The position numbers and the translations under genes were made by a program. The notes below the pieces were generated by a model. It had not been told where the DNA came from and searched no databases. It saw nothing but the letters and a program-made list of their open reading frames with translations. A DNA stretch of 63,850 nt, filler included, from Reclinomonas americana ATCC 50394 (lineage: Eukaryota), in assembly GCA_048213135.1 (NCBI GenBank). It is 19 parts of 19 records of this genome, joined end to end, with 100 filler letters (N's around TTAATTAATTAA, not from the genome) between each part and the next. Parts side by side here need not be neighbours in the genome. Positions count along the whole stretch, not along the records: positions 26,190 to 29,127 come from AFZH01022362.1; positions 29,228 to 30,611 come from AFZH01022363.1; positions 30,712 to 32,528 come from AFZH01022364.1; positions 32,629 to 33,965 come from AFZH01022365.1; positions 34,066 to 40,775 come from AFZH01022366.1; positions 40,876 to 43,138 come from AFZH01022367.1; positions 43,239 to 48,136 come from AFZH01022368.1; 12 more parts are not named here. One strand, written 5' to 3'. Shown here piece after piece: positions 1 to 63,850 of this stretch (within the stretch, counting starts at the first letter, position 1; each line of letters opens with the position of its first letter).

Positions 1-370
1 GCAGCAGCAGCAGCGGCCGCAGCGGCAGCTGCCCCTGTCAAGGTGGATCCGATGGTGGCCAAGTCGTGGCTCGACCCTGAGTATGTGGGCGGTGTGTTGG
101 CCGCACAGAGCCAGCGCGATGCCAAGTTGGTCACCAGGTACGTGTCACTGAGTGAGTGACTGACTGTTTGGGGCACACGTTGCTGAGTGAAGGAGGGCAG
201 TGAGTTGGCAGCGGTGCTGGCACTGGAGGACTACCTGCGCAGTGCGCGCTCGTCGGCCACTGTCGACTATTACTTTTTCGTGTTGCTCTTTGCGAGCGAG
301 AAGGCCTATCGGTTGACACAGTGCACACGTCTGCTGGAGGTCGCGCACCAAATCTACGTGCACTATCAAG

Positions 371-404
<34 letters not shown>

Positions 405-1265
405 CCGCGAGTTGCGCCCTTTTTCCTCTGTGTTGAATCCCGTCCCCGTTGTAGAGACGGGCCCGGAGGTGGTCAGCACGGCCGAGTTGTTTCGGGAGCT
501 GGCGATGAACATTAATCAGCAGTCGTTTGCCTCGTTCCGATCGCACGCACTGCCGGCGTTTGGCAAGCCGGCGTCATTAGAGAGTGCGGCCGCCGACGCA
601 GCACCGAGTGTCACTGAGGATTACGAGTTCACAGCTGCCGATGCGTTCACCACGCAGGATATCACCGATATCGTGGACTTTTTCACCACCGGGTGCGATG
701 CATTTTCTAGTTCCGAGTTGTCGTTGACGTGCCAGCTGACTGTGCTCTGTACCGACAGCTTCTTGCAACACCACAAGTTGTACTGGTACGTGCAGCGAGA
801 GGAGCAGGTGCGGACATTCACCGAGGTCCGCAAGCTCATCGAGACCCCGATGCCACCGTATCCGTTGCGGGAGTTCCTCAACGAGGACGACTGGCGTGCC
901 AATGTGGCGGCACGGCGTGAACAGCCGAGACGAGAGTTGCGCATCGTCTATCGCACGCCTGTGTCTGCGCTCCAGCTCACTGTGCTGCACAGGCACGCAA
1001 CGCGGCGGAACGGAGGGCTCGCGAGGAGCAAGCAGCGCGCGAGGTGGCAGAAAAGGCCCGCGCGGAATCTGAGGCGGCCGCACGGCAGGCTGCCGAGGAC
1101 GGCAAGTACAATCCCGAGGTGCTGGCCATCCTCAATCAGGTCAAGGCCGAGTTTGAGGAGAAGCAGCGCAAGTTGGTGGAGCGCATCCAGGTGCTGGAGG
1201 GCCAGGTGGACGCCAAGGGAGGTGGTGCCAGCGCTGCTGCTGCCGCCCCCGGCAAGAAGAAGTGA
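1..1265 (+). CDS. Spliced, 5'-partial flagellar central-pair C1a-32/CLAMP-domain (CFAP119/CCDC189-like) protein with C-terminal coiled coil
   Basis: Exon peptides TVDYYFFVLLFASEKAY, AFTTQDITDIVDFFTT and FLQHHKLYWYV resemble the CLAMP pattern (F..T.FQH.KLY.YV). Last exon ...AEFEEKQRKLVERIQVLE...PGKKK ends at TGA 1263-1265. Short introns with (GT)n are visible. Confidence 0.6.
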
Positions 1266-1701
1266 CCGAGGACGTGTGGGGAGAGTCCTCGGTGTGCTTG
1301 CATCCAAAATGTACACAAAACAATCACGATCGCCCACCAGGCAAGTCAGGGAAAAATGTGTGTGATACATTACAAGCAAAGTAGGAGTATGCCCGTTGCG
1401 TGACGCCCAGAACAAACACAGCGCCACGCAGCCAGACCTCCCCTTTGCAAACAATCATTTGCAAGCGTACTGACAGACGAGGGGGACGAGCAACGCAGTT
1501 GGAGGGGGAAAATAAGGGAAGAAACAAGCACAACAACAAGAAGGAAAAGAACAGCAACATCAAACAGCGGCCACTCGTTGCTCGCATGCCCGACGACCAC
1601 CAGTCGCCGCGTGCATCATCATCATCATCATCATCAAAAAGCAGCAGGACAAAGAAACAACGCAGAGACAAAAAACCTTGGCCTGCTCGCCACACACCGG
1701 C

Positions 1702-2009
1702 TTACAGGTCAAAATCCTCGTCGTCTGCCGGTCCGAGAGTCAACAACTCAATCTTCTCCGTGAGCTGCTCAATGGCCACCTTGTCGAGACCGTCGTCGGT
1801 TCGGCTCTCGATGGATTGCAGCAGCTTGTGCACGTCCTTGGTCAACTCGTGCTCGCAGCCAAAGATCTTGTTGGTGATCACAAAGGCGTGGCGAATCCAC
1901 TCGCATGCTTGCTCAATGGCGTTGTACTCCTGTGACACAAACTGGGCGGTGAGCATTCGCAGCCCGAGAGCAACAAACAAACCACCCACTCCTGCGACGT
2001 ACCGCATAC
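1702..2009 (-). CDS. 3' end of a hypothetical protein (TPR/SMYD-like C-terminal helices)
   Basis: ACEWIRHAFVITNKIFGCEHELTKDV resembles the G.EH..T helix pair of TPR/SMYD C-termini. Truncated by the gap. Confidence 0.3.
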
Positions 2010-2109
2010 NNNNNNNNNNNNNNNNNNNNNNNNNNNNNNNNNNNNNNNNNNNNTTAATTAATTAANNNNNNNNNNNNNNNNNNNNNNNNNNNNNNNNNNN
2101 NNNNNNNNN
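2010..2109. other. Artificial assembly spacer (44N-TTAATTAATTAA-44N); identical spacers start at 4837, 9703, 11728, 21410, 24748, 26090, 29128, 30612, 32529, 33966, 40776, 43139, 48137, 50555, 52231, 56596 and 61276
   Basis: Same 100-nt layout each time, with a six-frame stop linker. Confidence 0.99.
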
Positions 2110-4836
2110 AAATCTTTGCGCGGCTCTCATTCCGTCGGACAGGACGAGTCCGTCGACGCTATTGTGTATCGTTGTGAATGCGTGATGCCGCATTGTATGT
2201 GGCTCTGTCGCTGTGCACATCGAGTGAGGTGAATCTGTGGCTGGTGGATGGCGTCGAGGCCTTGTGCAAGCACTGTTTGCAAGTGGAGCAGCGATGGGTA
2301 TGCACATTTAATGCATGCAAACTCGCACACTTTCGTCACTCATCATGCACACAGGCGATGCATGTGCGACAACGTGACGCGGAGGACGAGTGGCAATGTC
2401 GAGCGCTGCACGAGAGTGAAGCCGTTGTGCAGCCTGTGTTGCGTGCATGTGCAATGCCACTGCCACTCGTGGCGACATGCCGTTGTGCGGTGCGTCGCTT
2501 GCTGGCGCTGGCGACTGCCGCTGAAGACAAGTCGACATCGACCTCGTCGGTGTGGCAGTGGCTGCTGGTGCAGGCGCGATGCACGGTGCGTCGACTGATG
2601 CAATGCCGGTGCGCGTGTGCGTCGCGCGCGGCGTGCTTGGCGGCCGCTCGAGCACTGCTGTTGCGCTGTCAGTGGCGAGCGCAGCAGCAGCGACATCGTG
2701 AAGAGCCAGCAGCGGCTGCGTGCACTGCGTGGGCGCACTGGCATGCCTCTGCGGCTGTGCAGTCGTCGTCGTCGTCGTGGAGTTCGTTGTTGGGCGTGCG
2801 ATGTGGTGTTGCTTGGGTCGTTGTTGACTGTGCGGCACAGGTCGCGTTGACACGCTGTGTCTGCTGCAGTATGCTGGTGGCACTGGTGCATCGCTGGAGG
2901 CGGCGTTGGTGGCCTTGTGTGCGCGTCGGCGGTGGGAGCACGTGTGGTGGGAGCGTGCGATTTGTGAGGTGTGGCGTGCAGTGGGGAACAGGGATGCAGA
3001 TGTCGCGTTCAACTTATTCGCGCTGCAGAGTGTTGCGAGGAAGCCGCTGACAGGAGCGGCGGTGATGAGGCAAGTGCAACTCATGATCCAGGGCGCCGTG
3101 CAGAAACGGCGTCGATTGGGGGAGGAGGAATTCGTGGCCATTCGGAGCACACTGCAAGCCGGCTGGAATCGCCTGTCGGCTCGGTGTGAAGTGTGTGTGT
3201 GTGTGTGAGTCGCACGACTCACTCTCTTGCGCTAACCTCGCGATCTACAGGGAGGCTCTCGTGGTGCGAACGTTGTACTGGGAGCTGGGGCGGGTGGCAC
3301 TCTGCGTCGACTCCTGGTGGCGTGAGGGAAAGGTGCTGACTGCAGCGGTGTCCGAGAGAACTGCGCTCCACATGGTACAGCGATGTGGCGGCATGCGGCA
3401 GCGCACTACTCGTCGTGTTCACCGTTTCTGCAAGCGACTTCAGTGGGACGATGCAGCTGTGAGTGACAAATCACCAGAGGAGGCTCCTTGGAAGAAGCGA
3501 GTGTCGGCAGCAGCTGTCACGTTTGAGACTGCATTTGCCATGTTTCAGTGTGTGCGTTCGGGTGCCTGGCACACCCCGTCCACTCCCTGGACCTCGTTTG
3601 TGACGGTGGAGACACACAATGGGTGGCGCGCACCGCCGTCACTCTGTTTGACAACTGAGGAATGGCAGCAGCAGCAGCAAGGGGGCGAAAGGAGTGGAGC
3701 ACCGGGCTCGGCGGTGCTGAGTTTTCTCGCGCAACTGGTTCGTGATGGGGGCACGGATGCTGCGGTGCCAGACAAGGACTCGTCTCCACAGTTACCTCCT
3801 GCGCACTTGAGTGCCAGACGACGTGAGCTTGTTGAGCAGCTGCAGAGCAAGTGGCGACAGGCGACGCACAGTCAACTGGAGACACTCATTGAGCGTCTCG
3901 TGTCGGCGAAAGAGATTGCAGCCGACAGCAATGCGCTGCTGGACGATATCGTCACGTGGCAGTCGTTCACACGCGTGCGAGTCAGTGAGTGGTGTCATCG
4001 ATTGGAACAGTTCCGCCTGGTGGTGAGTGCGCTGCGCAGTGAGTGGCGAATGCTGGGCAGGGCCATGGGCGTGCGGGCTGTTGAGCAGCGCGAAGGGAGC
4101 AACGGCGTGCGGCAGCTGGCCGACAAGGTATGTCTTTGTGCTTCGTACCACACTCGCTCACTCTGGGGCATGTGCGGTCTGACACGAGTGCGGTCGTGCA
4201 GGTGGAGCAACTCGACGCGTCGCTGCTGGCAGTGTTGACAGCATTGCGACCGCATGTGGGATCTGGTTGGTCGGTGCCACTGGCGCGGTCACAAACGGCC
4301 AGAACATGCGCGTCGTCCGTGTCACTGCCGGCGTTCCGTGCTCTGAGCCGCTTGCACGATTTTGTAAATGCTGCTGCTGCTGTGGACGACGACCCCAGTG
4401 CCGCCACGGTGGAATCCGAAGTGCGACGAGCAGTTGCCGAGTGGCCTGCTGCGCTCGCCGCCGTGTGTCGTACGGTGTTGCGCATGGGCGGGCTTGGAGC
4501 GGGGGACTCGGCGTCCACGCCGCTCATGACGAGCGCGCTGCGTGGATTGCGCACTCGGTTGCCGATGGTGTGTGTGTATGTGCTGGTGTATCTTTTCGGG
4601 AGTGCAGGTCTCACAGAAGCGATGGGTCGCAGGAGGGTGAGCGTGTGGAGGCCGTGGTGCGGCGACTTCAAGACGCTGTGCGTCAGGCAGCTCGTCTTTG
4701 TGCAGCAGACATGGTCGAGGTCGCGGCAGTCTTCCCCGACTGGGTCTCCACCAGCCACGCCCGCGAGGCGGAGGCTGCGACAGAAGGAGATGAAGGAGAA
4801 GAGGAAGAAGGGGACGGGCTGCGTAATAAACTTGCA
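2110..4836 (+). CDS. Multi-exon hypothetical protein (partial)
   Basis: Long plus-strand ORF segments (3186-4238, 4130-4836) interrupted by GT..AG introns, e.g. gtatgt at ~4128 and cag at ~4201. No domain recognised. Confidence 0.5.
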
Positions 4837-5563
4837 NNNNNNNNNNNNNNNNNNNNNNNNNNNNNNNNNNNNNNNNNNNNTTAATTAATTAANNNNNNNN
4901 NNNNNNNNNNNNNNNNNNNNNNNNNNNNNNNNNNNNGGGAACCGAACCGAGCGAGGAGTAGAAACGCGTAACACCAGCACCAGAGACAAAACAATCATTC
5001 AACAAAACAAGGGGTGGGGGGTTTGATATCAAGTGCATAGGCAAAGGGGTCTCACACGAGTGACAACGACAGCAGAGGGCGCGCAGTCGCAGCATTTTCG
5101 AAAGCAGAGGGAGAGCGCGAGGCCGCACCAAAGCAGCCCCACATCACCTCAACTCGACGGCGCCACAATCGGGTGCGCGTCACCACGTGGAGGAGGAGAA
5201 TACAGCGAGAGAGTAGTATAGAGGGGGAGGGAGGGGAGAGAAACGCAAAGGAGGGCGGGCAGCATACATGCCACGCCCTGCGCACAATGAGACGGCGGCC
5301 ACGCTGAAGAGCGCGCACGCGCACAAGCATATGCACGACACGTATAACGCACACCATGCACCCAATCGCCACCGCCGCTGCTGCCGCCACCACCACCACC
5401 GAACACAAATTCTTTGCACAGGAGTAAACACAACACATGGGGTGGGGGTGGGGCGCGGTAGGGCGCGGGGCATGGTGGCCACACACGTGCAGAAAGCATA
5501 CACACAAAACACGCATATGAGAGAGCGCGTGCGCACGCACACAAACAGTGGAACGCCGCAGTT

Positions 5564-8115
5564 TCACGGCAGGCTCTGCACGGGCGGATAGCACGCCACG
5601 TGCATGTACTGCGGGCCCGTGAACTTGGCGTACACGGCGGTGAGGCCGTTGGGACACCGTGGTGACTCGGTGGAGCGCACATGTGCCCTCCACAACACGT
5701 CAAGCACCGGCTGCACCTCGGCCATGTCCCAGCCAAAGAACGATGACAGCGTGTCGGCCTGCATGCACAAAAAATGTTTGAGTGCGAGGAGGGAAAAGAG
5801 AGACAAAAGAGGCACAACACACAAACATACCGCAGCAGGCATGTCCAGCGTGTAAAACGCCAGCAAGACGCTGGTCTGCGCAATCAGTGATGATTCGACG
5901 CCGACCAGGTCGTACTCTTGCAGCGACAACTCCATGAAGTAGCACGACAAGTGGAACAACACGGTGTCGTCTTGCAGAATCTGCTCAATCTCCTCCGCAT
6001 CTGCACAGTGACAGGGGTAGCGGGCGCGCACAGTGAGCATCTTTTGCAGACAACAACATCAATTAAAAACAGCGCAGATGCGGACACGCAACTGCAGTTG
6101 GCTTGGCGGGCACGCGACCAGGCATGGAAGAAGGAGCACAGCCACGAGTATGGCGTGACCACCGTGAGCTGCCACTGGAGGGCCTCCAGCATCAGCTTCT
6201 CCATGCGAATTGTCTACGAAAAAAAGTCAATACATGACACCTCCTGTTTCACATTTTCTCAACACTACACACCTGCTCGGCCGTGAAGGCGTTCTGAGTG
6301 GCCTCCACCAACGCATCCACTGGTCGGGGGACGACTTCCTCGTATTTGCTGTAATGAGGACGAGAAGAGAGTCAATTCCCCGTATCATCCATTCGGGGAA
6401 GGTGGCGGTGGTGAAGAGACGCAACATGGCCAAGAACAGAGCGGCGGCGCCAGCGAGTTGCAGGTGCTTCCGCAGCACCTTCATGCGTGACAAGAACCGG
6501 TCCAAAATGCTCACTGTGCGGCGAAAAGTCAGCCACACAAAGACAAGCGAAAGAATATTCTAAGAAAAGAGGAAAAGAGAACAAATCGACACCCCACAAA
6601 CCCCCCCCACCCGACCACACAGCACCAGCACCACAGACAGACATGCGCATGCAAGACGGAGGACAGAAAGTAATTCCGTACAGATTGTCAATTAAAACAG
6701 ATAAGAAAGCGGGGTTGTGAAACAGCAAATCAATACTAGACGGGTACAATAAGAAAAGACAGACAGACAACTCCGGCCCCAACCACCAACCACCCACCCA
6801 CCCACACACACACTCACCAGCCAAGCAGAGTGTTTCTGTTGAGCAACCGAGTTCGTGGTTGACGTCTGACATCCAGTCGAGCAGCATGGTGCGGTTGGCG
6901 GGTGTGACGTCGCCACCGCAGGCCTTGTGCATTTGCAAGTAGTTCGCACTGGCCATGTGAAGCACCTACAGAGCACACACACACACACAAGAGAGCGAGT
7001 GAGCATGACGTGAATTGTAAGACGGTAACGTTTCACCTTCACCGCCCCCAGCATCTCACAATTCGCTCACATCAAAGGCTAACCGCAACTGCGCTACCAC
7101 CATTGCTCAAACACTCGCTCTCACATACAGAGAGATACAGAAGAAAGAATCACCAAAGGGAGACTCGCCACGAGACACACACGCAGAGAGGAGAGAGAGA
7201 ACACGTTCGTGTGCGTCAGCGCTACTTGCCTGTTATGGAGGGTCGGGGGAAGGAGAAAAAAGGACAACTCACGCGTCTTCTCGCACCCACAAAAAAAAAG
7301 ACAAGTGCACACGCGCGTGTGAAGAGAGAAGAGAGACAGAGAGAATACAGCGCGTAGATGCATCACACGAGAGAATAAACGAGGGCGCAAAAAAGAATCG
7401 ACATCACACACACACAAGACATGTGCTGCACCACCACCAAACTCACCTCACTCGCATGCATGGTTCGCGCTGTGGCCAAGTCCTCCTCGGCCATCACCGG
7501 ACCCTGCGCGTGTGCAGGCTGCTGCTGCTGTTGCTGTTGCTGTTGTTGTTGTTGACACAGCTCGTCTTCCTCCTCCTCCTCAGAGTAATCCACATCGTCG
7601 TCGTCAGCAGAGTGCATGTCGGCATCTGTTGATGGCGGTTGTTGTGCGGAGAACGTCTCAAAGCCTGCGGCCTCGTAGGCGAAGCCTGGCGACGGCAGCA
7701 CCACATCTACACACACAAATGCAATATTCAGCACCAACAAACGCAGCAGTGGAGAGATGCAACACACAAAAACAAACCCTCGTGGGCGTGAGGCGAGGCC
7801 ATGACGCGCAGCTCCATGCCTACAAAGCAGCAACGGGCATGAGTACTCCACACACACACGCAATTAAACAAAAAAGGAATGGCAAGTTCGCGCGATGGCG
7901 GGGCATCTCGCCGCACACAAACACACTCACCGCACCCACTGGCCTTGCTCGCAGCTGCCGCAGCTGCGGCACCACTGCCACTGCTGCTGCTGCTGCTGCT
8001 GGTACCAACACACGTCGATGCAGACAGCTGCGTGGAGACAACAAAAGTGAGCGCGCGCGTGTGACAACACAAACAGAAGACACGACTCTCTGCTCACCTC
8101 CATTGCGGCCAGCAT
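5564..8115 (-). CDS. A/B-type cyclin (multi-exon)
   Basis: Cyclin box split over exons: RTMLLDWMSDVNHELGCSTETLCLA / VSILDRFLS..LQLAGAAALFLA / KYEE / MEKLMLEALQWQLTVVTPYSWL. C-terminal box YFMELSLQEY..VYAKF. Low-complexity poly-Q/S N-terminus; start at 8115 is tentative. Confidence 0.9.
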
Positions 8116-8981
8116 GAGGGATAACTGCCAGAGAGAGAGGGTGAGCCAACTGCCACAGTTACGGTTCCACGCACGCGCGCACACACACACACCAAGCGAC
8201 TTCTCTGTGCGCGCGAGAGCGGCCAGACGTGCGAAGTGATGAAAGAACCAACGGAAGTGTGCGAAAGTTCAAGATGAAAGGGGAAAATGCCGATTTTGAT
8301 AAATCCACACTCAGACACCCGCAATCATGCACAAAAATGACAAAGCTGCAGAGTGGAGAAGAGAGTGTGTGGCGAGGATGTGATTCAAGTGTAGTTGCAT
8401 CAACCAGTTGCAGTTGTGAAATGTGTCGCACACCCAACAACAAATAGAATCATCTGCCGCTCACTCTCCCACTCTTTCTGCTGGCAAGTGCGTGTGTGTC
8501 AGTTGGGCGCAGCACGGAGGGAGTTGCGCGCAAGGAAAAACTCATCTGTTCGCATGCATGCAGGCGCACGCTCACGCACGTGCCGGCAACACGCTCACAC
8601 GCAACGACGACGACGAGAAACAAAAGAAACCACACACGGAAAACAACACAGAAAATCACCGAGTGGATCGCAGCGTCGCTCACTGCCCGCGCCCCTCCCG
8701 CACACACCGCGCGCGCATGCACTCACCTCTTTGTGTGTATGGGGGGGGGGAAGGTTGTTGTTGTTTGTGGCGAGCGACGATCAGTTGCGCGCGGAGGTGG
8801 TGGTGGTGGTGGTGGTGGCGGAGAGATCACACTCGGTGCGTGGTGATGGTGGTGGTGGTGGTGGTGATGATCACGGAGGCAGCAGACAAGATGAACAATG
8901 TGCGAGGGTGTGATGGTCAGCGCTCCGCGCAAGCAAGAGAAAAAAACGAAATGAATTGAATGAGGCGCAGAGATAGTGCGG

Positions 8982-9082
8982 CGATTGGCAGGATATGCAT
9001 GTCATTGCCGGATTAGGCTTTTTTAATTGTATTTGTTTTTCTTATAAATGCCTCTGCCCACCACTCATTATCCTGCCAATCG
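8982..9082. promoter_or_regulatory. 14-bp perfect inverted repeat containing CCAAT boxes, upstream of the cyclin gene
   Basis: CGATTGGCAGGATA (8982-8995) and TATCCTGCCAATCG (9069-9082) flank an AT-rich spacer. Confidence 0.45.
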
Positions 9083-9802
9083 ATTCCCTCTCGTACTCCA
9101 CCGATCAATGTCTCCCGCAGCGTCAGTGCTCGGAGGTTTCGAGCATCGATCTGCAGCCAACTGAAACACATGAGTGAAGCGACTTGTCAACCGCTCACTC
9201 ACTCACTCACTCACTCCTCACCTCGTACTCACACAGCAATCACTCGCACGCCGGTTGCGCCTGACGTTGGCGTGCGACAACCGCTCGCACATTACCCCGA
9301 AAGCCTTCGCCTCCATCTCGCTTGTTCTGGCAAGTACACCGGCGCAATGGTGTTTGGGCGACGAAAGAACACAGTGAGTCGTGGCGCAGCATGATTCTTC
9401 GTCATGATTGGTGGTGTTTGGCCTCGATTGAGTGGCGCAGCCGCCACATGGCCCTGCAGGGGCCACGTGAACGGGCGAGATGCGCTGCGCATGCAGCTGT
9501 CCGCAGCAGCGCGGCACGTGCCATGCCGGCATCGCGCGTGATTGCCTGGCAGATGCGGTATGGATTCCGTTCGGGAGACCAATTTTCCGTCTGGAATCCG
9601 CCCTCTCCACCACGTTTTCCGTCGCCACAGCGATGGAATCCTCTCGCCTGCTTTCTATAGATCGTGCGAGAAAAGATTCGGGACGTAAATCAAACTCTCT
9701 AANNNNNNNNNNNNNNNNNNNNNNNNNNNNNNNNNNNNNNNNNNNNTTAATTAATTAANNNNNNNNNNNNNNNNNNNNNNNNNNNNNNNNNNNNNNNNNN
9801 NN

Positions 9803-11300
9803 GACATGATGCTCCAGCCGACGAAGCTGAGAGCAATTTGCATGACATTCTGCTCAGCTTCGGTCTGCAAAATAAAATTCAGCTAACTTCTGTTCCTCTC
9901 ATTTGCTATGCAAGCGGCAAGGTGCCTCTTGTTGCCGACGCGTTGTTGGGTGGAGAGCATACACTACCGGGGTCACAGGTGTCACCCAGGGAGAGCAACG
10001 CCGCGGGACATTCCAGTTTTGTTCCAAATTCAGTCGACCGAGAAAAAAACCACGTGGTTTACCATCGCCATGGCGATGGTAAACGGGGCGCAGCCTGTTC
10101 AACCTGGACATGGATGCTCTCACTCACTGGGAGCCAGAGTATACGTAGACAGTGACGGGGCGTCATTCAACGTTCATTCTGGTATCCTCACACCTCGCTC
10201 AGCGAGAGCAACCCAGTGTTCAATGACCACTTGTCTCACGCGGTGCGCGTCTTCGCCTCCTCTCTCGGCCACCTTCAGTCTCGCCGAGAGCTGACGCCGG
10301 CGGTTCCTGAAAGTCTCCAGCACGTGGTGGAACAGCACATCGCCAGGCAGCTCCTGCATGGATGCAGGAGACGCCACCACACCATCAGACTGGCGAGTGC
10401 ATGCGATCTGCAGGGCCTCTCGGAAGCAGTCGACAACTCCGTCGCGCGCTGCCCTGAGTGCCCGCACGTGCTCGACACCTGAGTTTGTGGTCGAACCAAA
10501 CGCGACGACTGGAGTGAGTACGCGGCGCAGCACGGATGCTGTCACAGCTGCAGTCTGCGCAGCGCACACTGAGTGACACACACTCACTGCCTGTGCTGCA
10601 GCCTGGTGAATGAACGACGCACCGTCACGGCGCGAGTGGAGAGACCAGCGAGGCTGCGCAGCAGAGGATGACGTGCTGTGGAACGCGGCACCGTCGCCGC
10701 TTCTGTGTTGTTGTTGTGTCGGAGATTCTGTCTGCGCCGACTTGTCTGCGAAGAGTCACCCGCGGTGAGGAAGGAAGAACAGCGAAGGAGGTACACAAAG
10801 AACACTGGAACAGCACCACCCACGCACCGTGGTCTGCGTACAGCAAAGCAACTTACACCTGGCGCACAATGTCAAACATGCACTCTAGATCTCTGATCAC
10901 ACACACGTGCACACTCCTCTGGTGCAGGATGGCCACAGTCGACTGCAGCGAGCCGAAGGAGCCGATCCCATCGAAGACGCGTCGTCCGCAGCGTGCTGTT
11001 GAGCGCCAGCCTCGGCATTGCTCGGCGACAGAGTGTGTGTGCGGGAAGCAAAGCTTGCAAGTGGCCTCGCGATTGATGTTCAGCGCGACGATTGCGACGA
11101 CGGCGATTGTGGTCCACATCGCTTTGCTCTCTGCAGAGAGTACAGTCGCACACGGCAGTGCCCAGCAACTCGCCACTCATCATTCTCACAGCACGAGGAC
11201 AATGGACAGGTTGCTGTGGACAGAGCCTCACTCGCGATATCTACTGCGTTTGATTCTTCATGCGAGAGAGAATTACGGTCACACACAACGCCGCATCAGT
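9803..11300 (-). CDS. Multi-exon hypothetical protein with an F-box-like motif
   Basis: Minus-strand exons 10174-10560 and 10860-11176; motif MQELPGDVLFHHVL at 10318-10359. Boundaries approximate. Confidence 0.4.
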
Positions 11301-11992
11301 GTCGAGCGGCGTCGTTCAATACACTGGAGCTAGCAGGTAAGTGCATGTTTCCCTGTTGTGCCATTCTCGTGCACTGGCGTAGAGGGTTATGATCTCTGAC
11401 CGCGCACTGTGTTGCCCAACTCCCAGTGCGACTTTGGTGGCTTGAGCGATGCTGTGAGCGGGTATGTGAGTTTGTGTCTCTTGTCTCTCTCCCCTATTCC
11501 CCACCTTTCCAACCTCCTTCCCTCGCTCTCTTCTCCTCCTCTCCATCTTCGCAACGCTATTCTCACCCACACCTGCAGTTCGGTGCACCCAAGTGCACAA
11601 CACGCGTTGCACGGCCAACCATCTTCTGCTTCGCTGCAGCGGTATGTGAACCTGTGCGTGTCACCACTGCTTGTTGTTTGCGCTCGTGCAACGCTTCCAC
11701 ATCGCTCACACGAGTGGGGTTTGCCATNNNNNNNNNNNNNNNNNNNNNNNNNNNNNNNNNNNNNNNNNNNNTTAATTAATTAANNNNNNNNNNNNNNNNN
11801 NNNNNNNNNNNNNNNNNNNNNNNNNNNGATGAGAGCATGCATCGATATGAGCTGATAATGAACCATCTGAGCGCTTCTCTTGCAAGGAAACAATGTCTAC
11901 TGCATGGCTGTGGTGGTGCGAGGCAGAGGAGAGAAGCAGGCGTGCGGCGGTGCTGCTGCGCGCGCCGGTACCCGGCCGCACCTGGCCCGGAT

Positions 11993-12587
11993 GGAATCCT
12001 TCCGTAACACGTTTTCCGTGTGGAACACGAATGGAATACGCCCGGAGTAATGGGCTGTAAGAGTTTTACGACTTTAGAGACGGATTCCGACACGGAAAAC
12101 TCACCACCACACGGATTACGAGTGGAACACAGACGCAATCCGTCGCACGACTCACATGCATGTGAGTGAGCGACGAGGCCAAATTCTCTCTAAGTCACTC
12201 AACTCCAGTGCATCACACACCAAGAAACACCCACAGCACGTGAAACAATCCACCGCGGTTCATTGTGTTCCAAAACATGCGCTCCACACAGCACAAGCGA
12301 GTGCGGCAACTCCAACAATGCAGGCGATGAGTGAGGCGCGGAACCACCCACCCAACTCACTTTTTTTGACCGTGTGTGAGAAACACACAACGCCAAGTCG
12401 CGCGGCGAGTCACATCCTGCTCTCTGACAGATTCTCTACAAAATCACCGAGTGGCTGCGTGAGGAAAATGAACGAAAAGCGTCGCTCTCACTCACACGGC
12501 GGTTGTCCGAGAAACTCTGGACGAGGGGAAAACCCACGCGGAATCCATTTTCCGTGCACGGAATCCGTGTTCCCAGGGACGGAATCC
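11993..12587. repeat. Clustered GGAATCC / TTTTCCGT motif repeats (second cluster at 9562-9641)
   Basis: GGAATCC or its complement at 9562, 9593, 9635, 11993, 12082, 12540, 12560 and 12581. TTTTCCGT or its complement at 9583, 9615, 12012, 12092 and 12548. Confidence 0.7.
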
Positions 12588-14600
12588 ATACCGGACTCTC
12601 CCAGGGATGCATGCTTATAATTATAATTATAATTATATAATATTGCCGTAATTATGAATGTGGCGCACATTGCTGCAAAGCAGAAATGGCGGGAGCCAGT
12701 GAGTAACGGTCAAACAAGCAATTGACAGGAGGGAGGGGTGCAAAGGGCCAGAACAAAGCACACCAGGGACAACAGCAGAGACCGTTCCCAAGCTCACCTT
12801 TCACCTGCACTCATGGAGTGCGTCGAGCAACGAAGAACACACGACGTCCGTGGGTAAACATTCTGGTACTTAAACACACTTCCAAGCACGCCGACGCAAC
12901 TATTTTTCCTGTTGGTGCGCGCAGTCGTGTGAGTACCACCACCATCAGCGAAAATATACACAGCTCGAACATGATTGGTAGTACGCACATAAAGTCTGGA
13001 GACACTTCTCAGTCATGTTGGCAGCACTCTTGATGGTGCGGAGAATAGGAATGCCATCCACAAGCCGGGAGCAGGCGTCGCGACACACGTACAACACACA
13101 CACACACACACACCATCATGGTCACAGGCTGCTCACTGCGTTTGCAAACAGATGACGAATGAGTCCCAAGTGCACTTGCTACACTTCCACACTGACCGCA
13201 CGCAACCACTCACCGCATCCTGTTATTGACCCGTAACATACATGAAGCACACGAGACGTGTACAGCATGCATGCTGCTTGGTGTGTGTGTGTGTGTGTGC
13301 AGGAGGGACGTGCGCACGGCTCCAATCATCGGCGTGGTGGCTTCCAGATCAGTCCAGTTGGGAGTAGTTTGAGCGAAAGAGCCAGTCGCGTTGCAAGTAA
13401 TAAGAAAAGGGGTCGATAAAGATGAGAGGGGTAGTGGGAAAACAAAAAAGAAGATTGCAGATAGAAACAAGAGAAAGATCTGATATATAAAATAAAAAAA
13501 AATCACACTCGGAGTGTGAGAAACAAAAAGAAGACACACATACACACACACACACTCGAAGATCGCATGTGCACGGTGAGAAAAATGACAAGACTCAAAA
13601 TGAGCACGGCCACGGGTTAGGAGACGGCGCAATAATAATGCAAGTAAAAGTGAGAAAGTGTACAGCCCTCACAATGGAGGGGGAAAATAAAAAAGTAAAC
13701 ATATGAAACAAATAACAACTAACAATAGCCAAACAAGAAGCCAAGATATTAGCTTCGTAGAATACAGCACAGGTCACACCCCACGTGAACCACATGTAAG
13801 GCGCTGCGGCACGGCGTCCATCGCGAACGTTCACCTGGCACCGGCGCTGGCGGCCGTCACTTGGCGCTGTACGTGCGCTGGTACGCGAGTCAGCGTGGTG
13901 AAGATGGAGAACAGATTGCGATGTACGTGCAGTTTGTAGCCGCTGGCTAGGCACCCGGCGCGTTGGCGACGAATACCACATACTGGCTCCGTAGACCGTG
14001 CCATCCGCCGACATTGGCGCCAACGCTCGTCTCACTGCCGCGAAACAAAACCGTCATTCTCACGCAGAGACCGAGACAATTGCAAGAAGGATTGGCGTGA
14101 GAACAACGAAGAAACACGAAAACCAAAGAATGGCAGAAGAGAGGAAAGGGACAGAGAGAGAGAGCAGGAACACAGTGCCGATGAGAGTGAATCACCATCA
14201 TGCTCGACACTTGACAAACACACTAGTGCACTGATAGTCGGGATAGTGCTGCAGCACACAACCGAGCTCAGTGAGAGGGAGGAGAAACGCGGAACATGTG
14301 TGATAATCTCCTCCATACTCCTGTTCCTTTCTCCTTCAATCTCCCTCCCGTTCCAGTTCTCTTTTGCTTTCCACCATTCTCACCTCTTCCACGAGACGCA
14401 CTGTGAACTGTTCCACGGCGATGCAAAGCGGCGATAATCCGACGTCCTGCACCTCCGCACCTCCAACACGCTGTACCCCTGTTTGCGAGTGTGAGTGTGG
14501 ATTCATGAAAACCGATGCTGCACTCAGTTTTTCTCTCATCCTCTCCCTCTCTCTCCCCTTGCTCTCCCTCACCAAAACGCAACATGCAATAGGGCTCCAG

Positions 14601-15261
14601 CTAGCTGTCGTCTAATCGAGCAAGCCGCGCCTTCAGTCGGCCGCAACGAACTAACTGTCCGATTACTCCTTGACCGAGTAGCCACGAGAGGTCCTCGACA
14701 CCTACATCAGCGGCTCGGCGGTGAAGTCGTCGCACACGTTCGTCCAGAACGTGCAGCGCATCGATCATGCGGTCAATCGCGGAGTGCATGTGATCTTCGG
14801 CAATGAGGTCGACGGGGCGTGCCCACGAGCGCTCCAATCGCTCCAGTCGACGATTGCTTCTGTCCAGCGATTTGTAAATGACTTGCAGTTGCGCACCAAT
14901 GTCTGCATCGACATCGTCCGCCGCCGCTGCCGCTGCTGTTGGTGCTGCGCCAGTTCCAAAAAATGGCACCGCTCCAGATCTCGCAGTGTGCGGGGTTGCT
15001 GTCGCTGAAGCCACTGCCCAGGCCGCCGCCGCCGCCGCCGCAGCCGCTCCAGCTCCAGTCACCGCCCGCGGAAAAACAGGTGAGCTTCGTTGCGGATTCG
15101 GGGCAGCAACAGGCCACGCTGCTGATCCTGACGCCTGACCTCCAGACGTATAAGTAGCTGCCAACCGGAACCGCCAGCGCTGCACAGGAGGATTCGTGTC
15201 GACAAGCATCGGCACTGGCAACGGTGCCGCGTCCGTCGGAGCGAGTGGCAAGCCGGCACCC

Positions 15262-15294
<33 letters not shown>

Positions 15295-18200
15295 CCACCA
15301 CCACAACCACCACCACCACCACCACTACCACCACCAGCACCAGCGCCAGTACCAGCACCAGAACCAATGCGGGCCATGAACACGTAGATGCCCAGGATGC
15401 ACGCCGCTGCCTTCATGTCGCGATGGACCCGCAGTCTGCCCAGCAAACAGGCTGGCTGACATTGTGGGCATGTCAGAGCGCGCTTGCCGCCAATCTTCTT
15501 GCCGTATGTGCCTCCGCACATGCATCGCCGGGAGGAGAGGCATTCGGAGACCCGCACAAGAGGCTTCTTTGGCGCAAGTGGATGGGCGTATCGCCGCAGA
15601 TCCAACTGTTGCACCAGTGTGGCAAAGTTGTCGCTCTGGACGCATAGCATCAATCAATCGTTAACAACAATGTAGCAGGCAATCAAACATGACTGAACAT
15701 ACAAACAACACACCTGCAACTCCATGCGACGAACGAGCTGGCCGAACCCAGAGAGTATGTTCAGAGACACAGTCTTCTTGGACGTGGTGCGGCGTCGCCA
15801 GATAACATCACCGGATTCGGTGACGATATTACGCTTTTTCGCATTCATATCGTTCACCCCATGCGAATAGAATGGCATAACCACTGAGGCGTAGCGGCCC
15901 TCTCCACAGTACCTGACAATGCGGAAGAGTGGTCAGCGACACGCTGGCAGGTATAACAGAACAGAGTGTAAAACAACGCACCGACGAGCGATGAAGTTCT
16001 GGTAGCCCTCACGCGTCGTCCGCATCGCATCCCACGCAGCTTGCTTCAGCCTCTCGCACTCGGCACGACATCCACGGTCCATGAAGCGGCCGTATTGCCC
16101 ACAGATTGCGTCCAGCTGTCGAACGTGGTCCGCAAATGGTTTCAGTTGCCTTTCCGCATAGGCGTCGCCCTCCGTGAAGAAATGCAGCCCGTCTGCATAG
16201 AGAGAAGTCGACAATCGCGCAACCAAATCAGCACACGGAACACCAACGGAGCACACATGCAAGCGCACGCACGCACGCACACTCACCCCTGTCCAGTTGC
16301 ACAATGGCAAGCATGTGAACGATACCTGGATCGAACGCGGCCACCGTATTCGCCAAACATTGCCGACGATAGCGGTCCCGAATGGCGGCGTCGCGCCGAC
16401 AAAGAGGGGGGCCGTCGACATTACCAATGGCACTGTCGACTTCAGCAATTGCTGCCGCAGCCCTCGCCAGCTCGCCCAGTTCAGCAGCGATGCGCTCGCC
16501 GCTCCACATTCCTCGCCAGGTTGCCGATTTCTTGCATGACAGCACTGACTGCAAGGTCGGTGAACGGTCTTCCGCGCGACGGATGCTGTCCATCCTGCCG
16601 GCGTTTTCGTCTCTCTGTGCCACAAACAGCGAGCAGACGAGCTCGACAAGCGACATCTGAGACAGCTGTCGCAGTACTGCATGCGTGCGTGGTGACGTAA
16701 ACAGTGAGTCGCTTGCGCCGATGAATAATCGAAAAATCTTTTAACCACTCCACCTTTGCGATCCATCTTCGCTGCACGCAGATCATGTTGAAGCTGCACT
16801 TGTGTCGCGCTCCGCATGTCGTCCGTTCCCGTAAAATTTCTCCATTGCGACCCCGACTTGAGAGCCAGTTCGTACAGCGCTCTGTTGGCTGCCTTTCCAG
16901 CGTACATACTCATACGGGCGGGGTTGTGTTTGAGGGTGGAGAGCTGCCGGATGCGTTGTCGCCTCTTCTGATGGTGTCGTCGGGGCTCGATGAGGAACCT
17001 GAACGCTACCTCCATCAACCGCCCTCTCACACTTGCATTGACATGCCCTTGATTCGATAAAACTATGAATAAGCAGCACGTTAGTTGTCGCACACAAAGA
17101 TGGTGTTCTTTTCGCAAAAAAATCTATATACTGACGCACCAAAGTCAATCGGTGATGCATTCGGCAGATGCCGACCGGTGGCGTCAGACAAGATGTCCAT
17201 GTTTCGTCGAGAAAGCAGAGTTTCTGCGTCGACGCGCGGAATCATTAGTGCGACGTATGGAAGCGCGCAGGATTGATCACACGCAAGAGTCACATACCGC
17301 CCACTTGAGACCGCAGTTCGCGCATGATGAACACGCGAATACAAGCGGTGAAGCACGAGAACAGTGCATCTCGGGCGCGCCAATGTCTAACAGCGAGGGC
17401 GGCGTCTTCGTGGCCCTCCAGTGGCAGTAATTGCACGGCATCACGACTGTGGCACGCCCAGTGCAGCAAGTGATCGAAGCTGTTGGCACCAACGATGCCA
17501 TGGTTGGTTTTGCCGGTCGAGTTTGTCTTCGTCATGCCAGCCAGGAGATCGCGTGCGCTGACTCGATAAAGCCCAGCGCCTGGGGCAGTGTATCGACAAG
17601 CGGCCAGCAGCAGTCGGCACCATTGCAGGTGAGAATTCATCAAGAATTCGGCCACCGTGGTCCCAATCCCAAGTGGCGCGTGGAGATTGGAGGCGAGAAT
17701 GGCGACGTCATCGTGTGCTGGTGGCCGAGTCGACAGCCAGAAAGAACGGACGAGCTCGAGGCCAGCATAGTGTTGTTGGAGGTGGTCAACGGGCGCGGGC
17801 GTGGTGAGGAGTTCATCAATGGCACGCCCAAGTTTCTCAAGCTCTTCCACGACCACTTGGATCGCGTTTTGAAAAACAGTGTTCACACCGGCAACCGTGG
17901 GATCGTCAACATCTGCGCGTATTCAGCGCATACAGCAACGGAGTGAATTCCATGCAAAGGAAACTAAAGACAAATACAGGTAAATGGTACTCAACTCCCT
18001 GGGCGTGCCCGTGGCTTCATCTGTCGCCACGCGGTTGGGAATCGGTTGCCACCAACCACAGCGGTGTAGTTGGCGCGTAGCAAGCCCACGGCGTGCTTCG
18101 CCCACTCGAACAGGGACACAAGGAAGTCGCGGGCGGATGCAGCAAGTCTTTCTTCGCAGCACTCGACATCCACCAGCTGTTGTGATAGTAGCAAAAACCT

Positions 18201-21200
18201 GGCGGCTGCATGAACCAAACAGCGCAGTGAGACAATATACCAATAGCAATTAGAGACGTGCGCATTAACACAAACCCATGCGATCCTGCACCGTTTCCAC
18301 TTGACTTGCCAGTGTGGGCGTCACCCAGCTCGCATGCGGCAACAATCCAACAGTCGCCACCCACGCGCCACAACCAATTGCGGTCCGCAACGCGGTGAGA
18401 ACGCCACGAAAATCGTCATTGGTGTGGGCAAGGGGTCGAACACGCTCCTGGACTAACCAGCGCACCGCCAGAGGGCCAACGTCAACAAGATTCGCAATGA
18501 ACTCAACGCTGGTCCGGATGCGTGTACGTGAATCAGCAGCAGCAGCCGGTGGCATCGGTGTGATAAATTTCGCACAAAGAACGTCCACACAGTCCTTGAG
18601 ATACTCCACATTAACAGCAGCAGTAGTGTCCGTCCGCGCCCACGCCGGTAACCCGTCACCAAATGCAGCACTCACGTCCACGCGCATCAACCGGCTGAGC
18701 ACAAAGATATTGGCCCTCGTCTCAGATGCGAGACACACGCAGGTGACGAGTTCATCCCCACACGACTCTGCAAGTCTCTTTTTGGCGTAGTCAACGCCGC
18801 CATCGTGATCGTCATCCCAGGAGCAATAACCCGCAAGTGTCAGCAGCAGTCGCGCTCCCTCGGCGGTCAGCTCCACCAGCCGCTTTTGGTAACAGGAAAG
18901 TAACGCGGAGAGGCATCGGTCGCGGTCGCCGACGGCACTCCCATATGCATTTGCGCCGCCACCGTCACTGGCACCATCCTTCCCGTCACTGCCGCTCCCA
19001 CTTGCGCCGTCGCCGTCACTGTCACTGGAGCTAGCACCGGCACTCCAGCTGTCACCCTCACTGGCACTGGCACCGTCACTGTCTATGTCGGTGCTGGACT
19101 CCAGAAATTGCAGCATATCACACAAGACAGCAACTTCCGCCAATCGCTTCCCGCATGCAACTTGAGAGACGTTTCCTGCGTGTCACCCCAGGTGTTTCCA
19201 ATGTGAGTCATAGACGCGTTGTGTGGTGCACCAGACTCGAAGTGCACAGAAACTCACCCTGCACGACACGGTCAAGCATGCGCGCGACGTTGAACACTGT
19301 CGCAGTTGACATTCCGAATGCTTCCGCAAATATCCGAGGACACTGCTCGCGCAACAATCGCACGGCGGTCTCTGTACACGTGGTCCGTGCTGATGAGCTC
19401 AAATCAACCCTCACAGCAGCTGGGGGAGCCACCGCTGCTGCTGCTGCTGATGGTGCCGAGTCACTGGCCACGAGCAGTGCGCCATGACACGACTGGTAAA
19501 GCCCAAAGAGAGCAATTGCCGCTTGCACTCGCAGAGTCCCGGCATCCAGGCATAGTGTCTCCACACTCGACAGATCAGCCGTTGAGGAGAGCAACTGATC
19601 CTGCCGCGTTTGCTTCGCCAAGTGGCGGACCTTCTCCTTGCTGCACCCCACACAAGGATACGCAAGGTCAAATGACTGAAGAAGGGGTACGCGAATCCAA
19701 CTTCACGCACACGACGGCAATGTTGTTCCTGAGATTAGGATCATCTCGGTCGCCGGCAGTTGGTACTCCTAGCTGGTCGACCACGCGATCCAGCTGGCGC
19801 TGAGTGGCGCTGGCGCTGGCGTCACCGCTTACGAATGCGACGCAGTCCAGCGGTTGCATTGATGCAGCATGGAGGAATGCCGCTCGTGAGCAACGCGACA
19901 CCCGATACTTGTTGTCAACGAGAGACGTAAGCAGGTACACAGCTGTGCATGGTGTGCGGAGGAGTAAGCAATGGGAAGACACAAAAATCAGCAAGAAAGT
20001 GATAAACCTTTCTTTGATAACTGGTCAAAGTCCGGCGCCGTCGACTCTGTGGTGCCCTTCTTCTCCGCCTCCTCGTCCTCCACCACCTCCTCCTCCTCGA
20101 CCTTCTCCTCGTCGATATCATCGATATCGTCACCCACTGTCAGAGCATCAGCGACCGGGCAAGCAATAGTCACTTCGTCTGCTCCCTCCCCTTCCTGCTC
20201 CTCCTCCTCGTCCTCCTCCTCCTCGTCTGCATAAACGCGACTCCCGCCATCTCCGGCCGGCCGGCGTGGCGCCGGATCCGGGGCAGTCGTCGCAAACAAC
20301 AGCGGCCACTCGGCCACTGGCATGCGAACCAGCTGATCGGCCTGCTCCCGCATGGCAGTCGTCACAACTCCAACAAGACGCGCGTCGCCTGCGCCTCCTG
20401 CCTGAGCAACGGTGACGGCGGCTTCGGCAGAGTTCACGAAATGCTGGGCGCAAGCGCGCACTGTGCTGCTGCACTCCTCCTCCGACGTCGCGACCGGACT
20501 GTCGGCGATGACCACGGCCAGCCTGTCGAGTGCTTCTCCGAGAGTGTACACGACATCCTCGCATTCCATGTCCAAGATGCTCACACCTGCATTGCGTTGG
20601 CGCGTCAGCTCCGACATACTGGTATCGGCGACACAAGAGTCGACTCTCACCATCACTTGCACGCGCAGCTGGAGATGGAATCGAGACGGGCTTGCCAAGT
20701 GCAGCGTTCTCGTGCTGAACACGACAGGCTTTGACAACGCGAAAAATCTTCGCCCATCCTCGCGCTAAAGTGGTGGAAAATGAGCAGACTGCGGACACAC
20801 ACACGTGCGCTCACGAGCATTACTCACAGAGCACATCCTGGAGATGATGCATCTTGGATCTTGCGGTGACAAGTGACCCGAGTGCGTGTTGGACGATCTC
20901 GCTCGCCTGTGACGCAGCGTGCAATCCCAACTCTTCAAACTCGTTGTCACGCTCCGAATTCACGCGCGCGAAAGCAAGAAGGTCTGCACATGAGCGAAAT
21001 GAGTGACAAACCACAAGAACATGCACCCATTCGAAATCCACAAACCAAGTTCGTTACTTCTCATGTCGGACAATAGATATACGTATTCGTTGAATGCCGT
21101 AGAAAGAGTGCTGCTGACCTTGTCCAAACTGGCCTGCTGTTCTTGAGTGGCGTTGCGAAAAAGTGACGATTCGCCGAGGAGAAGATTTCTCCCCGCCGTG

Positions 21201-21273
21201 TCCACACAATCGGGAGGGTTCAGACAGTACGCGAGGCATATGGCATTGCCGATAGCACTCCACACATTAGCCA
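14601..21273 (-). CDS. Giant intron-containing Fanzor2/TnpB-like RuvC nuclease fusion protein (at least ~1,876 aa, 5'-partial)
   Basis: Exons 21273-21058, 20983-20828, 20764-20651, 20586-20008, 19942-19711, 19640-19258, 19175-18276, 18205-17996, 17912-17298, 17223-17140, 17062-16754, 16676-16287, 16192-15982, 15912-15714, 15635-14601. All 14 introns are GT..AG and the frame is preserved. RuvC-I VAAFDPG (D 16330-16332), VVMPFY (P 15873-15875), VSECLSS (E 15543-15545), CMCG..CPQC zinc finger, HRDMKAA (D 15417-15419). Confidence 0.8.
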
Positions 21274-21292
21274 CTGCAGATTATTCAATGAG

Positions 21293-21409
<117 letters not shown>

Positions 21410-21523
21410 NNNNNNNNNNNNNNNNNNNNNNNNNNNNNNNNNNNNNNNNNNNNTTAATTAATTAANNNNNNNNNNNNNNNNNNNNNNNNNNNNNNNNNNN
21501 NNNNNNNNNCCTCTCTCTCTCTC

Positions 21524-21568
<45 letters not shown>

Positions 21569-21589
21569 CTAATCTCAGCCCCTGCACAC

Positions 21590-24500
21590 CTGAAGAGTTG
21601 AAAAGAAATCCGCAATCCCTTCGTCCGATACATAGCACCGCTGTGACATGGGCACATCGGCGTGGCCCCGACTGCTGGCACTCGTGTCGTCGGCGACGCG
21701 TACGGAGCCTTCCCACGGTCGGTTGGAATGACTCAGTCGATTAAATGTGGGGTTATCCACTCTTGATGAGTGCGGCGCGTTGTGCCGACTTCGCTCGGAA
21801 GCCACGCGGATTGTAACAACGTTCACAAGTGAAACAACAGCGTCGCCCCCCTCACTCAGAAGACGAGAAGCCGGCCTCCCATCAATGCTGACGTGAAAAG
21901 CAACGGTGACTTGTGAGTCTCCCAAAGAGACCAACTGTTGCTTGTTCTTGTGTTTCACAGCATCCAGTTTGATGTCGAGGTTGTTTTTGAACAAACTGTG
22001 GAAAGAGTCAACGCCAATACAATCAAACGGTAGAAGCGCCGGGTAGCCCAAACGTAATGTCACCGGCATCGGAGTAAGTGATATTTAACGCTGGACATCT
22101 TGTGACAAAGTGCATCTCCTCCCTCGCACCGAAGAAAAGCATGGTCTCGTGCGTAGGTGTCCCGACACTACGGTAGCGAACGAGAGTGATGGGTCAAGTG
22201 ACAAAAATACACCGAACCAATCCAACTTAAGCTTACCGGCGACCGGTGACCCTGCTGGCACCCTTCGCATGAGCGATCGTTTCGACGACCATCTGCCGCA
22301 CGACTTCTTGCATACGTGTAAGATCAAAGAAGAATGCGTCGCACGCGTGTACTGGGGGCTTTGACGTGGTCCTGCACATGCCAGGCAGACCAACCAATCA
22401 GCAGACCAACATACATGCGTCAACAGTTCGTGATACTCAACGCACCGGCGAGGCCGCCCATCGTTTCTAGGTTGTTCCCTGGAAGAGTCCGAGAAGATAA
22501 ACTCGTAACGTGAATCGATGGTGGTGCTCGAGTAGGTCGCGGCTTCGCTGATGAACGTGACGAATTGCTTGCCGTGGGGAATGGCATCAAGGACCGCATA
22601 GAACGGAGACTCCTTAAACGCCTCAAATATCCGTGACAAGGTGCACTGGTCACCTGCCTGCCTGAGAAAGCAGGCAACTGTCGCCGCCGAGAACAGCGAG
22701 TTTGGCGTAGTTGTCAAAACAATCAGCTGCGCACAAATGTAGAAATGAGCGGAACGCGAGATAATCGAAGGAGACACGGGAATAAAGGCGAGGATGAAGG
22801 GCAACTGAATGAGGAGGCAGTGGAGCGGGAAAGGGAAAGGCAATGGCAGCATAGGTAAGGCGAAGAAGAGATGAGCAGCAAGTAGGCGCGAAGACAGGGG
22901 AAGGGAAAGGAAACAGACAACACGTGGAGGTGGCGAGGCCGAGACAAGTTGGAAGAAGGCAAGAATAAAGCATAAGTAATGAGAGAGAGTGAGAGAGTGG
23001 GGTGGGGTGGGGAGGAGGAGATTTCGTCAACAAAGTGCGCGTGTGTGATAAAGACAGAGAGAGAGAGAGAGAAGACGAGCGACAGGAAGGCTCTCACCCC
23101 CTTCCTCCATCCCACATGCACGCACCTTGTTGCCCACGACTCTCCCAAACATCGTGCACACCGAGTAAGCCAGCTTCACGCACTCTTCCACCAGGCAGTA
23201 CCACAATACTTTTCTCGTCTGGGGCTTGTCTCTGTCGCGATTGAGCCCTTTCTGCTTGCCTAACCACAGCAATGTCGTTGACGGCATCTGTTTGTGTGCG
23301 TGCGCGCGCGTCAGTTATGCGTCGTCACACGCACTGGAGCACAACCAAATGGCACACGCACCGCCCGTCTTCCTCTTCCTTTCTTCTTTTCGTCTCCATC
23401 ATCATCGTCGCTGTCCGAGTCTTTAGCGGCAGCAGAGGATTTGGTCTGTATGGGCACATGTGGCGAAAAGTGAGCGGCACACATGCAACAGGAAGGTCAC
23501 GGGACATGCACGGACCTCTGTCGCCTCGTCGTCAGCAAGCAGGACAAACGGTCGTGTTCCTTCCCTGCGCCTGAGCGCCTCTGCAGTTGGCATGCCAGGT
23601 GTGTGCGTGGTTTCTTGCGAGCCGGACTCCAGAGATGCTCTCGTAGAGCCCGGTGGAAGAACTCTTGTCCGTTCGAGCTCTCTGAAAAGCTGGCCAACCC
23701 TACCACTTTTCATCGTCGCCCCAGCGGCAGCCATTGTCTCACAGTCGGCAGGTTTCCTCCCGAAAAGGTACACGGGCGCAGAATCTCCACTGCACCAGAT
23801 GAATGATATTCAGCATGAAAACACAAGATTGAAAGCACATGATGACGTCGTGGAAGTACCTCCAGGAAACTGTCGCGCACCATGCCGACGGCAAAGGCAC
23901 CACAGCTGGCAGAAACACTCCACTTCACATCACGCAAGGTCAGTGTGCGCCGTGGAAGCAATGCGCATGCATGCGCGACAGACTGCAAGTCATTGTTGCC
24001 AAACCTTTCTGCTCGACGAATCAGTGTCTGGTTGATGCACTGCCAAATCTCTTTGACAGTCCAACGTGCCATTGTCGCAGCAGCAACGCAATCCACCGGA
24101 GTGGGGGCTAACCAAGGTACAGGCGTGATGGCGTCGGCACGAGCGCGGTCCACGTCCGTTTTGTACTGCCACAGCAGCAACACACGTGCCAGCTTTCGAC
24201 ATTCCGCGTGCAAGGGCTCGTTGCTCGGCTCGTCCGTCCACCTAAGCGCACCAAAGGCCGCATCCATGGCAGACAACGTCCTTCGCGCGTCCTCAAGGAA
24301 CGTCAAGTACGTCGGATTCCTCATTTCCCGCTCTGGGGCTGGCGCTGGATCGGCACTGCCACTCGCGCCGGTGTCGTCAGCTGCCGCCGCCACTGTTGTC
24401 GGAGTTGACTGGGACTCGAGGAGAGTACTGCCACAGAACACAGGTTTGGTGATTTGAGACAGGAGTGCAGCGATCCACGCATTTCACGCACCCCTGACAC

Positions 24501-24624
24501 AAGACGAGCAGCACTATCAAGAAGGCCATCTCCGCCCTTGGAACGCGGGGGTTGTGACGCTTGCTTGAATTTCCAAGCTTGGGACTACCGACATCGAGAA
24601 GAGCGCAAGCGCGTGGAATGCGTT
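21590..24624 (-). CDS. Multi-exon minus-strand coding region, probably upstream exons of the Fanzor-like gene
   Basis: Splice-compatible exons such as ERIPRAC..LCQG|TLLESQ.. and MPSTTLLW..VGNK|LIVLTTT..GRPRR|TTSKPPVHACDAFFFDL. The donor at 21589 and the acceptor at 21274 flank the gap. Confidence 0.55.
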
Positions 24625-24847
24625 CTGTCAAATAATCAAGTTAGTGAAAGGAAGCCAAGAGAGAGAGAGAGAGAGGAGGGAGAGAGAGAGTGCACAAGAC
24701 AAGTCGACTACTCCTTCTCTGCATGAACTCTCTCTCTCTCTCTCTCTNNNNNNNNNNNNNNNNNNNNNNNNNNNNNNNNNNNNNNNNNNNNTTAATTAAT
24801 TAANNNNNNNNNNNNNNNNNNNNNNNNNNNNNNNNNNNNNNNNNNNN

Positions 24848-26089
24848 TTTCCACGTCGCTCCATCAGAACACTGGAATGGAAACTCGTCCGAGCACTGTC
24901 TTAGAATCAAGTGTGATTTCCACAACAGCCGTCGTTGACGGATGTCTCGGCCACACCAAAAGGCAAGGAAGAGCTGAGCCACATCTGCTGCTGGTTCACC
25001 CCAAACGCTGACATTTTTCTACCGTGCAAAGCACTGTTTGTCAGCGCTACTGCAGACAACAATCAAACATGAATTGGCGCAACTGAGGGATACGGATGGC
25101 TGTCAAACAACCACAATTGCACCACAGTTCGTTTGACTCCGTTGGACCCCACCTGCCACATGCGCAAGAGTACACGTTGGCAACGCGATCGCGAGATACA
25201 TGCCAGCACAAACGACAGTGGATGATGATCAACAACTCAACGACATCCCACGAATTCAGCACCTTGGCAATCACGTCCGCGCCGTTGACAACAGCGCACA
25301 CAAATGAGTTCTTCCAGAGAGCGACGCGCTTGCCGCCACCAAGGGTCGAATATGTGACAAGAGCATGCATCTCGAGCTCCTTCGTCTTCACTCGCGCCCC
25401 TGTCATGGGCCCGCGACGAACAACACTGCCGGGTGTCTGTGGAGGTGCGGCGGTCGTTGGTCACGGGGAGCGGAAGACACACACGCAGGGCTCATCGTAA
25501 ACACACAATACCTTGCCAACAACATGCAAGTGCACGTGACGAGGTGTGAGACTATCCAGTGCACGTGTGCCAGGCAATGGCCTGGTTGCTCGTTGAAACG
25601 CTTCACGCTCTCCACATACTCCGACGCCGCCAGCTCATAGGCTCGACTTGCAAGACCCTAGTTTTCTCACACACTCTCCTGTCACTCACGCACAGCCGTG
25701 CACTCATGGAACCGGAAACACACAGAGAGAGAGAGAGAGAAATGAGTGCGTATATCTCGTCCCTGCTCCCTGCAGAGTTGCCGCTGTGGATGTGAATTAA
25801 ATGTGCCGGTCAATGCGTGTGTGTGTGTCAATCTGAACTGGCAGAGGGCAGAAAAGGCGGGAGTGCTCGCATTTCCTTTCTAAGCAGAATCCTTTTTTGT
25901 AGAGGAGAACCTGACTGACTGTTTCTGTCGCAAGGCGAAAGTTGCTGTGATCAATGTCGAATGTGAGTGGTATTGAAGTCTGCTTTGCTGATCCTTTTGC
26001 TTGCCAGGGCGACTGTTGAAGTCGATTGCGAGACAGGTGTCCCACGAGCCCACTCGCCCACTCTTCACGATCCTTCACCCTCGCTCACG
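24848..26089 (-). CDS. Minus-strand exon fragments of a hypothetical protein (possibly further upstream exons of the same gene)
   Basis: ORFs 25797-26078, 25047-25406 and 24848-24982 lie on the same strand; splicing not resolved. Confidence 0.3.
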
Positions 26090-26189
26090 NNNNNNNNNNN
26101 NNNNNNNNNNNNNNNNNNNNNNNNNNNNNNNNNTTAATTAATTAANNNNNNNNNNNNNNNNNNNNNNNNNNNNNNNNNNNNNNNNNNNN

Positions 26190-26971
26190 CTGGAAACTTT
26201 TTCTGTCTCGCCATCACCCCCGACAGTCTGCACGTGGTGAGCGGAAGTGGTGGCGATTGTGTGCTGGTGCGGTCGCTGGCGAGTGGGAAAGAGGTGCGTC
26301 GATTGGAGGGGCACACTGCCTCTGTGATGTCAATTGCTGTTACTTTCGACGGGCAGTACGTGGTGAGTGGGAGTTTTGACCAGACAGTGCGCGTGTGGTC
26401 GCTCGCGAGTGGCGAGGAAATGCGACGGATGGAGGGACACACTGACATGGTGGGGTCTGTTGCTGTCTCACCCGATGGTCTGTTTGTGGTGAGTGGCAGC
26501 TATGATCGCACAGTGCGCGTGTGGTCGCTGAAGAGCGGAGATGAGGCGCGCCGGTTGGAGGGTCACACTGGGTGGGTGCGAGCAGTTGCTGTCACACCCG
26601 ATGGTCAGTTCGTTGTCAGCGGGAGCAATGACGACACTGTGCGTATCTGGTCACTGGCGAGTGGCAAAGAGGTGCGACGTCTGGCAGGCGACATTGGTTT
26701 TGTAATGTCTGTGGCTGTCGCTCCCGACGGGCAGCACATTGTTTGTGGTGGCGTGGACGTGCATGTGTGGTCCACACCTTGCGGCCTCGCCAGGTTTGAG
26801 GTGGACGCTGCACGCTCGGCAATGCTCGCCGTGCAGCAGCTGCAAGCGGAGGAGAGCGGTGAGGAAGCGGATCGCCGCTGCCTGCCAGAGCAAGTGCTGC
26901 GGTGCTTTATATTGGAGGAGGCCAGTATGTTGCTCTTCCGCTGCGGCGCGGATCCCCTGCTGCACCTGTGA
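26190..26971 (+). CDS. WD40-repeat protein, plus array copy 1 (5'-truncated by gap)
   Basis: GH..V.S.A..PDG..VVSGS.D.TVRVWS repeats plus the tail DRRCLPEQVLRCFILEEA..FRC. Confidence 0.95.
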
Positions 26972-27113
26972 GGTCTTTGGGGGGGAGTAATGAAGTGTTG
27001 TTGGAGAAGAAGGCGGGGTTGAAACGTCGAGACAGTCCCACTCTCCTCTACAACTTCGTTCATTCGTCTCACACGCAAGCACACCCTCTCATCCCCTCCC
27101 CCCCCCCCCCCCA

Positions 27114-28205
27114 ATGTCTTTCGCTCATCCCTCAGTACTCATCTGTAGAACTGTGCGTGGACACACTGCATGTGTGACGTCAGTTGCCGTCACTCCCGAC
27201 GGTCAGCATCTCGTGAGTGGTAGCTGTGACAGGACAGTGTGTGTGTGGTCACTGGTGAGTGGAAGGGAGGTGCGACAACTGGAGGGACACACGCGCGCGG
27301 TGCATTCTGTCATCGTCACTCCCGACGGCCAGTACATTGTGAGTGGGAGTGTCTTCGGAAAAATTCTAGTGTCGTCACTGGAGAGTGGCGACGAGCGACA
27401 GATGGATTTCGCTGGGGATGAGTGTTGTCTCGCCATCACCCCCGACAGTCTGCATGTGGTGAGCGGAAACCGTGGCGATTGTGTGCTGATGCGGTCGCTG
27501 GCGAGTGGGAAAGTAGTGCGTCAATTGGAGGGACACACTGCCTCGGTAAAGTCAGTTGCTGTTTCACCCGATGGCAAGCACGTGGTGAGTGGCAGTGAAG
27601 ACCAGACAGTGCGAGTGTGGTCACTCGCGAGTGGCGAGGAAATGCGGCGGATGGAAGGGCACAATGCCTCGGTGATGTCTGTTGCTGTCTCACCCGATGG
27701 TCTGCATGTGGTAAGTGGCAGCTATGATCGCACAGTGCGCGTGTGGTCGTTGTCGAATGGTGAAGAGGTGCGGCGAATGGATGGTCACACTGGACGGGTG
27801 CGAGCAGTTGCTGTCACTCCCGACAGTCAGTATGTCGTCAGCGGGAGCGAAGACAGGACTGCGCGAGTGTGGTCACTGGCGAGTGGCAAAGAGGTGCGAC
27901 GGCTGGAGGGATACACTGACTGGGTGCGATCAGTCACAGTTTCTCCCGATGGGCAGCACCTGGTGAGTGGCGGCGACGTGGACGTGCGAGTCTGGTCCAC
28001 ACCTTGCGGCCTTGCTCAGTGCGAGGAAGATGCCGCTCGGTCGGCCATGCTCGCCGTGCAGCAGCTGCAGCGAAAGAGAGCGGAGGAGAGCGGCGTGGAA
28101 GAAGATCGCCGATGTTTGGTGGAGATGGTGCTGCGGTGCTTCGTTGTGGAGGATGCAGAGGCGTCATTCTTCCGCTGCCGCGCGAGTCCCCTGCTGCACC
28201 TGTGA
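27114..28205 (+). CDS. 7-bladed WD40 protein, plus array copy 2 (363 aa, intronless)
   Basis: Starts MSFAHPSVLICRT; seven WD repeats; tail DRRCLVEMVLRCFVVEDAE..FRC. Confidence 0.97.
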   Translation: MSFAHPSVLICRTVRGHTACVTSVAVTPDGQHLVSGSCDRTVCVWSLVSGREVRQLEGHTRAVHSVIVTPDGQYIVSGSVFGKILVSSLESGDERQMDFAGDECCLAITPDSLHVVSGNRGDCVLMRSLASGKVVRQLEGHTASVKSVAVSPDGKHVVSGSEDQTVRVWSLASGEEMRRMEGHNASVMSVAVSPDGLHVVSGSYDRTVRVWSLSNGEEVRRMDGHTGRVRAVAVTPDSQYVVSGSEDRTARVWSLASGKEVRRLEGYTDWVRSVTVSPDGQHLVSGGDVDVRVWSTPCGLAQCEEDAARSAMLAVQQLQRKRAEESGVEEDRRCLVEMVLRCFVVEDAEASFFRCRASPLLHL

Positions 28206-28331
28206 GGCCTTTGGGGGGAAGTAATGAAGTGTTGTTATAGAGAAGAAGGCGGGGTTGCAACGTCGAGACGGTCCCATGATCACTCGTTCATCCATCTTCT
28301 CGCACGCATACACACCCCCTCATCCTTCCAA

Positions 28332-29589
28332 ATGTCTTTTGCTCATCCCTCAGTACTCTTCTGTAGAACCCTGCGCGGTCACAGGCGCACGGTGCATTCT
28401 GTCGCCATCACTCCCGACGGCCAACAAATCGTCAGTGGAAGCAATGACAAGACAGTGCGTGTGTGGTCGCTGGCGAGCGGCGAAGAAGTGCGTCGTCTGG
28501 AGGGACACACACGCGGGGTGTGCTCCGTCGTCGTCACTCCCGACGGCCAGCACATTGTGAGCGGAGGTGACGACAAGACAGTGCGAGTGTGGTCAGTGGC
28601 GAGTGGCAAAGAGGTGCGACAGATTGCTTTCACTGCGGACTTGTGCTGTCTCGCCATCGCCCCCGACAGCCTGCACGTGGTGAGCGGAAGTGGTGACGAC
28701 TGTGTGCGGCTGTGGTCACTGGCGAGTGGAAAATGTGTTCGACGGTTGAAGGGACACACGAACTGGGTTCTGTGCGTGGCTGTCACACCCGATGGTCAGT
28801 ACGTGGTGAGTGGGAGTGATGACTGCACAGTGCGAGTGTGGTCTCTGGCCACTGGCAAGGAAATGCGACGGATGGAGGGGCACACTGCCTCGGTGGTGTC
28901 TGTGACTGTCTCACCCGATGGTCTTTACGTGGTGAGTGGCAGCGCTGATTACACAATGCGCGTGTGGTCGTTGTCGAGTGGTGAAGAGATGCGACGGTTG
29001 AAGGGTCATGCTGACTGGGTGCGATCTGTCGCCGTCACTCCCGATGGTCAGTTCCTCGTCAGCGGGAGCGACGACAAGACAGTGCGTGTGTGGTCGCTGG
29101 CGAGTGGCGAAGAGGTGCGACGTCTGANNNNNNNNNNNNNNNNNNNNNNNNNNNNNNNNNNNNNNNNNNNNTTAATTAATTAANNNNNNNNNNNNNNNNN
29201 NNNNNNNNNNNNNNNNNNNNNNNNNNNGACAGTGTTCGTCTTCTCTTCCCTCTCAAGTGAACTCGAGCGGGCAACAAGTGCGGCGATTGAAAGGTCATGC
29301 GGATGTGGTGCAGTCGGTCACCGTCAGTCCCGACGGGTCGCTCTTGGTGTCGGGGAACTGGGACGGGTCAGTGCAGGTGTGGTATACGCCGTGTGAGCAC
29401 GCGCGTCGAGAACTCCGCCTGGCGCGAATGGCGTGGGGGGCCGTGCGGGAGCTGATGGAGGACGAGAAGGAAGAAGACGAGGAGGATGATTCGCGCTGCT
29501 TGCCAGAGATGGTGTTGCGGTGTTTCCTTGTCGAGGATGCTGCCGTCGTTCTCCACCGGTGCTTTGCGAATCCCGACATGCACTTGTGA
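28332..29589 (+). CDS. WD40 protein, plus array copy 3 (interrupted by gap 29128-29227; the part after the gap may be a fourth copy)
   Basis: Starts MSFAHPSVLFCRT at 28332; after the gap, the last blade and the tail DSRCLPEMVLRCFLVEDAA. Confidence 0.9.
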
Positions 29590-29597
29590 TTGGTGCT

Positions 29598-31700
29598 CTA
29601 CATACAATACAGACACGTTGCTTTTACAATCATTGCTTCAGTCTCTTCAAAATGTTGCGAATATCTTCTTGCGGGCCGCCACTCGTGACCGGCAACGAGT
29701 CCTTTGGCTGCGACTGCACCCACTGTCGCCCCTGCACAATAGACGACAGAAGAATGTCGACTGCGGGACGAGGGATGAGTGTTGGACTTTGCCTTTCCCT
29801 CCTCCACATCACACGCACCTTCCATGTCGACCTGGTTCACTTCCTTGGTCAGCAACGCGAGCCGCTCCGACAGCTTCTTCAACGTCGGAATTACAGTCGT
29901 GCGCAGCTCCTCGCCCTGCCCCTCCAGCTGCGCGAGAGGATGAGAAGTGACGCGCAGCTGCGCAATCGACCACCACCAGCAAGACAAACCTCTGCTCGCA
30001 CGCTGGAGAACCCGTAGTCTTCCTCGGTGCGTTTCTGTGTGCCATGCATAAGCGACAGCACAGAGCCGCGCAACTGGTCCTCCGATGTCTCGGCCATCTG
30101 TGAGGGGGAGATTTTTTCAATCAGCGCACGCAAAGCACTCAGCATAAGTCGCCGCACGAGCACGCAACATGGCGCAGCGAGTCCATCTTGGTGCGGTTCT
30201 CCCGGAAGCCCGCCATGGCGTGCCCGGCGGCGAAGGCCACCTTGACAGCGTGCGCGCGCACATCCTTTTGCATGTTGGTGTACCGCTCCATAAGCTCGGT
30301 GCGCGGCTTCAGCATCCAGTCGTGCACCAGCCTCATGTAGTCGACCTTGATCTGCGGCGGCTCCACCACTACCGAGCTCTGCCGGGCGGCGGCGTGCGGT
30401 CGACCCGCTTGCTGGCGCCGCTTGCGCAGGCTGGCGACAATGGCGGAGGGGTCGGGGATGGGAATGGTTTTGATGGCGGCGCTGAGCGTGGTGATGCGCT
30501 CGGGGGTCCAGCGCAGTTCCTCTTCCATGTTCTGCGGAGGGGGGAAGGGGGGAAAAGGAGAACAGTGGGGTGAGGGAGGAGGGCGAGGAAGAGGATGGGG
30601 GAGAGGATGGGNNNNNNNNNNNNNNNNNNNNNNNNNNNNNNNNNNNNNNNNNNNNTTAATTAATTAANNNNNNNNNNNNNNNNNNNNNNNNNNNNNNNNN
30701 NNNNNNNNNNNGAAGAGAAGGGGGAAGAGAGGGGGAAGAGGAAGGGAGGAGAGAAGGGGAAGGGCGAGGAAGAGAGGTCAGGGCAACGGAAAAGGAAGAG
30801 GGAGAGAAAGGAAACGAGAAAGTCGAGCAAAAAGGGAAAGAAAGTGGAAGATTGTCGACAGTGCAAGACTGAGGGCGAGAACAAAAAAAAGATTCGAGAG
30901 GGAGGCGACGAGAAGATGACACCTGCAGACAACCAGGCGAGGGATGTGGACAGTTCGGTGAGATAAGAGCGACTGAGCATGAGGTTAAGTGAGAGAGTGG
31001 GAAATCATGAAAGAAAAGTCATCTCAATAAGTTCGACCCTCTCCCTGGTCACGCACATCCAACGACTCCAGCATGGACTCTAGTCTCTGATCATGCCACT
31101 TGAGCAGCTCCATCGCAGTGGTGACCAGCGAGCTGTGCGACAGACCCAGCACCGGTGCCGCCTCCGAATCCTCCGATCCACCGTTGTTGCTGCTGTTGTT
31201 GCGACGACGCGACGCCGCACGACTGCCGACGGCCTGCTCGTGATGGTGCACCACCACCAGCTGCGTGAGGCCAGCCACCTGCAGCTCCTGAGCCAGAATC
31301 TGATATTCACACAGCTTTTCCGGCTTGCCAATGCGTGACGCCAGATTGTTGTAGCACACAAAGCTGGGGCGCACACGCTGCAGCTGTCGCATGGCGGCGA
31401 CGGCATTGTCGACTGTCAGCGCTGTGACGTGAGCCAGCGCACTCTTCATGGAGGCGGGGGCCACTGAGCCGCGCAGCTCCACCTCAATCACATGCGCTGT
31501 GAGCGGCGAGGCGACAGACGGTGCCAGGCGCCAGTGCGGGGCGGATGTCTCGATTTTCATCGCCCATGGACTCTCCTCTGTGCTCGAAAAGGTGGGTGTG
31601 GGGGAGCAGGAGGGGAAGGGATAAGGGGAAGAGACCTTCGTTGACGTTGAGTAGTTGCACGGGCGCTTCCACAATGGTCTCAATGTCGGCCTCGAGGTCG
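29598..31700 (-). CDS. Multi-exon hypothetical helical protein spanning gap 30612-30711
   Basis: Same-strand exons 31024-31580, 30139-30528, 29891-30163 and 29820-29960 with pyrimidine-rich introns. Boundaries approximate. Confidence 0.45.
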
Positions 31701-32122
31701 CCGAGTGGGTCGATTCTGGATGTGGGGATAGGAAGGGAGGAAGGGGGACGGAGGAAGATCTTTCAGAACTCGGAAAGACAGGAAGATGCAAAGGGTGGAG
31801 GAGAGAACGTCAATAAGAGAGAGAAAGGGGAGAGAGTAGAAAGTGAATCATTGCAAGGCAAAGAGAAGAGAGAGAAGAGAGAGAGGAGAAAGAGAGTGAG
31901 GAGAAGTAAATGTGTCTTTCTGAATCTCCACTCACGCAACTCATCACTCGCCACCACCACACACGCACACCACACAACCACCAAACACACAAACCACCCC
32001 ACTTTTCTCCTCATTCACTCCAAAAAAAAACAAACACAGAGGCGTAACGGTCACGAAATTTCGTGGCCAACCAACCACCAACTCTCACTCACTCCACTCA
32101 CTCCAAAGCACAAGAAGAATCG

Positions 32123-32438
32123 ATGAGCGAGGCAGGAGGAAGCACGCGCGCTGCCGTGGCCAACGCCAGTGACGTGTTACAGCAATTGGCCACGGCAATG
32201 CAGTTCTTACAACAACAACAACAACAGCAACAAGGAGGAAGTCGATTGATGGAGTCTTCTTCGTCGTCAGCGGCAATGACGACTGCGGCTGCGGCGTTGG
32301 CGTTGGTGGCGGAGGCCGGGGATGAGTTTGCGGCGGAGGAGTATATGTTGAGTAGAGGAAAAGGGGAGGAAAAGGGGGGTAGATGGGGATGAGAATGGGG
32401 CGTTGTTCCGAAGCACGTGCCGGTTATGTTTTGTGTGT

Positions 32439-32504
<66 letters not shown>

Positions 32505-33872
32505 GTGTGTGTGTGTGTGTGTGTGTGTNNNNNNNNNNNNNNNNNNNNNNNNNNNNNNNNNNNNNNNNNNNNTTAATTAATTAANNNNNNNNNNNNNNNN
32601 NNNNNNNNNNNNNNNNNNNNNNNNNNNNTTTGCGCATTCGTCTGTCCTCCTCATTGGCAGCCTTTCTGAGCACCTTGTTCGCTTTCTCTTGACGACGCTG
32701 CGCGTGAATGTGGAACATGCTGTCCGTTCACACCTGTGTCTTCTTCGTCTTGATTGCGTCTTATTTTTGTTCATTTATCCTTTTTGTGGACGAGGTCTCC
32801 ATCCCTGTGCGGTGCTCACGTGTCCATCTGTCCTTGTTGCAACTTTCTGCGTGCATCTTCACGTCTTGCTGTGCGTGCCTTTATCCACCCTATGATTGTA
32901 TTTCCCGTGCTTGCAGCACGCGTGTGTGGACGAGATCTCCATCCCTGTGCGGTGCTCACGTGTCCGTCAGTCCTTGTTGTAACTTTCTGCGTGCATCTTC
33001 ACGTCTTGCTCTTGTCCACTCTGTAATTGCGTCCACCATGCTTGCTGCGCGCGTGTACGTGAACGACACCTCCATCTACTAGAGCCATCGTGCTCTTTGT
33101 CGATGCAAACGTGTTGACCCTTGCTGGGGTCCCTGGCTCATCTCCTCCTCTTCTGTGCTCGTTCTACATCGTGATTTGCGCATTTGTCTGTCCTATTTCC
33201 TCGCTATCTACCCCTTTTTCGCTCACCTCCTTCTCCACAGACACGCCACGCCGCCGAATTGCAGGCCTACTTCAACAAACTGCAACTGCAAATGTCGCGC
33301 CCGAAACCCTCCTCGGAGCTCCTCAACATGCGGCGCATCGAAGAGGCACTGGCCAAGCAGAAAAAGTACTCGGAGGCCGCCGACATGAAGACAAAGGCGG
33401 AGGCACTGGAGAAGCTAGAGATCGAGGGGCACGAACAGGAGCGTGCGGAGCGCATCACCAAGTTGACGAGAAGAATGGTGGCCCGTCAAAAACTCGGTTT
33501 GTCGATGCGAACGTGTCGATCCTTGCTGGGGGTCCCTGGCTCATCTTCTCTCGGTTTTGTGCTCTCGCAGAGTTGGTGGCCGTGGATCAGCGCATTCAAA
33601 GTGGACGAGCTGAGCAGGAGAAGTTCCGACAGCAAGACATGCAGCGGTTAGCACGGCGCTACCACAACATCAAGCAGGGTCTGGTGGCGGCGCAGAATAT
33701 TGAGCGGGCACGAACGGATGCGTTTTTGGCGAAGCATCATCGGCGGTTGGATGAGCAGATGCCGGGGGCAGTGTCGGGTGAGTAACAGCAAGAGAGAGGG
33801 AGGGAGGGAAGGCGGGTGAGGGAAAGGGGAGGGCGAGAGTCCTTGGCGTTGATGGCGATAGGAGAGAGAGAA

Positions 33873-33917
<45 letters not shown>

Positions 33918-35514
33918 CGACGAGGAAGAACGTAGAGACGGAGAGAGCGAGAAGAACGAGAGAAGNNNNNNNNNNNNNNNNNNNNNNNNNNNNNNNNNNN
34001 NNNNNNNNNTTAATTAATTAANNNNNNNNNNNNNNNNNNNNNNNNNNNNNNNNNNNNNNNNNNNNAGAGAGAGAGCGAGAGAACGAGCGAGCGAGGCGGC
34101 AGTTTGGCGAAGCGACGATTGTGACACAGCCTTCATCCTGCACGAGGCAGGGAACAGCACAAAACTTGAGAGGCGAGAGAACGAGCGAGTGAGACGGCAG
34201 AATTGCGAAGCGACAATTGTCACAGAGCCTTCAAGGCACGGAACAGCACAAATTTGAGAGGCGAGAGAGAGAGAGAGATTGTATGAGAGTGAGCGAAAAA
34301 GACGGCGGACAGCACGATTTAGATCGCGTGCTCTGAAAGCCAAGTGTGTTTTGGTTTTTTAGACGAGTGAGGCAAACAGACAGATGAAGATTGCATTCAC
34401 GAGAGACGCATGTGTGGGTCTGCACGTCGTTTCATCAGAAAGCACTTAGATCGGCGGAGTTTCGATGGCGGAAAATGCGGGAGAAAGAGTTCATGAATCA
34501 GACTGGCGCATGTCGCAAGGATGCTTGAGAAGGCAGTGCATTAGATCCCAGTTTCTTTTCTCCCCTTTCCGCTCCTCTCTAACCGTTCTCCACGGTCTGT
34601 CTTCCTCCTCTTCTCATCTCTCCTTCCTTCTCTTCTCCTCCTTCTGCTCATTCTCTTCATTTCCCCTCCTTTCTTTCCCCCCCCCCCAGCCTCCTTCGAC
34701 CCCGCCTCCACGGCATCCGCCGTCGCTTCGGCCACTGGCGGAAAATCGGGCGGTGGCGGCCCCGGCAGCCTCTTCCCGGCTCTCGCTACACCCTCCGGTT
34801 CCACACCTGCTCCGTCAGTGACAGTAACCACGGCCGACAACTCGGCCGGCGCCTCACCGAATCCCTTCCAGCGAGCACAGAGTGTGGAAGCGCTGCTCAT
34901 TGCCGCCGCGGCTCAGGCGGCCGCCGGTGGCGATAGCACGTTACTGCCGTTGAGCAGCGCACCTCAAGGCAGCGGCGCCTCGGCGGCTCGCTCGGGCTCC
35001 TCTTTTTCGGCTCTCTCGGCCGTGTACGGGGCCGACGCCGCCAATGGTCCGCGCACCACGTCGACCACACCGCACTCGACCAAACGAAATCGCGGCGCTG
35101 CGGATATGCCAGCTGTCTCGGCGGCAACGGCGGCGGCCACGGGCAGTGGGCGCAATTCGACTGATGCGCGAGGCAAGGCCACGACGCCGACTGTTGCGTG
35201 CGACGGGCGAATGGAGAGAGGAAAGGGGTGATGAAGATGCTGACGGTAGGTGCGCAGGTCCCCAAGCTGTCGATGAAGGAAGCAGTTGCTGTGTACGGCA
35301 AGTCATCATCATCGTCATCCAGTGCGCGCCGGGCATATGCGGCAAGGTGAGATTACTGTCCGACTGGGGGAAAGTGTACTGTCAGTGTTTATTTCTCACT
35401 CTCGTCGTACGCTGTTGTAGAACTGCGTCGGCCAGGGAACCGTCTTCGGGCGACGTTGTACCTGGTCCGCCTCCAGCCGCCTCATCACGGCCTGCACCAA
35501 AGACGGCACGGTAG
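32123..35514 (+). CDS. Conserved protist coiled-coil protein (multi-exon, spans two gaps)
   Basis: ATG 32123 (MSEAGGSTR..). Exon RPKPSSELLNMRRIEEALAKQKKYSEAADMKTKAEALE resembles a coiled-coil family I recall from ciliates and flagellates. Assignment of the 3' exons at 34690-35514 to this gene is inferred. Confidence 0.5.
32785..33010. repeat. Intronic direct duplication (~85-bp core, ~140-bp period)
   Basis: TGTGGACGAG.TCTCCATCCCTGTGCGGTGCTCACGTGTCC...TCTTCACGTCTTGCT at ~32785 and ~32925. Confidence 0.85.
34077..34270. repeat. ~95-bp imperfect tandem duplication
   Basis: GAGAGAACGAGCGAG..GGCAG..GCGAAGCGAC.ATTGT..AGCCTTCA..GGAACAGCACAAA.TTGAGAGGC occurs twice. Confidence 0.75.
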
Positions 35515-35652
35515 CCGTGAAAGTGTGCGGCTAAACATAATTACTCGATGCATTAGGAGCAGAGAGCAAACAAAGGGAGTGAGCGGTGTAGGTGATGGGG
35601 GTGGTGGTGGTACACTGTTGTTTTTTTATCCAGTGAAAGTGGGGCATGTTTG

Positions 35653-36720
35653 TCAATCGCCTGCTGCGGAAGAGTGCCGGAAGAGCATCGCCTCTGCATC
35701 CTCGACGATGAAGCACCTCAGCACAATCTCCACCAGGCAGCGGCGATCTACTTCCTCCTTCTCCTGTAGCTCCTGCACGGCGACCATGGCCCGATGTACG
35801 CAGTCGACTTCTTGTCGCGCGAGACCAAGCGGCGTCGACCACACTCGCACCGTCATGTCTAGACTCCCACTGACGACGTGTTGCCCGTCTGGACTCACGG
35901 TCACCGATCGCAAGCTGTCAGTGTGCCCCTCCAACCGCTGCATCTCCTCGCCACTTGCCAGTGACCACACACGCACTGTTTCGTCGCGACTCCCGCTCAC
36001 AATGTGCAGACCACTGGGGGTGGCAGCCACAGATAACACGGCGTCGGTGTGCCCGACGAATCGTCGCACCTCTTGCCCACTCGCCAGGGACCACACACGC
36101 ACTGTCATGTCCAAACTCCCACTCACAGCGTGCTGGCCATCGGGAGTGGCAGCGACAGCGTACACCCATCTGGTGTGACCCTCCATTCGTCGCACCTCCT
36201 CTCCACTCGCCAGTGACCACATTCGCACGCAGTTGTCCATAATCCCACTCACTACGTGCTGACCGTCGGGAGTGACGGCAACTGACGTCACTGGTGCGCG
36301 ATGGCCTCTCAAACGTCTCACCACCTTGCCACTCGCCAGGGACCACACCGCCAACTCAAACCCTCTGCTCACCACAAGCAGACCATCGCAAGTGACGGCA
36401 ACGGACCGCACGTTTTCGGCGGCTCCTTCCAACCGTCGGACTTCTGCCCCACTCTCCATTGACCACACACGCACTGTGTGGTCATCACTCCCACTCACCA
36501 CGTGCTTTCCATCGGGAGTGACAGCAACAGATTTCACAACTTTTGTGTGTCCCTCCAGCCGTTGCACTTGCTCTCCACTCGCCAGTGACCACACGCGCAC
36601 TGTCTTGTCATGACTACCACTTATAATGTGCTGACCATCGGGAGAGACGGCGGCCGACCACACTCCTTCGGTGTGTCCACGCAGTACCTTGCAGTGGAGG
36701 GTGGAGGTGGCGAGTGACAT
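35653..36720 (-). CDS. 7-bladed WD40 protein, minus array (355 aa)
   Basis: MSLATSTLHCK start, 7 WD repeats, tail VDRRCLVEIVLRCFIVEDAEA. Confidence 0.97.
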   Translation of the reverse strand: MSLATSTLHCKVLRGHTEGVWSAAVSPDGQHIISGSHDKTVRVWSLASGEQVQRLEGHTKVVKSVAVTPDGKHVVSGSDDHTVRVWSMESGAEVRRLEGAAENVRSVAVTCDGLLVVSRGFELAVWSLASGKVVRRLRGHRAPVTSVAVTPDGQHVVSGIMDNCVRMWSLASGEEVRRMEGHTRWVYAVAATPDGQHAVSGSLDMTVRVWSLASGQEVRRFVGHTDAVLSVAATPSGLHIVSGSRDETVRVWSLASGEEMQRLEGHTDSLRSVTVSPDGQHVVSGSLDMTVRVWSTPLGLARQEVDCVHRAMVAVQELQEKEEVDRRCLVEIVLRCFIVEDAEAMLFRHSSAAGD

Positions 36721-36894
36721 TGGTTAGCGCGCAACGAAGGGAGAGGGACGGAGAGTGCGGAGCAACGGGACATGAAGTTGTCGTTCTCTGCTTTCGTAAC
36801 AACAACAAGGTGCGTGGCGTTTCATTGCATACACAAAGACAGGAGAGAAGAGAAAAGCGACGGCGAAGAAAGAGAAAGCCGGTCGACTTCGGAA

Positions 36895-37965
36895 TCACAA
36901 TCGCAAGCAGCGGAACCGAGTTGCCTCCGCCTCTTCAACAATGAAGCACCTCAGCACAATCTCCACCAGACAGCGGGGATCAACCTCCTCCCCTTCCTTC
37001 TCCTTCTCCTCCTGCATCTCCTGCACGGCAAGCAACGCCGAGCGAGCGGCTTCCACTTCCCACCGGGCAAGACCGAGCGGCGTGGACCACACACGCACCG
37101 CCTTGTCCACACTCCCACTGACAATATGCTGCCCGTCGAAACTCACGGCAATAGACCTTACAGCATCCGTATGTCCATCCAGCTGTCGCACTTGCTCTCC
37201 ACTTGCCAGCGACCACACACGCACCGTACCATCAAAGCTGCTACTCACAACGTGTTCGCCATCGGGAGTCACAGCCACAGACAGCACCATGTCAGTGTGC
37301 CCCACAAGTCGTCGCACTTCGTCCCCGCTCGCCAGTGACCACAGCCGCACTGTGTAGTCTCCACTCCCGCTCACCACGTGCTGACCGTCGGCAGTGACGA
37401 CGAGAGACACCAGAGGTGCAGCGTGTCCCTCCATCCGTCGCACCTCTTCGCCACTGGCTAGTGACCACATACGCACAGTGCAGTCGCGGCTCCCACTCAC
37501 AACGTGCTGGCCGTCGGGAGTGACGGCGACACAGTTCACCACACCGGCGTGTCCCTCCAACCGGCGCACCTTTTCTCCACTCGCCAGTGACCACACTATC
37601 ATCTCATAACCTCCACACACAATGTGCTGGCCATTGGGAGTGATGGCAACAGAGTGCACCAAATCAGTGTGCCCCCTCAACCATCGCACCCCCTGTCCAC
37701 TCGCCAGTGACCACACACGCACAGTCTTATCCCAGCTACCACTGAAAACGTGCCTGCCGTCGGGAGTGACAGCGAGAGATGCTACAACTCCAGTGTGGCC
37801 CTCCAATCGTCGCACTTGCTCGCCACTCTTTAACGACCACACGCGCACATTGCGGTCCTCACTCCCGCTCACCACGTGCAGACCGTCGGGAGTGATGGCG
37901 ACTGACCACAGCTCGGTGTGTCCACGCAACGTCTTGCAGTGGAGAGTGGAGGTGGCGAGTGACAT
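36895..37965 (-). CDS. 7-bladed WD40 protein, minus array (356 aa)
   Basis: Same architecture as neighbours, intronless. Confidence 0.97.
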   Translation of the reverse strand: MSLATSTLHCKTLRGHTELWSVAITPDGLHVVSGSEDRNVRVWSLKSGEQVRRLEGHTGVVASLAVTPDGRHVFSGSWDKTVRVWSLASGQGVRWLRGHTDLVHSVAITPNGQHIVCGGYEMIVWSLASGEKVRRLEGHAGVVNCVAVTPDGQHVVSGSRDCTVRMWSLASGEEVRRMEGHAAPLVSLVVTADGQHVVSGSGDYTVRLWSLASGDEVRRLVGHTDMVLSVAVTPDGEHVVSSSFDGTVRVWSLASGEQVRQLDGHTDAVRSIAVSFDGQHIVSGSVDKAVRVWSTPLGLARWEVEAARSALLAVQEMQEEKEKEGEEVDPRCLVEIVLRCFIVEEAEATRFRCLRL

Positions 37966-38130
37966 GGTTGGCGCGCGAGGGAGAGGGAGAGTGTCTGGAG
38001 GACGACAAGGAGCGGGACATTAAGTTTGTCGTTCTCTGCTTTCGTGCCGAGAGCAAGGTGCGTGGTGTTTCATTGCATATGTGCAGAAGGAAAGGAACGG
38101 AAGAGGATACGCCGGTCGACGTCGGAATCA

Positions 38131-39207
38131 CTATCGCAAGCAACGGAATCGAGTTGCCTCCGCCTCTTCAACAATGAAGCACCTCAGCACAATCTCCACC
38201 AGACAGCGGGGATCAACCTCCACTCCCTCTTTCTCCTCTCCCTCTTGCATCTGCTGCACGGCAAGCAACGCCGAGCGAGCGGCTTCCACCTCCCATCGGG
38301 CGGGACCTAGCGGCGTCGACCACACACGCACGTCCGGATCCATGTCACAGCAAACAACACACTGGCTGTCGGGAGTGACAGCGACAGAGCGCACCATTCC
38401 TTTGTGGTTTTCCAACCGGCGCACCTCTTCGCCACTGACCAGCGACCACACACGCACAGTGCGATCAAGGCTGCCACTCACAACGTGTTCGCCATCGGGA
38501 GATACAGCCACAGACAGCACCAGCTCAGTGTGTCCCACAAGTCGTCGCACTTCGTCTCCGCTCGCCAGTGACCACAGCTGCAATGCGCAGCGACCACTCC
38601 CGCTCACCACGTGGTGACTGTCGGCAGTGACGGCGACAGACCGCACCGTATCGGTGTGTCCCTCCATCAGTCGCACTTCCTCCCCACTTGCCAGCGACCA
38701 CACGCGCACCGTGCGATCCTGGCTCCCACTAACAACGCGCTGGCCGTCGGGAGTGATGGCGACACAATTCACAGCACCGGCGTGTCCCTCAAACCGTCGA
38801 ACTTCTTCTCCGGTCGCCAGTGACCACTCACGAGCTGTGTGGTCAAAACCGCCACTCACCACATGCAGACCATCGGGAGTGACGGCAACGGACTGTACCC
38901 AGTCAGTGTGTCCCTCCACCCGTCGCACCTCCTCTCCACTCGCCAGCGACCAAACACGTATGGTGTTGTCCCAGCTGCCACTCACAACGTGTTGACCGTC
39001 GGGGGTGATGGCAACAGATGCCACAACGTCAGTGTGTCCCTCCAGCCGGCGTACTTCCTCGCCACTTGCCAGCGACCACACGCGCACTGTGTGGTCCTCA
39101 CTTCCACTCACCACATGGCGACCATCGGGAGTGATGGCGACCGACCACACTCCTTCGGTGTGTCCACGCATTGTCTTGCAGTGGAGAGTGGAGGTGGCGA
39201 GTGACAT
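38131..39207 (-). CDS. 7-bladed WD40 protein, minus array (358 aa)
   Basis: Same architecture as neighbours, intronless. Confidence 0.97.
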   Translation of the reverse strand: MSLATSTLHCKTMRGHTEGVWSVAITPDGRHVVSGSEDHTVRVWSLASGEEVRRLEGHTDVVASVAITPDGQHVVSGSWDNTIRVWSLASGEEVRRVEGHTDWVQSVAVTPDGLHVVSGGFDHTAREWSLATGEEVRRFEGHAGAVNCVAITPDGQRVVSGSQDRTVRVWSLASGEEVRLMEGHTDTVRSVAVTADSHHVVSGSGRCALQLWSLASGDEVRRLVGHTELVLSVAVSPDGEHVVSGSLDRTVRVWSLVSGEEVRRLENHKGMVRSVAVTPDSQCVVCCDMDPDVRVWSTPLGPARWEVEAARSALLAVQQMQEGEEKEGVEVDPRCLVEIVLRCFIVEEAEATRFRCLR

Positions 39208-39395
39208 TGGTTGGCGCGCGAGGGAGAGGGAGAATGTGTGTCTGGAGGACGACGGACGGATCCACGACGGAGGAGAAATGGGACATGAAGTTGTAGTTCT
39301 CTGCTTTCATGCCGCGAAAAGGTGCGTAGCGTTTCATTGCCTACACAAAGAGAAGAGAAGAGAAGAACGACGACGAAAGCCGATCGACTTCGGAA

Positions 39396-40475
39396 TCACA
39401 ATTGCAGGCAACGGAACCTGGCTACCTCCGCCTCCTCAACAATGAAGCACCGCAGCACCGTCTCGACCAGACAGCGAGGATCTACCTCCTCCCCCTCATT
39501 CTCCTCTCCCTCTTGCATCTGCTGCACGGCAAGCAGCGCCGAGCGAGCGGCTTCCACCTCCCACCCGGCGAGACCAAGTGGCGTGGACCACACACGCAAG
39601 GAGCAATCCCTGCTTCCGGTCACTATGTGCTGTCCACTGGAAGCAACAGCGACTGCGCGCACCACCTGTGTGTGCCCTCGCAGGCGGTGCACCTCCTCGC
39701 CACTTGCCAGCGACCACACACGCACTGTCTTGTCGTTGCTCCCGCTCACCGCATGTTCACCGTCGGGGGAGATGGCGACGGCATGCACTGCACTGGTGTG
39801 TCCCTCCAACCGGCGCACCTCTCGCCCACTCGCCAGCGACCACACTCGTATCGACTTGTCGCGACTTGCACTGACCACATGCTGACCGTCGGGCGTGACA
39901 GCGACTGACCACACCGCATCGGTGTGACCCTCCAACCGCTGCACCTCCTCTCCACTTGCCAGCGACCACACGCGCACCGTGCGATCCTCACTTCCACTCA
40001 CCACATGAAGATCATCGGGAGTGACGGTGACACTGTTCACAGCACGGGAGTGTCCCTCGAGTCGTCCCTCCTCGTCTCCTGTGCCCAATGACCACACGCG
40101 AACTGCTGTTTCCTCGCCCGCGCTCACAACACGCTCTCCATTGGCGGTGACGGCGACAGAGAACACCGATACAGAGTGCATTCCCCACCGACACACTTTG
40201 TCTCCACTCGCCAGTGACCACACTCGCACTGTTCCGTCGTCGCCCCCACTCACAACATGCCGACCGTCGCGGGAGACTGCCACGCACGCCACCCATCCCT
40301 TGTGGCCCTCCAACCGCCGCACTAGTCGTCCACTGCGCAGGCACCAAACACGCACTTTCTTATCTGCGCTCCCGCTCACGATGTGCAGGTTGTCGAGAGT
40401 GAGGGCGACGCAGGTGACAGCACCTCCGTGGCCGTCAATGCGCCTGCAGTGGAGAGTGGAGGTGGCAAGTGACAT
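39396..40475 (-). CDS. 7-bladed WD40 protein, minus array (359 aa; divergent first three blades)
   Basis: ATG of MSLATSTLHCRR at 40475; conserved tail. Confidence 0.95.
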   Translation of the reverse strand: MSLATSTLHCRRIDGHGGAVTCVALTLDNLHIVSGSADKKVRVWCLRSGRLVRRLEGHKGWVACVAVSRDGRHVVSGGDDGTVRVWSLASGDKVCRWGMHSVSVFSVAVTANGERVVSAGEETAVRVWSLGTGDEEGRLEGHSRAVNSVTVTPDDLHVVSGSEDRTVRVWSLASGEEVQRLEGHTDAVWSVAVTPDGQHVVSASRDKSIRVWSLASGREVRRLEGHTSAVHAVAISPDGEHAVSGSNDKTVRVWSLASGEEVHRLRGHTQVVRAVAVASSGQHIVTGSRDCSLRVWSTPLGLAGWEVEAARSALLAVQQMQEGEENEGEEVDPRCLVETVLRCFIVEEAEVARFRCLQL

Positions 40476-40650
40476 AGATGGCGCAAAGTCGGCGCGCAAG
40501 GGAGGAGAAAAGAAAGAGGACATCAAGGAGCGGGACGCAGTCAGCTTTTTCGTGCCATGCTGAACTCGGAGACATCAACAAGGTCTTTCATTACATACAC
40601 AAAGAAAGGCAAGGAAGAACGGTGTCAACGGAAGCCCGTCGACTTCAGAA

Positions 40651-41079
40651 TCATTCTTGCAAGCAACGGAAGCAAGTTGCCTCTGCATCCTCGACGATGA
40701 AGCACCGCAGCACAATCTCCACCAAGCAGCGGCGATCTCCCTCCTCGCCGTCGCCCTCCTCTCCCTCCTGCATCTNNNNNNNNNNNNNNNNNNNNNNNNN
40801 NNNNNNNNNNNNNNNNNNNTTAATTAATTAANNNNNNNNNNNNNNNNNNNNNNNNNNNNNNNNNNNNNNNNNNNNAGTGACGGCGACACATGCCACCAAC
40901 TCAGTGTGTCCCTCCAGCAGTCGCACCTCCTCGCCACTCGTCAATGACCACACGCGTAGTTTGCAGTCCTGCCCCCCGCTCACAGCGTGCAGACCGTTGG
41001 GAGTGATGGCGACTGCCCACACCCCCTCAGTGTATCCACGCATTGCCTTGTTGTGGAGAGGGGAGGTGGCGAGTGACAT
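40651..41079 (-). CDS. WD40 protein, minus array (N- and C-terminal parts flanking gap 40776-40875)
   Basis: MSLATSPLHNK start at 41079; tail DRRCLVEIVLRCFIVEDAEATCFRCLQE ends at TGA 40651. Confidence 0.85.
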
Positions 41080-41265
41080 GGTTGGCGCACACGGGAGAAA
41101 GAGGGAAGTTTGTGTTTGCTTGAAGGACGACAAGGAGCAGGACTTGCAATGCGTTATGCTGAGACATCAACAAGGAGCGAGACTCTTCATTGCACACATA
41201 TGTACGAGGGGAAAAAAGAAAAGCAAGATAACGATACGGGTGAAAGACAATCGCCTTCAGAATCA

Positions 41266-42342
41266 CTATTGCAAGCAACGGAAACGAGCTGCCTCCGCAT
41301 CCTCGACGATGAAGCACCGCAGCACAATCTCAACCAAGCAGCGGCGATCAACCTCCTCGCCCTCCATCTTCTCCTCTACTTGCAGCTCCTGCACGGCGAG
41401 CATGGCCCGATGCGCGCAGTCAACTTCCCATCGAGCGAGACCAAGCGACGTGGACCACACGCCGACTGTTTTGTCGTAACTCCCACTGGCGATGTGTTGC
41501 CCGTCGAGCGCGACGGCGATAGAGTACACCCCATCGCTGTGGCCCTCCAGCCGTCGAGCTTCTTCGCCACTGGCCAGCGACCACACACGCATCGTCATGT
41601 CACGACTCCCGCTCACGAGGTACTGACCATCGGGCGTGACGGTGACAGACCACACCTCGTCTGTGTGTCCAACATATCGTCGCACCTCCTGCCCACTCGC
41701 CAGGGACCACAGCCGCACCGTGTGGTCTCCACTGCCACTGACCACATGCTGCCCGTCAAAAGTCACGGTTACGGACCACACCCAATCAGTGTGGCCCTTC
41801 AACCAGTGCACCGCCTCGCCACTCGCCAGTGACCACACTCGCACTGTGTTATCCCAGCTCCCGCTCACAACGTGCTGACCGTCGGGAGTGACAGCGACAG
41901 ACAACACAGGTGCAGTGTGTCCTTCCAACCGTCTCACCTCCTCGCCACTCTCCAGCGACCACACGCGCACAGTCTCATCAGAACTCCCGCTCACCACGTG
42001 CAGCCCATCGGGAGTGACGGCAACGGACCACACAGCAGCAGTATGTCCTCTCGGCAGCCTTACTTCCTCCCCACTCACCAATGACCACACGTGCAATGTC
42101 TCATCGACTCCGCCACACACCACATGGCGTCCATCAGGGGTGATGGCAACACAGAGTACCTCTCTGAAGCGTCCGCCAAATCGTCGCACCTCCTCGCCAG
42201 TCGCCAGGGTGAACAACAGCACTGTGCTGTCATGACTCCCACTCACCACGTGCTGACCATCGGGAGTGATGGCGACAGAGCTCACAGATGAGGTATGTCT
42301 GCGCACTGCCTTGCAGTGGAGAGTGGAGGTGGCGAGTGACAT
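41266..42342 (-). CDS. 7-bladed WD40 protein, minus array (358 aa)
   Basis: Same architecture as neighbours, intronless. Confidence 0.97.
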   Translation of the reverse strand: MSLATSTLHCKAVRRHTSSVSSVAITPDGQHVVSGSHDSTVLLFTLATGEEVRRFGGRFREVLCVAITPDGRHVVCGGVDETLHVWSLVSGEEVRLPRGHTAAVWSVAVTPDGLHVVSGSSDETVRVWSLESGEEVRRLEGHTAPVLSVAVTPDGQHVVSGSWDNTVRVWSLASGEAVHWLKGHTDWVWSVTVTFDGQHVVSGSGDHTVRLWSLASGQEVRRYVGHTDEVWSVTVTPDGQYLVSGSRDMTMRVWSLASGEEARRLEGHSDGVYSIAVALDGQHIASGSYDKTVGVWSTSLGLARWEVDCAHRAMLAVQELQVEEKMEGEEVDRRCLVEIVLRCFIVEDAEAARFRCLQ

Positions 42343-42522
42343 GGTGGGCGCGCAAGAGACGGAGAGAAGAGGACGTACTGTAGGAGTGGGACATGAAGTC
42401 CGTCATTCATTCTGCTGCGTACTCCACCCAAGAATACGGTACTGAGACGGCACTGTGTATATACACAAGAGGAAAAGGGAAGAACAACACCGTAGGGAGA
42501 AAGCCGATCGATTTTGGAATCA

Positions 42523-43298
42523 CTATTGCAAGCAGCGGAAGCGAGTTGTCTCCGCCTCTTCGACGATGAAGCACCGCAGCACCATCTCTGGCAAGCAACG
42601 GGGATCGACCTCCTCTCCCTCCTCCTTCTCCTCCTCCTCCTGCATCTCCTGCACGGCAAGCATGGCCGAGCGAGCGGCTTCCACCTCCCATCGGGCGAGA
42701 CCGAGCGGCGTGGACCACACTCGCACAACCGCACCAAACGCACCACCCACGATGTGTTGTCCATCGGGACTCACGGCGACAGAGCGCACACTGCCCGCAT
42801 CAATCTCCAACCGCTTCACTTCTTCGCCACTGGCCAGCGACCACACACGCACCGAACCGTCATAGCCACCACTTACCACATGCTGCCCATCGGGAGTGAC
42901 AACCACAGACAACACGTCGTCGGTGTGCCCTTCAAATCGCCGCGTTCCCTCGCCACCTGGCAGGGACCACACGTGCACCGTGTTGTCTGCACTCCCGCTC
43001 ACCACATGCTGGCCATCGGGAGTGACGGCGACGGACCACACCCACTTGGTGTGCTCCTCCAATTGCCGCACCTGTTCTCCACTCACGAGCGACCACACGC
43101 GCACCGTACTATCATTACTGCTACTCACAACGTGCTGCNNNNNNNNNNNNNNNNNNNNNNNNNNNNNNNNNNNNNNNNNNNNTTAATTAATTAANNNNNN
43201 NNNNNNNNNNNNNNNNNNNNNNNNNNNNNNNNNNNNNNCACTCCTCCGGTGTGTCCACGCAGCGTCCTGCAGTGGAGAGTGGAGGTGGCGAGTGACAT
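42523..43298 (-). CDS. WD40 protein, minus array (interrupted by gap 43139-43238)
   Basis: MSLATSTLHCRTLRGH start at 43298; C-terminal blades and tail at 42523-43138. Confidence 0.88.
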
Positions 43299-43442
43299 TG
43301 TGGGCGCGCAAGGGTAGGGGTAGGGAAGTGTGTAAGGACGAATGGGACATTCTCTGCTTTTCGAGCCGAGAACAACGTGCGTGGTTTCATTACAAACACA
43401 GAAAAGGGACGTACGGCAGCGTAGGGAGAAAGACAGTCGACT

Positions 43443-44502
43443 TCAGATTAACCAGCAGCGGAAGTGAGTTGCCTCTGCATCTTCGACAATGAAGCACCGC
43501 AGCACCATCTCCGGCAAGCAACGGTAATCCTCCTTCTCCTCCCCCTCCTGCATCTCCTGCACGGCGAGCATGGCCGACCGAGCGGCCTCCACCTCCCACC
43601 CGGCGAGACCAAGCGGCGTGGACCACACGCGCACTGTGTTGTCCGGGCGAGCACAGCCACTCACGATACGCTGTCACGGCGATAGACCACACCCCTTTGG
43701 TGTGCTCCTCCAGCCGTCGCACTTGCTCTCCACTCGCCAGTGACCACACACACACCGTTTTGTCACGACTGCCACTCACAATGTGTTCACCATTGTGAGT
43801 GACAGCCACAGACATCACCTCCTTCTCGTGACCAACGAATCGTCGCACCTCTTGCCCACTCGACAGGGACCGCACTCGGATCTCCCTGTAATCACCGCTC
43901 ACCACATGCTGGCCATCGGGAGTGACAGCGACAGTGAATACCCACACATAGTAACCGTCCAGTCGTTGCACTTCTTCTCCACTCGCCAGTGACCACACCC
44001 TCACAGTGCCGTCATAACTGCTACTCACAGCACACTGGCTATCGGGTGTGACGGCAACAGACATCACCGCCGCAGCGTGTCCCTCCAATCGTCGCACTTC
44101 TTCTCCACTCACCAGTGACCACACACGCACTGTCATGTCAGCACCCCCACTCACAGCGTACTGACAATCCGGAGTGACGGCGACAGACCACACCCAGCCC
44201 GTGTGTCCCTCCAGTTGTCGCACTTCCTCGCCACTCGCCAGTGACCACACACGCACGGTCTTGTCGGCACTCCCACTCACCACATGCAGGCCGTCGGGAG
44301 TGACGGCAACAGACATTACAGTGTCAGTGTGTCCCTCCAGTTGTCGCACTTGCTCACCACTTGTCAGTGACCACACGCGCACGGTGTGGTCTTCACTTGC
44401 GCTCACCGCATGGCGACCGTCGGGAGTGATGGCGACCGACCACACTCCTTCGGTGTGTCCGCGCATTGTCTTGCAGTGGAGAGTTGAGTTGGCGAGTGAC
44501 AT
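43443..44502 (-). pseudogene. Frameshifted WD40 array copy
   Basis: Blade 7 reads GCC GTG A|CAG CGT ATC GTG AGT GGC, lacking ~11 nt of the usual ..GT CCC GAT GGG near 43673. The tail continues intact in another frame (43443-43664). Confidence 0.75.
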
Positions 44503-44643
44503 TGGTGTGGCGTGCAAGGGAGAGGGAAAGAGCGTGTGATGAAGGAGGACATGCGTGACCATCGGGACTTCGGAGACATCAAGAAGCTTTTCATTGCATG
44601 TGCAGAAGGAAAGGGAAGTTTCAAAAGACGGTCGACCTCGGGA

Positions 44644-45714
44644 TCACGAGCAACGGAACTGAGTTGCCTCTGCATCTTCGACGATGAAGCACCGCAGTAC
44701 AATCTCTGGCAAGCAACGGCGATCGACCTCCTCTTCCTCTCCCACCTGCATCTCCTGCACGGCTAGCATAGCCGAGCGAGCGGCCTCCACTTCCCATCGA
44801 GCGAGACCAAGCGGCGTGGACCACACGCGCACCGTCTTGTCCAGACTCCCACTGATGATGTGCTGCCCATCGGGACTCACGGCAACACACATCACACCAT
44901 AAGTATGTCCCTCCAGCCGTCGCACCTCCTCGCCGCTGGCCAGGGACCACAGCCGTACTGTGTGTTCTGAACTCCCACTCACGATGTGCTGTCCATCGGG
45001 CGTGACGGTGACGGACCACACCTCATTGGAGTGCCCAACAAATCGTCGCACCTCCTCTCCACTTTCCAGCGACCACACTCGCATCGTTCCGTCATAGCCC
45101 CCACCAACCACATGCTGGCCATCGGGAGTGACAGCGACAGACCGCACCCAGCCAGTGTGTCTCTCCAATCGCCGCACTTCTTCTCCACGCGCCAGTGACC
45201 ACACTCTCACAGTGCAGTCCTGGCCTGCGAGCACAACGTGCTGACCGTCGGGAGTGATAACGACAGACATTACCGATCTGTCTGGTCCCACCATCCGTCG
45301 CACCACCTCGCCACTTGCCAGGGACCACACACACACTGTGTCGTCTTCAATCCCACTCACCACATGCACACCATCGGGAGTGACAGCAACGGACCGCAAT
45401 TGCACCCATACAGTGTGCCCCTGCATCTGCCGCACCACCTCCCCACTCGCCAGTGACCACACACGCACAGTGCTGTCCCAGCTGGCACTCACGATATGAT
45501 GGCCGTCGGGAGTGACAGCAACGCGTGTCACCATGTCAGTGTGTCCCTCCAGTTGTCGCACTTGCTCACCACTTGTCAGTGACCACACGCGCACGGTGTG
45601 GTCTTCACTTGCGCTCACCGCATGGCGACCATCGGGCGTAATGGCGACCGACCACACTCCTTCGGTGTGTCCGCGCATTGTCTTGCAGTGGAGAGTGGAG
45701 GTGGCGAGTGACAT
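44644..45714 (-). CDS. 7-bladed WD40 protein, minus array (356 aa)
   Basis: ATG at 45714; tail VDRRCLPEIVLRCFIVEDAEATQFRCS. Confidence 0.96.
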   Translation of the reverse strand: MSLATSTLHCKTMRGHTEGVWSVAITPDGRHAVSASEDHTVRVWSLTSGEQVRQLEGHTDMVTRVAVTPDGHHIVSASWDSTVRVWSLASGEVVRQMQGHTVWVQLRSVAVTPDGVHVVSGIEDDTVCVWSLASGEVVRRMVGPDRSVMSVVITPDGQHVVLAGQDCTVRVWSLARGEEVRRLERHTGWVRSVAVTPDGQHVVGGGYDGTMRVWSLESGEEVRRFVGHSNEVWSVTVTPDGQHIVSGSSEHTVRLWSLASGEEVRRLEGHTYGVMCVAVSPDGQHIISGSLDKTVRVWSTPLGLARWEVEAARSAMLAVQEMQVGEEEEVDRRCLPEIVLRCFIVEDAEATQFRCS

Positions 45715-45864
45715 TGGTGTGGCGTGCAAGGGAGAGGGAAAGAGCGTGTGATGAAGGAGGACATGCGTGACCATCGATATCGGGACTTCTGAGACATCAA
45801 GAAGAAGCTTTCAATTGCATGTACAGAAGGAAAGGGAAGTTTCAAAAGATGGTCGACCTCGGGA

Positions 45865-46953
45865 TCACGAGCAACGGAACTGAGTTGCCTCTGCATCTTC
45901 GACGATGAAGCACCGCAGTACAATCTCTGGCAAGCAGCGGCGATCGACCTCCTCTCTCTCCTTCTCCTCTCCCTCCTCCTCCTCTCCCTCCTGCATCTCC
46001 TGCACGGCGAGCATGGCCGAGCGAGCGACTTCCACCTCCCACTGCGCGAGACTGAAGGACGTGGACCACACTCGCACCGTCATGTCTAGACTCCCACTGA
46101 CGACGTGTTGCCCATCGGGACTCACGGCAGCGCACAGCATCCCACGAGTGTGCTTCTCCAGCCGTCGCACCTCCTCGCCACTCGCCAGCGACCACACACG
46201 CACCGTCCCGTCATGACCTCCACTCACAATGTGCTGACCTGCGGGCGTTGCAGTCACAGACAACACGCCGCCGCTGTGCCCAACGACTTGTCGCACTTCT
46301 TCTCCACTCGCGAGAGACCACACACGCACGGTGCTGTCTTCACTACCACTCACCACATGCTGGCCATCGGGAGTGACGGCGACCGACCACACCCACCTGG
46401 TGTGACCGCTCAACCGGCACAATTCCTCGCCAAGCGCCACGGACCACACACGCACTGTCATGTCCAAACTCCCGCTTACAACGTGCTGGACATCGCGGGT
46501 GACGGCAACAGACAGCACCGCCGCAATGTGTCCCAACAGTCGTCGCACCTCCTCGCCACTCGCCAGGGACCACACTCGCACTGTGGTGTCTCCACTCCCG
46601 CTCAGCACATGCAGACCATCGGGAGTGACGGCAATGGACCACACAGCAGCAGTGTGTCCTTTCAACAGTTGCACTTCCTCCCCGCTCTCCAGTGACCACA
46701 CTCGCACAGTGCTGTCCCAGCCGGCACTCACGATATGATGGCCGTCGGGAGTGACGGCAAGAGATGTCACCTGTGCATTGTGCCCCTCCAGCAGTCGCAC
46801 CTCCTCACCACTCGCCAGTGACCACACGCGCACTGTTTTGTCTCCACTCCCACTCACAGCATACCTACCGTCGGGGGTGACAGCAACAGACATGATCTGC
46901 GCGGTGTGCCCGCGCATCGTCTTGCAGTGGAGAGTGGAGGTGGCGAGTGACAT
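45865..46953 (-). CDS. 7-bladed WD40 protein, first gene of minus array (362 aa)
   Basis: ATG at 46953, directly downstream of a (CT)n tract; conserved tail. Confidence 0.96.
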   Translation of the reverse strand: MSLATSTLHCKTMRGHTAQIMSVAVTPDGRYAVSGSGDKTVRVWSLASGEEVRLLEGHNAQVTSLAVTPDGHHIVSAGWDSTVRVWSLESGEEVQLLKGHTAAVWSIAVTPDGLHVLSGSGDTTVRVWSLASGEEVRRLLGHIAAVLSVAVTRDVQHVVSGSLDMTVRVWSVALGEELCRLSGHTRWVWSVAVTPDGQHVVSGSEDSTVRVWSLASGEEVRQVVGHSGGVLSVTATPAGQHIVSGGHDGTVRVWSLASGEEVRRLEKHTRGMLCAAVSPDGQHVVSGSLDMTVRVWSTSFSLAQWEVEVARSAMLAVQEMQEGEEEEGEEKEREEVDRRCLPEIVLRCFIVEDAEATQFRCS

Positions 46954-46967
46954 GACAGGGAAAGAGG

Positions 46968-47021
<54 letters not shown>

Positions 47022-47241
47022 AACGCAGGGAAAGTATGCGTGAGAAAAGTGAGGAAACACAATAGAGAGTGAGCGTGCTGAGAACGCGACACAAGAGCCA
47101 CAGCGAGTGAAAGATACAAGAGTGAAAGAGGGTTCGGAGACAGATGACGTCCTTGTGTTTGTCCCTCTTCTTTGTGTTTTTCCTTGTGTTATCATCGTGC
47201 TTTCGTCGCGTGGGAGAGGTGGTACGGTTGACAGAGTGTTA

Positions 47242-47710
47242 TACATGTGTCGCAAGTGCGCACAAGACTGAGTATGCATCATCTTTTCATTTTCTCGATG
47301 AGCAAGGCACGAGAATGGCATGTAAATGGCATGTAAAGTGGAGAAACCGAGAGCTTGTTCACGGAATTTCCCCGTCCATTTCTCCTCGTGAGGGAGACGT
47401 TTTATGGTTCGTACGAGTATTATATGTGCCACAAGTGCGTACAAGACAGAGTATGCATCATTCTTTTCAATTTCTCGATGAACAAGTCACGAGAATGGCA
47501 TGTAAATGGCATGTAAAGTGGAGAAACCGCAGCGAGAGCTTGTTCGCGGAATGTCCCCGTCCATTTCCCCTCGTGAGGGAGACGTTTTATGGTTCGTACG
47601 AGTATTACACATGTGCCACAAGTGCGTACAAGACAGAGCATGCATCATTCTTTTCAATTGCTCGATGAACAAGTCACGAGAATGGCACGTAAATAGCATG
47701 TAAAGTGGAG
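47242..47710. repeat. ~180-186-bp tandem repeat, ~2.5 copies, in a divergent intergenic region
   Basis: Units start A.ATGTG.C.CAAGTGCG.ACAAGAC.GAG at ~47242, ~47422 and ~47608; internal TGGCATGTAAA doublet. Confidence 0.9.
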
Positions 47711-47761
47711 GTTGATTGTCCATTTCTCCTCGTGTTTTCATTGTGTTTTCTTCATTGTGAT

Positions 47762-47921
47762 ATGGTTGGTCCGCTGAGGTTATCCTCACCACTTGTGCAG
47801 CTTGTTGCTGCGTTGGTGGTGATGGCGGTCGCAGTCACGTCGGTGCCTTGTAATGGTGAGAGAGAGAGAGAGATGAGAGAGATGAGAGAGAGAAGCACAG
47901 AGAGAGCGAGAGAGAAGGAGA

Positions 47922-48004
<83 letters not shown>

Positions 48005-48275
48005 CGTAGTACGTACGTACGTACGTACGTACGTACGTACTACTTACTTACTTACTTACTACCTACCTACCTACCTACCTACCTACCTACCTTACCTTAC
48101 CTTACCTACCTACCTACCACCACTACACACACCACANNNNNNNNNNNNNNNNNNNNNNNNNNNNNNNNNNNNNNNNNNNNTTAATTAATTAANNNNNNNN
48201 NNNNNNNNNNNNNNNNNNNNNNNNNNNNNNNNNNNNCTCCTACGTCCGTCGTCGTCGTCGTGACGAGTACGAGAG

Positions 48276-48310
<35 letters not shown>

Positions 48311-48377
48311 TCTGCAAAGTTGGCCTGTCAAACTCACAGTCACTTTCTTTCTCACTCACCCACTCACTCCCACTCTC

Positions 48378-48408
<31 letters not shown>

Positions 48409-49399
48409 TCACACACTGCAATCACTCCTTCTCTCTCTTCTCCTTCTCCCTTTCCATTCTCTCTCACTCACTCACTCGCTCACTCACTCAGTTTCTTATT
48501 TCCTCTCTTCTCCTTGTCCCTCTCTCTGCGTCCCTCTCTTCTCCTGTGTCCCCTTCCACTCACCCATGCACTCTCTCACTCACTCGCTTTCTTGTGGCAC
48601 TCTTCAGTGAGAGTTGAGTGAGAGCGTGAGTTCGGCAAGCAATGCATTCTTCGCGCAATGACTGCACGTCACTCTTGAGAGTCTGCCTATTTGTGCATTC
48701 TCCTCTTCCTCCTCCTCCTCTTCTTCTTCTTCTTCTTCTTCTCGTCCTCCTCATCCCTGTTCTTCTCCTTCTCCTCCTCCTCCTCCTCCTCGTTCTTTTC
48801 TTATTCTTTCTCCTCTCATCTTCCTCTTCTTCTTCTTGTTGTTGTTGTTCTTCTTCCTCTTTTCCCTCTGTTCCTTCTTCTTCCTTTTCTTCTTCTTCTC
48901 GTCCTCCTCCTCCTCCTCCTTCTTTTCTTCTTCTCCTCCCTGTTCTTCTCCTCCTCCTCCTTCTCCTCCTCCTCCTCCTCCTCCTCCTTCTTCTTCTTCT
49001 CCTCCCTGTTCTTCTCCTTCTCCTCCTCCTCCTCCTTCTCCTCCTCCTCCTCCTTCTCCTCCACCTCTCATCTTCCTCTTCTTCTTCTTCTTCCCTGCAG
49101 TCGTCTTCCCGTCGCCCTCATTCTCTTTCCCCTCTCCCTCCTCGCACTTGTCTCTCCCACTCTCTCCTTCTCCTTTATTCACTCCCTTCCCTCTTGTGCA
49201 GTGTTTGTCAATCAGCTGGCATCAACGTCGACCAACGACTGCCTCATGTCGACGGCGCAAGTTCCGTGCCTGTCGTTGCCGGACGCGGTCACAGCATGCA
49301 CCACCAGTTCAGCGGGAGCCGGCGGCACGATTACGCTCTTGGGTCCTGTGTATAATGCGACAGGCACGGTGGTGGTGCAAGGTGAGCGCAAGTGGGGAA

Positions 49400-49430
<31 letters not shown>

Positions 49431-50362
49431 CGTGAGGTAGGGCGAGGCAGATGTGCGAAACTACTCTCCGTATTCCTCCCTTCTTTCCTCACCTTCCCCA
49501 TTTCCCCTTCCCCCTCCTTCCTCCCTTCTCCCCCCTTTTCCCCTTCCCCCTTCCACCCCCTTCCCCTTCTCCTCCTTCTCCCCACCCCAGGCGGCGCATG
49601 GACCATCCAAGGCTCCGCCTCCACCTCCGCCAACCCCACCACCTGGCTGTCCTCGAGCACACAGCTGCAAGCCATCAACGCCAACATTACGTTGGCCTAC
49701 CTGCTGCTCTCCGGCAACGCCGTCTCCACTGCACGCATGGTCAACGTCACCTCCACCGTCGCCGCCGCCGCCCCGCCATCGGCCTTGACGAACACCGCCA
49801 CGTTTCACAACATGACATTTACCAATGCGGGCGGCGGTGCCGTGTACGTCAACCAGCTGGCCAGCGTCTCCATTGTCAACTGCACTTTTTCGCAAAATTC
49901 CAACAATGGCCTGTGGGTCGCCTGGGCCGGCGCAGTCACCATCTCCGACTCGCTTTTCTATGTCAATTCAATCTCGCCGTCCCCCAGCATCCCACTTGCC
50001 GTCAATCCGTTCCCATACGCTGCCGGTGGCGGGGCCTACATTGGCACCAACGTGCTGCGCCTGTCGCAAACCACATTCAATTCGAATGCCATTGTCGGGA
50101 GCGGATTGACGCTGCTGTCGCCGCAGCTCATTGGCGGTGCCGGCGTGTTTGTGCACGGCAGTTGCGTTCCGCATTGAGAGCTCCGGCTTGGGGAGAGGAG
50201 ACTCTCAAGTTTTGCGGTGGGGGAACTACAGATGCGGCGAGCGGCATCATTGTGGCCGTCGTCAACTGCCTGTTTAACGCGAATGGAATGTCACTGTCGT
50301 CTGTGCTCAGCAGCGACACATCGCAATTCAGCGCCATTGGCGGTGAGTGGAGCGGCGGTGGA

Positions 50363-50460
<98 letters not shown>

Positions 50461-53400
50461 TACGACGTACGACGTACGTACGTACGTACGTACGTACGAC
50501 GTACGTACGTACGTACGTACGTACGTACGTAGTACGTACGTACGTACGTACGTANNNNNNNNNNNNNNNNNNNNNNNNNNNNNNNNNNNNNNNNNNNNTT
50601 AATTAATTAANNNNNNNNNNNNNNNNNNNNNNNNNNNNNNNNNNNNNNNNNNNNGAGAGAGAGAGAGAGCAGGAGAGAGTGATGTGCTTGCGAACAACCC
50701 TAGATAGATTCAGAACACAGGCTTGTAATATCGAGCTGTGAAAGATCTCTGTTCACGTACTTGCCGTCTCTCTTCCCTCTCCTTCTCCCTTTTCCTCTCG
50801 CTTCCACTTTCTTTCTTTCCCCGCTCTTCCCCCTCTCTTTTCCCCTCTCTTCCTCGTTCTTGTCCCTCCCTCTAATCCCTCCCTCTTATCCCTCTCTCTC
50901 TCCCTCTCTTTCCCTCCCCCTCCTTCCCCCCTCGCTCCCCCCCTTTCTTCCCCTCCTTCTCTTCCCTCCAGGCGCCGCCATGTTCGTGGCTTGTGCAGAC
51001 TGTCTCGGCGCCCCTGTTAATGTCACGTGGACGCAAACGACGGTCAGCACGAGCACAATCTTGGTGTCGTCTTCCGGGTGGCTCGATGTGCAGCACAATG
51101 TGCTCGGTGAGTCCACGCGCTTCATTCCCCACCACGGTCATCAGCATCGGCGCACTCATCGTGAATTGAGCGCAGGCGGCGTCGGCCTTCTCGTGTACAC
51201 GTCGTCGGCGACGGCTTCAGTGGGCACCACAGTCACGATGAACAACAGTACGTTTGCCGGCAATACGATGGCAACGATGACGAGGTATGCACTTGTCTAT
51301 GACTGGAGGCTTCTTCACACAAGTCTCTCAATCCTCGCCTCTTGCGTTACAGTCAGATAAGCCCGGTGTTGATGACCAATGGTGGCACGGGTATCATGGT
51401 GTACGCAGCCTCGCTGCAGGAGTCGGCAGCCATTAATTTCATCGACAATGGAGGAGTTGCGATGCGCCGTTGCTTCGAGGGAACCTAGTTGAATGCGCAT
51501 CTCACTCTGTTTGTGGGCAGACATACACCAACAACGCGCAGGGTTACCAGCCCGGCACCGCATCGGTGCGCGGCACATTCTGCGGCGGCAGTGTGTACCT
51601 GTGGAGTGGTGCGTTTGCCGCAAGAAGATACTCTGTTTTTCACTGCTCAAATCTTGTTGACATTATTCGCGCATGGTAGAGTCGCTCTCCAACTCGACAG
51701 CTGCGGTTTCTCTCACCACGGCCACCTTTACGGGCTCCACATTTGCCAACAACTCTGTCTCAGTGACCGGAATCGTTTCCGACACAATTGCAAACGGTGG
51801 GTGAATTCAGTTGTCGCCATGCAACTGCGGTGCTCACGGTGCTCGCATGTGTTCGCAGTGAATGGCGGCCCATGCGTCTACCTCATGTCCACCACGTGGA
51901 ACAATGCAGTGCCCTCGATCGCCGGCGTATTCCAATCTTCCTCGTTCTTGTCGAATTCGTACTCTGGTGAGGGTGGCGATGTACTCTTTCCTCGAGTGTC
52001 GGCCCGCTGCCATCCCTCTGTTCTTGCTTTTCTTTTCCCACGTTTCCCTCTTTCCCTCTTTCCCTCTTCCCTCTCCCTCTCCGTCTCCCCCTCCGTCGTT
52101 CCTCCCGTCATCCTCTTCTCTTTTCCCGCTTCCTCTCTTTCCCTCCTTCCCCTCTCTTCCCCCTCTCTTCCCCCTCCTTCTCCCTCTCTTCCCCCTCTCT
52201 TCCCCCTCCTTCTCCCTCCTTCCCCCTCTTNNNNNNNNNNNNNNNNNNNNNNNNNNNNNNNNNNNNNNNNNNNNTTAATTAATTAANNNNNNNNNNNNNN
52301 NNNNNNNNNNNNNNNNNNNNNNNNNNNNNNCCTCTCTTCCCTCTCTTCCCTCTCTTCCCCTCTCTTCCCCTCTCTTCCCCTCTCTTCCCCTTCTCTTCCC
52401 CTTCTCTTCCCCCCTTACCCATCCCCTTTTCCGTTCCCCTTTCCCTACCTCCCAGAGACCAACATGATCGGCAACGGCGGCAGCTCCAACTCTGGTGGCG
52501 GTGGAGCCATCTACGCCTTTGCCCGCCGCGCCACGGGCACTGTTGGTGTCACCAACTTGGCGCTCGTCTTCCGTTCGTGCTTCTTCCTCAGCAACGACGT
52601 ATATTCTTCTCAAGCAATGTCGGCGCTTTCTGGGTGCACCACGGGAGGCGGCGCCGTCTCGGTCTTTCTCGACTCGCGGAGCGGCTCGAGCACGCTGACT
52701 TTCGACTTGTACGACTCACAGTTCGTGGACAATGGCGTGTCTGTGACTGGTGCCATCTCCATGAATGCGTCGCTGGACATCGGTGGAGGCGGCGTAATGC
52801 TGTACTCTTCTGGATATCAGTCACCATCGGTTTCCTCTCAGGTCACCGTCTCCAACTCGACATTCACTGGGCAGCAGTTCTATTTGAATTCGTCTGCGGG
52901 TCAGACAGGTATGGGAGCTGCAAAGTATATCACCAATCGCGCCCCCACTGAGCTCACCGTTGTGCAGGTGTGTTCTCCGGTGGTGCGGCAATGGTGATTT
53001 CGGCCAATAGCGTGTACGGCTCTTCGACCCTGTCTGTGACGCTGCAAAACAAGTCCTTGTTTTCCAACAATATCCTTCGTGTTGGCTCCTCGTCGGCCTC
53101 CAGTTCTCGACTTCTTGTTGGTGGCACGGTGAGTGGGGTCGCAGCTCTGTGGTGTGCGACAGCGAGAAGAGGTTATGGCTGCTTCTCACAAGTGCATGAC
53201 GGCAGCTATACATTTTCTCACAAGCCGCAATCGGCCTTGAAGGGGCAATGTCTATTCAAGTCAACGACACGGTCTTGATAAACAATTGTTGCGATTCGAG
53301 CGTTGGTGCACTGTGAAGCACTCGTGATTTACTCATCCTTCTCAACGCAGCCATGGGAGCAACAAACAACTCTGTGATTGGTAGCGACTCGCCGGAAGGC

Positions 53401-55299
53401 ACGCTCCAGCTGGGCGGTGCTGGCCTCCTCCTTTTCTCCAAATGTTGCGTCGGTAGCGTGCGCCTTTTTGAGTTTGTCGCTGACATCGCCCTGTCTGTCC
53501 ACAGCGTACTCGTGTTCCGGAGGCACGGGCATTGGAACGACTATTGCAAACTCCCTGTTCCAGAATCTAACGTGAGCTTTTTGTGTGTTGTGGGTGGCGT
53601 GAGATGACTTTAGATCTTTATTCTCTCAGTGGTCGTCATCCTTTGCCATTCACAGCTCCGTTTATGTCAACAACAACATTGTGAATGCCACTGTCGAAAA
53701 CAACTCGTACTGTGGCGGTGGCGCGATGCACGTGTTTGCCGAGGGGTTCTTGTCCCCAGCTGCGTCTGCATTGGAAATCAGCGAGTCGATATTCGTTCTC
53801 AACTCAATCGTCAACTCTGGATCGGTTACTGGCACGACTACGTTTGCCGGTGGTGGTGCAGTGTTTGTGTACTCAAGGTGTGTGGCGGAGCTTGGCTTAA
53901 TGCATAGTGTGCGCTTATCCCGTGCATGCACCCGTAGGTCGGACACGAGTCCAAGTGGCGCATTGATGCTCTCGGAAAACTCGACGTTTTCGCTGAACCT
54001 GTTCCTCACCGATTTACCTCAATCCGTGCAAAACTTCCTGGGTGGCGGTTTGTGTGGTCGTTGTCTTTGCCATCTCTCACATATGCTGTTCTTACTCGTG
54101 CTATTTGCAGGTGCTGTCTACATGTTGGCAGAAAGTCTGACAAAAACAACGTGTGAGATGCAATTGACGCAATCAGTTCTGGCGAGCAACGACATCGGAG
54201 TCCAGGGCTCCTTCGCAAACACGGCTGCCGGTACACGGTCCTCCATTGGCGGTGGTGCGATTTCACTGCGATGCATTTGCCAGTGTGTTGCACACTCCTG
54301 TTAATGTGTGCGCATCTCCGCAGGTGCGGTGTATTTGGTGATGCCAACCACCCAGCAGCCTAGTGCGGTGCTGACGGTTCAATCGTCCACCTTCACTGGC
54401 AACACCGTGGCGTCGCCGGCTTATCCTGCTGGATCTGATGCGTCCCTAACAGTTGGTGGCGGTGGACTGCTAATGCAAGGTCCGGAGCGATATGTGCTGC
54501 GCTGTGCTTGGAGGCCTAGACTAACTGTTGACCCGCGCGCCTCGCCGTAGTGTATCCGAGTTCATTCACCCCGGTGGCAGATCTCGAGTGCATCATCATG
54601 AACTCCGTGTTTGCTTTAAGTTGCGTGCTGTGTATTTAGAGAGAGAGAGAGAGAGAGGGCGAGAGAAGGATTGGGAGAGCTCTTTGTGTGTTATTGTCTC
54701 ACTGGTATTGTGTTTGAACGACACAGATACGGCACTGGAAGGCAACGGTGGAGCTGCGGCATTTGTAGGCACGCAAGTTACCGCCACCTTTTCTCAGTTT
54801 GCACACAACTCTGGTGAGCTTTGTGTGTTGTGTGCTTCCTTCCTCTGTTTCTGGACACTGACCGGGTGCGAGACAGCCATATTGGGTGGGGCCATCTACA
54901 TTCCGTCGAATGTTCTTGTGCAAGTGGGGACAAGCACCTTTAACAATAATACAGCATCTAGTGCTGGCGGTATGCATCCAGCAGCATGGCCTTTAAGTTC
55001 GTGATGAGTGTACTCATGAATAATACTGCATGCAGGTGGATTCTATTGTCGATGCCAGCTGTCACTTCTCTACTGCACTTTCAGGTTGGTGGTAAGCTCC
55101 ACGGTGCTCATTTCTATCATCAACCAATGCGGGTATTCTCTCGCAGCAATTGCATTTCAGCCGGAGCAGGTGGCGCGATGAACATTGGACTCTCGCAAGC
55201 ATACTTTGTGTCGTCGTCATTCTCCGGAAATGTTGCAGCCACAGCAGATCAATGTTACGTGTGGCGACGGAGAGACACGAATAGAAGAGAGAAAAGGAG

Positions 55300-55353
<54 letters not shown>

Positions 55354-58300
55354 GAGAGAGGGGGGGGGAGGGAGGGAGGGAGGAATGGAAGGATGGAAAG
55401 AGTATGAGGGTGATTGCTTCTCCTTCTCGGCGTGAGGAATTCCAAACTCAGTATGCACACATATAGTTGGACTGTGAGAGATGTTGGAGAGAAGACAAGT
55501 AACGGCAACCAATAACTCGGTTTTTTGGCGGGCAGTCTCCGTTTTCTTACCCTCACTTTCTCTCTCTCTCTCTCTCTCTCTCTGCCGATTCCATTCCCTT
55601 CTGCAAGTGTCTTGTCCAGAGTGCCGCTATTGTGCTCTTGTTTGCTCACTGAGTAATTCATTTCCTATGCAGTGCAATCGTTCGGCGGAGGCATTGGGTC
55701 AGTATCCGCCCTGCTTGCTGCAAACTACTTGTCATCTCTCCTCACTCGGCTGCCTTTCGCACAGTGGCGCCGTGTACCTCGAGTCGGGCGTTCTCGGCAT
55801 CATCGGCGCCAACTTCACCCTGAACTATGCGTCGGGTTTCGGAGGCGCTATTTCTGTGTCAGGAGACTCTAATGTGGAGTCACGAACTGGCATCTACCAG
55901 GCGAACAGTGCAGGTTCCAACAAGTGCCAGTGTGATGTGCATCATGAGAGCTTGTCCCATTTTTTTCTTGGGTGCAGGTCTTGCCGGCGGAACTCTGTAT
56001 GCTGAGAGCGGTCATATTTACATCAATAGTTATGTGGCATCGCACCGGTGCAGCATGAATAGTCTGATGTTGGAGGCTGACATTCAAACACAGGCACTGT
56101 GATTATCCAGTCAGGCTACGGTCAACAGTCGCCGCTCACTGGAGGCGCATTCGTCGGCGACGGATACTCGTTGATTGTGCGCACCCTCTTTGTGATTTTT
56201 GACTGTGTCCCGTTGCATCTCACTCTCTGGCGGTCGCTTTGGCAGACAATGGAAAACTCGTACATTATTTCCAGTCGTGCTCGGGCACTCGGCCTTGCCA
56301 TCCACTTGCAGCAGGCCGCTCGGCTCAGAATGATCAATGTGACCTTTACTAATACGACGTGCGGCGGGACCTTGTGTCGTGGTGGAGCACTCTCTGCCGA
56401 CGATGCGGCGGTGGCCACGCTGGACCACGTCACCTTCCAGAATGTCACGGCTTCCGATGGGTAAGTTGTTGACGAGTCTTTTACGTATGCGCTCGTGTGT
56501 TGCTCATGTATCAATTCATTTGCAGTGGTTGCATTAGCGGTCGCAGCATGGCGCACATCAACTGCAACGATTGTGTGTTCTTTGCCTGCTCAGCTNNNNN
56601 NNNNNNNNNNNNNNNNNNNNNNNNNNNNNNNNNNNNNNNTTAATTAATTAANNNNNNNNNNNNNNNNNNNNNNNNNNNNNNNNNNNNNNNNNNNNAGGGA
56701 GGGAGGGAGGAGAGTGATTGATGGGAGAGACAGAGGGAAAGAGGGACAGAGGGAGGGAAGGAGGGAGTAGAACTGAAAGAAAGTATCAGGAGAGAGCTCG
56801 TAGACTTAAGGAGAAGAAGTGGGAAGACAAAGAGAGTTACAAGCTTGTGTGTATCTGTGCCTCTGTGTGTGTGTTTGTGTGTGTATATCGGTGTCTATGT
56901 GTGAATCGGCGCCTGTGTGTGTGCGCGCTTATATGCCTTCCTCCTCTTTCTTTGTGGTTATTAATGTTCGTGCGATTCTCCCCTCTGTGTCGTCGCAGCC
57001 GACTCGTCTGTTTTCAACGCAACTGGCAGCACCGAGTATGGATACAGTCAAGCGACTCGTGGTGGTTGCATCGCCGCCTTGGACAGCTCGCAGGCCATTT
57101 TGTCGTACGGACGGGCCGTGTCAAATATTGCTGATCTAGGCGGTGTGTGCCCTTCTTTGTACGCACAGCGCATGTTGGTTGAGCGCTTTCAGCTGATGGC
57201 ACGGAGGTGCAGGTTGTTTGTACACGCAGGACGAGGCCGCAGTATCGATCGATCATTTCCTCTTTACCGGGAACCAAGCGGGGTGAGCCATCATTATTCG
57301 CCTGATGTAGGTGATGATGATATTGCCTGTTCCTAACTTTCATTGTGCACAGCGATGGTGGTGCAATCTATTTCGGTGCGTCAACGTGATCGTTCCATCC
57401 TGCGATCATGGCCGTGTGTTGCTGATCTTGCCTGTGCAGGTGTCGGCGGCTCATCGTTGACGACCGTGGGTTTCCAAGCGAACATAGGTGCGTGTCTATA
57501 TTTCAGAGCTCTGCTCTCTTTCCGTCTGGCTACACGCTCACACCATCGTACAGCAAATCGAGGAGGTACTGCAACGTATCTCTTCCGTGTTACCTTGCTC
57601 ATGCGTTTCACCACCTCTGCGTTCATGTCATTTTTGTCAGGCGCCATTTTCCTCAACAGTACAGTTGCGACGGATCGTTGGTGTGTGTCCGGTGTGCGAA
57701 AGTCGCTAAAGTGTGTAATTGTGCAGTCGGTTCCGGGCCAGACAGCGCCATCGTCAACCGCGTGCCTCGGCACCAGCTTTTCCGATGTCGCGTATGAACT
57801 CAGTCAGGCCATCATCAGCAACGAGTTTGTGCCTACAGCTGGTAAGTGTGATCGGCAGTCGGGCGCGTTGTTTGCCAGTTACTGAATTTGTTGTTCGCTC
57901 GCGACATGCAGGATCTCCACTGGCTCCCGGTGGTGGTGGTGCTGTGGTGAGAGTGTGACGATGGAAGCATGAGAGAATATGGATGTCAGTTGTGCTCACA
58001 AACACTGCCCGCCGTTGGCAGTTTGTCGATGATACCCCCGCGTTCCTCCTGGCAGCTATCCAGTGCAATGGTGGTACAAATCCGTCGGTGGGCACCTTCT
58101 TTACCAATTACGCCGTGTACGGCAACAACACTGCCAGCAGTTGCGTTTCCGCCACCGGATTATGTCGATTTGTATGGTCGGATATGCGCCTGACTAGATC
58201 ACTTTGTAGCGCCCTATCGAGTCATCACCTCGACGACAGTCACCAACAGTTCGGTGGTGCCTGTGCCAGTCACCAATGTCGACACGCCGCCTGGTGTGCT

Positions 58301-60167
58301 GACCACTTTCAATGCCATCGTGCTCGACATGTGGAACCAGACCATTCCAACGCTTGGTGGCTTCATTGTGTCGTTGCGTGATGAGTGGGTGCAGGCAGGC
58401 CACCCAGTCACATTTGTTTCCGATGGCTCACTCTCGCGCCTCCTTTCACAGTGTGAACTGCCCCTCATGTGATCGTCAGGTTTGGTTCAGCGTCTTTGCC
58501 TCCCCCGCGAATATGTCTTCTGGTTTCATTGAATTCGCGCACAGAACTCTCTGTTGTCCACCGAGAATGGTGTTGCACGTGTGCCCCTCCGACTCGTGGG
58601 TGAGCCGCAGTCGGCGGCGAGCTCGATTTTGGTGCAGGGATCGAGCATGATGCCCACTATTCTGCCCGTCACGCTGGCCGACTGCCCTGTGGGGTCTGGG
58701 TATTCAGCGACTGAGGTATATGGGGTCAACGGAGAAGAGATATGCATCTGGAACGCTCTTTCTCACGTTGTTCTTCCTGGCTCAGGGTGTTTGTGTGTCG
58801 TGTCCGCTCAACACGTACACTCTTGTCCCATCCATGTCCACCAATTGCATCGGATGCCCGAAAGGTGCCACTTGCTCGGGTGCAGATTCTGTGGGTATGT
58901 GAGATGTGGAAGTAAGGATATCTTCCTGCGGTGCATTGATTCATTTTTCCCTGCCGCCTACCCGCAGTGATCGACACTGGCTACTGGCCTGCCATCAGTC
59001 CGGATGGCGAGCTGTACCCAATTGCCTGTCCATTTGAGGTTTGCGCCCTGCGTTTCGGAGCTCTCCGACTTTGTGCACCGCTGACTCTTACGCTTTCGCC
59101 ACGTGCAGCACTGCTCCTCCACCAAGGGCCGCAACGTTGACGTGCAACAACAATCGCCATATAGTGTAGCACGGATGAGCGCCGTGGGTGGTGGTGGCCT
59201 GCCTCCCGCTGGCCAGTTCTGCCAGTCTGGTTCGAATCGCGTCAGCACCTCGCCGCTATGCGGCCAGTGTTCCGACGGGTACTCGGAGTGGAATTTCGAA
59301 TGGTGCGTTTGTGTATTTCTTTTGTTTGCGGGCGCAAACTTGTTGATGAGGATACTCATTGTGTGTGTACATGCAGCTTGGGTTGCGTACTGCCTGACCG
59401 CGCGGTGAAAGTGCGAGCGCCTGTGACGAAACTTCCAACCCTTTCCTACCCTCTCACATGACAGAGTGCCGTGATGCCAGCGCCGGTGTCATTGCATCGC
59501 GATTGCTAGTCGTGCTCGCCTATGTTATTTTCGAGCTGCTGGCCTCGCAACGTGCCACCTCTGGCTACGTCAAGATCTTGTTCTTCACAGGTGTGTCACT
59601 GAGAGGGAGAGAAAGGAGAAAGGGGAGGGATAGGAGAAGGGGAGTGAGGGGGGAACGGGAAGAGAGAGTGGAAGGGAGAGAAGGAGGCAGGAGAAGCAAG
59701 AGGGGCGATGATCAGGTGGACAGAATCAGGGATGAAGGGGAGTTGAAAGGAACACAGGAGAACGAGAAGAAAAGCAAAGTGTCTGCGCTGATTGTTTTCC
59801 ATTTCTGTCATGCAGGTCAAACAGCAACGGTGAGGCCGGAGAGACATATCCCCGAAATATCGGCCGTGAACTCACTCTTTCCCTTTATTGTAGTTCCTGT
59901 TTTACCCCGCGTCGACGTTTGGCTCCGTGCTGTCGCTGTTCAGTATCGATCGGTTGCAGTCGCTGCAAGGACACTGCCCGTTCCCGGTGTCGCCCTACGG
60001 CGAAGTCATTGTCAATCTCAGTTGAGTGTCTTGACACGGGAGCATGGTGCCCAACTGCTATTCTGACGGCGTCCCACAGCATTCCCGTTCCTCGGCTTCG
60101 TGTTGCTGTGGCTGGTGTACTTGATGCACTCGCTTCTGGTTGTCATCTTGCAGCGATGTATGCGCAG

Positions 60168-60204
<37 letters not shown>

Positions 60205-61052
60205 GAGGATGATTTGGATTCGTCCATGGACACCGACACTCCGAGTTTCGTGGCAGCGACGACACCGATGCAAGACGACACTGCGCTGATTCGTTCATTT
60301 GCTCCGCAGGGGTAGCTCCTTCCAAGACTGGATCCAGGTGTGAGCGTATTGGGCAGGCGATTGCCAGGCGCATTATCAAGTGGCGTCGTCGCTCGGCCTA
60401 TGGTCGCACGTCTGTGGTGCTGTTCATCACGGGTACGCCGTGGTGACCAATTGTGTGCCGTGTCAGTAACTGACTCTTTGTGTGGGCAGCCTATCCGTCA
60501 TGGCTTTTTATCTGTTATACATAGTTGAGTGTATCTGTCAGAGGCTAGGGCTACACTGGTTTCTCACTCGTCCCTTTCCACGTGCAGCTTCACATGCGTC
60601 ACGGTGCCCGGATACGGTCAATTCAACCTGCTGATTCCAAGGTATGAGGCAGAGGGAAGGAGGCCCTGCCAGATTGTGTGGTGGAAGTCTGACGGTGGGC
60701 ATACGCAGCATTCAATGCACCGGCTGCAACGCGAATCAGCCGACGGAACGTTGCGAGACGTACGGACGGCTGTTCCCGCTGATTGTCGTCCTTGCAGTTT
60801 TATTCTCTCTCGTTCCTGTCATTGTCGGCTTCTTCCTGTGGTGGTTCCACTGGAGGAAAGCAGCACGTGGGCAACCGCTGGAGTTGCGTCTGTGGAAGTG
60901 GCGATGCTGATGGACAGAGTGGTGGTGCTCACTTTTGTGCAGAGGGCCGAGTGTGGACGACACGGCGACGTCGCCGAGGAATAAGACGCGTGCTGAGTAC
61001 ATGTGGGGTCCGCTGTACGAGAATTACAAGGACTCTCTGTTTTGGTTTGAAG
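47762..61052 (+). CDS. Very large multi-exon surface protein: signal peptide, Pmp-like beta-helix repeats (GGA[IV]/FxxN), Cys-rich repeats, multi-pass TM region; spans four gaps, 3'-partial
   Basis: Signal peptide MVGPLRLSSPLVQLVAALVVMAVAVTS; many GGGAVY/GGAIY and F..N motifs; CPLNTY..CIGCPKGATCSG; LCGQCSDGYSEW; TM helices with YVKILFF..GQ and WGPLYENYK..FWFE. Confidence 0.8.
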
Positions 61053-61182
61053 GTGGGTATCGTGGTGAGGGAGGGTGGGGGAAGGGAAACAAGAGGGAGT
61101 AAGGTTGAGGGATGCAGACAGCAAGGGCGATTTAGACAGCTTGCGACTGAGAAGAATACCTGTGGGTGAGTGAAAGAGGAGA

Positions 61183-61250
<68 letters not shown>

Positions 61251-61375
61251 GAGGTAGGTACGGTACGGTAACGGTNNNNNNNNNNNNNNNNNNNNNNNNN
61301 NNNNNNNNNNNNNNNNNNNTTAATTAATTAANNNNNNNNNNNNNNNNNNNNNNNNNNNNNNNNNNNNNNNNNNNN

Positions 61376-63850
61376 GCCAAGAGCACCACGGAAGACTGCG
61401 GCACGATCCTTGTACTTTTCGCTGGCGAATGTGTTGAACATGCCTGTCGAGGTGCGAGGAGAGGGAGGTGAGTGCGGAGCCCGGCTGTGCGAGTGCGTGT
61501 AATGGAGTCTCACGCAACGAGTTTCCACGCATGCAATGGTGAACGAGGCCTCCACCGGCCACGAGCCAGTCATGTCTGTGCAAGAGGTCAGCAAGCTGCA
61601 TCGCAATGTTGGCGCTTGTCGTGCGCGACAGAACCTTCTCCGAGACCCTTGGCCAGCAGACCGCGAACAGAGTTGCGCAGCTTGTCGGAAACCTTGAGGG
61701 AAACATCGAGGTACTTGGAGCGATCAATGACTGTGTCCACACACAAAAAAGCTTGAGGAGACGGTCTGTGAGCGAAAACAAGATGCACACAACTCTCACC
61801 AGCAGGTGGCGCTTCTGATGGACGATCGCGTGAAGGATCCAGTGACAAAAAGTCAGACGATCCCGATGCAGATGGTGACGCCAGAGCGGTTGGTGACGCC
61901 AGAGCAGCTGGCTCTGGTGCCTGCGGTGGGCGAAGAGGGAAATGGCGTGAGTGCCAAGCTAACAAGGGGAACAGATCTTTAATGTACCTGCACAGTGTCG
62001 ACCTCCATTGCGGCAGGTGCAGTCGCCTATGTGCGGAGCAGTCGTGAGACATATCAACAGGAAGACAAGTGCGTGGACAAAAAGGAGCAAACCGATTCGA
62101 CTGGCGCCGATGCTGCAGGTGCTGCTGGTGGTGGCGGTGGTGGCGGTGCAGACTCCGCCGTTGGAGAGGTCTGCTAAAAGTGCACTCAACTGTCAGCACA
62201 TGAAAAAAGCAGTGACTGTGCTACAAAAAACACACACCGCAGTGACTTGCTCGCTGGCAACAGTGGCAGCAGCAGCAGGTGCCTCAACCTGTGCAGCCGG
62301 ATAGTCAGCGCACGCCTTTCCTCACCCTCCTCCCAGACACAACGCAACGACAGCTGGCGATGGCGGCACTGCGGCCGGGGACGGTGAGGTGGCCACGGCA
62401 GCGGCGGACTCCGACTGCTGCGAATCCGATGGAGGGAAGCGCCCGGTTTCCGAGGCGCCGGAGGGAGACTTGGGTGAAAGGAGGCCACCGGCTGAATCGC
62501 CGCTTTGCTACGCAGCAGAGATTCGCTATCAGCTTGAAGAGAGAGCCATGTGTAGAACAAGAACGGCTACGCACCGCGCCTAATGAGGCCAGGCTGTTGG
62601 CGCTCTCCAAACGCGGCATGGTGGCGGTCTGCGACAACAGAAGCAACACGATTGAGATCCCGACCAAGAGACAGAAAACATCGCGAGTGGCGAACCGGTA
62701 CACCAGCAATCGACTGCCACCGATCGATGAGCCGCTTGGCTCCGCGTCGGAGCTGTGCGTGGCGGTGAGCACCACAATGGGGAAGGCAACGACAACAACT
62801 GTACCTCCTTGGTGGTCTGCGTGTCCTCCTCGGAATCCTGCTTCGGCAGGCGTTTTCGCAGCGTGTTGACGGTCTTGCCGATCATGGTCGACTGCACTCA
62901 CTCACGCGTGAGAAAGACATCACCGCAGATTCATGCTGCTGGCAAGACGAACCCGCAAAACCTCGACAGTGAGCGTCGCCGTATTCTCCCACAGACCACG
63001 CAGACCGTCCCGCAGAGCCGAGAAATCCAGCTGCATAGGCATGCACACAGCACGTGAGTGCTCCACTGCTGCAAGGAAGGCATGCGACTGCATCACACCG
63101 TCGGCTTGTCCATCTCCTTCTTGAAGCGATCAATCACTGTCATCAGTGTGCTCTTCGGATCGGCGGCCTTGCTGCGCTTCGTCGCCGGCTCCTCGTCCTG
63201 CGACGCCGCCGCTGATGGGCGCTTGCTGCCAGCTGCTGCTGCCGTTATGGTAAGCGAACGATACTTATCCAACGGTGACATCCGAACGCACCAGCGCCAT
63301 TCTCCTCCTCCTCCGGCTTCTCCTTCTTCTTGCTGCCGCCGTTGGACGCCGACTCCTTGCTCTTGCTGCTCTTCTCCTCCTGTGCCTTCTTCGCCGGCTT
63401 CTGCTTCTTCTTGCTGTCGTCGTCTGAATCGTCCGCGCTCTTCTTCTTCGCCGCCTTCTTCTTGTCCTCCTCGCCCTTCTTGCTGCTGCTCTTCTTCTTC
63501 TTCGCCGCATCCTCGTCCTCCTCCTCATCATCGCTCAACACCTTGCGCGACTTGCTCGACGCCTTCTTGCTCTCCGCTGCGGCAGTCTTCCTGCGCTTCT
63601 TGGCCGGCGCATCATCGCTGTCGCTCTCATCGCTGCTGCCAGCCGCTCGCCGCTTCTTGCCGCCCTTGCTTGCCGCCGCCGCCTTCTTCTTCTTCGCCTT
63701 CGCATCATCATAGTCATCATCGTCGTCGTCGTCATCGTCGTCCTCATCGTCCAAGTCGCCCGACAACAGCATGCCCAGCGTGCTGCCACTGCTCATCCGC
63801 ACATCGCCATCATCATCATCATCCTCGTCCTCATCCTCGTCGTCGTCGTC
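61376..63850 (-). CDS. TFIIS-family protein (N-terminal TND/LW domain plus central domain) with a long Asp/Lys-rich N-terminal region; partial at both ends
   Basis: Spliced LRDGLRGLWENTATLTVEVL|QSTMIGKTVNTLRKRL matches the TFIIS N-domain pattern L..T.IG..VN.LRK. DKLRNSVRGLLAKGL and MFNTFASEKYKDRAA resemble TFIIS domain II. Confidence 0.65.

Follow-up and report, generated by a model that had tools for sequence, protein, structure and literature searches.

The gene described here, which lies on the minus strand of a 9.6-kb contig of Reclinomonas americana, is best explained as a single long host gene, rich in introns, that owes its 3′ exons to a Fanzor, that is, as a host–Fanzor fusion formed by exon capture; the sequence evidence tips the balance slightly in favour of this explanation. 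Fanzors are compact, transposon-borne RNA-guided nucleases of about 600 aa and are the eukaryotic relatives of TnpB, which prokaryotes have domesticated into Cas12 and TldR. Ordered motifs and profile similarity support a Fanzor-type RuvC and zinc-ribbon module in the last four exons of the predicted gene, and the part encoded upstream is an orphan of probably helical character. The two parts are read as a single gene because two good predicted introns surround an 84-nt exon between them (17297–17063).

Structure of the Predicted Gene

The window, that is, the whole 64-kb stretch of DNA that was analysed, consists of 19 contigs strung together with 18 N44-linker-N44 spacers, and the contig of the gene occupies positions 11828–21409. 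Among the further ORFs of the window, 81 of 83 are without a Pfam family at 1e-6. When the minus-strand chain (14601–21273) was rebuilt from coordinates alone, 15 exons and 14 GT-AG introns of 63–94 nt were obtained from 21273 down to 14601, and the predicted coding sequence of 5,633 nt gives 1,876 aa followed by a TAG stop (14603–14601). The sequence-only reading had claimed 15 exons, GT-AG introns and 1,877 codons with the stop, and the rebuilt model returns the same count. From high to low coordinates, exons 1–5 lie at 21273–21058, 20983–20828, 20764–20651, 20586–20008 and 19942–19711; exons 6–10 at 19640–19258, 19175–18276, 18205–17996, 17912–17298 and 17223–17140; and exons 11–15 at 17062–16754, 16676–16287, 16192–15982, 15912–15714 and 15635–14601. 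The 5′ end of the gene is missing, being cut off by an (AC)57 repeat and the following N44-linker-N44 spacer (21295–21509, unstranded; the repeat is (TG)n on the gene strand). Since the repeat itself (21295–21408) ends the contig just upstream of the acceptor at 21274, the earlier statement that the contig ends inside an intron holds. The (TG)n/(GA)n break extends over 21295–21564, and minus-strand ORFs are present at 24483–21578 on the next contig.

Rival open chains do exist: a cheapest-path search over GT-AG pairs also returned chains of 11–12 introns and 1,977–2,003 codons in which some introns are read through. The 15-exon chain is preferred because it tracks the long ORFs, and because it alone among the chains unites the DPG and zinc-finger blocks, which lie in different frames, in one protein. 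In a leave-one-out matrix, 12 of the 14 donors stand at the 84th–100th percentile of all GT sites. The donors at 21057 and 17995, which had been flagged beforehand as uncertain, are indeed weak on the same scale (24th and 39th percentile), yet each is the sole frame-compatible choice in its own zone when taken by hand from the site list. A CTNAY branch-like motif is found 16–35 nt from the 3′ end in 11 of the 14 introns, and 11 of the 14 are phase 1 introns. An introner origin was considered and rejected: the introns resemble one another no more than shuffled sequences do, with a top pair score of 14 against a null maximum of 19.

The Fanzor-Type Nuclease Module

The Fanzor-homologous module, as delimited by hhalign against 29 viral Fanzor-type ORFs, spans aa 1375–1617 in exons 12–15 (15381–16350, minus strand, as are all gene features below), and within it four Fanzor motifs follow one another as expected, DPG coming first, then hhhPxY, then a Glu six residues ahead of the zinc finger, and last the RuvC-III Asp. 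The RuvC-I Asp-Pro-Gly with D1381 (16324–16332) is aligned to the DPG column of the viral profile, DPG being the Fanzor form of the RuvC-I motif (PMC10711439). The hhhPxY motif (aa 1476–1481; 15867–15884), which occurs once in the whole 1,876-aa protein, occupies the canonical RuvC-II position, with Pro1479 where classical TnpB has Glu; in 20 of the 29 viral Fanzor-type ORFs, hhhPxF is found 47–78 aa ahead of the alternative Glu. The RuvC-II Glu of Fanzors is located six residues upstream of the first zinc-finger Cys, without a Glu at the canonical site (PMC10711439), and PMC13565253 gives the same alternative position. In the predicted protein, E1563 (15543–15545) stands six residues before C1570, the first Cys of a zinc ribbon made up of C1570-x-C1572, 15 residues and C1588-xx-C1591 (15459–15524), to which PF07282 below its cut-off, the Atlas and hhalign all point. 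The RuvC-III Asp, D1605 (15417–15419), follows 13 residues past the zinc finger, with a 7-residue insert ahead of RuvC-III, and the rewired Asp-Glu-Asp site is therefore complete in D1381, E1563 and D1605. The protein ends in a 256-aa tail (14604–15371), which is Ala/Gly/Pro-rich and then charged, this last stretch being helical by eye only.

The DPG and the zinc finger meet only after splicing, at least three introns being located within the Fanzor-derived part. Once the introns are removed, the distance from DPG to Glu is 179 aa, and the viral range is 117–185. The strict published Fanzor pattern, DPG x(120,160) E x6 CxxC x(12,18) CxxC x(4,8) D, finds no match, with three deviations: the spacing of 179 aa, the CxC first knuckle and the 13 aa to Asp. 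A relaxed pattern, which allows 100–200 residues from DPG to Glu, CxC or CxxC, and 4–15 residues from the finger to Asp, matches once (aa 1381–1605) and in none of 20,000 protein shuffles. Codon usage does not differ between the Fanzor part and the remainder of the gene: the RSCU values of the N-terminal and nuclease parts correlate at 0.69, and GC3 is 0.61 and 0.65, respectively. Codon usage, the joining of the motifs by splicing alone and the spacing within the viral range together argue for a long residence of the Fanzor part in the host.

Profile comparison leads to the same family. Against giant-virus Fanzor-type ORFs (29 non-redundant sequences chosen by motif), hhalign gave a probability of 88.8%, an E-value of 2.5e-6 and a score of 52.9 over 192 columns at 16% identity, while the best of 100 shuffled controls reached a score of 25.5 and a probability of at most 2.5%. 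Most of this signal comes from two anchors, exon 15 alone scoring 39.6 and exon 12 alone 21.1, and exons 13 and 14 alone give nothing. In hmmsearch, 9.2 bits were obtained against 3.5 for the best of 500 shuffles, and in the Atlas PF07282 was carried by all 30 of 30 matches (top score 0.95). The claim of a Fanzor-like nuclease core in exons 12–15 is supported by this alignment and by the ordered RuvC and zinc-ribbon motifs. In scans of single exons or read-through, PF07282 stayed below its cut-off (16.4–19.3 against 26.3 bits, E 0.0013–0.01), PF01385 was not listed, and the NCBIfam model guided_TnpB (NF040570) reached 10.1 bits against a cut-off of 100. The read-through of exons 13–15, with X at the two in-frame stops, matched no further Pfam or NCBIfam family, and its AF2 model was unusable (pLDDT 37.5).

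Direct sequence relatives were sought in several databases. With the 90-aa zinc-finger exon, HMMER found no relative among 1.84 billion protein representatives, the sole match being a repeat protein that is unrelated by inspection, and a word-based search against longer proteins returned 65 candidates, of which none reached E ≤ 0.01. Exons 15 and 12 gave 0 matches in a PDB sequence search at E ≤ 10 and no relative in viral contigs. A metagenome-contig locus picked up with exon 15 was rejected, for the match was the eight-residue search pattern itself in a 514-aa bacterial ORF that is un-Fanzor-like by eye. A tblastn search of phages returned four matches at E 2–9, one of them under a TnpB gene, and none is significant. 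As for prokaryotic relatives, an hhalign comparison with 117 TnpBs from the Helicobacter clade yielded a probability of 51% and an E-value of 1.5e-4 over 36 columns, covering the zinc-finger/RuvC-III block only; the other TnpB genes of the Helicobacter prophage record are useless as a bridge, since they are without DPG and the alternative Glu.

The N-Terminal Part

Exons 1–9 (17298–21273) encode aa 1–1134, about 1,140 aa, for which there is no Pfam family and no relative. This part is rich in Ala, Leu and Val and includes one acidic and one Ser/Asp/Gly low-complexity stretch, both of which had been reported beforehand and are present in the rebuilt protein. The absence of a transposase or helicase motif upstream of the nuclease module, likewise claimed earlier, was also found here: Walker A and DEAD/H motifs are absent from this region, and Pfam listed no family at E ≤ 1 for any of the N-terminal exons beyond chance-level rows. 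A word-based search with the folded part of exon 7 yielded 5,620 candidates and no relative, and metagenome contigs searched with exon 9 yielded none. As no more than a lead, exon 7 is similar in its Atlas features to ARM/HEAT/TPR solenoids, and the AF2 model of exon 9 is all-helical and unusable at pLDDT 40.2. A resemblance of exon 1 to the TnpB N-terminal helix (hmmsearch, −4.1 bits) was not confirmed by hhalign and was set aside.

One Gene or Two, and Other Readings

Whether the two parts form one gene is decided at the predicted intron 9 (17224–17297, 74 nt), the donor and acceptor of which stand at the 93.9th and 93.4th percentiles, with CTNAY 21 nt from the 3′ end. It is followed by exon 10 (17140–17223, 84 nt, aa 1135–1163), which includes Met1143 (17200–17198) as a possible separate start, and by intron 10 (17063–17139, 77 nt), in which CTNAY lies 18 nt from the 3′ end and the percentiles are 92.1 for the donor and 71 for the acceptor; both introns keep the frame open across the linker. 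In the window, with real introns counted, each strand has only 0.6–1.4 splice segments of this quality per kb, and a chance occurrence of two in frame on either side of an open 84-nt exon would be unlikely (about 1e-3, a rough product, flattered in that the segment thresholds were set from introns 9 and 10 themselves). Coding signal is ambiguous at this point: exon 10 has a codon-usage score of 0.196 per codon, which falls between the mean for coding and that for non-coding sequence, and the score of the linker (aa 1135–1178) is 0.154 per codon, at about the 5th percentile of coding windows and below the 95th percentile of non-coding ones. The main rival, which is a serious one and still rather unlikely, is that exon chaining joined two neighbouring genes of the same strand. 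The first, an orphan helical gene, would then end at a TGA (17292–17290, from the sequence and the ORF list), an in-frame stop only two codons past the intron 9 donor, by which it would be terminated if intron 9 were unspliced, and a separate Fanzor of about 700–730 aa, with a core of about 440–480 aa and the 256-aa tail, would begin at Met1143 or Met1179. After Met1179 (17013–17015) come a strand-like stretch with Pro at its end and a basic patch, and the distance of about 200 residues from this Met to the DPG is normal for TnpB-like proteins; Met1179 may be the ancestral Fanzor start, given its resemblance by eye to the TnpB/Fanzor N-terminal consensus, for which hhalign gives no support. 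Described Fanzors stand alone with an average of 620 aa and usually have N-terminal nuclear localisation signals (PMC10530073), and SpuFz1 has 638 aa (PMC10432273), which would suit a separate gene, as would the weak coding score of the linker. Against it stands the shortness of the unspliced gap: only 90–275 nt lie between the stop and the next start, and two good, frame-keeping intron-like segments would have to be accommodated there. As 5′-UTR introns, they would require the downstream transcript to begin within the upstream coding exon; the gap is also free of the GA/CT-rich low-complexity DNA that is found past the final stop and in the upstream contig.

It is improbable that the gene is instead a giant mobile Fanzor, RNA-guided and with its guide encoded nearby, in which some 1,300 helical residues ahead of RuvC would represent a hugely expanded REC/WED region, comparable to the growth from TnpB to Cas12. 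The intact catalytic triad and the probably helical N-terminal part, like REC lobes, would be compatible with it, and PMC10432273 describes N-terminal, REC and RuvC extensions gained by Fanzor1 and Cas12. Yet hhalign of aa 1–360 and 1135–1380 against Fanzor/TnpB alignments gave probabilities of at most 0.3% and detected no WED/REC similarity, these regions being poorly conserved in the family; no inverted repeats were found on the 9.6-kb contig, where only microsatellite repeats were seen, and no second copy was found on the contig or in the window. Some published Fanzor loci are likewise without inverted repeats (PMC10432273). Rfam gave no match at E ≤ 1, and neither a tRNA nor an Rfam family was found in the window; the 300 nt past the stop fold no better than shuffles (z +1.6), and any 3′ guide would be distanced from the nuclease ORF by the 256-aa tail. 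Moreover, the stretch ahead of the DPG is at most 474 aa in the 29 viral ORFs. To suggest an undescribed class of OMEGA effector is an overstatement, since the data show neither RNA guidance nor a WED/REC domain. A decaying relic, that is, a pseudogene or a nuclease-dead structural domain with frames left over from a recent past, is more improbable again. Extreme divergence (16% hhalign identity, no relative among the 1.84 billion proteins), the altered first zinc knuckle, the insert before RuvC-III and the unrecognisable WED and REC would all fit decay, whereas the three catalytic residues, the four zinc-finger Cys and hhhPxY are all retained, and no stop interrupts the frame across five exons, about 730 codons in which codon usage is that of the host. 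The acquisition of introns with good signals also implies long-term expression, which argues against a relic.

Comparison with Known Systems

The module shares with Fanzors (SpuFz1, a Fanzor1, and ApmFz2, a Fanzor2) the DPG and hhhPx[FY] at the former RuvC-II position; in both, the catalytic Glu has moved to six residues ahead of the finger, and a zinc ribbon of the C4 type is combined with a RuvC-III Asp in the context xRDxxxAxxI. The module differs from Fanzors in the CxC first knuckle and the 7-aa insert, and in that no WED/REC similarity, inverted repeats, guide RNA or sequence relative was detected. Compared with the 29 viral ORFs, at least 1,380 aa precede the DPG here instead of at most 474, and 271 aa follow the RuvC-III Asp instead of 1–40. 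Classical prokaryotic TnpB (IS200/IS605) has the zinc ribbon and RuvC-III block in common with it; in contrast, the Glu about 50 residues ahead of the finger is replaced by Pro1479 here, and the gene is a eukaryotic one with introns. As in Fanzors, these introns are spliceosomal and codon usage is that of the host. The point made earlier of a host-like intron density was overstated, since densities of up to about 9.6 introns/kb have been published for Fanzors (PMC10530073).

Two known routes of domestication may be compared with the proposed one. Host–transposase fusion genes formed by exon capture were reportedly described by Cosby et al. in 2021 for the DNA-binding domains of DDE transposases in vertebrates. 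As in those genes, upstream host exons are predicted here to be spliced to an acceptor before the element ORF, leaving the former Met internal; unlike here, the known cases are DDE transposase DNA-binding domains of vertebrates, and no Fanzor case of such a fusion was found in the literature searched. TldRs, in turn, are small bacterial proteins that are nuclease-dead and whose RNA guidance is proven. The logic proposed here is the same, a TnpB-family module being taken for a host function, but the triad is intact, and the protein is huge and eukaryotic. TldRs are named as TnpB-like nuclease-dead repressors in PMC13565253.

Proposed Origin and Significance

If the gene is a host–Fanzor fusion, upstream helical exons would have been spliced onto an old Fanzor frame, and the acceptor used would lie 17 codons ahead of the probable former start, Met1179. 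The product would consist of a large helical scaffold, a RuvC DNA nuclease that is predicted to be probably still active, and the low-complexity tail of 256 aa. The WED and REC parts, by which known Fanzors hold the RNA, are not recognisable in it. A more specific proposal, tentative and well short of even, is that this is an exapted eukaryotic Fanzor, the first of its kind, in which a solenoid-like helical scaffold captured a Fanzor by splicing and the Asp-Glu-Asp site was kept.

Should there be two genes after all, the find would be of modest interest, as a Fanzor that is very divergent and carries introns in a eukaryote rich in orphans. As one gene, in which more than 1,100 aa of helical protein of host type are joined to a Fanzor module with its triad intact, it would be a concrete and testable candidate for the domestication of a Fanzor in a eukaryote, and by far the largest Fanzor-containing protein among those compared, at about three times the usual Fanzor size. 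If the exaptation is also true, the cell would own a tethered DNA nuclease that might still be programmable by RNA, as a counterpart among eukaryotes of the domestications that led from TnpB to Cas12 and from TnpB to TldR.

Gene Model and Splice Signals

Between 14601 and 21280 the minus strand holds a succession of long stop-free segments, of 350, 396, 210, 305, 164, 258 and 106 codons. Every GT and AG within the 14 gaps that separate open stretches was listed, and frame-keeping pairs were picked from coordinates only; the rebuilt chain (21273–14601, exons numbered from high to low coordinate) has 15 exons, 14 introns of 63–94 nt and 1,876 residues, followed by TAG at 14603–14601. The sequence-only reading had proposed a frame-open chain of 15 exons with GT-AG introns, and this rebuild gave exactly the same model. 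Its doubt about the donors at 21057 and 17995 was justified, since a leave-one-out matrix places them at the 24th and 39th percentile, and the remaining 12 donors at the 84th–100th. The introns are short and their signals are of fungal style; 11 of the 14 have a CTNAY branch-like motif 16–35 nt from the 3′ end. Eleven introns are in phase 1, two in phase 2 and one in phase 0, and this phase-1 excess is unusual. Introner copies were rejected as the source of the introns, which are not similar to one another. A cheapest-path search showed that alternative open chains of 11–12 introns, with some introns read through, also exist.

Probable Fanzor Identity of the 3′ Module

Standard searches are nearly blind to the 3′ part. 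The sole Pfam match is the TnpB zinc ribbon PF07282 (E 0.0013–0.01, 16–19 bits against a cut-off of 26.3), NCBIfam guided_TnpB reaches 10 bits against a cut-off of 100, and neither the PDB sequence search nor the word-index protein search returned matches for this part; the sole HMMER match among 1.84 billion proteins was a repeat protein, discarded as unrelated. The language-model Atlas is clearer: with a 90-aa exon as query, PF07282 appears in 30 of 30 hits, the top score being 0.95 with 175 of 256 features shared.

Yoon et al. (2023) distinguished Fanzor from ordinary TnpB by a DPG at RuvC-I, a RuvC-II glutamate shifted to a site six residues ahead of the zinc finger, and a RuvC-III Asp 4–8 residues past the finger (PMC10711439); the six-residue rule is repeated for both Fanzor clades in a 2026 review (PMC13565253). 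In the spliced model, RuvC-I is D1381-P-G, the canonical glutamate site is Pro1479 within hhhPxY, and E1563 is followed by six residues and then C1570; the second zinc knuckle, C1588-xx-C1591, comes 15 residues after the first, with D1605 downstream. The strict published pattern is not matched, three terms being off (179 aa, CxC for CxxC, and 13 aa), and a relaxed pattern gives one match in the protein and none in 20,000 shuffles.

For a profile, giant-virus contigs were picked by a degenerate pattern for a Fanzor motif (122 loci, 80 with flanks), yielding 45 motif-bearing ORFs of at least 250 aa, of which 42 had DPG and 31 the full motif order, 29 of these being non-redundant. Aligned to this viral set by hhalign, spliced aa 1135–1640 scored 52.9 (probability 88.8%, E 2.5e-6, 192 columns), against a best score of 25.5 and a best probability of 2.5% in 100 shuffles; hmmsearch gave 9.2 bits, exceeding 500 of 500 shuffles. 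The match is confined to aa 1375–1617 and pairs DPG with DPG, Pro with Pro, Glu with Glu, finger with finger and Asp with Asp. Taken by exon, exon 15 alone scores 39.6, exon 12 scores 21.1, and exons 13 and 14 give nothing, that is to say, the signal is mostly two anchors. An hhhPxF motif lies 47–78 aa before the glutamate in 20 of the 29 viral ORFs, and the model has exactly one hhhPx[FY]-type motif, 84 aa before it. The DPG and the finger are in different reading frames, so they meet only after splicing; the resulting DPG-to-Glu spacing of 179 aa is within the viral range of 117–185, which lends some independent support to introns 12–14. The motif order and the profile match thus bear out the earlier claim of a Fanzor-like nuclease in the last exons: a Fanzor origin of aa 1375–1617 is very probable and well supported, and the catalytic triad D1381/E1563/D1605 is intact.

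Viral Fanzor-type ORFs have 1–40 residues after the catalytic Asp and at most 474 before the DPG, whereas here there are 271 and at least 1,380. No WED/REC similarity to Fanzor or TnpB alignments was found in the expected place, aa 1135–1380, nor any similarity in aa 1–360, and AF2 without alignment gave pLDDT of 37.5 and 40.2 for parts of the protein. The gene's contig holds no Rfam family and no repeats other than microsatellites, and the 300 nt downstream of the stop show no more stable folding than shuffled sequence (z +1.6). The copy number check proposed earlier found no second copy within the 64-kb window, its sole extent.

The N-Terminal 1,140 Residues

Pfam gave nothing beyond chance-level rows for the N-terminal exons, and neither an internal repeat nor relatives of this part were found. 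Walker A and DEAD/H motifs are absent from it, in agreement with the earlier remark that no helicase motif was recognised upstream. In the Atlas, the folded part of exon 7 falls among ARM/HEAT/TPR-type solenoids (SYO1 TPR 0.95, 157 shared features; further hits V-ATPase H, RICTOR, CFAP69, Nup192, MEI1/PRD1 and HEATR5A); this likeness is only a lead, because 20 of the 30 hits are unnamed. The codon usage of the N part matches that of the nuclease part (RSCU correlation 0.69).

One Gene or Two

The decision between one gene and two rests on 17297–17063, which comprises introns 9 and 10 and the 84-nt exon between them. If these introns were not removed, the upstream frame would end at 17292–17290, with Met1143 (17200) and Met1179 (17015) as the nearest possible starts downstream, and an upstream orphan would be followed by a separate Fanzor starting at one of them. 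In favour of such a pair, the linker codon score of 0.154 is intermediate, coding sequence averaging 0.378 and non-coding sequence −0.073; by eye, the residues after Met1179, a strand-like run closed by Pro and next a basic patch, resemble a TnpB/Fanzor start, and Fanzors typically bear N-terminal nuclear localisation signals (PMC10530073). However, both introns are well formed and in frame around the open exon, and the intergenic gap would be only 90–275 nt, without the GA/CT-rich low-complexity DNA present after the final stop. In the window as a whole, where real introns are counted too, each strand has 0.6–1.4 intron-like segments of this quality per kb. That chance alone would place two such segments in frame on either side of an open exon is improbable, at roughly 1e-3, an optimistic estimate because the thresholds were chosen post hoc. 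Two neighbouring genes are rather unlikely.

A single giant gene is predicted as the more likely reading, with fair probability. Within it, a host–Fanzor fusion is modestly favoured, and a giant mobile Fanzor is quite improbable. In the fusion, host exons would have been joined by splicing at an acceptor that lies 17 codons ahead of the former Fanzor start (presumably Met1179), and the weak linker score and start-like features at Met1179 also fit this capture model.

Contig Setting

Rather than one piece of chromosome, the window is a string of 19 contigs with 18 identical spacers, each a 12-base linker with stops in all frames between two N44 runs (e.g., 2010–2109, 21410–21509, 61276–61375). 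Since most contig breaks adjoin long dinucleotide repeats (microsatellites), adjacency across spacers is uncertain. The gene's contig, 11828–21409, ends in (AC)57 directly upstream of the first acceptor, which leaves the gene without its 5′ end. Very long WD40 arrays at 26138–29183 (+) and 35653–47238 (−), with 11 ORFs of 277–457 aa (WD40 E 1e-44 to 1e-75 each), resemble the giant genes for NLR-type proteins with WD40 repeats; the minus-strand array, at 35.6–47.2 kb, runs across two spacers, which suggests that the contig order is real, adjacency at 21410–21509 itself being only presumed. The next contig upstream (21578–24483, −) has two coding- and helical-looking ORFs of 257 aa (24483–23713) and 169 aa (22084–21578), the latter running up to a GT close to the edge of the contig; the two may be 5′ exons of this gene or belong to a neighbouring one, and their frames give no simple join to the acceptor at 21274.

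Among 83 further window ORFs of at least 120 aa, 81 lack a Pfam family at 1e-6, which points to a genome rich in orphan sequence; the only other domains recognised are a cyclin C-terminal domain (5567–6058, −, E 1.5e-11) and a right-handed beta-helix (49386–50174, +, E 1.8e-8). The 64-kb window contains no tRNA genes and no Rfam families at gathering score.

Comparison with Known Fanzors

Fanzors average 620 aa (PMC10530073), and SpuFz1 has 638 residues (PMC10432273). The host-like intron density noted earlier is no novelty, as published Fanzor genes have host-like densities that reach about 9.6 introns per kb (PMC10530073); inverted repeats and transposases are likewise absent from some Fanzor loci (PMC10432273), so neither the introns nor the missing transposon context is new. 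No eukaryotic Fanzor fusion appeared in the titles, opening abstract lines and text passages covered among the papers listed on Fanzor domestication, exaptation and co-option, and long Fanzor predictions may stand in supplementary tables. If the model is true, what would be new is a Fanzor module carried within a protein of at least 1,876 aa.

Follow-up and report, generated by a model that had tools for sequence, protein, structure and literature searches.

Fanzors are eukaryotic RNA-guided DNA nucleases which are sought as compact genome editors. The systems nearest to the locus considered here are the Fanzor2 proteins and pro-Fanzor TnpBs (mimivirus L79/ApmFz2, PDB 9b0l; Microcoleus phage WOL31425.1), which are IS607-type and have the DPG/Ealt active site, and the mimivirus Fanzor2 is also the solved structure closest to the family used for comparison in this work. 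The comparison set consisted of Fanzor2/pro-Fanzor-type sequences only. According to published descriptions, Fanzor1 proteins (SpuFz1, PDB 8GKH; CrFNuc from Chlamydomonas) are eukaryotic, 600-800 residues long, many of them encoded with host-like intron densities, and possess insertions within RuvC and REC, a DPG/Ealt active site and a TDG motif in the WED domain. Also on record for Fanzors are the gain of introns, the relocation of the Glu and the occupation of its canonical site by Pro or Gly. Canonical IS200/IS605 TnpB proteins (ISDra2; Helicobacter prophage TnpB) and Cas12f have the TNB zinc ribbon and RuvC-III module in common with the present locus, and a weak tblastn match (H1) falls on this module of a canonical TnpB; they keep, however, the Glu in β-4 and a hydrophobic residue after the RuvC-I Asp, in contrast to the Pro sites and the relocated Glu found here.

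The locus lies on the minus strand of AFZH01022359.1, a 9.6-kb contig of Reclinomonas americana, within a window of 63,850 nt, which is the whole stretch of DNA analysed and along which all positions are counted. It is probably a spliced eukaryotic gene, extending approximately from 17015 to 14601 with at least five exons and coding for a very diverged member of the pro-Fanzor/Fanzor lineage (the DPG/alternative-glutamate TnpB clade). The exons and the splicing were inferred from the sequence, and the features of the model are as follows (a slash marks a splice site).

17297..17922, minus strand: candidate further upstream exon, an open frame of 210 aa which may be a separate gene
16754..17015, minus strand: exon A, running from a candidate start at the first ATG (MEVAF...) to the donor AAAG/GTGGAG
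16677..16753, minus strand: intron 1, 77 nt, GTGGAG...GCATGCAG, phase 1, T fraction 0.27, GC 0.48
16287..16676, minus strand: exon B, WED/REC-like, with VAAFDPGIVHMLAIVQLDR at its end and the candidate RuvC-I Asp D203 (codon 16332-16330)
16193..16286, minus strand: intron 2, 94 nt, GTGAGT...TCTATGCAG, phase 1
15982..16192, minus strand: exon C, DGLHFFTEGD...ERLKQAAWDAMRTTREGYQNFIARR, which would carry β-3 and the long helices preceding β-4
15913..15981, minus strand: intron 3, 69 nt, GTGCGT...CATTGTCAG, in the frame shared with exons C and D, with one TGA (15935-15933)
15714..15912, minus strand: exon D, YCGEGRYASVVMPFYSHGVNDM...RRMELQ, with Pro301 (codon 15875-15873) at the putative canonical RuvC-II Glu position
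15636..15713, minus strand: intron 4, 78 nt, GTGTGT...TGCGTCCAG, in the frame shared with exons D and E, with one TGA (15656-15654)
15363..15635, minus strand: exon E core, the TNB domain, 91 aa, comprising β-5, the zinc ribbon and RuvC-III
15545-15543, minus strand: codon of Glu385, the relocated Glu in β-5, in an invariant alignment column
15524-15522, 15518-15516, 15470-15468 and 15461-15459, minus strand: codons of C392, C394, C410 and C413 of the zinc ribbon
15419-15417, minus strand: codon of D427 of the RuvC-III pair R426-D427, both in invariant columns
14601..15362, minus strand: C-terminal extension, the exon E frame continued to the TAG stop at 14603-14601

The gene thus modelled appears to be a new, highly diverged Fanzor-lineage member, and published Fanzor catalogues might already hold the locus or its close relatives. 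It would illustrate how far the family can drift with the three catalytic residues, including the relocated Glu, retained.

At the level of sequence, the comparison with the family establishes the last exon as coding for its C-terminal module, namely β-5 with the relocated Glu, a four-Cys zinc ribbon and the RuvC-III Arg-Asp helix. When aligned by hhalign to the profile of giant-virus Fanzor2 and cyanobacterial pro-Fanzor proteins, exon E scored 45.6 (Prob 91-92%, P ~1e-6), a value reached by none of 200 shuffles (mean 13.4, sd 2.8, maximum 25.6; z ~11), while the reversed sequence scored 9.5; with a 48-sequence profile the probability was 92% (P 6.7e-7). Our own family HMM gave 16 bits for exon E, none of 667 other ORFs of the window or 1000 shuffles exceeding 5.0 bits, and the C-terminal block HMM placed the exon E site first of 1696. 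A second match of that block HMM, at 13138-13200, is a (GT)n tract read as CVCV and was rejected as low complexity. Of the 30 ESM Atlas neighbours of exon E, 29 are PF07282 clusters (top score 0.95), and tblastn of exon E against phage records returned two matches in all, both TnpB genes, one of which codes for a pro-Fanzor-type protein with DPG, LPTF, VSEAYTSKTC and GGSKVFKCPNC. The family databases gave values below their curated thresholds: PF07282 (Cas12f1-like TNB) matched at 18.0 bits (E 0.0033), or at 19.3 bits (E 0.0013) when translated with table-4 read-through, the gathering threshold being 26.3 bits; NCBIfam guided_TnpB matched at 10 bits versus a threshold of 100 (E 0.36, profile positions 336-374 of 389), and the PHROG 506 transposase at E 0.058. 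Despite the sub-threshold Pfam score, the profile-profile comparison supports the homology of exon E.

It is hardly credible that a Cys-rich zinc ribbon unrelated to TnpB would produce this resemblance by chance. Such a view can draw on the missed thresholds, on the PDB sequence search, which gave 0 matches to exon E at E up to 10, and on the HMMER search with exon E over 1.84 billion representative proteins, which found no true relative and whose sole match (P0001, E 2.1e-5) is a bacterial Cys-Gly repeat protein built of VSCVSSTFCVAGGQYTD units and matched by chance. The shuffles preserved composition, however, and their best score still fell 20 units short of the observed one; the matching positions also include non-Cys ones (V.VSE, SS, GG.K/R and RD), and the Pfam, NCBIfam and PHROG libraries, like the Atlas and tblastn, indicate one and the same family. 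In the alignment of exon E with the 26 family members, the residues E31, S35, C38, G42, C56, C59, R72 and D73 are invariant (core numbering, in which E31, C38, C56, C59, R72 and D73 correspond to Glu385, C392, C410, C413, R426 and D427 of the protein). The original prediction of a Fanzor2/IS607-TnpB-type nuclease had pointed to a Glu relocated to before the zinc finger, a GG.K/R...C..C segment and a RuvC-III Arg-Asp, and all of these were recovered in this exon, a TnpB/Fanzor-type TNB domain of the DPG/Ealt clade, the Glu six residues ahead of the first knuckle Cys and in an invariant column, the segment and the Arg-Asp in invariant columns likewise.

In common with the Fanzor2/pro-Fanzor proteins the R. 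americana gene has the DPG at the putative RuvC-I, a Pro that probably occupies the place of the canonical RuvC-II Glu, the Glu six residues ahead of the zinc ribbon in V.VSE (here in the context E-CLSSRR-C), the [ST]S two residues ahead of the first Cys, the GG-(S/K)-(K/R)...C..C segment and the RuvC-III Arg-Asp. Identity to these proteins is 21-32% over the last exon, where the best aligned members are those of giant viruses (32% to L024, 29% to L017 and L025), and lies elsewhere below HMMER detection. The likeness to Fanzor1 (eukaryotic, introns, DPG/Ealt) is drawn from published descriptions, not from sequence comparison.

There are several differences as well. The zinc ribbon, for which metal binding is predicted, has 15 residues between the knuckles and a first knuckle of CxC instead of CxxC, its second Cys being displaced by one position with the length unchanged, so that the nearly invariant second-Cys column holds Gly. 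An insertion of seven residues separates the ribbon from RuvC-III, and D427 lies 13 residues past the second knuckle. Two residues past the Asp there is a Lys as opposed to Asn, although some family members have Gln or His at this position. The signature of Yoon 2023 comprises a DPG-Glu distance of 120-160 residues, CxxC and a spacing of 4-8 residues between the second knuckle and the Asp; the DPG-Glu distance is 179 residues here, and in 17 of 22 viral loci, those fitting a search pattern of our own, the knuckle-Asp spacing was always 6. The gap between the Pro and the Glu is 84 residues versus 51 in the reference (P443, E494), i.e. about 33 extra. The motif of Bao & Jurka, D-X(125,275)-[TS][TS]-X-X-C4-X(5,50)-RD, does describe the spliced protein, the 13-residue spacing falling within its range of 5-50. 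An AlphaFold2 model of exon E built with a 27-row alignment had a mean pLDDT of 59.2, which is low, and was driven by the alignment.

The remaining RNase-H-like RuvC fold would be supplied by exons B-D, which is supported but not proven. Residues 186-354, when aligned without the C-terminal exon, scored 23.8 in hhalign (P 0.0095) over template columns 365-464, which are situated just upstream of those aligned to the C-terminus; 60 shuffles gave a mean of 13.0 (sd 2.0, maximum 19.1), the reversed sequence 11.3, and one of 86 natural ORF chunks scored as high (P ~0.01). In this alignment D203 (VAAFDPG) falls on the invariant DPG column and Pro301 (VVMPFY) on the LP column of the family, with RYASVVMPFY aligned to nY..I.LP.F, the alignment being weak there. 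Both the DPG predicted for RuvC-I and the Pro predicted to take the place of the canonical Glu stand in the correct profile columns, though at a P of only ~0.01. Asp203, Glu385 and Asp427 are all present in the spliced sequence and form a candidate catalytic triad. Exon A, which contains a basic stretch (RRHHQKRRQR), has a segment that hhalign matches to the family's N-terminal motif KIRIYP..AACRYCYNQAIA, colinear with the rest and alone not significant.

Other methods recovered less from this part of the protein. The RuvC-I block HMM ranked the DPG site only 5th of 1017, and the expected sites were missed by the block HMMs for β-4 (the Pro site), the helix and the N-terminal motif. Searches of exons A-D against Pfam, NCBIfam and PHROGs gave noise only and nothing related to TnpB, and for exon B the ESM Atlas gave 0.77 with no family recognised. 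Splicing brought no gain with the family HMM in HMMER (16.1 bits for the spliced protein vs 16.2 for the ORF alone). Because the nuclease fold is only weakly recognisable outside the C-terminal domain, the protein is regarded as belonging to a known family from which it has diverged strongly.

Such weakness can also be read differently, with the last exon alone derived from a TnpB/Fanzor, either as the remnant of a decayed gene or as a zinc-ribbon/RuvC-III module that was captured, and the upstream exons being chance open frames linked via chance GT..AG pairs, so that neither a RuvC fold nor a nuclease would be made. We consider this unlikely. It would account for the location of all significant signals within exon E, for the N-terminal similarity at the 1% level, which failed with a first, narrower profile (score 22.7, inside the range of the shuffles, whose maximum was 29.6, and level with the reversed sequence at 23.3), and for the lack of paralogues in the window and of relatives among the representative proteins; open frames of 100-400 codons are moreover common in all six frames and GT and AG are frequent, so that exon joins are easy to find. 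Against it, the independent alignment of the middle region hits exactly the columns from RuvC-I to β-4, DPG matching DPG and Pro matching Pro. The model frame of exon B is protein-like (hhalign 19.8 against the family, P 0.031, template columns 265-387), unlike the alternative open frame across this stretch, which scored 11.7 (P 0.59) and is rich in Cys, Trp and His and poor in Glu and Asp. The four introns resemble one another in their GTG..CAG ends, length and T-richness. Finally, a TNB module is not known to play a role alone, without the rest of RuvC.

The reading preferred here, a gene spliced from several exons, gives a single open frame of 2205 nt interrupted by four GT..AG introns of 69-94 nt, each starting with GTG and ending with CAG. 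T content is 0.27-0.44 in the four introns, intron 4 having the highest value (0.44), versus 0.16-0.25 in all the exon parts. The model frame had the best codon log-odds of the same-strand frames in all four of exons A-D (in exon A, 0.05 versus -0.22 and -0.05 for the other two), and the family alignment by hhalign runs unbroken over the B/C and D/E junctions with no columns lost at B/C. Open frames alone carry little weight here; stop codons are scarce in every frame of the region (57 ORFs of at least 100 aa in 14.7 kb). WD40 genes had been considered as a source of an intron consensus and were dropped, their ORF boundaries being gene ends and not introns.

The five peptides quoted in the original prediction were all located within stop-to-stop ORFs of the minus strand: VAAFDPGIVHMLAIV in ORF 16228-16740, ERLKQAAWDAMRTTREGYQNFIARR in ORF 15933-17123, YASVVMPFY in ORF 15654-15932, and LVRVSECLSSRRCMCGGTYGKKIGGKRALTCPQC together with HRDMKAAACI in ORF 14601-15653. 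Its three introns (16286-16193, 15981-15913 and 15713-15636; 94, 69 and 78 nt) proved to be real candidates with in-frame joins and CAG ends, to which a fourth (16753-16677, 77 nt, GTGGAG..CAG) is added upstream. The motifs do lie in four different ORFs, as had been claimed, but exons C, D and E share one frame and are split only by single TGAs (15935-15933 and 15656-15654).

This arrangement of three ORFs in one frame, each break being a single TGA, might mean that introns 3 and 4 are absent and that C-D-E is a pseudogene with two nonsense mutations or a gene in which TGA is a sense codon, and the 276-residue product of table-4 read-through indeed still matches PF07282 with the E value of 0.0013 given above. 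We find this very unlikely: both TGAs are inside T-rich stretches with GT..CAG ends, the 23 and 26 intervening residues have no counterpart in the family, whose alignment is shorter there and not longer, read-through brings no new family match, and TGA ends six of the eight long minus-strand ORFs listed for the contig, thus behaving as a normal stop. A single-sequence AlphaFold2 model of the read-through exons C-E had a mean pLDDT of 38 and was unusable.

Besides the four introns and the seven-residue insertion before RuvC-III, the gene has, compared with Fanzor2/pro-Fanzor, an additional tail of about 270 residues after the nuclease core, with no counterpart in the family. The first part of the tail (15362-14961) is of low complexity, rich in Ala, Gly and Pro over GCA/CCA repeats, and its frame has codon log-odds of -0.35, not the best; the second (14960-14604, about 119 residues) is rich in charged residues and helix-like, with log-odds of 0.11, the best in the model frame. 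Matches of the tail to families in Pfam, NCBIfam and PHROGs were no better than noise.

In the genomic surroundings, no serine recombinase, transposase or other Pfam family was found in the 34 other ORFs of at least 100 aa on the 9.6-kb contig. The gene thus differs from IS607-type Fanzor2 in having no IS607 serine recombinase within the contig, although, the contig being short, a recombinase gene may lie farther off. It also differs from Fanzor1 in the lack of a eukaryotic transposase or TIR/TSD around it, and no flanking terminal inverted repeats were found. In the remaining 54 kb of the window there was no similar DNA or protein, paralogue or repeat. There was no Rfam match in the contig and no omega-RNA was found; the folds downstream of the gene had z values of 0.40 and -2.39. 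Exon E gave three pattern matches and no relative in viral contigs, and a word-based search of longer proteins yielded 65 candidates, none of which scored. In metagenome contigs, 195 pattern matches led to a single locus (L001), which was rejected as it holds only MALTCPQCQ in an unrelated bacterial ORF.

As to the function, Asp203 would be situated in the DPG hairpin, followed by long helices and then by β-4 with Pro301 replacing the canonical Glu. If active, the protein would coordinate Mg2+ through Asp203, Glu385 and Asp427 and cleave DNA, as the family does (Jiang 2023, Saito 2023, Schargel 2024); the target DNA would be picked by base pairing with an omega/fRNA transcribed from the 3' region of this locus, and the cleavage would aid the persistence of a mobile element. 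Nuclease activity at present is possible, with the chances somewhat against it. The locus looks like a solitary, old copy in which the catalytic residues have been kept and which has a CxC knuckle, insertions and the tail. It may instead, though this is quite improbable, be a Fanzor-derived host gene and not a transposon passenger. It would then be an intron-bearing gene in single copy that lacks a transposase, with a remodelled RuvC/zinc-ribbon core (CxC knuckle, insertions) fused to the long low-complexity, helix-like tail, and possibly still RNA-guided for some cellular task; such a gene would parallel, in a eukaryote, the domestication of TnpB in bacteria (TldR-type RNA-guided factors) and would offer an initial clue to Fanzor domestication among eukaryotes. 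An active protein would widen the known sequence space of the family by the CxC knuckle and the C-terminal tail. As it stands, the locus appears to be one more Fanzor-lineage gene, unusually diverged, of a kind which ORF-level or threshold-based annotation misses, with motifs in separate exons, Pfam scores below threshold and no relative among the 1.84 billion proteins.

The frame further upstream (17297..17922), in which no Pfam family was matched, could be joined to exon A in phase 1 through a donor near 17296 (G/GTATGT) and an acceptor near 17066 (TTCATAG/), and its codon log-odds of 0.25 are coding-like.

The gene under study lies on the minus strand at about 17015-14601 and is fairly likely to be a five-exon gene of the Fanzor lineage. 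The original prediction had described a RuvC nuclease of the Fanzor2/IS607-TnpB type split by three introns, and the observation behind it is real: every quoted peptide could be located in a stop-to-stop ORF of the minus strand (16228-16740, 15933-17123, 15654-15932 or 14601-15653). The interpretation is right for the C-terminal module and probably also for the RuvC core as a whole; the labels "Fanzor2", "IS607-type" and "intact" are tentative for this gene. The three introns correspond to introns 2-4 of the model below, with junctions placed exactly from the minus-strand sequence, and intron 1 connects a further exon upstream, where translation may start (MEVAF).

16754..17015, minus strand, exon A
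intron 1, minus strand, 77 nt
16287..16676, minus strand, exon B
intron 2, minus strand, 94 nt
15982..16192, minus strand, exon C
intron 3, minus strand, 69 nt
15714..15912, minus strand, exon D
intron 4, minus strand, 78 nt
15363..15635, minus strand, core of exon E (91 aa, TNB domain)
14601..15362, minus strand, low-complexity and helix-like tail of exon E

Joined together, the five exons give one open frame of 2205 nt. All four introns start with GTG and end with CAG, and their T fraction is 0.27-0.44 compared with 0.16-0.25 in every exon part. Open frames alone are weak evidence here, because 57 ORFs of at least 100 aa overlap in 14.7 kb. Stop codons are unusually scarce in all frames across the whole region; over exon B two same-strand frames (15933-17123 and 16228-16740, both minus) are jointly open for about 170 codons, and the antisense strand carries a 242-codon ORF (15972-16700). 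An alternative gene model would follow the former frame, which meets no stop codon in exon B or in introns 1 and 2 on either side of it, but it scores 11.7 (P 0.59) against the family, i.e. the DPG/alternative-Glu clade of the TnpB superfamily (pro-Fanzor/Fanzor), and the exon B frame 19.8 (P 0.031). The Cys/Trp/His/Ser-rich, Glu/Asp/Ile-poor composition of this alternative shows the typical tendency of out-of-frame sequence. The motifs had been assigned to four different ORFs, which are indeed present, but exons C to E all lie in the same frame, and since only single TGA codons divide them, they could also be read straight through under table 4 with no introns 3 and 4; such a reading inserts 23 and 26 residues absent from the family and brings no further family match. 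For the five-exon model, codon log-odds with the WD40 genes of the window as training set favor frame 0 over the other same-strand frames in each of exons A-D, but not in the core of exon E. At 0.05-0.25 they are low (the training genes themselves reach about 0.3), and frame 0 is outscored by one antisense frame in exon A and in exon C. Upstream on the same strand there are coding-like ORFs (17293-17922, 18268-19182 and 19991-20764, all minus; codon log-odds 0.15-0.25) that match no Pfam family, and the sequence would allow ORF 17922-17297 to be spliced onto exon A, as it ends with GGC G/GTATGT and an acceptor TTCATAG/ stands just before exon A.

The TnpB/Fanzor-like nature of the gene is best seen in its last exon. 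In a piece-by-piece Pfam scan only the exon E ORF matched a family, PF07282 (E 0.0033, 18 bits, short of the gathering score of 26.3), with NCBIfam giving guided_TnpB (E 0.36, at the expected end of its profile) and PHROGs a transposase family (E 0.058); each match is weak and all three agree on one family. In the ESM Atlas, 29 of 30 matches to the 91-residue core belong to PF07282 clusters (top score 0.95, 177 shared features). A tblastn search of 50,697 phage records (E up to 10) returned two matches only, both in the TNB domain of TnpB genes. One of them, gene 1540-3225 of Microcoleus phage My-WqHQDG (OR578706.1), is annotated as "hypothetical protein" and is actually a full pro-Fanzor-type TnpB of 561 residues with an N-terminal extension of 180 residues, PF07282 at E 2.4e-19, the motifs DPG, IFLPTF, VSEAYTSKTCTSCG, GGSKVFKCPNCG and SRDFNGALGI, and the relocated Glu, a set corresponding to the pro-Fanzor signature as given by Yoon et al. 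2023.

Cyanobacterial relatives were gathered from this phage protein (3494 had E up to 1e-5, of which the best 120 were taken), together with 22 and then 78 viral loci, many of them out of giant-virus bins. The profiles built were fam (121 sequences, with the proteins P0001 and P0003 left out), fam2 (27 sequences) and fam3 (48 sequences); the last combines five cyanobacterial proteins with 43 from the collected loci, where 60 of 103 loci (L001-L003 counted) had an ORF passing the motif filter and pairs with at least 65% identity were removed. The closest solved structure to the comparison family is mimivirus L79/ApmFz2 (9b0l, E 1.6e-32); according to Schargel 2024, ApmFz2 uses D324, E467 and D501. 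With hhalign, exon E scored 45.6 against the comparison profile (Prob 91%, P 1.1e-6), compared with a maximum of 25.6 (mean 13.4, sd 2.8) among 200 composition-preserving shuffles and 9.5 for the reversed sequence, and reached Prob 92% (P 6.7e-7) against fam3. In the MAFFT alignment of exon E with 26 family members, the positions invariant in all 27 rows include Glu31, Ser35, Cys38, Gly42, Cys56, Cys59, Arg72 and Asp73 (exon E core numbering), and the C-terminal block HMM ranked the exon E site first of 1696. By these comparisons the last exon is TnpB/Fanzor-like, as had been proposed for the C-terminal module.

The upstream exons A-D are only weakly supported, which is expected and does not count against the model. 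Splicing gave no gain in HMMER score (16.1 bits vs 16.2 for the ORF alone), and the score of exons A-D against the narrow cyanobacterial profile was 22.7, inside the range of 150 shuffles (mean 16.8, sd 3.2, maximum 29.6) and equal to the reversed control (23.3). The segment running from the end of exon B to exon D (residues 186-354) scored 23.8 (P 0.0095) against the diverse fam3, compared with a maximum of 19.1 in 60 shuffles (mean 13.0, sd 2.0) and 11.3 when reversed; a more demanding null, 86 natural ORF chunks taken from the window (mean 14.0, sd 3.3, maximum 24.6), included one chunk that reached at least 23.8, which puts the score near the 1% level. Aligned without exon E, this segment falls on template columns 365-464, immediately ahead of those of exon E, matching VAAFDPG to the invariant DPG and RYASVVMPFY to nY..I.LP.F, and this position adds weight to the upstream match. 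The RuvC-I block HMM ranked the expected site 5 of 1017, the beta-4, helix and N-terminal block HMMs did not report theirs, and the ESM Atlas recognized nothing in exon B.

Numbered from the Met of MEVAF, the key residues are D203, P301, E385, C392/C394, C410/C413 and D427. The spliced protein carries the motif as worded by Bao & Jurka, and differs from the pattern given in Yoon 2023 in three spacings: 179 residues from DPG to Glu instead of 120-160, CxC instead of CxxC in the first knuckle, and 13 residues from ribbon to Asp instead of 4-8. Among the initial 22 viral loci DPG is found in all, and 17/22 fit the search pattern, all 17 with 6 residues before Asp. The CxC deviation, already pointed out in the original prediction, is borne out by the MAFFT alignment, in which the second Cys has moved one position with the length unchanged. 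As for the reported Lys and Cys at two conserved Asn positions, Lys does replace the Asn two residues after Asp, but that Asn is itself variable (Gln or His in some family members), and the second position is Gly in cyanobacterial members. The open frame continues for about 270 residues past RuvC-III as an Ala/Gly/Pro-rich stretch over GCA/CCA repeats and then a charged, helical-looking tail, neither of which matches a family in Pfam, NCBIfam or PHROGs. Present nuclease activity of the predicted protein is doubtful, and a host-retained, Fanzor-derived gene is distinctly improbable.

Fanzor diversity and architecture are treated in sections 5 and 6 of Saito 2023, and Yoon 2023 defines the pro-Fanzor/Fanzor2/Fanzor1 lineage by DPG and the alternative Glu. 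According to Jiang 2023, the canonical RuvC-II Glu of Fanzors is replaced by Pro or Gly and the essential Glu is relocated; Fanzors also carry nuclear localization signals and have acquired introns at host-like densities. A Fanzor split by introns and with its triad rearranged is thus an already known kind. What sets this gene apart is how far it has diverged, together with its altered knuckle and spacings, its long tail and the fact that the short stretch of DNA available shows no mobile-element context. On the contig of the gene (11828-21409), the 34 other ORFs of at least 100 aa gave no Pfam match at E up to 0.01, there were no Rfam matches or tRNAs, and no flanking inverted repeats were found beyond simple-sequence matches; the rest of the window holds no similar DNA or protein. 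RNA folds downstream are unremarkable (z 0.40, and -2.39 with 2/100 shuffles equally stable).

The 63,850 bases comprise some two dozen short contigs, roughly 1-10 kb each, with the linker N44-TTAATTAATTAA-N44 between them at 18 sites across 2010-61375 (e.g. 11728-11827 and 21410-21509), so genes flanking a linker are not real neighbors. Many contig ends bear (AC)n, (CT)n or (GA)n tracts, resembling a fragmented short-read assembly. The DNA is eukaryotic in style, with a GC content of 50-60%, microsatellite-rich contig ends, a cyclin C-terminal domain and tandem WD40-repeat genes. The cyclin ORF (5567-6058, minus; PF02984, E 1.5e-11) had no relative among longer proteins in a word-based search of 5.8 billion protein clusters, which suggests a poorly sampled lineage. 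Near-identical WD40-repeat genes stand in tandem on several contigs (26994-29127, plus; 35656-40574 and 43390-47238, minus), with 5-7 units per ORF (PF00400, E-values down to 1e-75) and a shared ...VLRCFIVEEAEA.RFRC tail, after which a new ATG follows; they are an expanded gene family. A right-handed beta-helix region (PF13229, E 1.8e-8) is present in ORF 49386-50174 (plus), on a contig whose base composition is strongly skewed (GC skew -0.44 at 48001-50000).

What the first reader, a model, noticed from the sequence alone, without database searches (positions are those of the whole stretch)
26190..46953. 13-14 intronless, stand-alone 7-blade WD40 genes in two convergent tandem arrays
Seen: 3-4 plus-strand copies (MSFAHPSVLxCRT subfamily, ending LLHL/MHL) and 10 minus-strand copies (MSLATSTLHCK subfamily) with ~1.2-kb period. 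They point towards each other with two unrelated intron-rich genes between them. Known: WD40 repeats of high internal identity are the sensor domains of fungal HNWD/NWD NLRs (het-e, het-d, het-r) and of bacterial STAND proteins. Here there is no NACHT/NB-ARC domain. Inference: a lineage-specific, rapidly evolving recognition repertoire, possibly for defence.
Basis: partly seen in the sequence, partly recalled or inferred. Interest (0 to 1): 0.75.

Follow-up and report, generated by a model that had tools for sequence, protein, structure and literature searches.

The report
Variable WD40 propeller genes, constant tail
A free-living flagellate carries hundreds of small genes for ring-shaped binding proteins whose gripping face changes fast while a shared, previously unknown tail stays fixed; they look like the sensor part of its own immune-type receptors reused as a stand-alone recognition library, but their targets and partner are unknown.

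Summary
The tail has no Pfam or PDB match. The arrays are a local sample of a genome-wide family: 823 exact tail motifs in an assembly holding two haplotype-like sets. A Reclinomonas americana EST protein matches this genome 100%, but that copy has a premature stop. At least 135 NACHT-pentapeptide-WD40 NLR-like genes share the blade consensus and position-specific codons. Variation sits at blade positions 6, 7, 9, 25 and 27; 7, 9, 25 and 27 are the selected sites of fungal HNWD repeats. dN/dS is about 0.25 in the framework, 0.2 in the tail, and 0.6-2 on that face depending on method. These are not HNWD members: no NACHT, 58% rather than 85% internal identity, fixed blade number. Best reading: diversifying cytosolic binders that dock on one common partner through the tail, probably in biotic conflict. 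The convergent layout looks incidental. This scan noted the family before on many other pieces of this genome.

The parts
26190..26971 (+). P1: WD40-tail gene, 5' part lost in assembly gap
   Evidence: counterpart on C220 at 96-98%
27114..28205 (+). P2: intact 363-aa WD40x7 + tail gene; no direct counterpart found in the fetched part of C220
28332..29127 (+). P3: WD40 gene, 3' part (tail) lost in assembly gap
   Evidence: counterpart on C220 at 96-98%
29228..29589 (+). P4: relic, last blade + tail only; start and six blades deleted relative to the intact C220 copy
29900..31700 (-). Intervening multi-exon gene, unrelated, approximate limits
   Evidence: single copy per haplotype set
32125..35300 (+). 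Intervening multi-exon gene (coiled-coil-like exons), unrelated, approximate limits
35653..36720 (-). M10: intact 355-aa WD40x7 + tail; the C219 counterpart is frameshifted
36895..37965 (-). M9: intact 356-aa WD40x7 + tail
38131..39207 (-). M8: intact 358-aa WD40x7 + tail (the copy modelled)
38131..38322 (-). Tail of M8 (residues 296-358): helix, acidic variable linker, helix; representative of all copies
39396..40475 (-). M7: intact 359-aa WD40x7 + tail
40651..41079 (-). M6: start and tail present, middle in assembly gap 40776-40875
41266..42342 (-). M5: intact 358-aa WD40x7 + tail
42523..43298 (-). M4: start and 3' half present, interrupted by gap 43139-43238
43443..44502 (-). M3: frameshift in blade 7 near 43673 puts the tail out of frame (pseudogene or assembly error)
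44644..45714 (-). M2: intact 356-aa WD40x7 + tail
45865..46953 (-). M1: intact 362-aa WD40x7 + tail

Best explanation
These genes are members of a very large jakobid family (about 400-600 per haploid set) of cytosolic 'variable face, constant tail' adaptors. Shown: each is one 7-blade WD40 propeller whose top-face residues (blade positions 6, 7, 9, 25, 27) evolve about four times faster than the framework, followed by a two-helix tail under strong purifying selection. The blades share ancestry with the WD40 sensor of the genome's own NACHT NLR-like genes. Copies are gained, lost and made mosaic by tandem duplication and unequal crossing-over. Inferred: each copy binds a different, changing protein ligand on its top face, most likely proteins of viruses or intracellular or ingested bacteria. 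The tail replaces the NACHT switch as output by docking every copy on one common host partner that disposes of or signals on the bound target. The identity of that partner is open.
For: Uniform build: 85 of 87 clean tail-bearing ORFs have exactly 7 blades; 75 of 162 tail ORFs were set aside for gaps, edges, short or partial matches. Entropy exceeds 3 bits only at blade positions 6, 7, 9, 25, 27; 7, 9, 25, 27 are the positively selected top-face sites of HET-E/D repeats (PMC1805685 section 10). On 125 unique genes, dN/dS is 0.24-0.25 in the framework and 0.20 in the tail; with the framework's synonymous rate it is about 2 at positions 7/9/25/27 (2dL 971 against 1) and 0.5-1.0 at control positions 18 and 5. 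The method returned 1.0 in 4 of 4 neutral simulations with up to 1000 conversion tracts and 2.0 when 2.0 was true. The variable sites avoid proline and are rich in W/Y/R. NLR blades have the same consensus and share position-specific codon choice (r=0.74, 0 of 2000 permutations); linker identity to the family is 0.63 for NLR blades against at most 0.53 among 57 outside proteins. Turnover: 14 of 65 gap-free copies are broken, the minus array is its own clade (13 of 13 tips, support 0.97), and the two haplotype sets differ in copy number and mosaic structure. No N-terminal hydrophobic stretch in 83 proteins.
Against: Positive selection depends on method: pairwise dN/dS on the top face is 0.64 (CI 0.41-0.91) in 15 pairs of at least 90% identity and 1.31 (1.02-1.65) in 13 pairs of 80-90%; with each class's own synonymous rate it is 0.94 for positions 7/9/25/27, not different from 1, and only position 27 is clearly above 1. 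Homogenised third positions could lower the framework's dS and inflate the shared-rate estimate; the simulation did not model that. No ligand, partner or phenotype is known. The only transcript evidence is one EST from a copy with a premature stop. Mosaic copies and frameshifts may partly be assembly errors in a gapped draft.
Confidence: 0.58

Rival explanations
1. A specific form of the adaptor idea: the tail is a new cullin-adaptor box, so the family is a library of substrate receptors for a cullin-RING ubiquitin ligase, working like WSB (WD40-SOCS box) or like expanded F-box families.
For: Propeller plus short C-terminal two-helix constant module is the WSB layout (PMC3355856 passages). The Cul2-box pattern occurs in 60 of 125 tails against 15 in shuffles. 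The genome has an Elongin C-like gene and a Skp1-like gene.
Against: The BC-box pattern occurs in 2 of 125 tails (6.6 in shuffles) and the Cul5 box in 0 of 125. No SOCS or F-box Pfam match in 72 tails at E<=1. No SOCS-box match in G000. The proline of the Cul2-like pattern is valine in most copies. Skp1/Elongin C genes are not expanded (3 exon hits).
Confidence: 0.22
2. The proteins are partners or decoys of the genome's NLR-like receptors: detached sensors that hand ligands to NACHT helpers, or that soak up pathogen inhibitors aimed at the NLR propellers.
For: Same blade type and same variable positions as at least 135 NLR-like genes. Blades of the two families interleave in a tree (58 label changes on 296 tips).
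Against: The NLRs lack the tail (no score in 19 of 19). The best blade identity across families is 0.865 nt against 0.97 among NLR genes, and label changes are fewer than in shuffles (58 against a mean of 99), so there is no sign of very recent exchange in the sample. A pure decoy would not need a tail under dN/dS 0.2. No NLR lies in this window.
Confidence: 0.12
3. A largely non-adaptive birth-and-death expansion: a bacterial-type propeller gene multiplies by unequal crossing-over, selection keeps the fold, and the exposed face merely drifts.
For: Top-face dN/dS is near or below 1 by two of three methods. About a fifth of copies are broken. The one EST is from a broken copy.
Against: Hundreds of copies keep the tail at dN/dS 0.2. 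Other exposed positions (linkers, bottom face) stay conserved while only the known binding positions vary. The variable sites are still constrained against proline, so an average of 1 implies some positive selection (inference).
Confidence: 0.13
4. The units are a selfish mobile element, or passengers of one.
For: Intronless in an intron-rich genome and dispersed over very many contigs.
Against: A unit is only the ORF plus about 120-190 bp of spacer, with no transposase frame or poly-A visible. Neighbours are each other's closest relatives. No match among viral contigs or phages.
Confidence: 0.04

Closest known systems
HNWD/NWD NLRs of Podospora anserina (HET-D, HET-E, HET-R); PMC1805685, PMC4986451
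   Same: Regular WD40 repeats with variation at positions 7, 9, 25, 27 on the top face; multigene family with pseudogenes and exchange between copies.
   Different: No HET or NACHT domain; one fixed 7-blade propeller rather than 2-15 polymorphic repeats; about 58% rather than about 85% internal identity; hundreds of genes rather than 10; a novel constant tail.
NACHT-pentapeptide-WD40 NLR-like genes of the same genome (L124-L143; at least 135 motif hits)
   Same: Same blade consensus, same variable positions, shared position-specific codons, long intronless frames.
   Different: They have a HEPN-like head (lead only), NACHT and pentapeptide domains and roughly twice as many blades, and they lack the tail.
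WSB1/WSB2 (WD40 + C-terminal SOCS box) and other Elongin BC substrate receptors; PMC3355856
   Same: Propeller followed by a short helical constant module; a Cul2-box-like pattern in about half of the tails.
   Different: No BC box or Cul5 box; no Pfam SOCS match; massive expansion with a hypervariable face.
Highly regular prokaryotic WD40 proteins (e.g. the Thermomonospora WD40 domain, PDB 5yzv; metagenomic hits P0016, P0017, P0126)
   Same: Best fold match (TM 0.97 to target, 41% identity); very similar blade cores.
   Different: None carries the tail; blade linkers differ (at most 0.53 identity).
P0002 and P0003 (unnamed Logan contigs)
   Same: Beta-propeller followed by the same tail (E 1e-10 and 7e-8; hhalign 97.9% for P0003).
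   Different: Their propellers are degenerate and irregular; the P0003 tail is not encoded in G000 (matches about 40-61%), so the layout exists in at least one other organism.

Membership tests
HNWD/NWD fungal-type NLR | NACHT (STAND) domain in the same chain | tested here: not met
   ORFs begin 10-20 residues before blade 1 and end after the tail; only propeller families among the best 25 Pfam hits shown
HNWD/NWD fungal-type NLR | High internal repeat conservation (about 85% amino acid; PMC4986451) | tested here: not met
   0.52-0.64 in the 8 window genes, mean 0.58 in 83 genes, highest gene 0.70
HNWD/NWD fungal-type NLR | Repeat-number polymorphism (PMC1805685 section 8) | tested here: not met
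   85 of 87 clean ORFs have 7 blades
HNWD/NWD fungal-type NLR | Hypervariability at repeat positions 7, 9, 25, 27 | tested here: met
   Entropy 3.5-3.7 bits at these positions against mostly under 1.5 in the framework
HNWD/NWD fungal-type NLR | Positive selection at those positions | tested here: inconclusive
   About 2 with shared dS (checked by simulation); 0.94 with own dS; 0.64 and 1.31 pairwise
HNWD/NWD fungal-type NLR | Concerted evolution of repeats within and between genes | tested here: inconclusive
   Blades are equally alike within genes, between genes and between positions (0.576/0.584/0.575); mosaic genes between haplotype sets; no within-gene homogenisation
SOCS/VHL-box substrate receptor (WSB type) | BC box (S,T,P)LxxxC/S/AxxxPhi (PMC3355856) | tested here: not met
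   2 of 125 tails, 6.6 in shuffles; PF07525 finds nothing in G000
SOCS/VHL-box substrate receptor (WSB type) | Cul5 box or Cul2 box after the BC box | tested here: inconclusive
   Cul5 box 0 of 125; loose Cul2 pattern 60 of 125 against 15 in shuffles
SOCS/VHL-box substrate receptor (WSB type) | Physical binding to Elongin BC and a cullin | not testable with these tools
   Needs pull-down
F-box WD40 protein (FBXW) | F-box motif that binds Skp1 | tested here: not met
   No F-box Pfam match in 72 tails at E<=1; the recalled LPxE start occurs in 1 of 125
Conserved housekeeping WD40 protein | Single-copy ortholog conserved across eukaryotes | tested here: not met
   Hundreds of paralogs; the best 120 outside hits are generic repeat proteins covering 65-91% of the query; the tail is found in only 3 credible outside proteins

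The most novel reading that the evidence does not exclude
A single-celled jakobid has uncoupled the WD40 sensor of a bacterial-type NLR from its NACHT switch and joined it to a new constant 'box'. This created a germline library of about 500 variable intracellular receptors that capture viral or bacterial proteins and pass them, through one shared partner such as a cullin ligase, to destruction: an immune repertoire of variable-plus-constant design outside animals, plants and fungi.
Probability: 0.25. Interest if true: 0.85.

Novelty: new variant of a known kind. Interest (0 to 1): 0.58.

Why it matters
Cell-autonomous immunity in free-living protists is poorly known. Here one deep-branching flagellate holds both a large NLR-like family and a several-fold larger stand-alone family built from the same blade, varying at the sites that set specificity in fungal allorecognition. 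Because all copies share one short orphan tail, a single pull-down could reveal the output pathway for hundreds of genes, which makes the question of how protists recognise intracellular invaders directly testable. If the face merely drifts, it remains a clear case of gene-family turnover.

Tried and rejected
Tail identity: no Pfam family for 2 single tails and only scattered chance-level hits for 72 tails; no PDB sequence hit at E<=10; no hit in the word-indexed protein search, lengths 196-627 only; ESM Atlas top score 0.80, uninformative; Foldseek no hit at E<=0.001 and VIA best Z 6.7 among generic helical hairpins, which shows neither a new nor a known fold. P0004 (fungal ZinT repeats) was rejected as an acidic-composition match. 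No tail relatives in metagenome contigs, viral contigs or phages. Complex prediction of tail with the genome's Elongin C-like frame (which retains an in-frame intron) gave no verdict; it is not evidence either way. Expression: no RNA holder was listed, so no reads were laid. Origin of the NLR NACHT region: a single-protein scan of prokaryote genomes found no close relative, so horizontal transfer remains an inference. A first codon-model run with fixed nucleotide branch lengths was mis-scaled and discarded. The idea that 29228-29589 is an intron-containing ancestral copy was rejected: it is a deletion relic. The idea that long open frames (800-1800 aa) are tail fusions with other domains was rejected for those fetched and viewed: they run through N gaps (output partly cut). 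Literature: five searches listed no paper describing this family; the library lacks most subscription papers and no supplements were read.
Full report
OBSERVATION. Six-frame translation and motif scans give ten minus-strand starts, two visible plus-strand starts and 13 tail motifs. Counting a fourth plus-strand relic there are 14 units: 8 intact ORFs of 355-363 aa, 4 cut by assembly gaps, one frameshifted (M3) and one internally deleted (P4). Blades recur every 42 residues. AlphaFold2 on an 83-sequence alignment gives a 7-blade propeller (residues 9-297) followed by two helices (300-325 and 334-357), mean pLDDT 91, pTM 0.87.

GENOME CONTEXT. A tail search of G000 gave 1533 candidates, of which the 150 scored all had E<=2.1e-15. 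An exact 23-base degenerate motif of the tail occurs 823 times, control 0. That motif catches 89 of 125 intact genes in my sample, which extrapolates to roughly 1150 copies; the sample is biased towards query-like copies. G000 holds two haplotype-like sets: an intervening exon occurs twice, at 100% and 99%, and C219/C220 are syntenic with the window. That gives about 400-600 copies per haploid set. Among 162 tail-bearing ORFs in 48 sources, 87 were clean (start found, no gap, whole tail, at least 5 blades; two loci overlap) and 85 of those had 7 blades. Of 89 motif hits in 40 fetched stretches, 51 were intact, 14 broken, 16 gapped and 8 at edges. The window's minus array and its C219 counterpart form one clade (13 of 13 tips, support 0.97) with P2 as neighbour, so the arrays grew locally. 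The two sets differ: C219 has 11 tail motifs against 10, several genes are mosaics of neighbours, different copies are broken, and C220 has inverted copies inside the plus array. The convergent layout therefore looks incidental. Draft-assembly chimeras cannot be excluded.

ORGANISM AND EXPRESSION. A profile of 72 tails against 1.84 billion representatives found 4 proteins. P0001 is labelled by its source as an EST-derived Reclinomonas americana protein and is 100% identical over 116 aa to G000:C5977, so the genome is R. americana or very near it; that this species is a free-living jakobid flagellate is recalled knowledge. That genomic copy has a stop in blade 6, so it shows transcription of the family, not a working protein. 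P0002 and P0003 are degenerate propellers with the same tail from unnamed contigs; the P0003 tail is not in G000. P0004 is a compositional false hit.

THE TAIL. Its helices are as constrained as the propeller core (dN/dS 0.20-0.29). Three residues are invariant in 83 sequences, and the linker between the helices is acidic and 3-17 residues long. It matches no Pfam family or PDB sequence, and its hairpin fold is too generic to assign. BC-box and Cul5-box patterns (PMC3355856, passages seen) are absent; a loose Cul2-box pattern is enriched, 60 of 125 against 15 in shuffles. There is no N-terminal hydrophobic stretch; the most hydrophobic windows are in the second tail helix and contain acidic residues. 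I read the proteins as cytosolic and the tail as a docking site (inference).

THE VARIABLE FACE. Entropy above 3 bits occurs only at blade positions 6, 7, 9, 25 and 27, in all seven blades apart from position 6 of blades 1 and 2. In Podospora HET-D/E repeats, positions 7, 9, 25 and 27, in the d-a loop and b-c turn on the top face, are under positive selection (PMC1805685: abstract, passages, sections 8 and 10 seen); I matched numbering by this geometry. Tree length per codon is 231-292 at these positions against 66 for framework and tail. Estimates of dN/dS differ by method: pairwise 0.64 (15 pairs at 90% or more) and 1.31 (13 pairs at 80-90%); ML with own synonymous rate 0.94, position 27 alone 3.9; ML with the framework's synonymous rate about 2. 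The last method was unbiased in 4 neutral simulations with gene conversion and recovered 2.0 in one positive control, but the simulation lacked the strong position-specific codon bias of the real data. Diversifying selection is probable, not proven. Internal identity (58%) falls short of the 85% HiC criterion (PMC4986451, passages seen).

LINK TO NLRs. G000 has 97 scored NACHT matches, mostly in long open frames, and 135 exact hits of an NLR-specific motif. Nineteen fetched ORFs show an unannotated head, NACHT, pentapeptide repeats and many WD40 blades (output partly cut, and 44); the head resembles HEPN clusters as a lead only. Their blade consensus equals that of the stand-alone family apart from one conservative change and the variable sites, with the same variable positions. 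NLR blades are as close to stand-alone blades as those are to each other (0.728 against 0.732), closer in the linker than any of 57 outside proteins, and they share position-specific synonymous codons (r=0.74, 0 of 2000 permutations). In the blade core alone, the best outside proteins are as close as the NLRs. The families share a nucleotide-level ancestor but show no very recent exchange in this sample. The NLRs lack the tail. The closest outside blades and fold are prokaryote-type regular WD40s, which suggests but does not show bacterial origin; similar transfer has been proposed for fungal NLR domains (PMC9815663, two passages seen). The direction of derivation, NLR to stand-alone or the reverse, was not tested.

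MECHANISM. Shown: fixed single propeller, fast top face, slow tail, shared ancestry with NLR sensors, local tandem turnover. Inferred: each copy binds a different changing ligand and the tail couples all copies to one host partner (0.58). A cullin ligase is the most concrete candidate for that partner (0.22) but fails the BC-box and F-box tests. Partner or decoy of the NLRs (0.12), drift (0.13) and mobile element (0.04) are less likely. A defence role rests on analogy with HNWD repeats and on the NLR link, not on any experiment.

NOVELTY. The variable-face WD40 principle and the propeller-plus-box layout are each known. A several-hundred-member, NACHT-less, NLR-related family with an orphan tail in a jakobid was not found in five literature searches (listings only; subscription papers and supplements not covered). 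This scan has noted the family on many other pieces of the same genome (116 notes fit 'WD40'); those unchecked notes agree with my reading and did not set it. Verdict: real, new variant of a known kind, interest 0.58.

Noticed in passing
L124-L143 (G000, e.g. C4860, C6666, C56:37000-41500): Large family of long-ORF NACHT-pentapeptide-WD40 NLR-like genes (135 motif hits) with an unannotated head bearing an RxxxxH-type motif; ESM Atlas leads point to HEPN clusters.
   Followed up: partly
G000 overall; C219:60001-107071 and C220:1-12000: The assembly holds two haplotype-like sets; C219/C220 mirror this window at about 88-99% identity. Genome-wide counts are therefore about double the haploid number.
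   Followed up: yes
window 14601-17015 (-): An ORF with a weak Cas12f1-like/TnpB zinc-ribbon match (PF07282, E 0.003, below cut-off) next to another long orphan ORF; could be a Fanzor/TnpB-type transposon remnant.
   Followed up: no
window 5564-6956 (-): Intron-containing cyclin gene (Cyclin_N and Cyclin_C matches).
   Followed up: no
window 47234-47710: 187-bp tandem repeat, 2.6 copies at 90% match, just upstream of M1; similar sequence on C219.
   Followed up: no
window about 49450-60100 (+): Very long intron-rich gene with repeated glycine-rich motifs recalling polymorphic outer-membrane-protein beta-helices (label recalled; the one exon scanned gave no Pfam match).
   Followed up: no
L121:1486-1872 (G000:C46): Divergent Elongin C-like gene with an in-frame 69-nt intron; one relative (P0127) lacks the inserted residues.
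   Followed up: partly
L071 (G000:C5977): The family copy matched by the EST-derived protein has a premature stop in blade 6.
   Followed up: yes
window, 18 places: Contig joins are padded with two 44-base N runs around a 12-base all-frame stop spacer; these are assembly artefacts, not biology.
   Followed up: yes

What the first reader, a model, noticed from the sequence alone, without database searches (positions are those of the whole stretch)
35653..46953. Variation concentrated at the same top-face positions of every blade
Seen: the scaffold WSLASGEEVRRLEGH...V..VAVTPDG.HVVSG..D.TVRV is nearly fixed. The residues in GH-x-x-x-V-x-S (TEGVW, TKVVK, RAPVT, TRWVY, TDAVL, AGVVN, KGMVR, SNEVW, TYGVM) and SGS-x-D-x (HDK, DDH, WDN, RDC, LDM, QDR, YDG) change between blades and between genes. 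Known: these positions form the WD40 top-face binding surface and correspond to those under diversifying selection in Podospora HNWD repeats. Inference: concerted evolution of the frame with diversification of the binding face.
Basis: partly seen in the sequence, partly recalled or inferred. Interest (0 to 1): 0.7.

Follow-up and report, generated by a model that had tools for sequence, protein, structure and literature searches.

The report
Variable-faced WD40 propellers, patch-shuffled
Ten neighbouring genes for ring-shaped binding proteins in a protist differ mainly at the same five binding-face positions of each blade and swap pieces with their many relatives, but strong ongoing selection for new faces is not shown for these ten.

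Summary
Observation confirmed. Ten tandem intronless genes (7 WD40 blades plus an orphan helical tail, no NACHT) vary most at blade positions 25, 27, 7, 9 and 6. The top four match the Podospora HNWD selected codons by spacing; three are the generic WD40 top-face hotspots. The inference is only partly supported. M8-type models with one shared dS pick exactly these five positions (omega 1.7-2.0). Models with site-specific dS or multi-base changes give 0.65-0.9, and unbiased close pairs give 0.70-0.92 against 0.73 expected from static preferences. Blades are not homogenised within genes (mean 68% identity). Instead genes recombine in register with neighbours and take short patches from a family of roughly 1,200. 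The same blade serves NACHT-WD40 NLR-like genes elsewhere in this genome. Their young blades do show omega 1.5-4.3, and one tail gene carries NLR-type blades. Best reading: a recognition repertoire, diversified when young and then reshuffled; ligand unknown. The scan noted this family before on other DNA of this genome.

The parts
45865..46953 (-). gene A: 7 WD40 blades + tail, 362 aa
44644..45714 (-). gene B, 356 aa; mosaic: blades 1-5 match gene 1 of the second array copy (C219), blades 6-7 match its gene 2
43443..44502 (-). gene C; frameshift in blade 7 near 43675, tail in another frame (real or sequencing error not known)
42523..43298 (-). gene D, interrupted by the N gap 43139-43238
41266..42342 (-). 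gene E, 358 aa
40651..41079 (-). gene F, mostly lost in the N gap 40776-40875
39396..40475 (-). gene G, 359 aa
38131..39207 (-). gene H, 358 aa; modelled as a 7-bladed propeller
38131..38322 (-). family tail (shown for gene H): two-helix hairpin with acidic linker, omega 0.18, no known family
36895..37965 (-). gene I, 356 aa
35653..36720 (-). gene J, 355 aa; its counterpart in C219 is broken
26138..29589 (+). second cluster of the same family: one complete gene (27114-28205) and two cut by N gaps

Best explanation
These are members of a very large, lineage-restricted family of single-propeller binding proteins: a variable top face for a ligand and a constant tail for a shared partner. Shown: the frame and tail are under purifying selection; five top-face positions carry most of the variation and keep binding-type residues; neighbouring genes recombine blade for blade; differences between close copies come in short multi-base patches, some also found in distant blades; the same blade unit serves NLR-like genes, and at least one tail gene was rebuilt with NLR-type blades. 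Inferred: a propeller is now and then renewed from a young repeat unit, its top face is driven apart by diversifying selection while the blades are still alike, and in older genes such as these ten the face then turns over at about the neutral rate within binding-type limits, fed by patch conversion. Inferred, untested: the ligands are non-self molecules (invaders or prey), and the family works beside the NLRs as a recognition repertoire.
For: Scaffold omega 0.25-0.31, tail 0.18. 178 of 181 complete genes have distinct 35-residue faces; Trp is 26% at position 7 against about 1% neutral, aromatic residues 28-30% at 7 and 9, Pro under 0.5% at 6, 9, 25, 27 against 8%. Gene B switches from one C219 gene to the next near nt 650-656. 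Of 475 blades with a neighbour at 90% identity or more, 473 have it at the same blade index. Clusters of differences in 250 close pairs: 106 against 60.5 +/- 5.4; both variants found in distant blades for 19 of 105 clusters against 5.9 expected. Positions 6/7 and 7/9 change together (p 0.004, 0.010); positions on different loops do not significantly. Simulated patch conversion reproduces the real fit, constant positive selection does not. Young blades: omega 1.9 and 2.6 with own dS, above 1 in 12 of 12 subset fits, nulls reaching 1.9 in 1, 1 and 2 of 60 runs; older NLR blades 0.73-0.77. Tail gene L023:1025-2101 is 87-90% identical to NLR blades and 78-85% to any other tail gene.
Against: Only 6 of the 12 young-subset fits are significant, and most of the six use scaffold-only trees. 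Strong episodic bursts of selection mimic the deep fit about as well as conversion. Exact donors for the full d-a loop were found in only 2 of 18 cases and for the b-c loop in 0 of 11; the shared patches are short (9-19 nt) and recurrent mutation is not fully excluded. Only 1 of 181 tail genes has NLR-type blades, from a sample of 11 NLRs; none of the window's genes does (66-80%). The tail-versus-blade comparison of synonymous identity goes the other way in 3 of 8 codon boxes. No ligand, partner or expression is shown for these ten genes, and no NACHT P-loop lies in the window.
Confidence: 0.55

Rival explanations
1. One reading: the window's blades are under ongoing positive selection at the top face on a concertedly evolving frame, as in HNWD.
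For: M8 against M8a LRT 29.0 and 36.0 on 58 blades, exactly positions 6, 7, 9, 25, 27, omega 1.67-2.03; gene level LRT 11.1 and 16.9, with 20 of 21 and 19 of 22 sites at these positions. Strong episodic selection can depress own-dS omega towards 1 in simulation.
Against: Own-dS omega 0.91 in the 7 window genes and 0.65 with multi-base changes; 0 of 284 sites with posterior above 0.9 in 105 genes; flank-chosen close pairs 0.70 (0.42-1.06) and 0.92 (0.68-1.19); no within-gene homogenisation.
Confidence: 0.2
2. Generic property of repetitive WD40s: the hotspot positions are simply the least constrained, the family expanded by tandem duplication, and no diversifying selection is needed at any stage.
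For: Static mutation-selection expectation 0.73 for the top face and 0.25 for the scaffold matches the close-pair values. PMC5587647 reports that highly repetitive WD40s are conserved except at hotspot sites (passage).
Against: Young blades exceed 1 with their own dS. Exposed bottom and side positions stay under purifying selection while only the top face is free. Strong Trp/Tyr/Arg enrichment.
Confidence: 0.2
3. Substrate receptors of a ubiquitin ligase (WD40-SOCS or F-box-like), with the tail as adaptor.
For: Architecture by analogy only (recalled): variable propeller plus constant helical C-terminal module; tail omega 0.18.
Against: No F-box or SOCS-box match among 80 tails even at E 10; no PDB sequence match; the model is a two-helix hairpin.
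Confidence: 0.1

Closest known systems
Podospora anserina HNWD/NWD genes (het-d, het-e); PMC1805685 and PMC12222747, passages read
   Same: 42-codon WD40 repeat; hypervariable codons 7, 9, 25, 27 around purifying codons 8 and 26; top-face location; repeat exchange between genes.
   Different: Window genes have no NACHT or HET domain, one propeller and an orphan tail; blades are 50-78% identical within a gene against 80-100%; FEL-type positive selection is not found in them; about 1,200 genes against 10.
Highly and moderately repetitive WD40 proteins of prokaryotes and lower eukaryotes; PMC5587647, passages and section 10; PDB 5yzv
   Same: Consensus-like blades from repeat-level duplication, conserved except at hotspots; model matches 5yzv at 0.9 A over 287 columns.
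   Different: Here a huge tandem gene family with a constant tail, in-register chimeras and patch exchange.
NACHT-pentapeptide-WD40 NLR-like genes of this same genome
   Same: Same blade consensus, same five variable positions, shared synonymous habits; one tail gene has their young blade type.
   Different: They have an N-terminal HEPN-like lead, NACHT, pentapeptide repeats and about 14 blades, and lack the tail motif.
WD40 top-face hotspots R1-2, R1, D-1; PMC3419727, passages
   Same: Positions 7, 9 and 25 fit these three by the paper's sequence rule.
   Different: Positions 6 and 27 vary as much here and are not among the three.

Membership tests
WD40 seven-bladed propeller | Seven GH...WD-type repeats folding as a propeller | tested here: met
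   Pfam PF00400 with 6-7 stretches in 5 of 5 full proteins; model and fold match
HNWD/NWD NLR (window genes) | NACHT domain before the repeats | tested here: not met
   Genes are 355-362 aa from Met to stop; no P-loop motif in six frames of the window
HNWD/NWD NLR (window genes) | High internal conservation, 80-100% between repeats of a gene | tested here: not met
   Mean 68%, range 50-78%, 105 blade pairs
HNWD/NWD NLR (window genes) | Hypervariable codons 7, 9, 25, 27 | tested here: met
   The four highest entropies; numbering matched by spacing to the paper's passages
HNWD/NWD NLR (window genes) | Positive selection at those codons by FEL-type test | tested here: inconclusive
   Own-dS tests not significant; shared-dS M8 significant; own code, not HyPhy or PAML
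HNWD/NWD NLR (window genes) | Repeat exchange within and between genes | tested here: inconclusive
   Between genes in register: yes; within genes: no excess (p 0.58); patch exchange supported statistically
HNWD/NWD NLR (window genes) | Repeat-number polymorphism between alleles | not testable with these tools
   One assembly; my alignment template also assumes seven blades
HNWD/NWD NLR (window genes) | Non-self recognition with cell death | not testable with these tools
   No assay
WD40-SOCS / F-box-WD40 substrate receptors | SOCS box or F-box by profile | tested here: not met
   0 of 80 tails match either at E up to 10; no PDB sequence match
WD40-SOCS / F-box-WD40 substrate receptors | SOCS or F-box fold of the tail | tested here: inconclusive
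   Two-helix model, pLDDT 82; best Z 7.3 among generic hairpins

The most novel reading that the evidence does not exclude
A single-celled eukaryote (probably a jakobid) keeps a germline recognition repertoire of more than 1,000 stand-alone propellers that shares one blade pool with its HEPN-like/NACHT/WD40 NLRs. New faces arise by selection in freshly amplified blades and spread by in-register shuffling and patch conversion, so the stand-alone genes act as sensors or decoys for the NLRs, or as a donor library for them.
Probability: 0.2. Interest if true: 0.82.

Novelty: new variant of a known kind. Interest (0 to 1): 0.5.

Why it matters
The top-face pattern itself is known from HNWD genes and from repetitive WD40s in general, so alone it is expected. 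What is less expected is its use in about a thousand NBD-less genes of a protist, which exchange sequence with each other and share a blade unit with NLR-like genes of the same genome. That would extend HNWD-style receptor diversification beyond fungi and give a testable system for innate recognition in a free-living flagellate. It is also a clear case where M8 reports selection that tests with site-specific dS do not.

Tried and rejected
Tail identity: no Pfam family for the single tail or consistent family for 80 tails; no PDB sequence match; no usable ESM Atlas hit; structure search gave only generic hairpins, best Z 7.3, which excludes no family; no relative in viral contigs. Profile search of 1.84 billion representatives gave 4 hits, 3 with the tail and one (P0004) judged spurious on an acidic stretch. 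Tail homodimer prediction: no verdict, score 0.01, alignment not used. Close pairs chosen on the blade's own scaffold gave top pN over scaffold pS of 1.3-1.65; rejected as biased and replaced by pairs chosen on flanking blades. Multi-hit fits did not converge and were redone. Binning pairs by tail identity was biased and replaced by a codon-matched comparison. Two apparent out-of-register pairs were register errors of a broken ORF. A locally raised point-mutation rate is not supported: synonymous differences at unchanged top codons were 14 against 19.7 and 43 against 45.1 expected. Loop-targeted conversion is not supported: shared patches occur in scaffold (12 of 45) as well as top clusters (7 of 60). 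Literature searches for this family or for jakobid NLRs found nothing relevant (listings and abstract starts only); the library lacks most subscription papers.

Full report
Anatomy. The - strand between 35653 and 46953 carries ten head-to-tail intronless genes (ten starts). Seven are complete (355-362 aa), one is frameshifted in blade 7 and two are cut by N gaps; three more lie on the + strand at 26138-29589. Each has seven 42-residue WD40 repeats (Pfam PF00400) and a tail of about 60 residues. Gene H models as a seven-bladed propeller (pLDDT 85.8) that matches PDB 5yzv at 0.9 A. The tail models as a two-helix hairpin with no known family. No NACHT P-loop lies in the window. The tail search in the own genome scored 150 of 1,545 candidates, all matching. 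A 20-base tail pattern has 385 matches with control 0 and occurs in 57 of 181 sampled genes, which suggests about 1,200 copies (rough, from a biased sample, broken genes and second copies included). The only named relative is an EST-derived protein of Reclinomonas americana, so the organism is probably a jakobid; I did not establish this.

Data and methods. I fetched 100 stretches around tail hits and their flanks. The first set gave 171 ORFs, of which 105 were complete; the second gave 289, of which 181 were complete. Incomplete ORFs were left out of the gene-level tests; some of their blades entered pair and pool tests. All codon models are my own code (MG94 or F61, FastTree trees, grids or Nelder-Mead), not PAML or HyPhy.

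The observation. In 58 window blades the five most variable positions are 25, 27, 7, 9 and 6 (3.0-3.7 bits); 34 of 42 positions are at most 1.81 bits. PMC1805685 (passages) names codons 7, 9, 25, 27 as selected and 8 and 26 as purifying, with 7/9 in the d-a loop and 25/27 in the b-c turn. The spacing and loop positions match here. PMC12222747 (passages) lists seven positions in another numbering; by my inferred offset of five they include 5, 6 and 34, of which only 6 is hypervariable here. Positions 7, 9 and 25 fit the general hotspots R1-2, R1 and D-1 (PMC3419727 passages), and PMC5587647 (passages and section 10) already reports that repetitive WD40s are conserved except at hotspots. The pattern is therefore real but not in itself new.

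Selection, results for. With one dS for all sites, M8 beats M8a on the 58 blades (LRT 29.0 and 36.0) and assigns exactly 6, 7, 9, 25, 27 to a class with omega 1.67-2.03; at gene level LRT is 11.1 and 16.9. In 105 genes shared-dS omega is 1.4-2.0 at 6, 7, 9, 25 and 1.0 at 27. The residues are not neutral: Trp 26% at position 7, aromatics 28-30% at 7 and 9, Pro almost absent at four positions; 178 of 181 faces are distinct.

Selection, results against. With dS estimated at the same codons no position is significant in the window, the class value is 0.91 in the seven genes and 0.82 in 105 genes, and 0 of 284 sites reach posterior 0.9. Allowing multi-base changes brings the shared-dS value to 0.65; that such changes inflate site tests is also recalled from the literature. 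In close blade pairs chosen only on their flanking blades, top-face pN over pS is 0.70 (0.42-1.06; 91 blade pairs, 29 gene pairs) or 0.92 (0.68-1.19; 126 pairs, 43 gene pairs), against 0.26-0.31 for the scaffold. A static mutation-selection model from the observed residue frequencies predicts 0.73 and 0.25. Part of the gap between models is that valine columns have a slow synonymous clock (1.0 against 2.1-2.5 in other columns).

Why the models disagree. The real fit has raised dS and dN at the top face and a strong multi-hit signal. Simulated constant positive selection does not give this; patch replacement from the pool does, and so do strong episodic bursts. Direct signs favour patches. Neighbouring top codons change together but codons on different loops do not significantly. 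Changes of two or more bases make up 11 of 34 top-face replacements against 15 of 117 in the scaffold (p 0.018), and synonymous differences rise next to a changed loop (8 of 66 against 22 of 420, p 0.048) but not far from it. Differences cluster (106 against 60.5 +/- 5.4), and both variants exist in distant blades in 19 of 105 clusters against 5.9 expected. Full-loop donors were rarely found (2 of 18 and 0 of 11).

Concerted evolution. Blades of one gene are 68% identical on average (50-78%), no closer than blades of different genes at different positions (0.707 against 0.710), and only 2 of 49 have their nearest neighbour in the same gene. HNWD repeats are 80-100% identical. Exchange between genes is clear. 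Contig C219 is a colinear second copy of window 34178-61206 at 85-92%; whether allele or duplicate is open, since window 15400-17300 is single-copy. Its genes are mosaics relative to the window's: gene B follows C219 gene 1 up to about nt 655 and gene 2 after about nt 650. Recent relationships are in register (473 of 475). At depth, blade index is almost erased: synonymous identity is 0.563 for the same index, 0.554 for different index and 0.453 for tails, though 3 of 8 codon boxes go the other way. This fits slow family-wide exchange on top of common descent from one unit.

The NLR link. An earlier scan note on a neighbouring NLR prompted a NACHT search: 97 scored matches of 287 candidates. 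Of 13 distinct loci viewed, 11 encode NACHT followed by WD40 repeats with the same blade and no tail motif, most with pentapeptide repeats between. Their 127 ungapped blades vary at the same five positions. One of 181 tail genes (L023:1025-2101) has seven blades 87-90% identical to NLR blades and 80-93% to each other; it has no in-frame ATG directly upstream. In this young pool (37 blades, chosen by scaffold identity to one reference) own-dS omega is 1.9 (LRT 4.5) or 2.6 (LRT 9.6). It is above 1 in 12 of 12 subset fits and significant in 6; nulls reached 1.9 in 1, 1 and 2 of 60 runs; older NLR blades give 0.73-0.77. The HNWD analogy thus holds best outside the finding's coordinates.

Verdict. 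'Diversifying selection' is not shown for these ten genes, and 'concerted evolution' holds only as slow exchange between genes. The best model is a recognition repertoire whose faces diverge under selection when blades are young and are later reshuffled; ligand, tail partner and expression are unknown. I found no paper on this family. I read no supplements; Table S4 and Figure 3 of PMC1805685 bear on the exact position match. The scan noted the family on other pieces of this genome. New variant of a known kind, interest 0.5.

Noticed in passing
L114-L123, L125 (G000 NACHT loci): The N-terminal domain of the NLR-like genes has an R-x4-H motif in 10 of 11, weak HEPN_Swt1 matches below cut-off in 3 of 5 (E 0.02-0.09) and HEPN atlas leads at 0.81 and 0.78: possibly an RNase effector.
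   Followed up: partly
L023:1025-2101 (-), G000:C381: Tail-family gene with seven NLR-type, internally similar blades and no in-frame ATG directly upstream.
   Followed up: yes
L121 (G000:C56:36900-42900): NLR with 14 blades 71-92% identical to each other, the closest to HNWD-type internal conservation seen; top-face omega 3.5-4.3.
   Followed up: partly
window 34178-61206 against G000:C219:71622-107071: Colinear second copy at 85-92% identity with different gene mosaics and different broken genes; allele or duplicate not settled.
   Followed up: partly
P0002, P0003: Two unnamed proteins carry the same tail behind much more diverged propellers, so the tail is older than this blade type.
   Followed up: no
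window 47234-47710: Tandem repeat of 187 bases, 2.6 copies, 90% matches, just upstream of the array.
   Followed up: no
window, 17 N gaps (for example 40776-40875): Each gap holds the same 12-base stop linker, and gaps in genes D and F are shorter than the missing sequence, so gap sizes are nominal.
   Followed up: no
window 14601-21273: An earlier scan note describes a Fanzor-like gene here; not checked.
   Followed up: no
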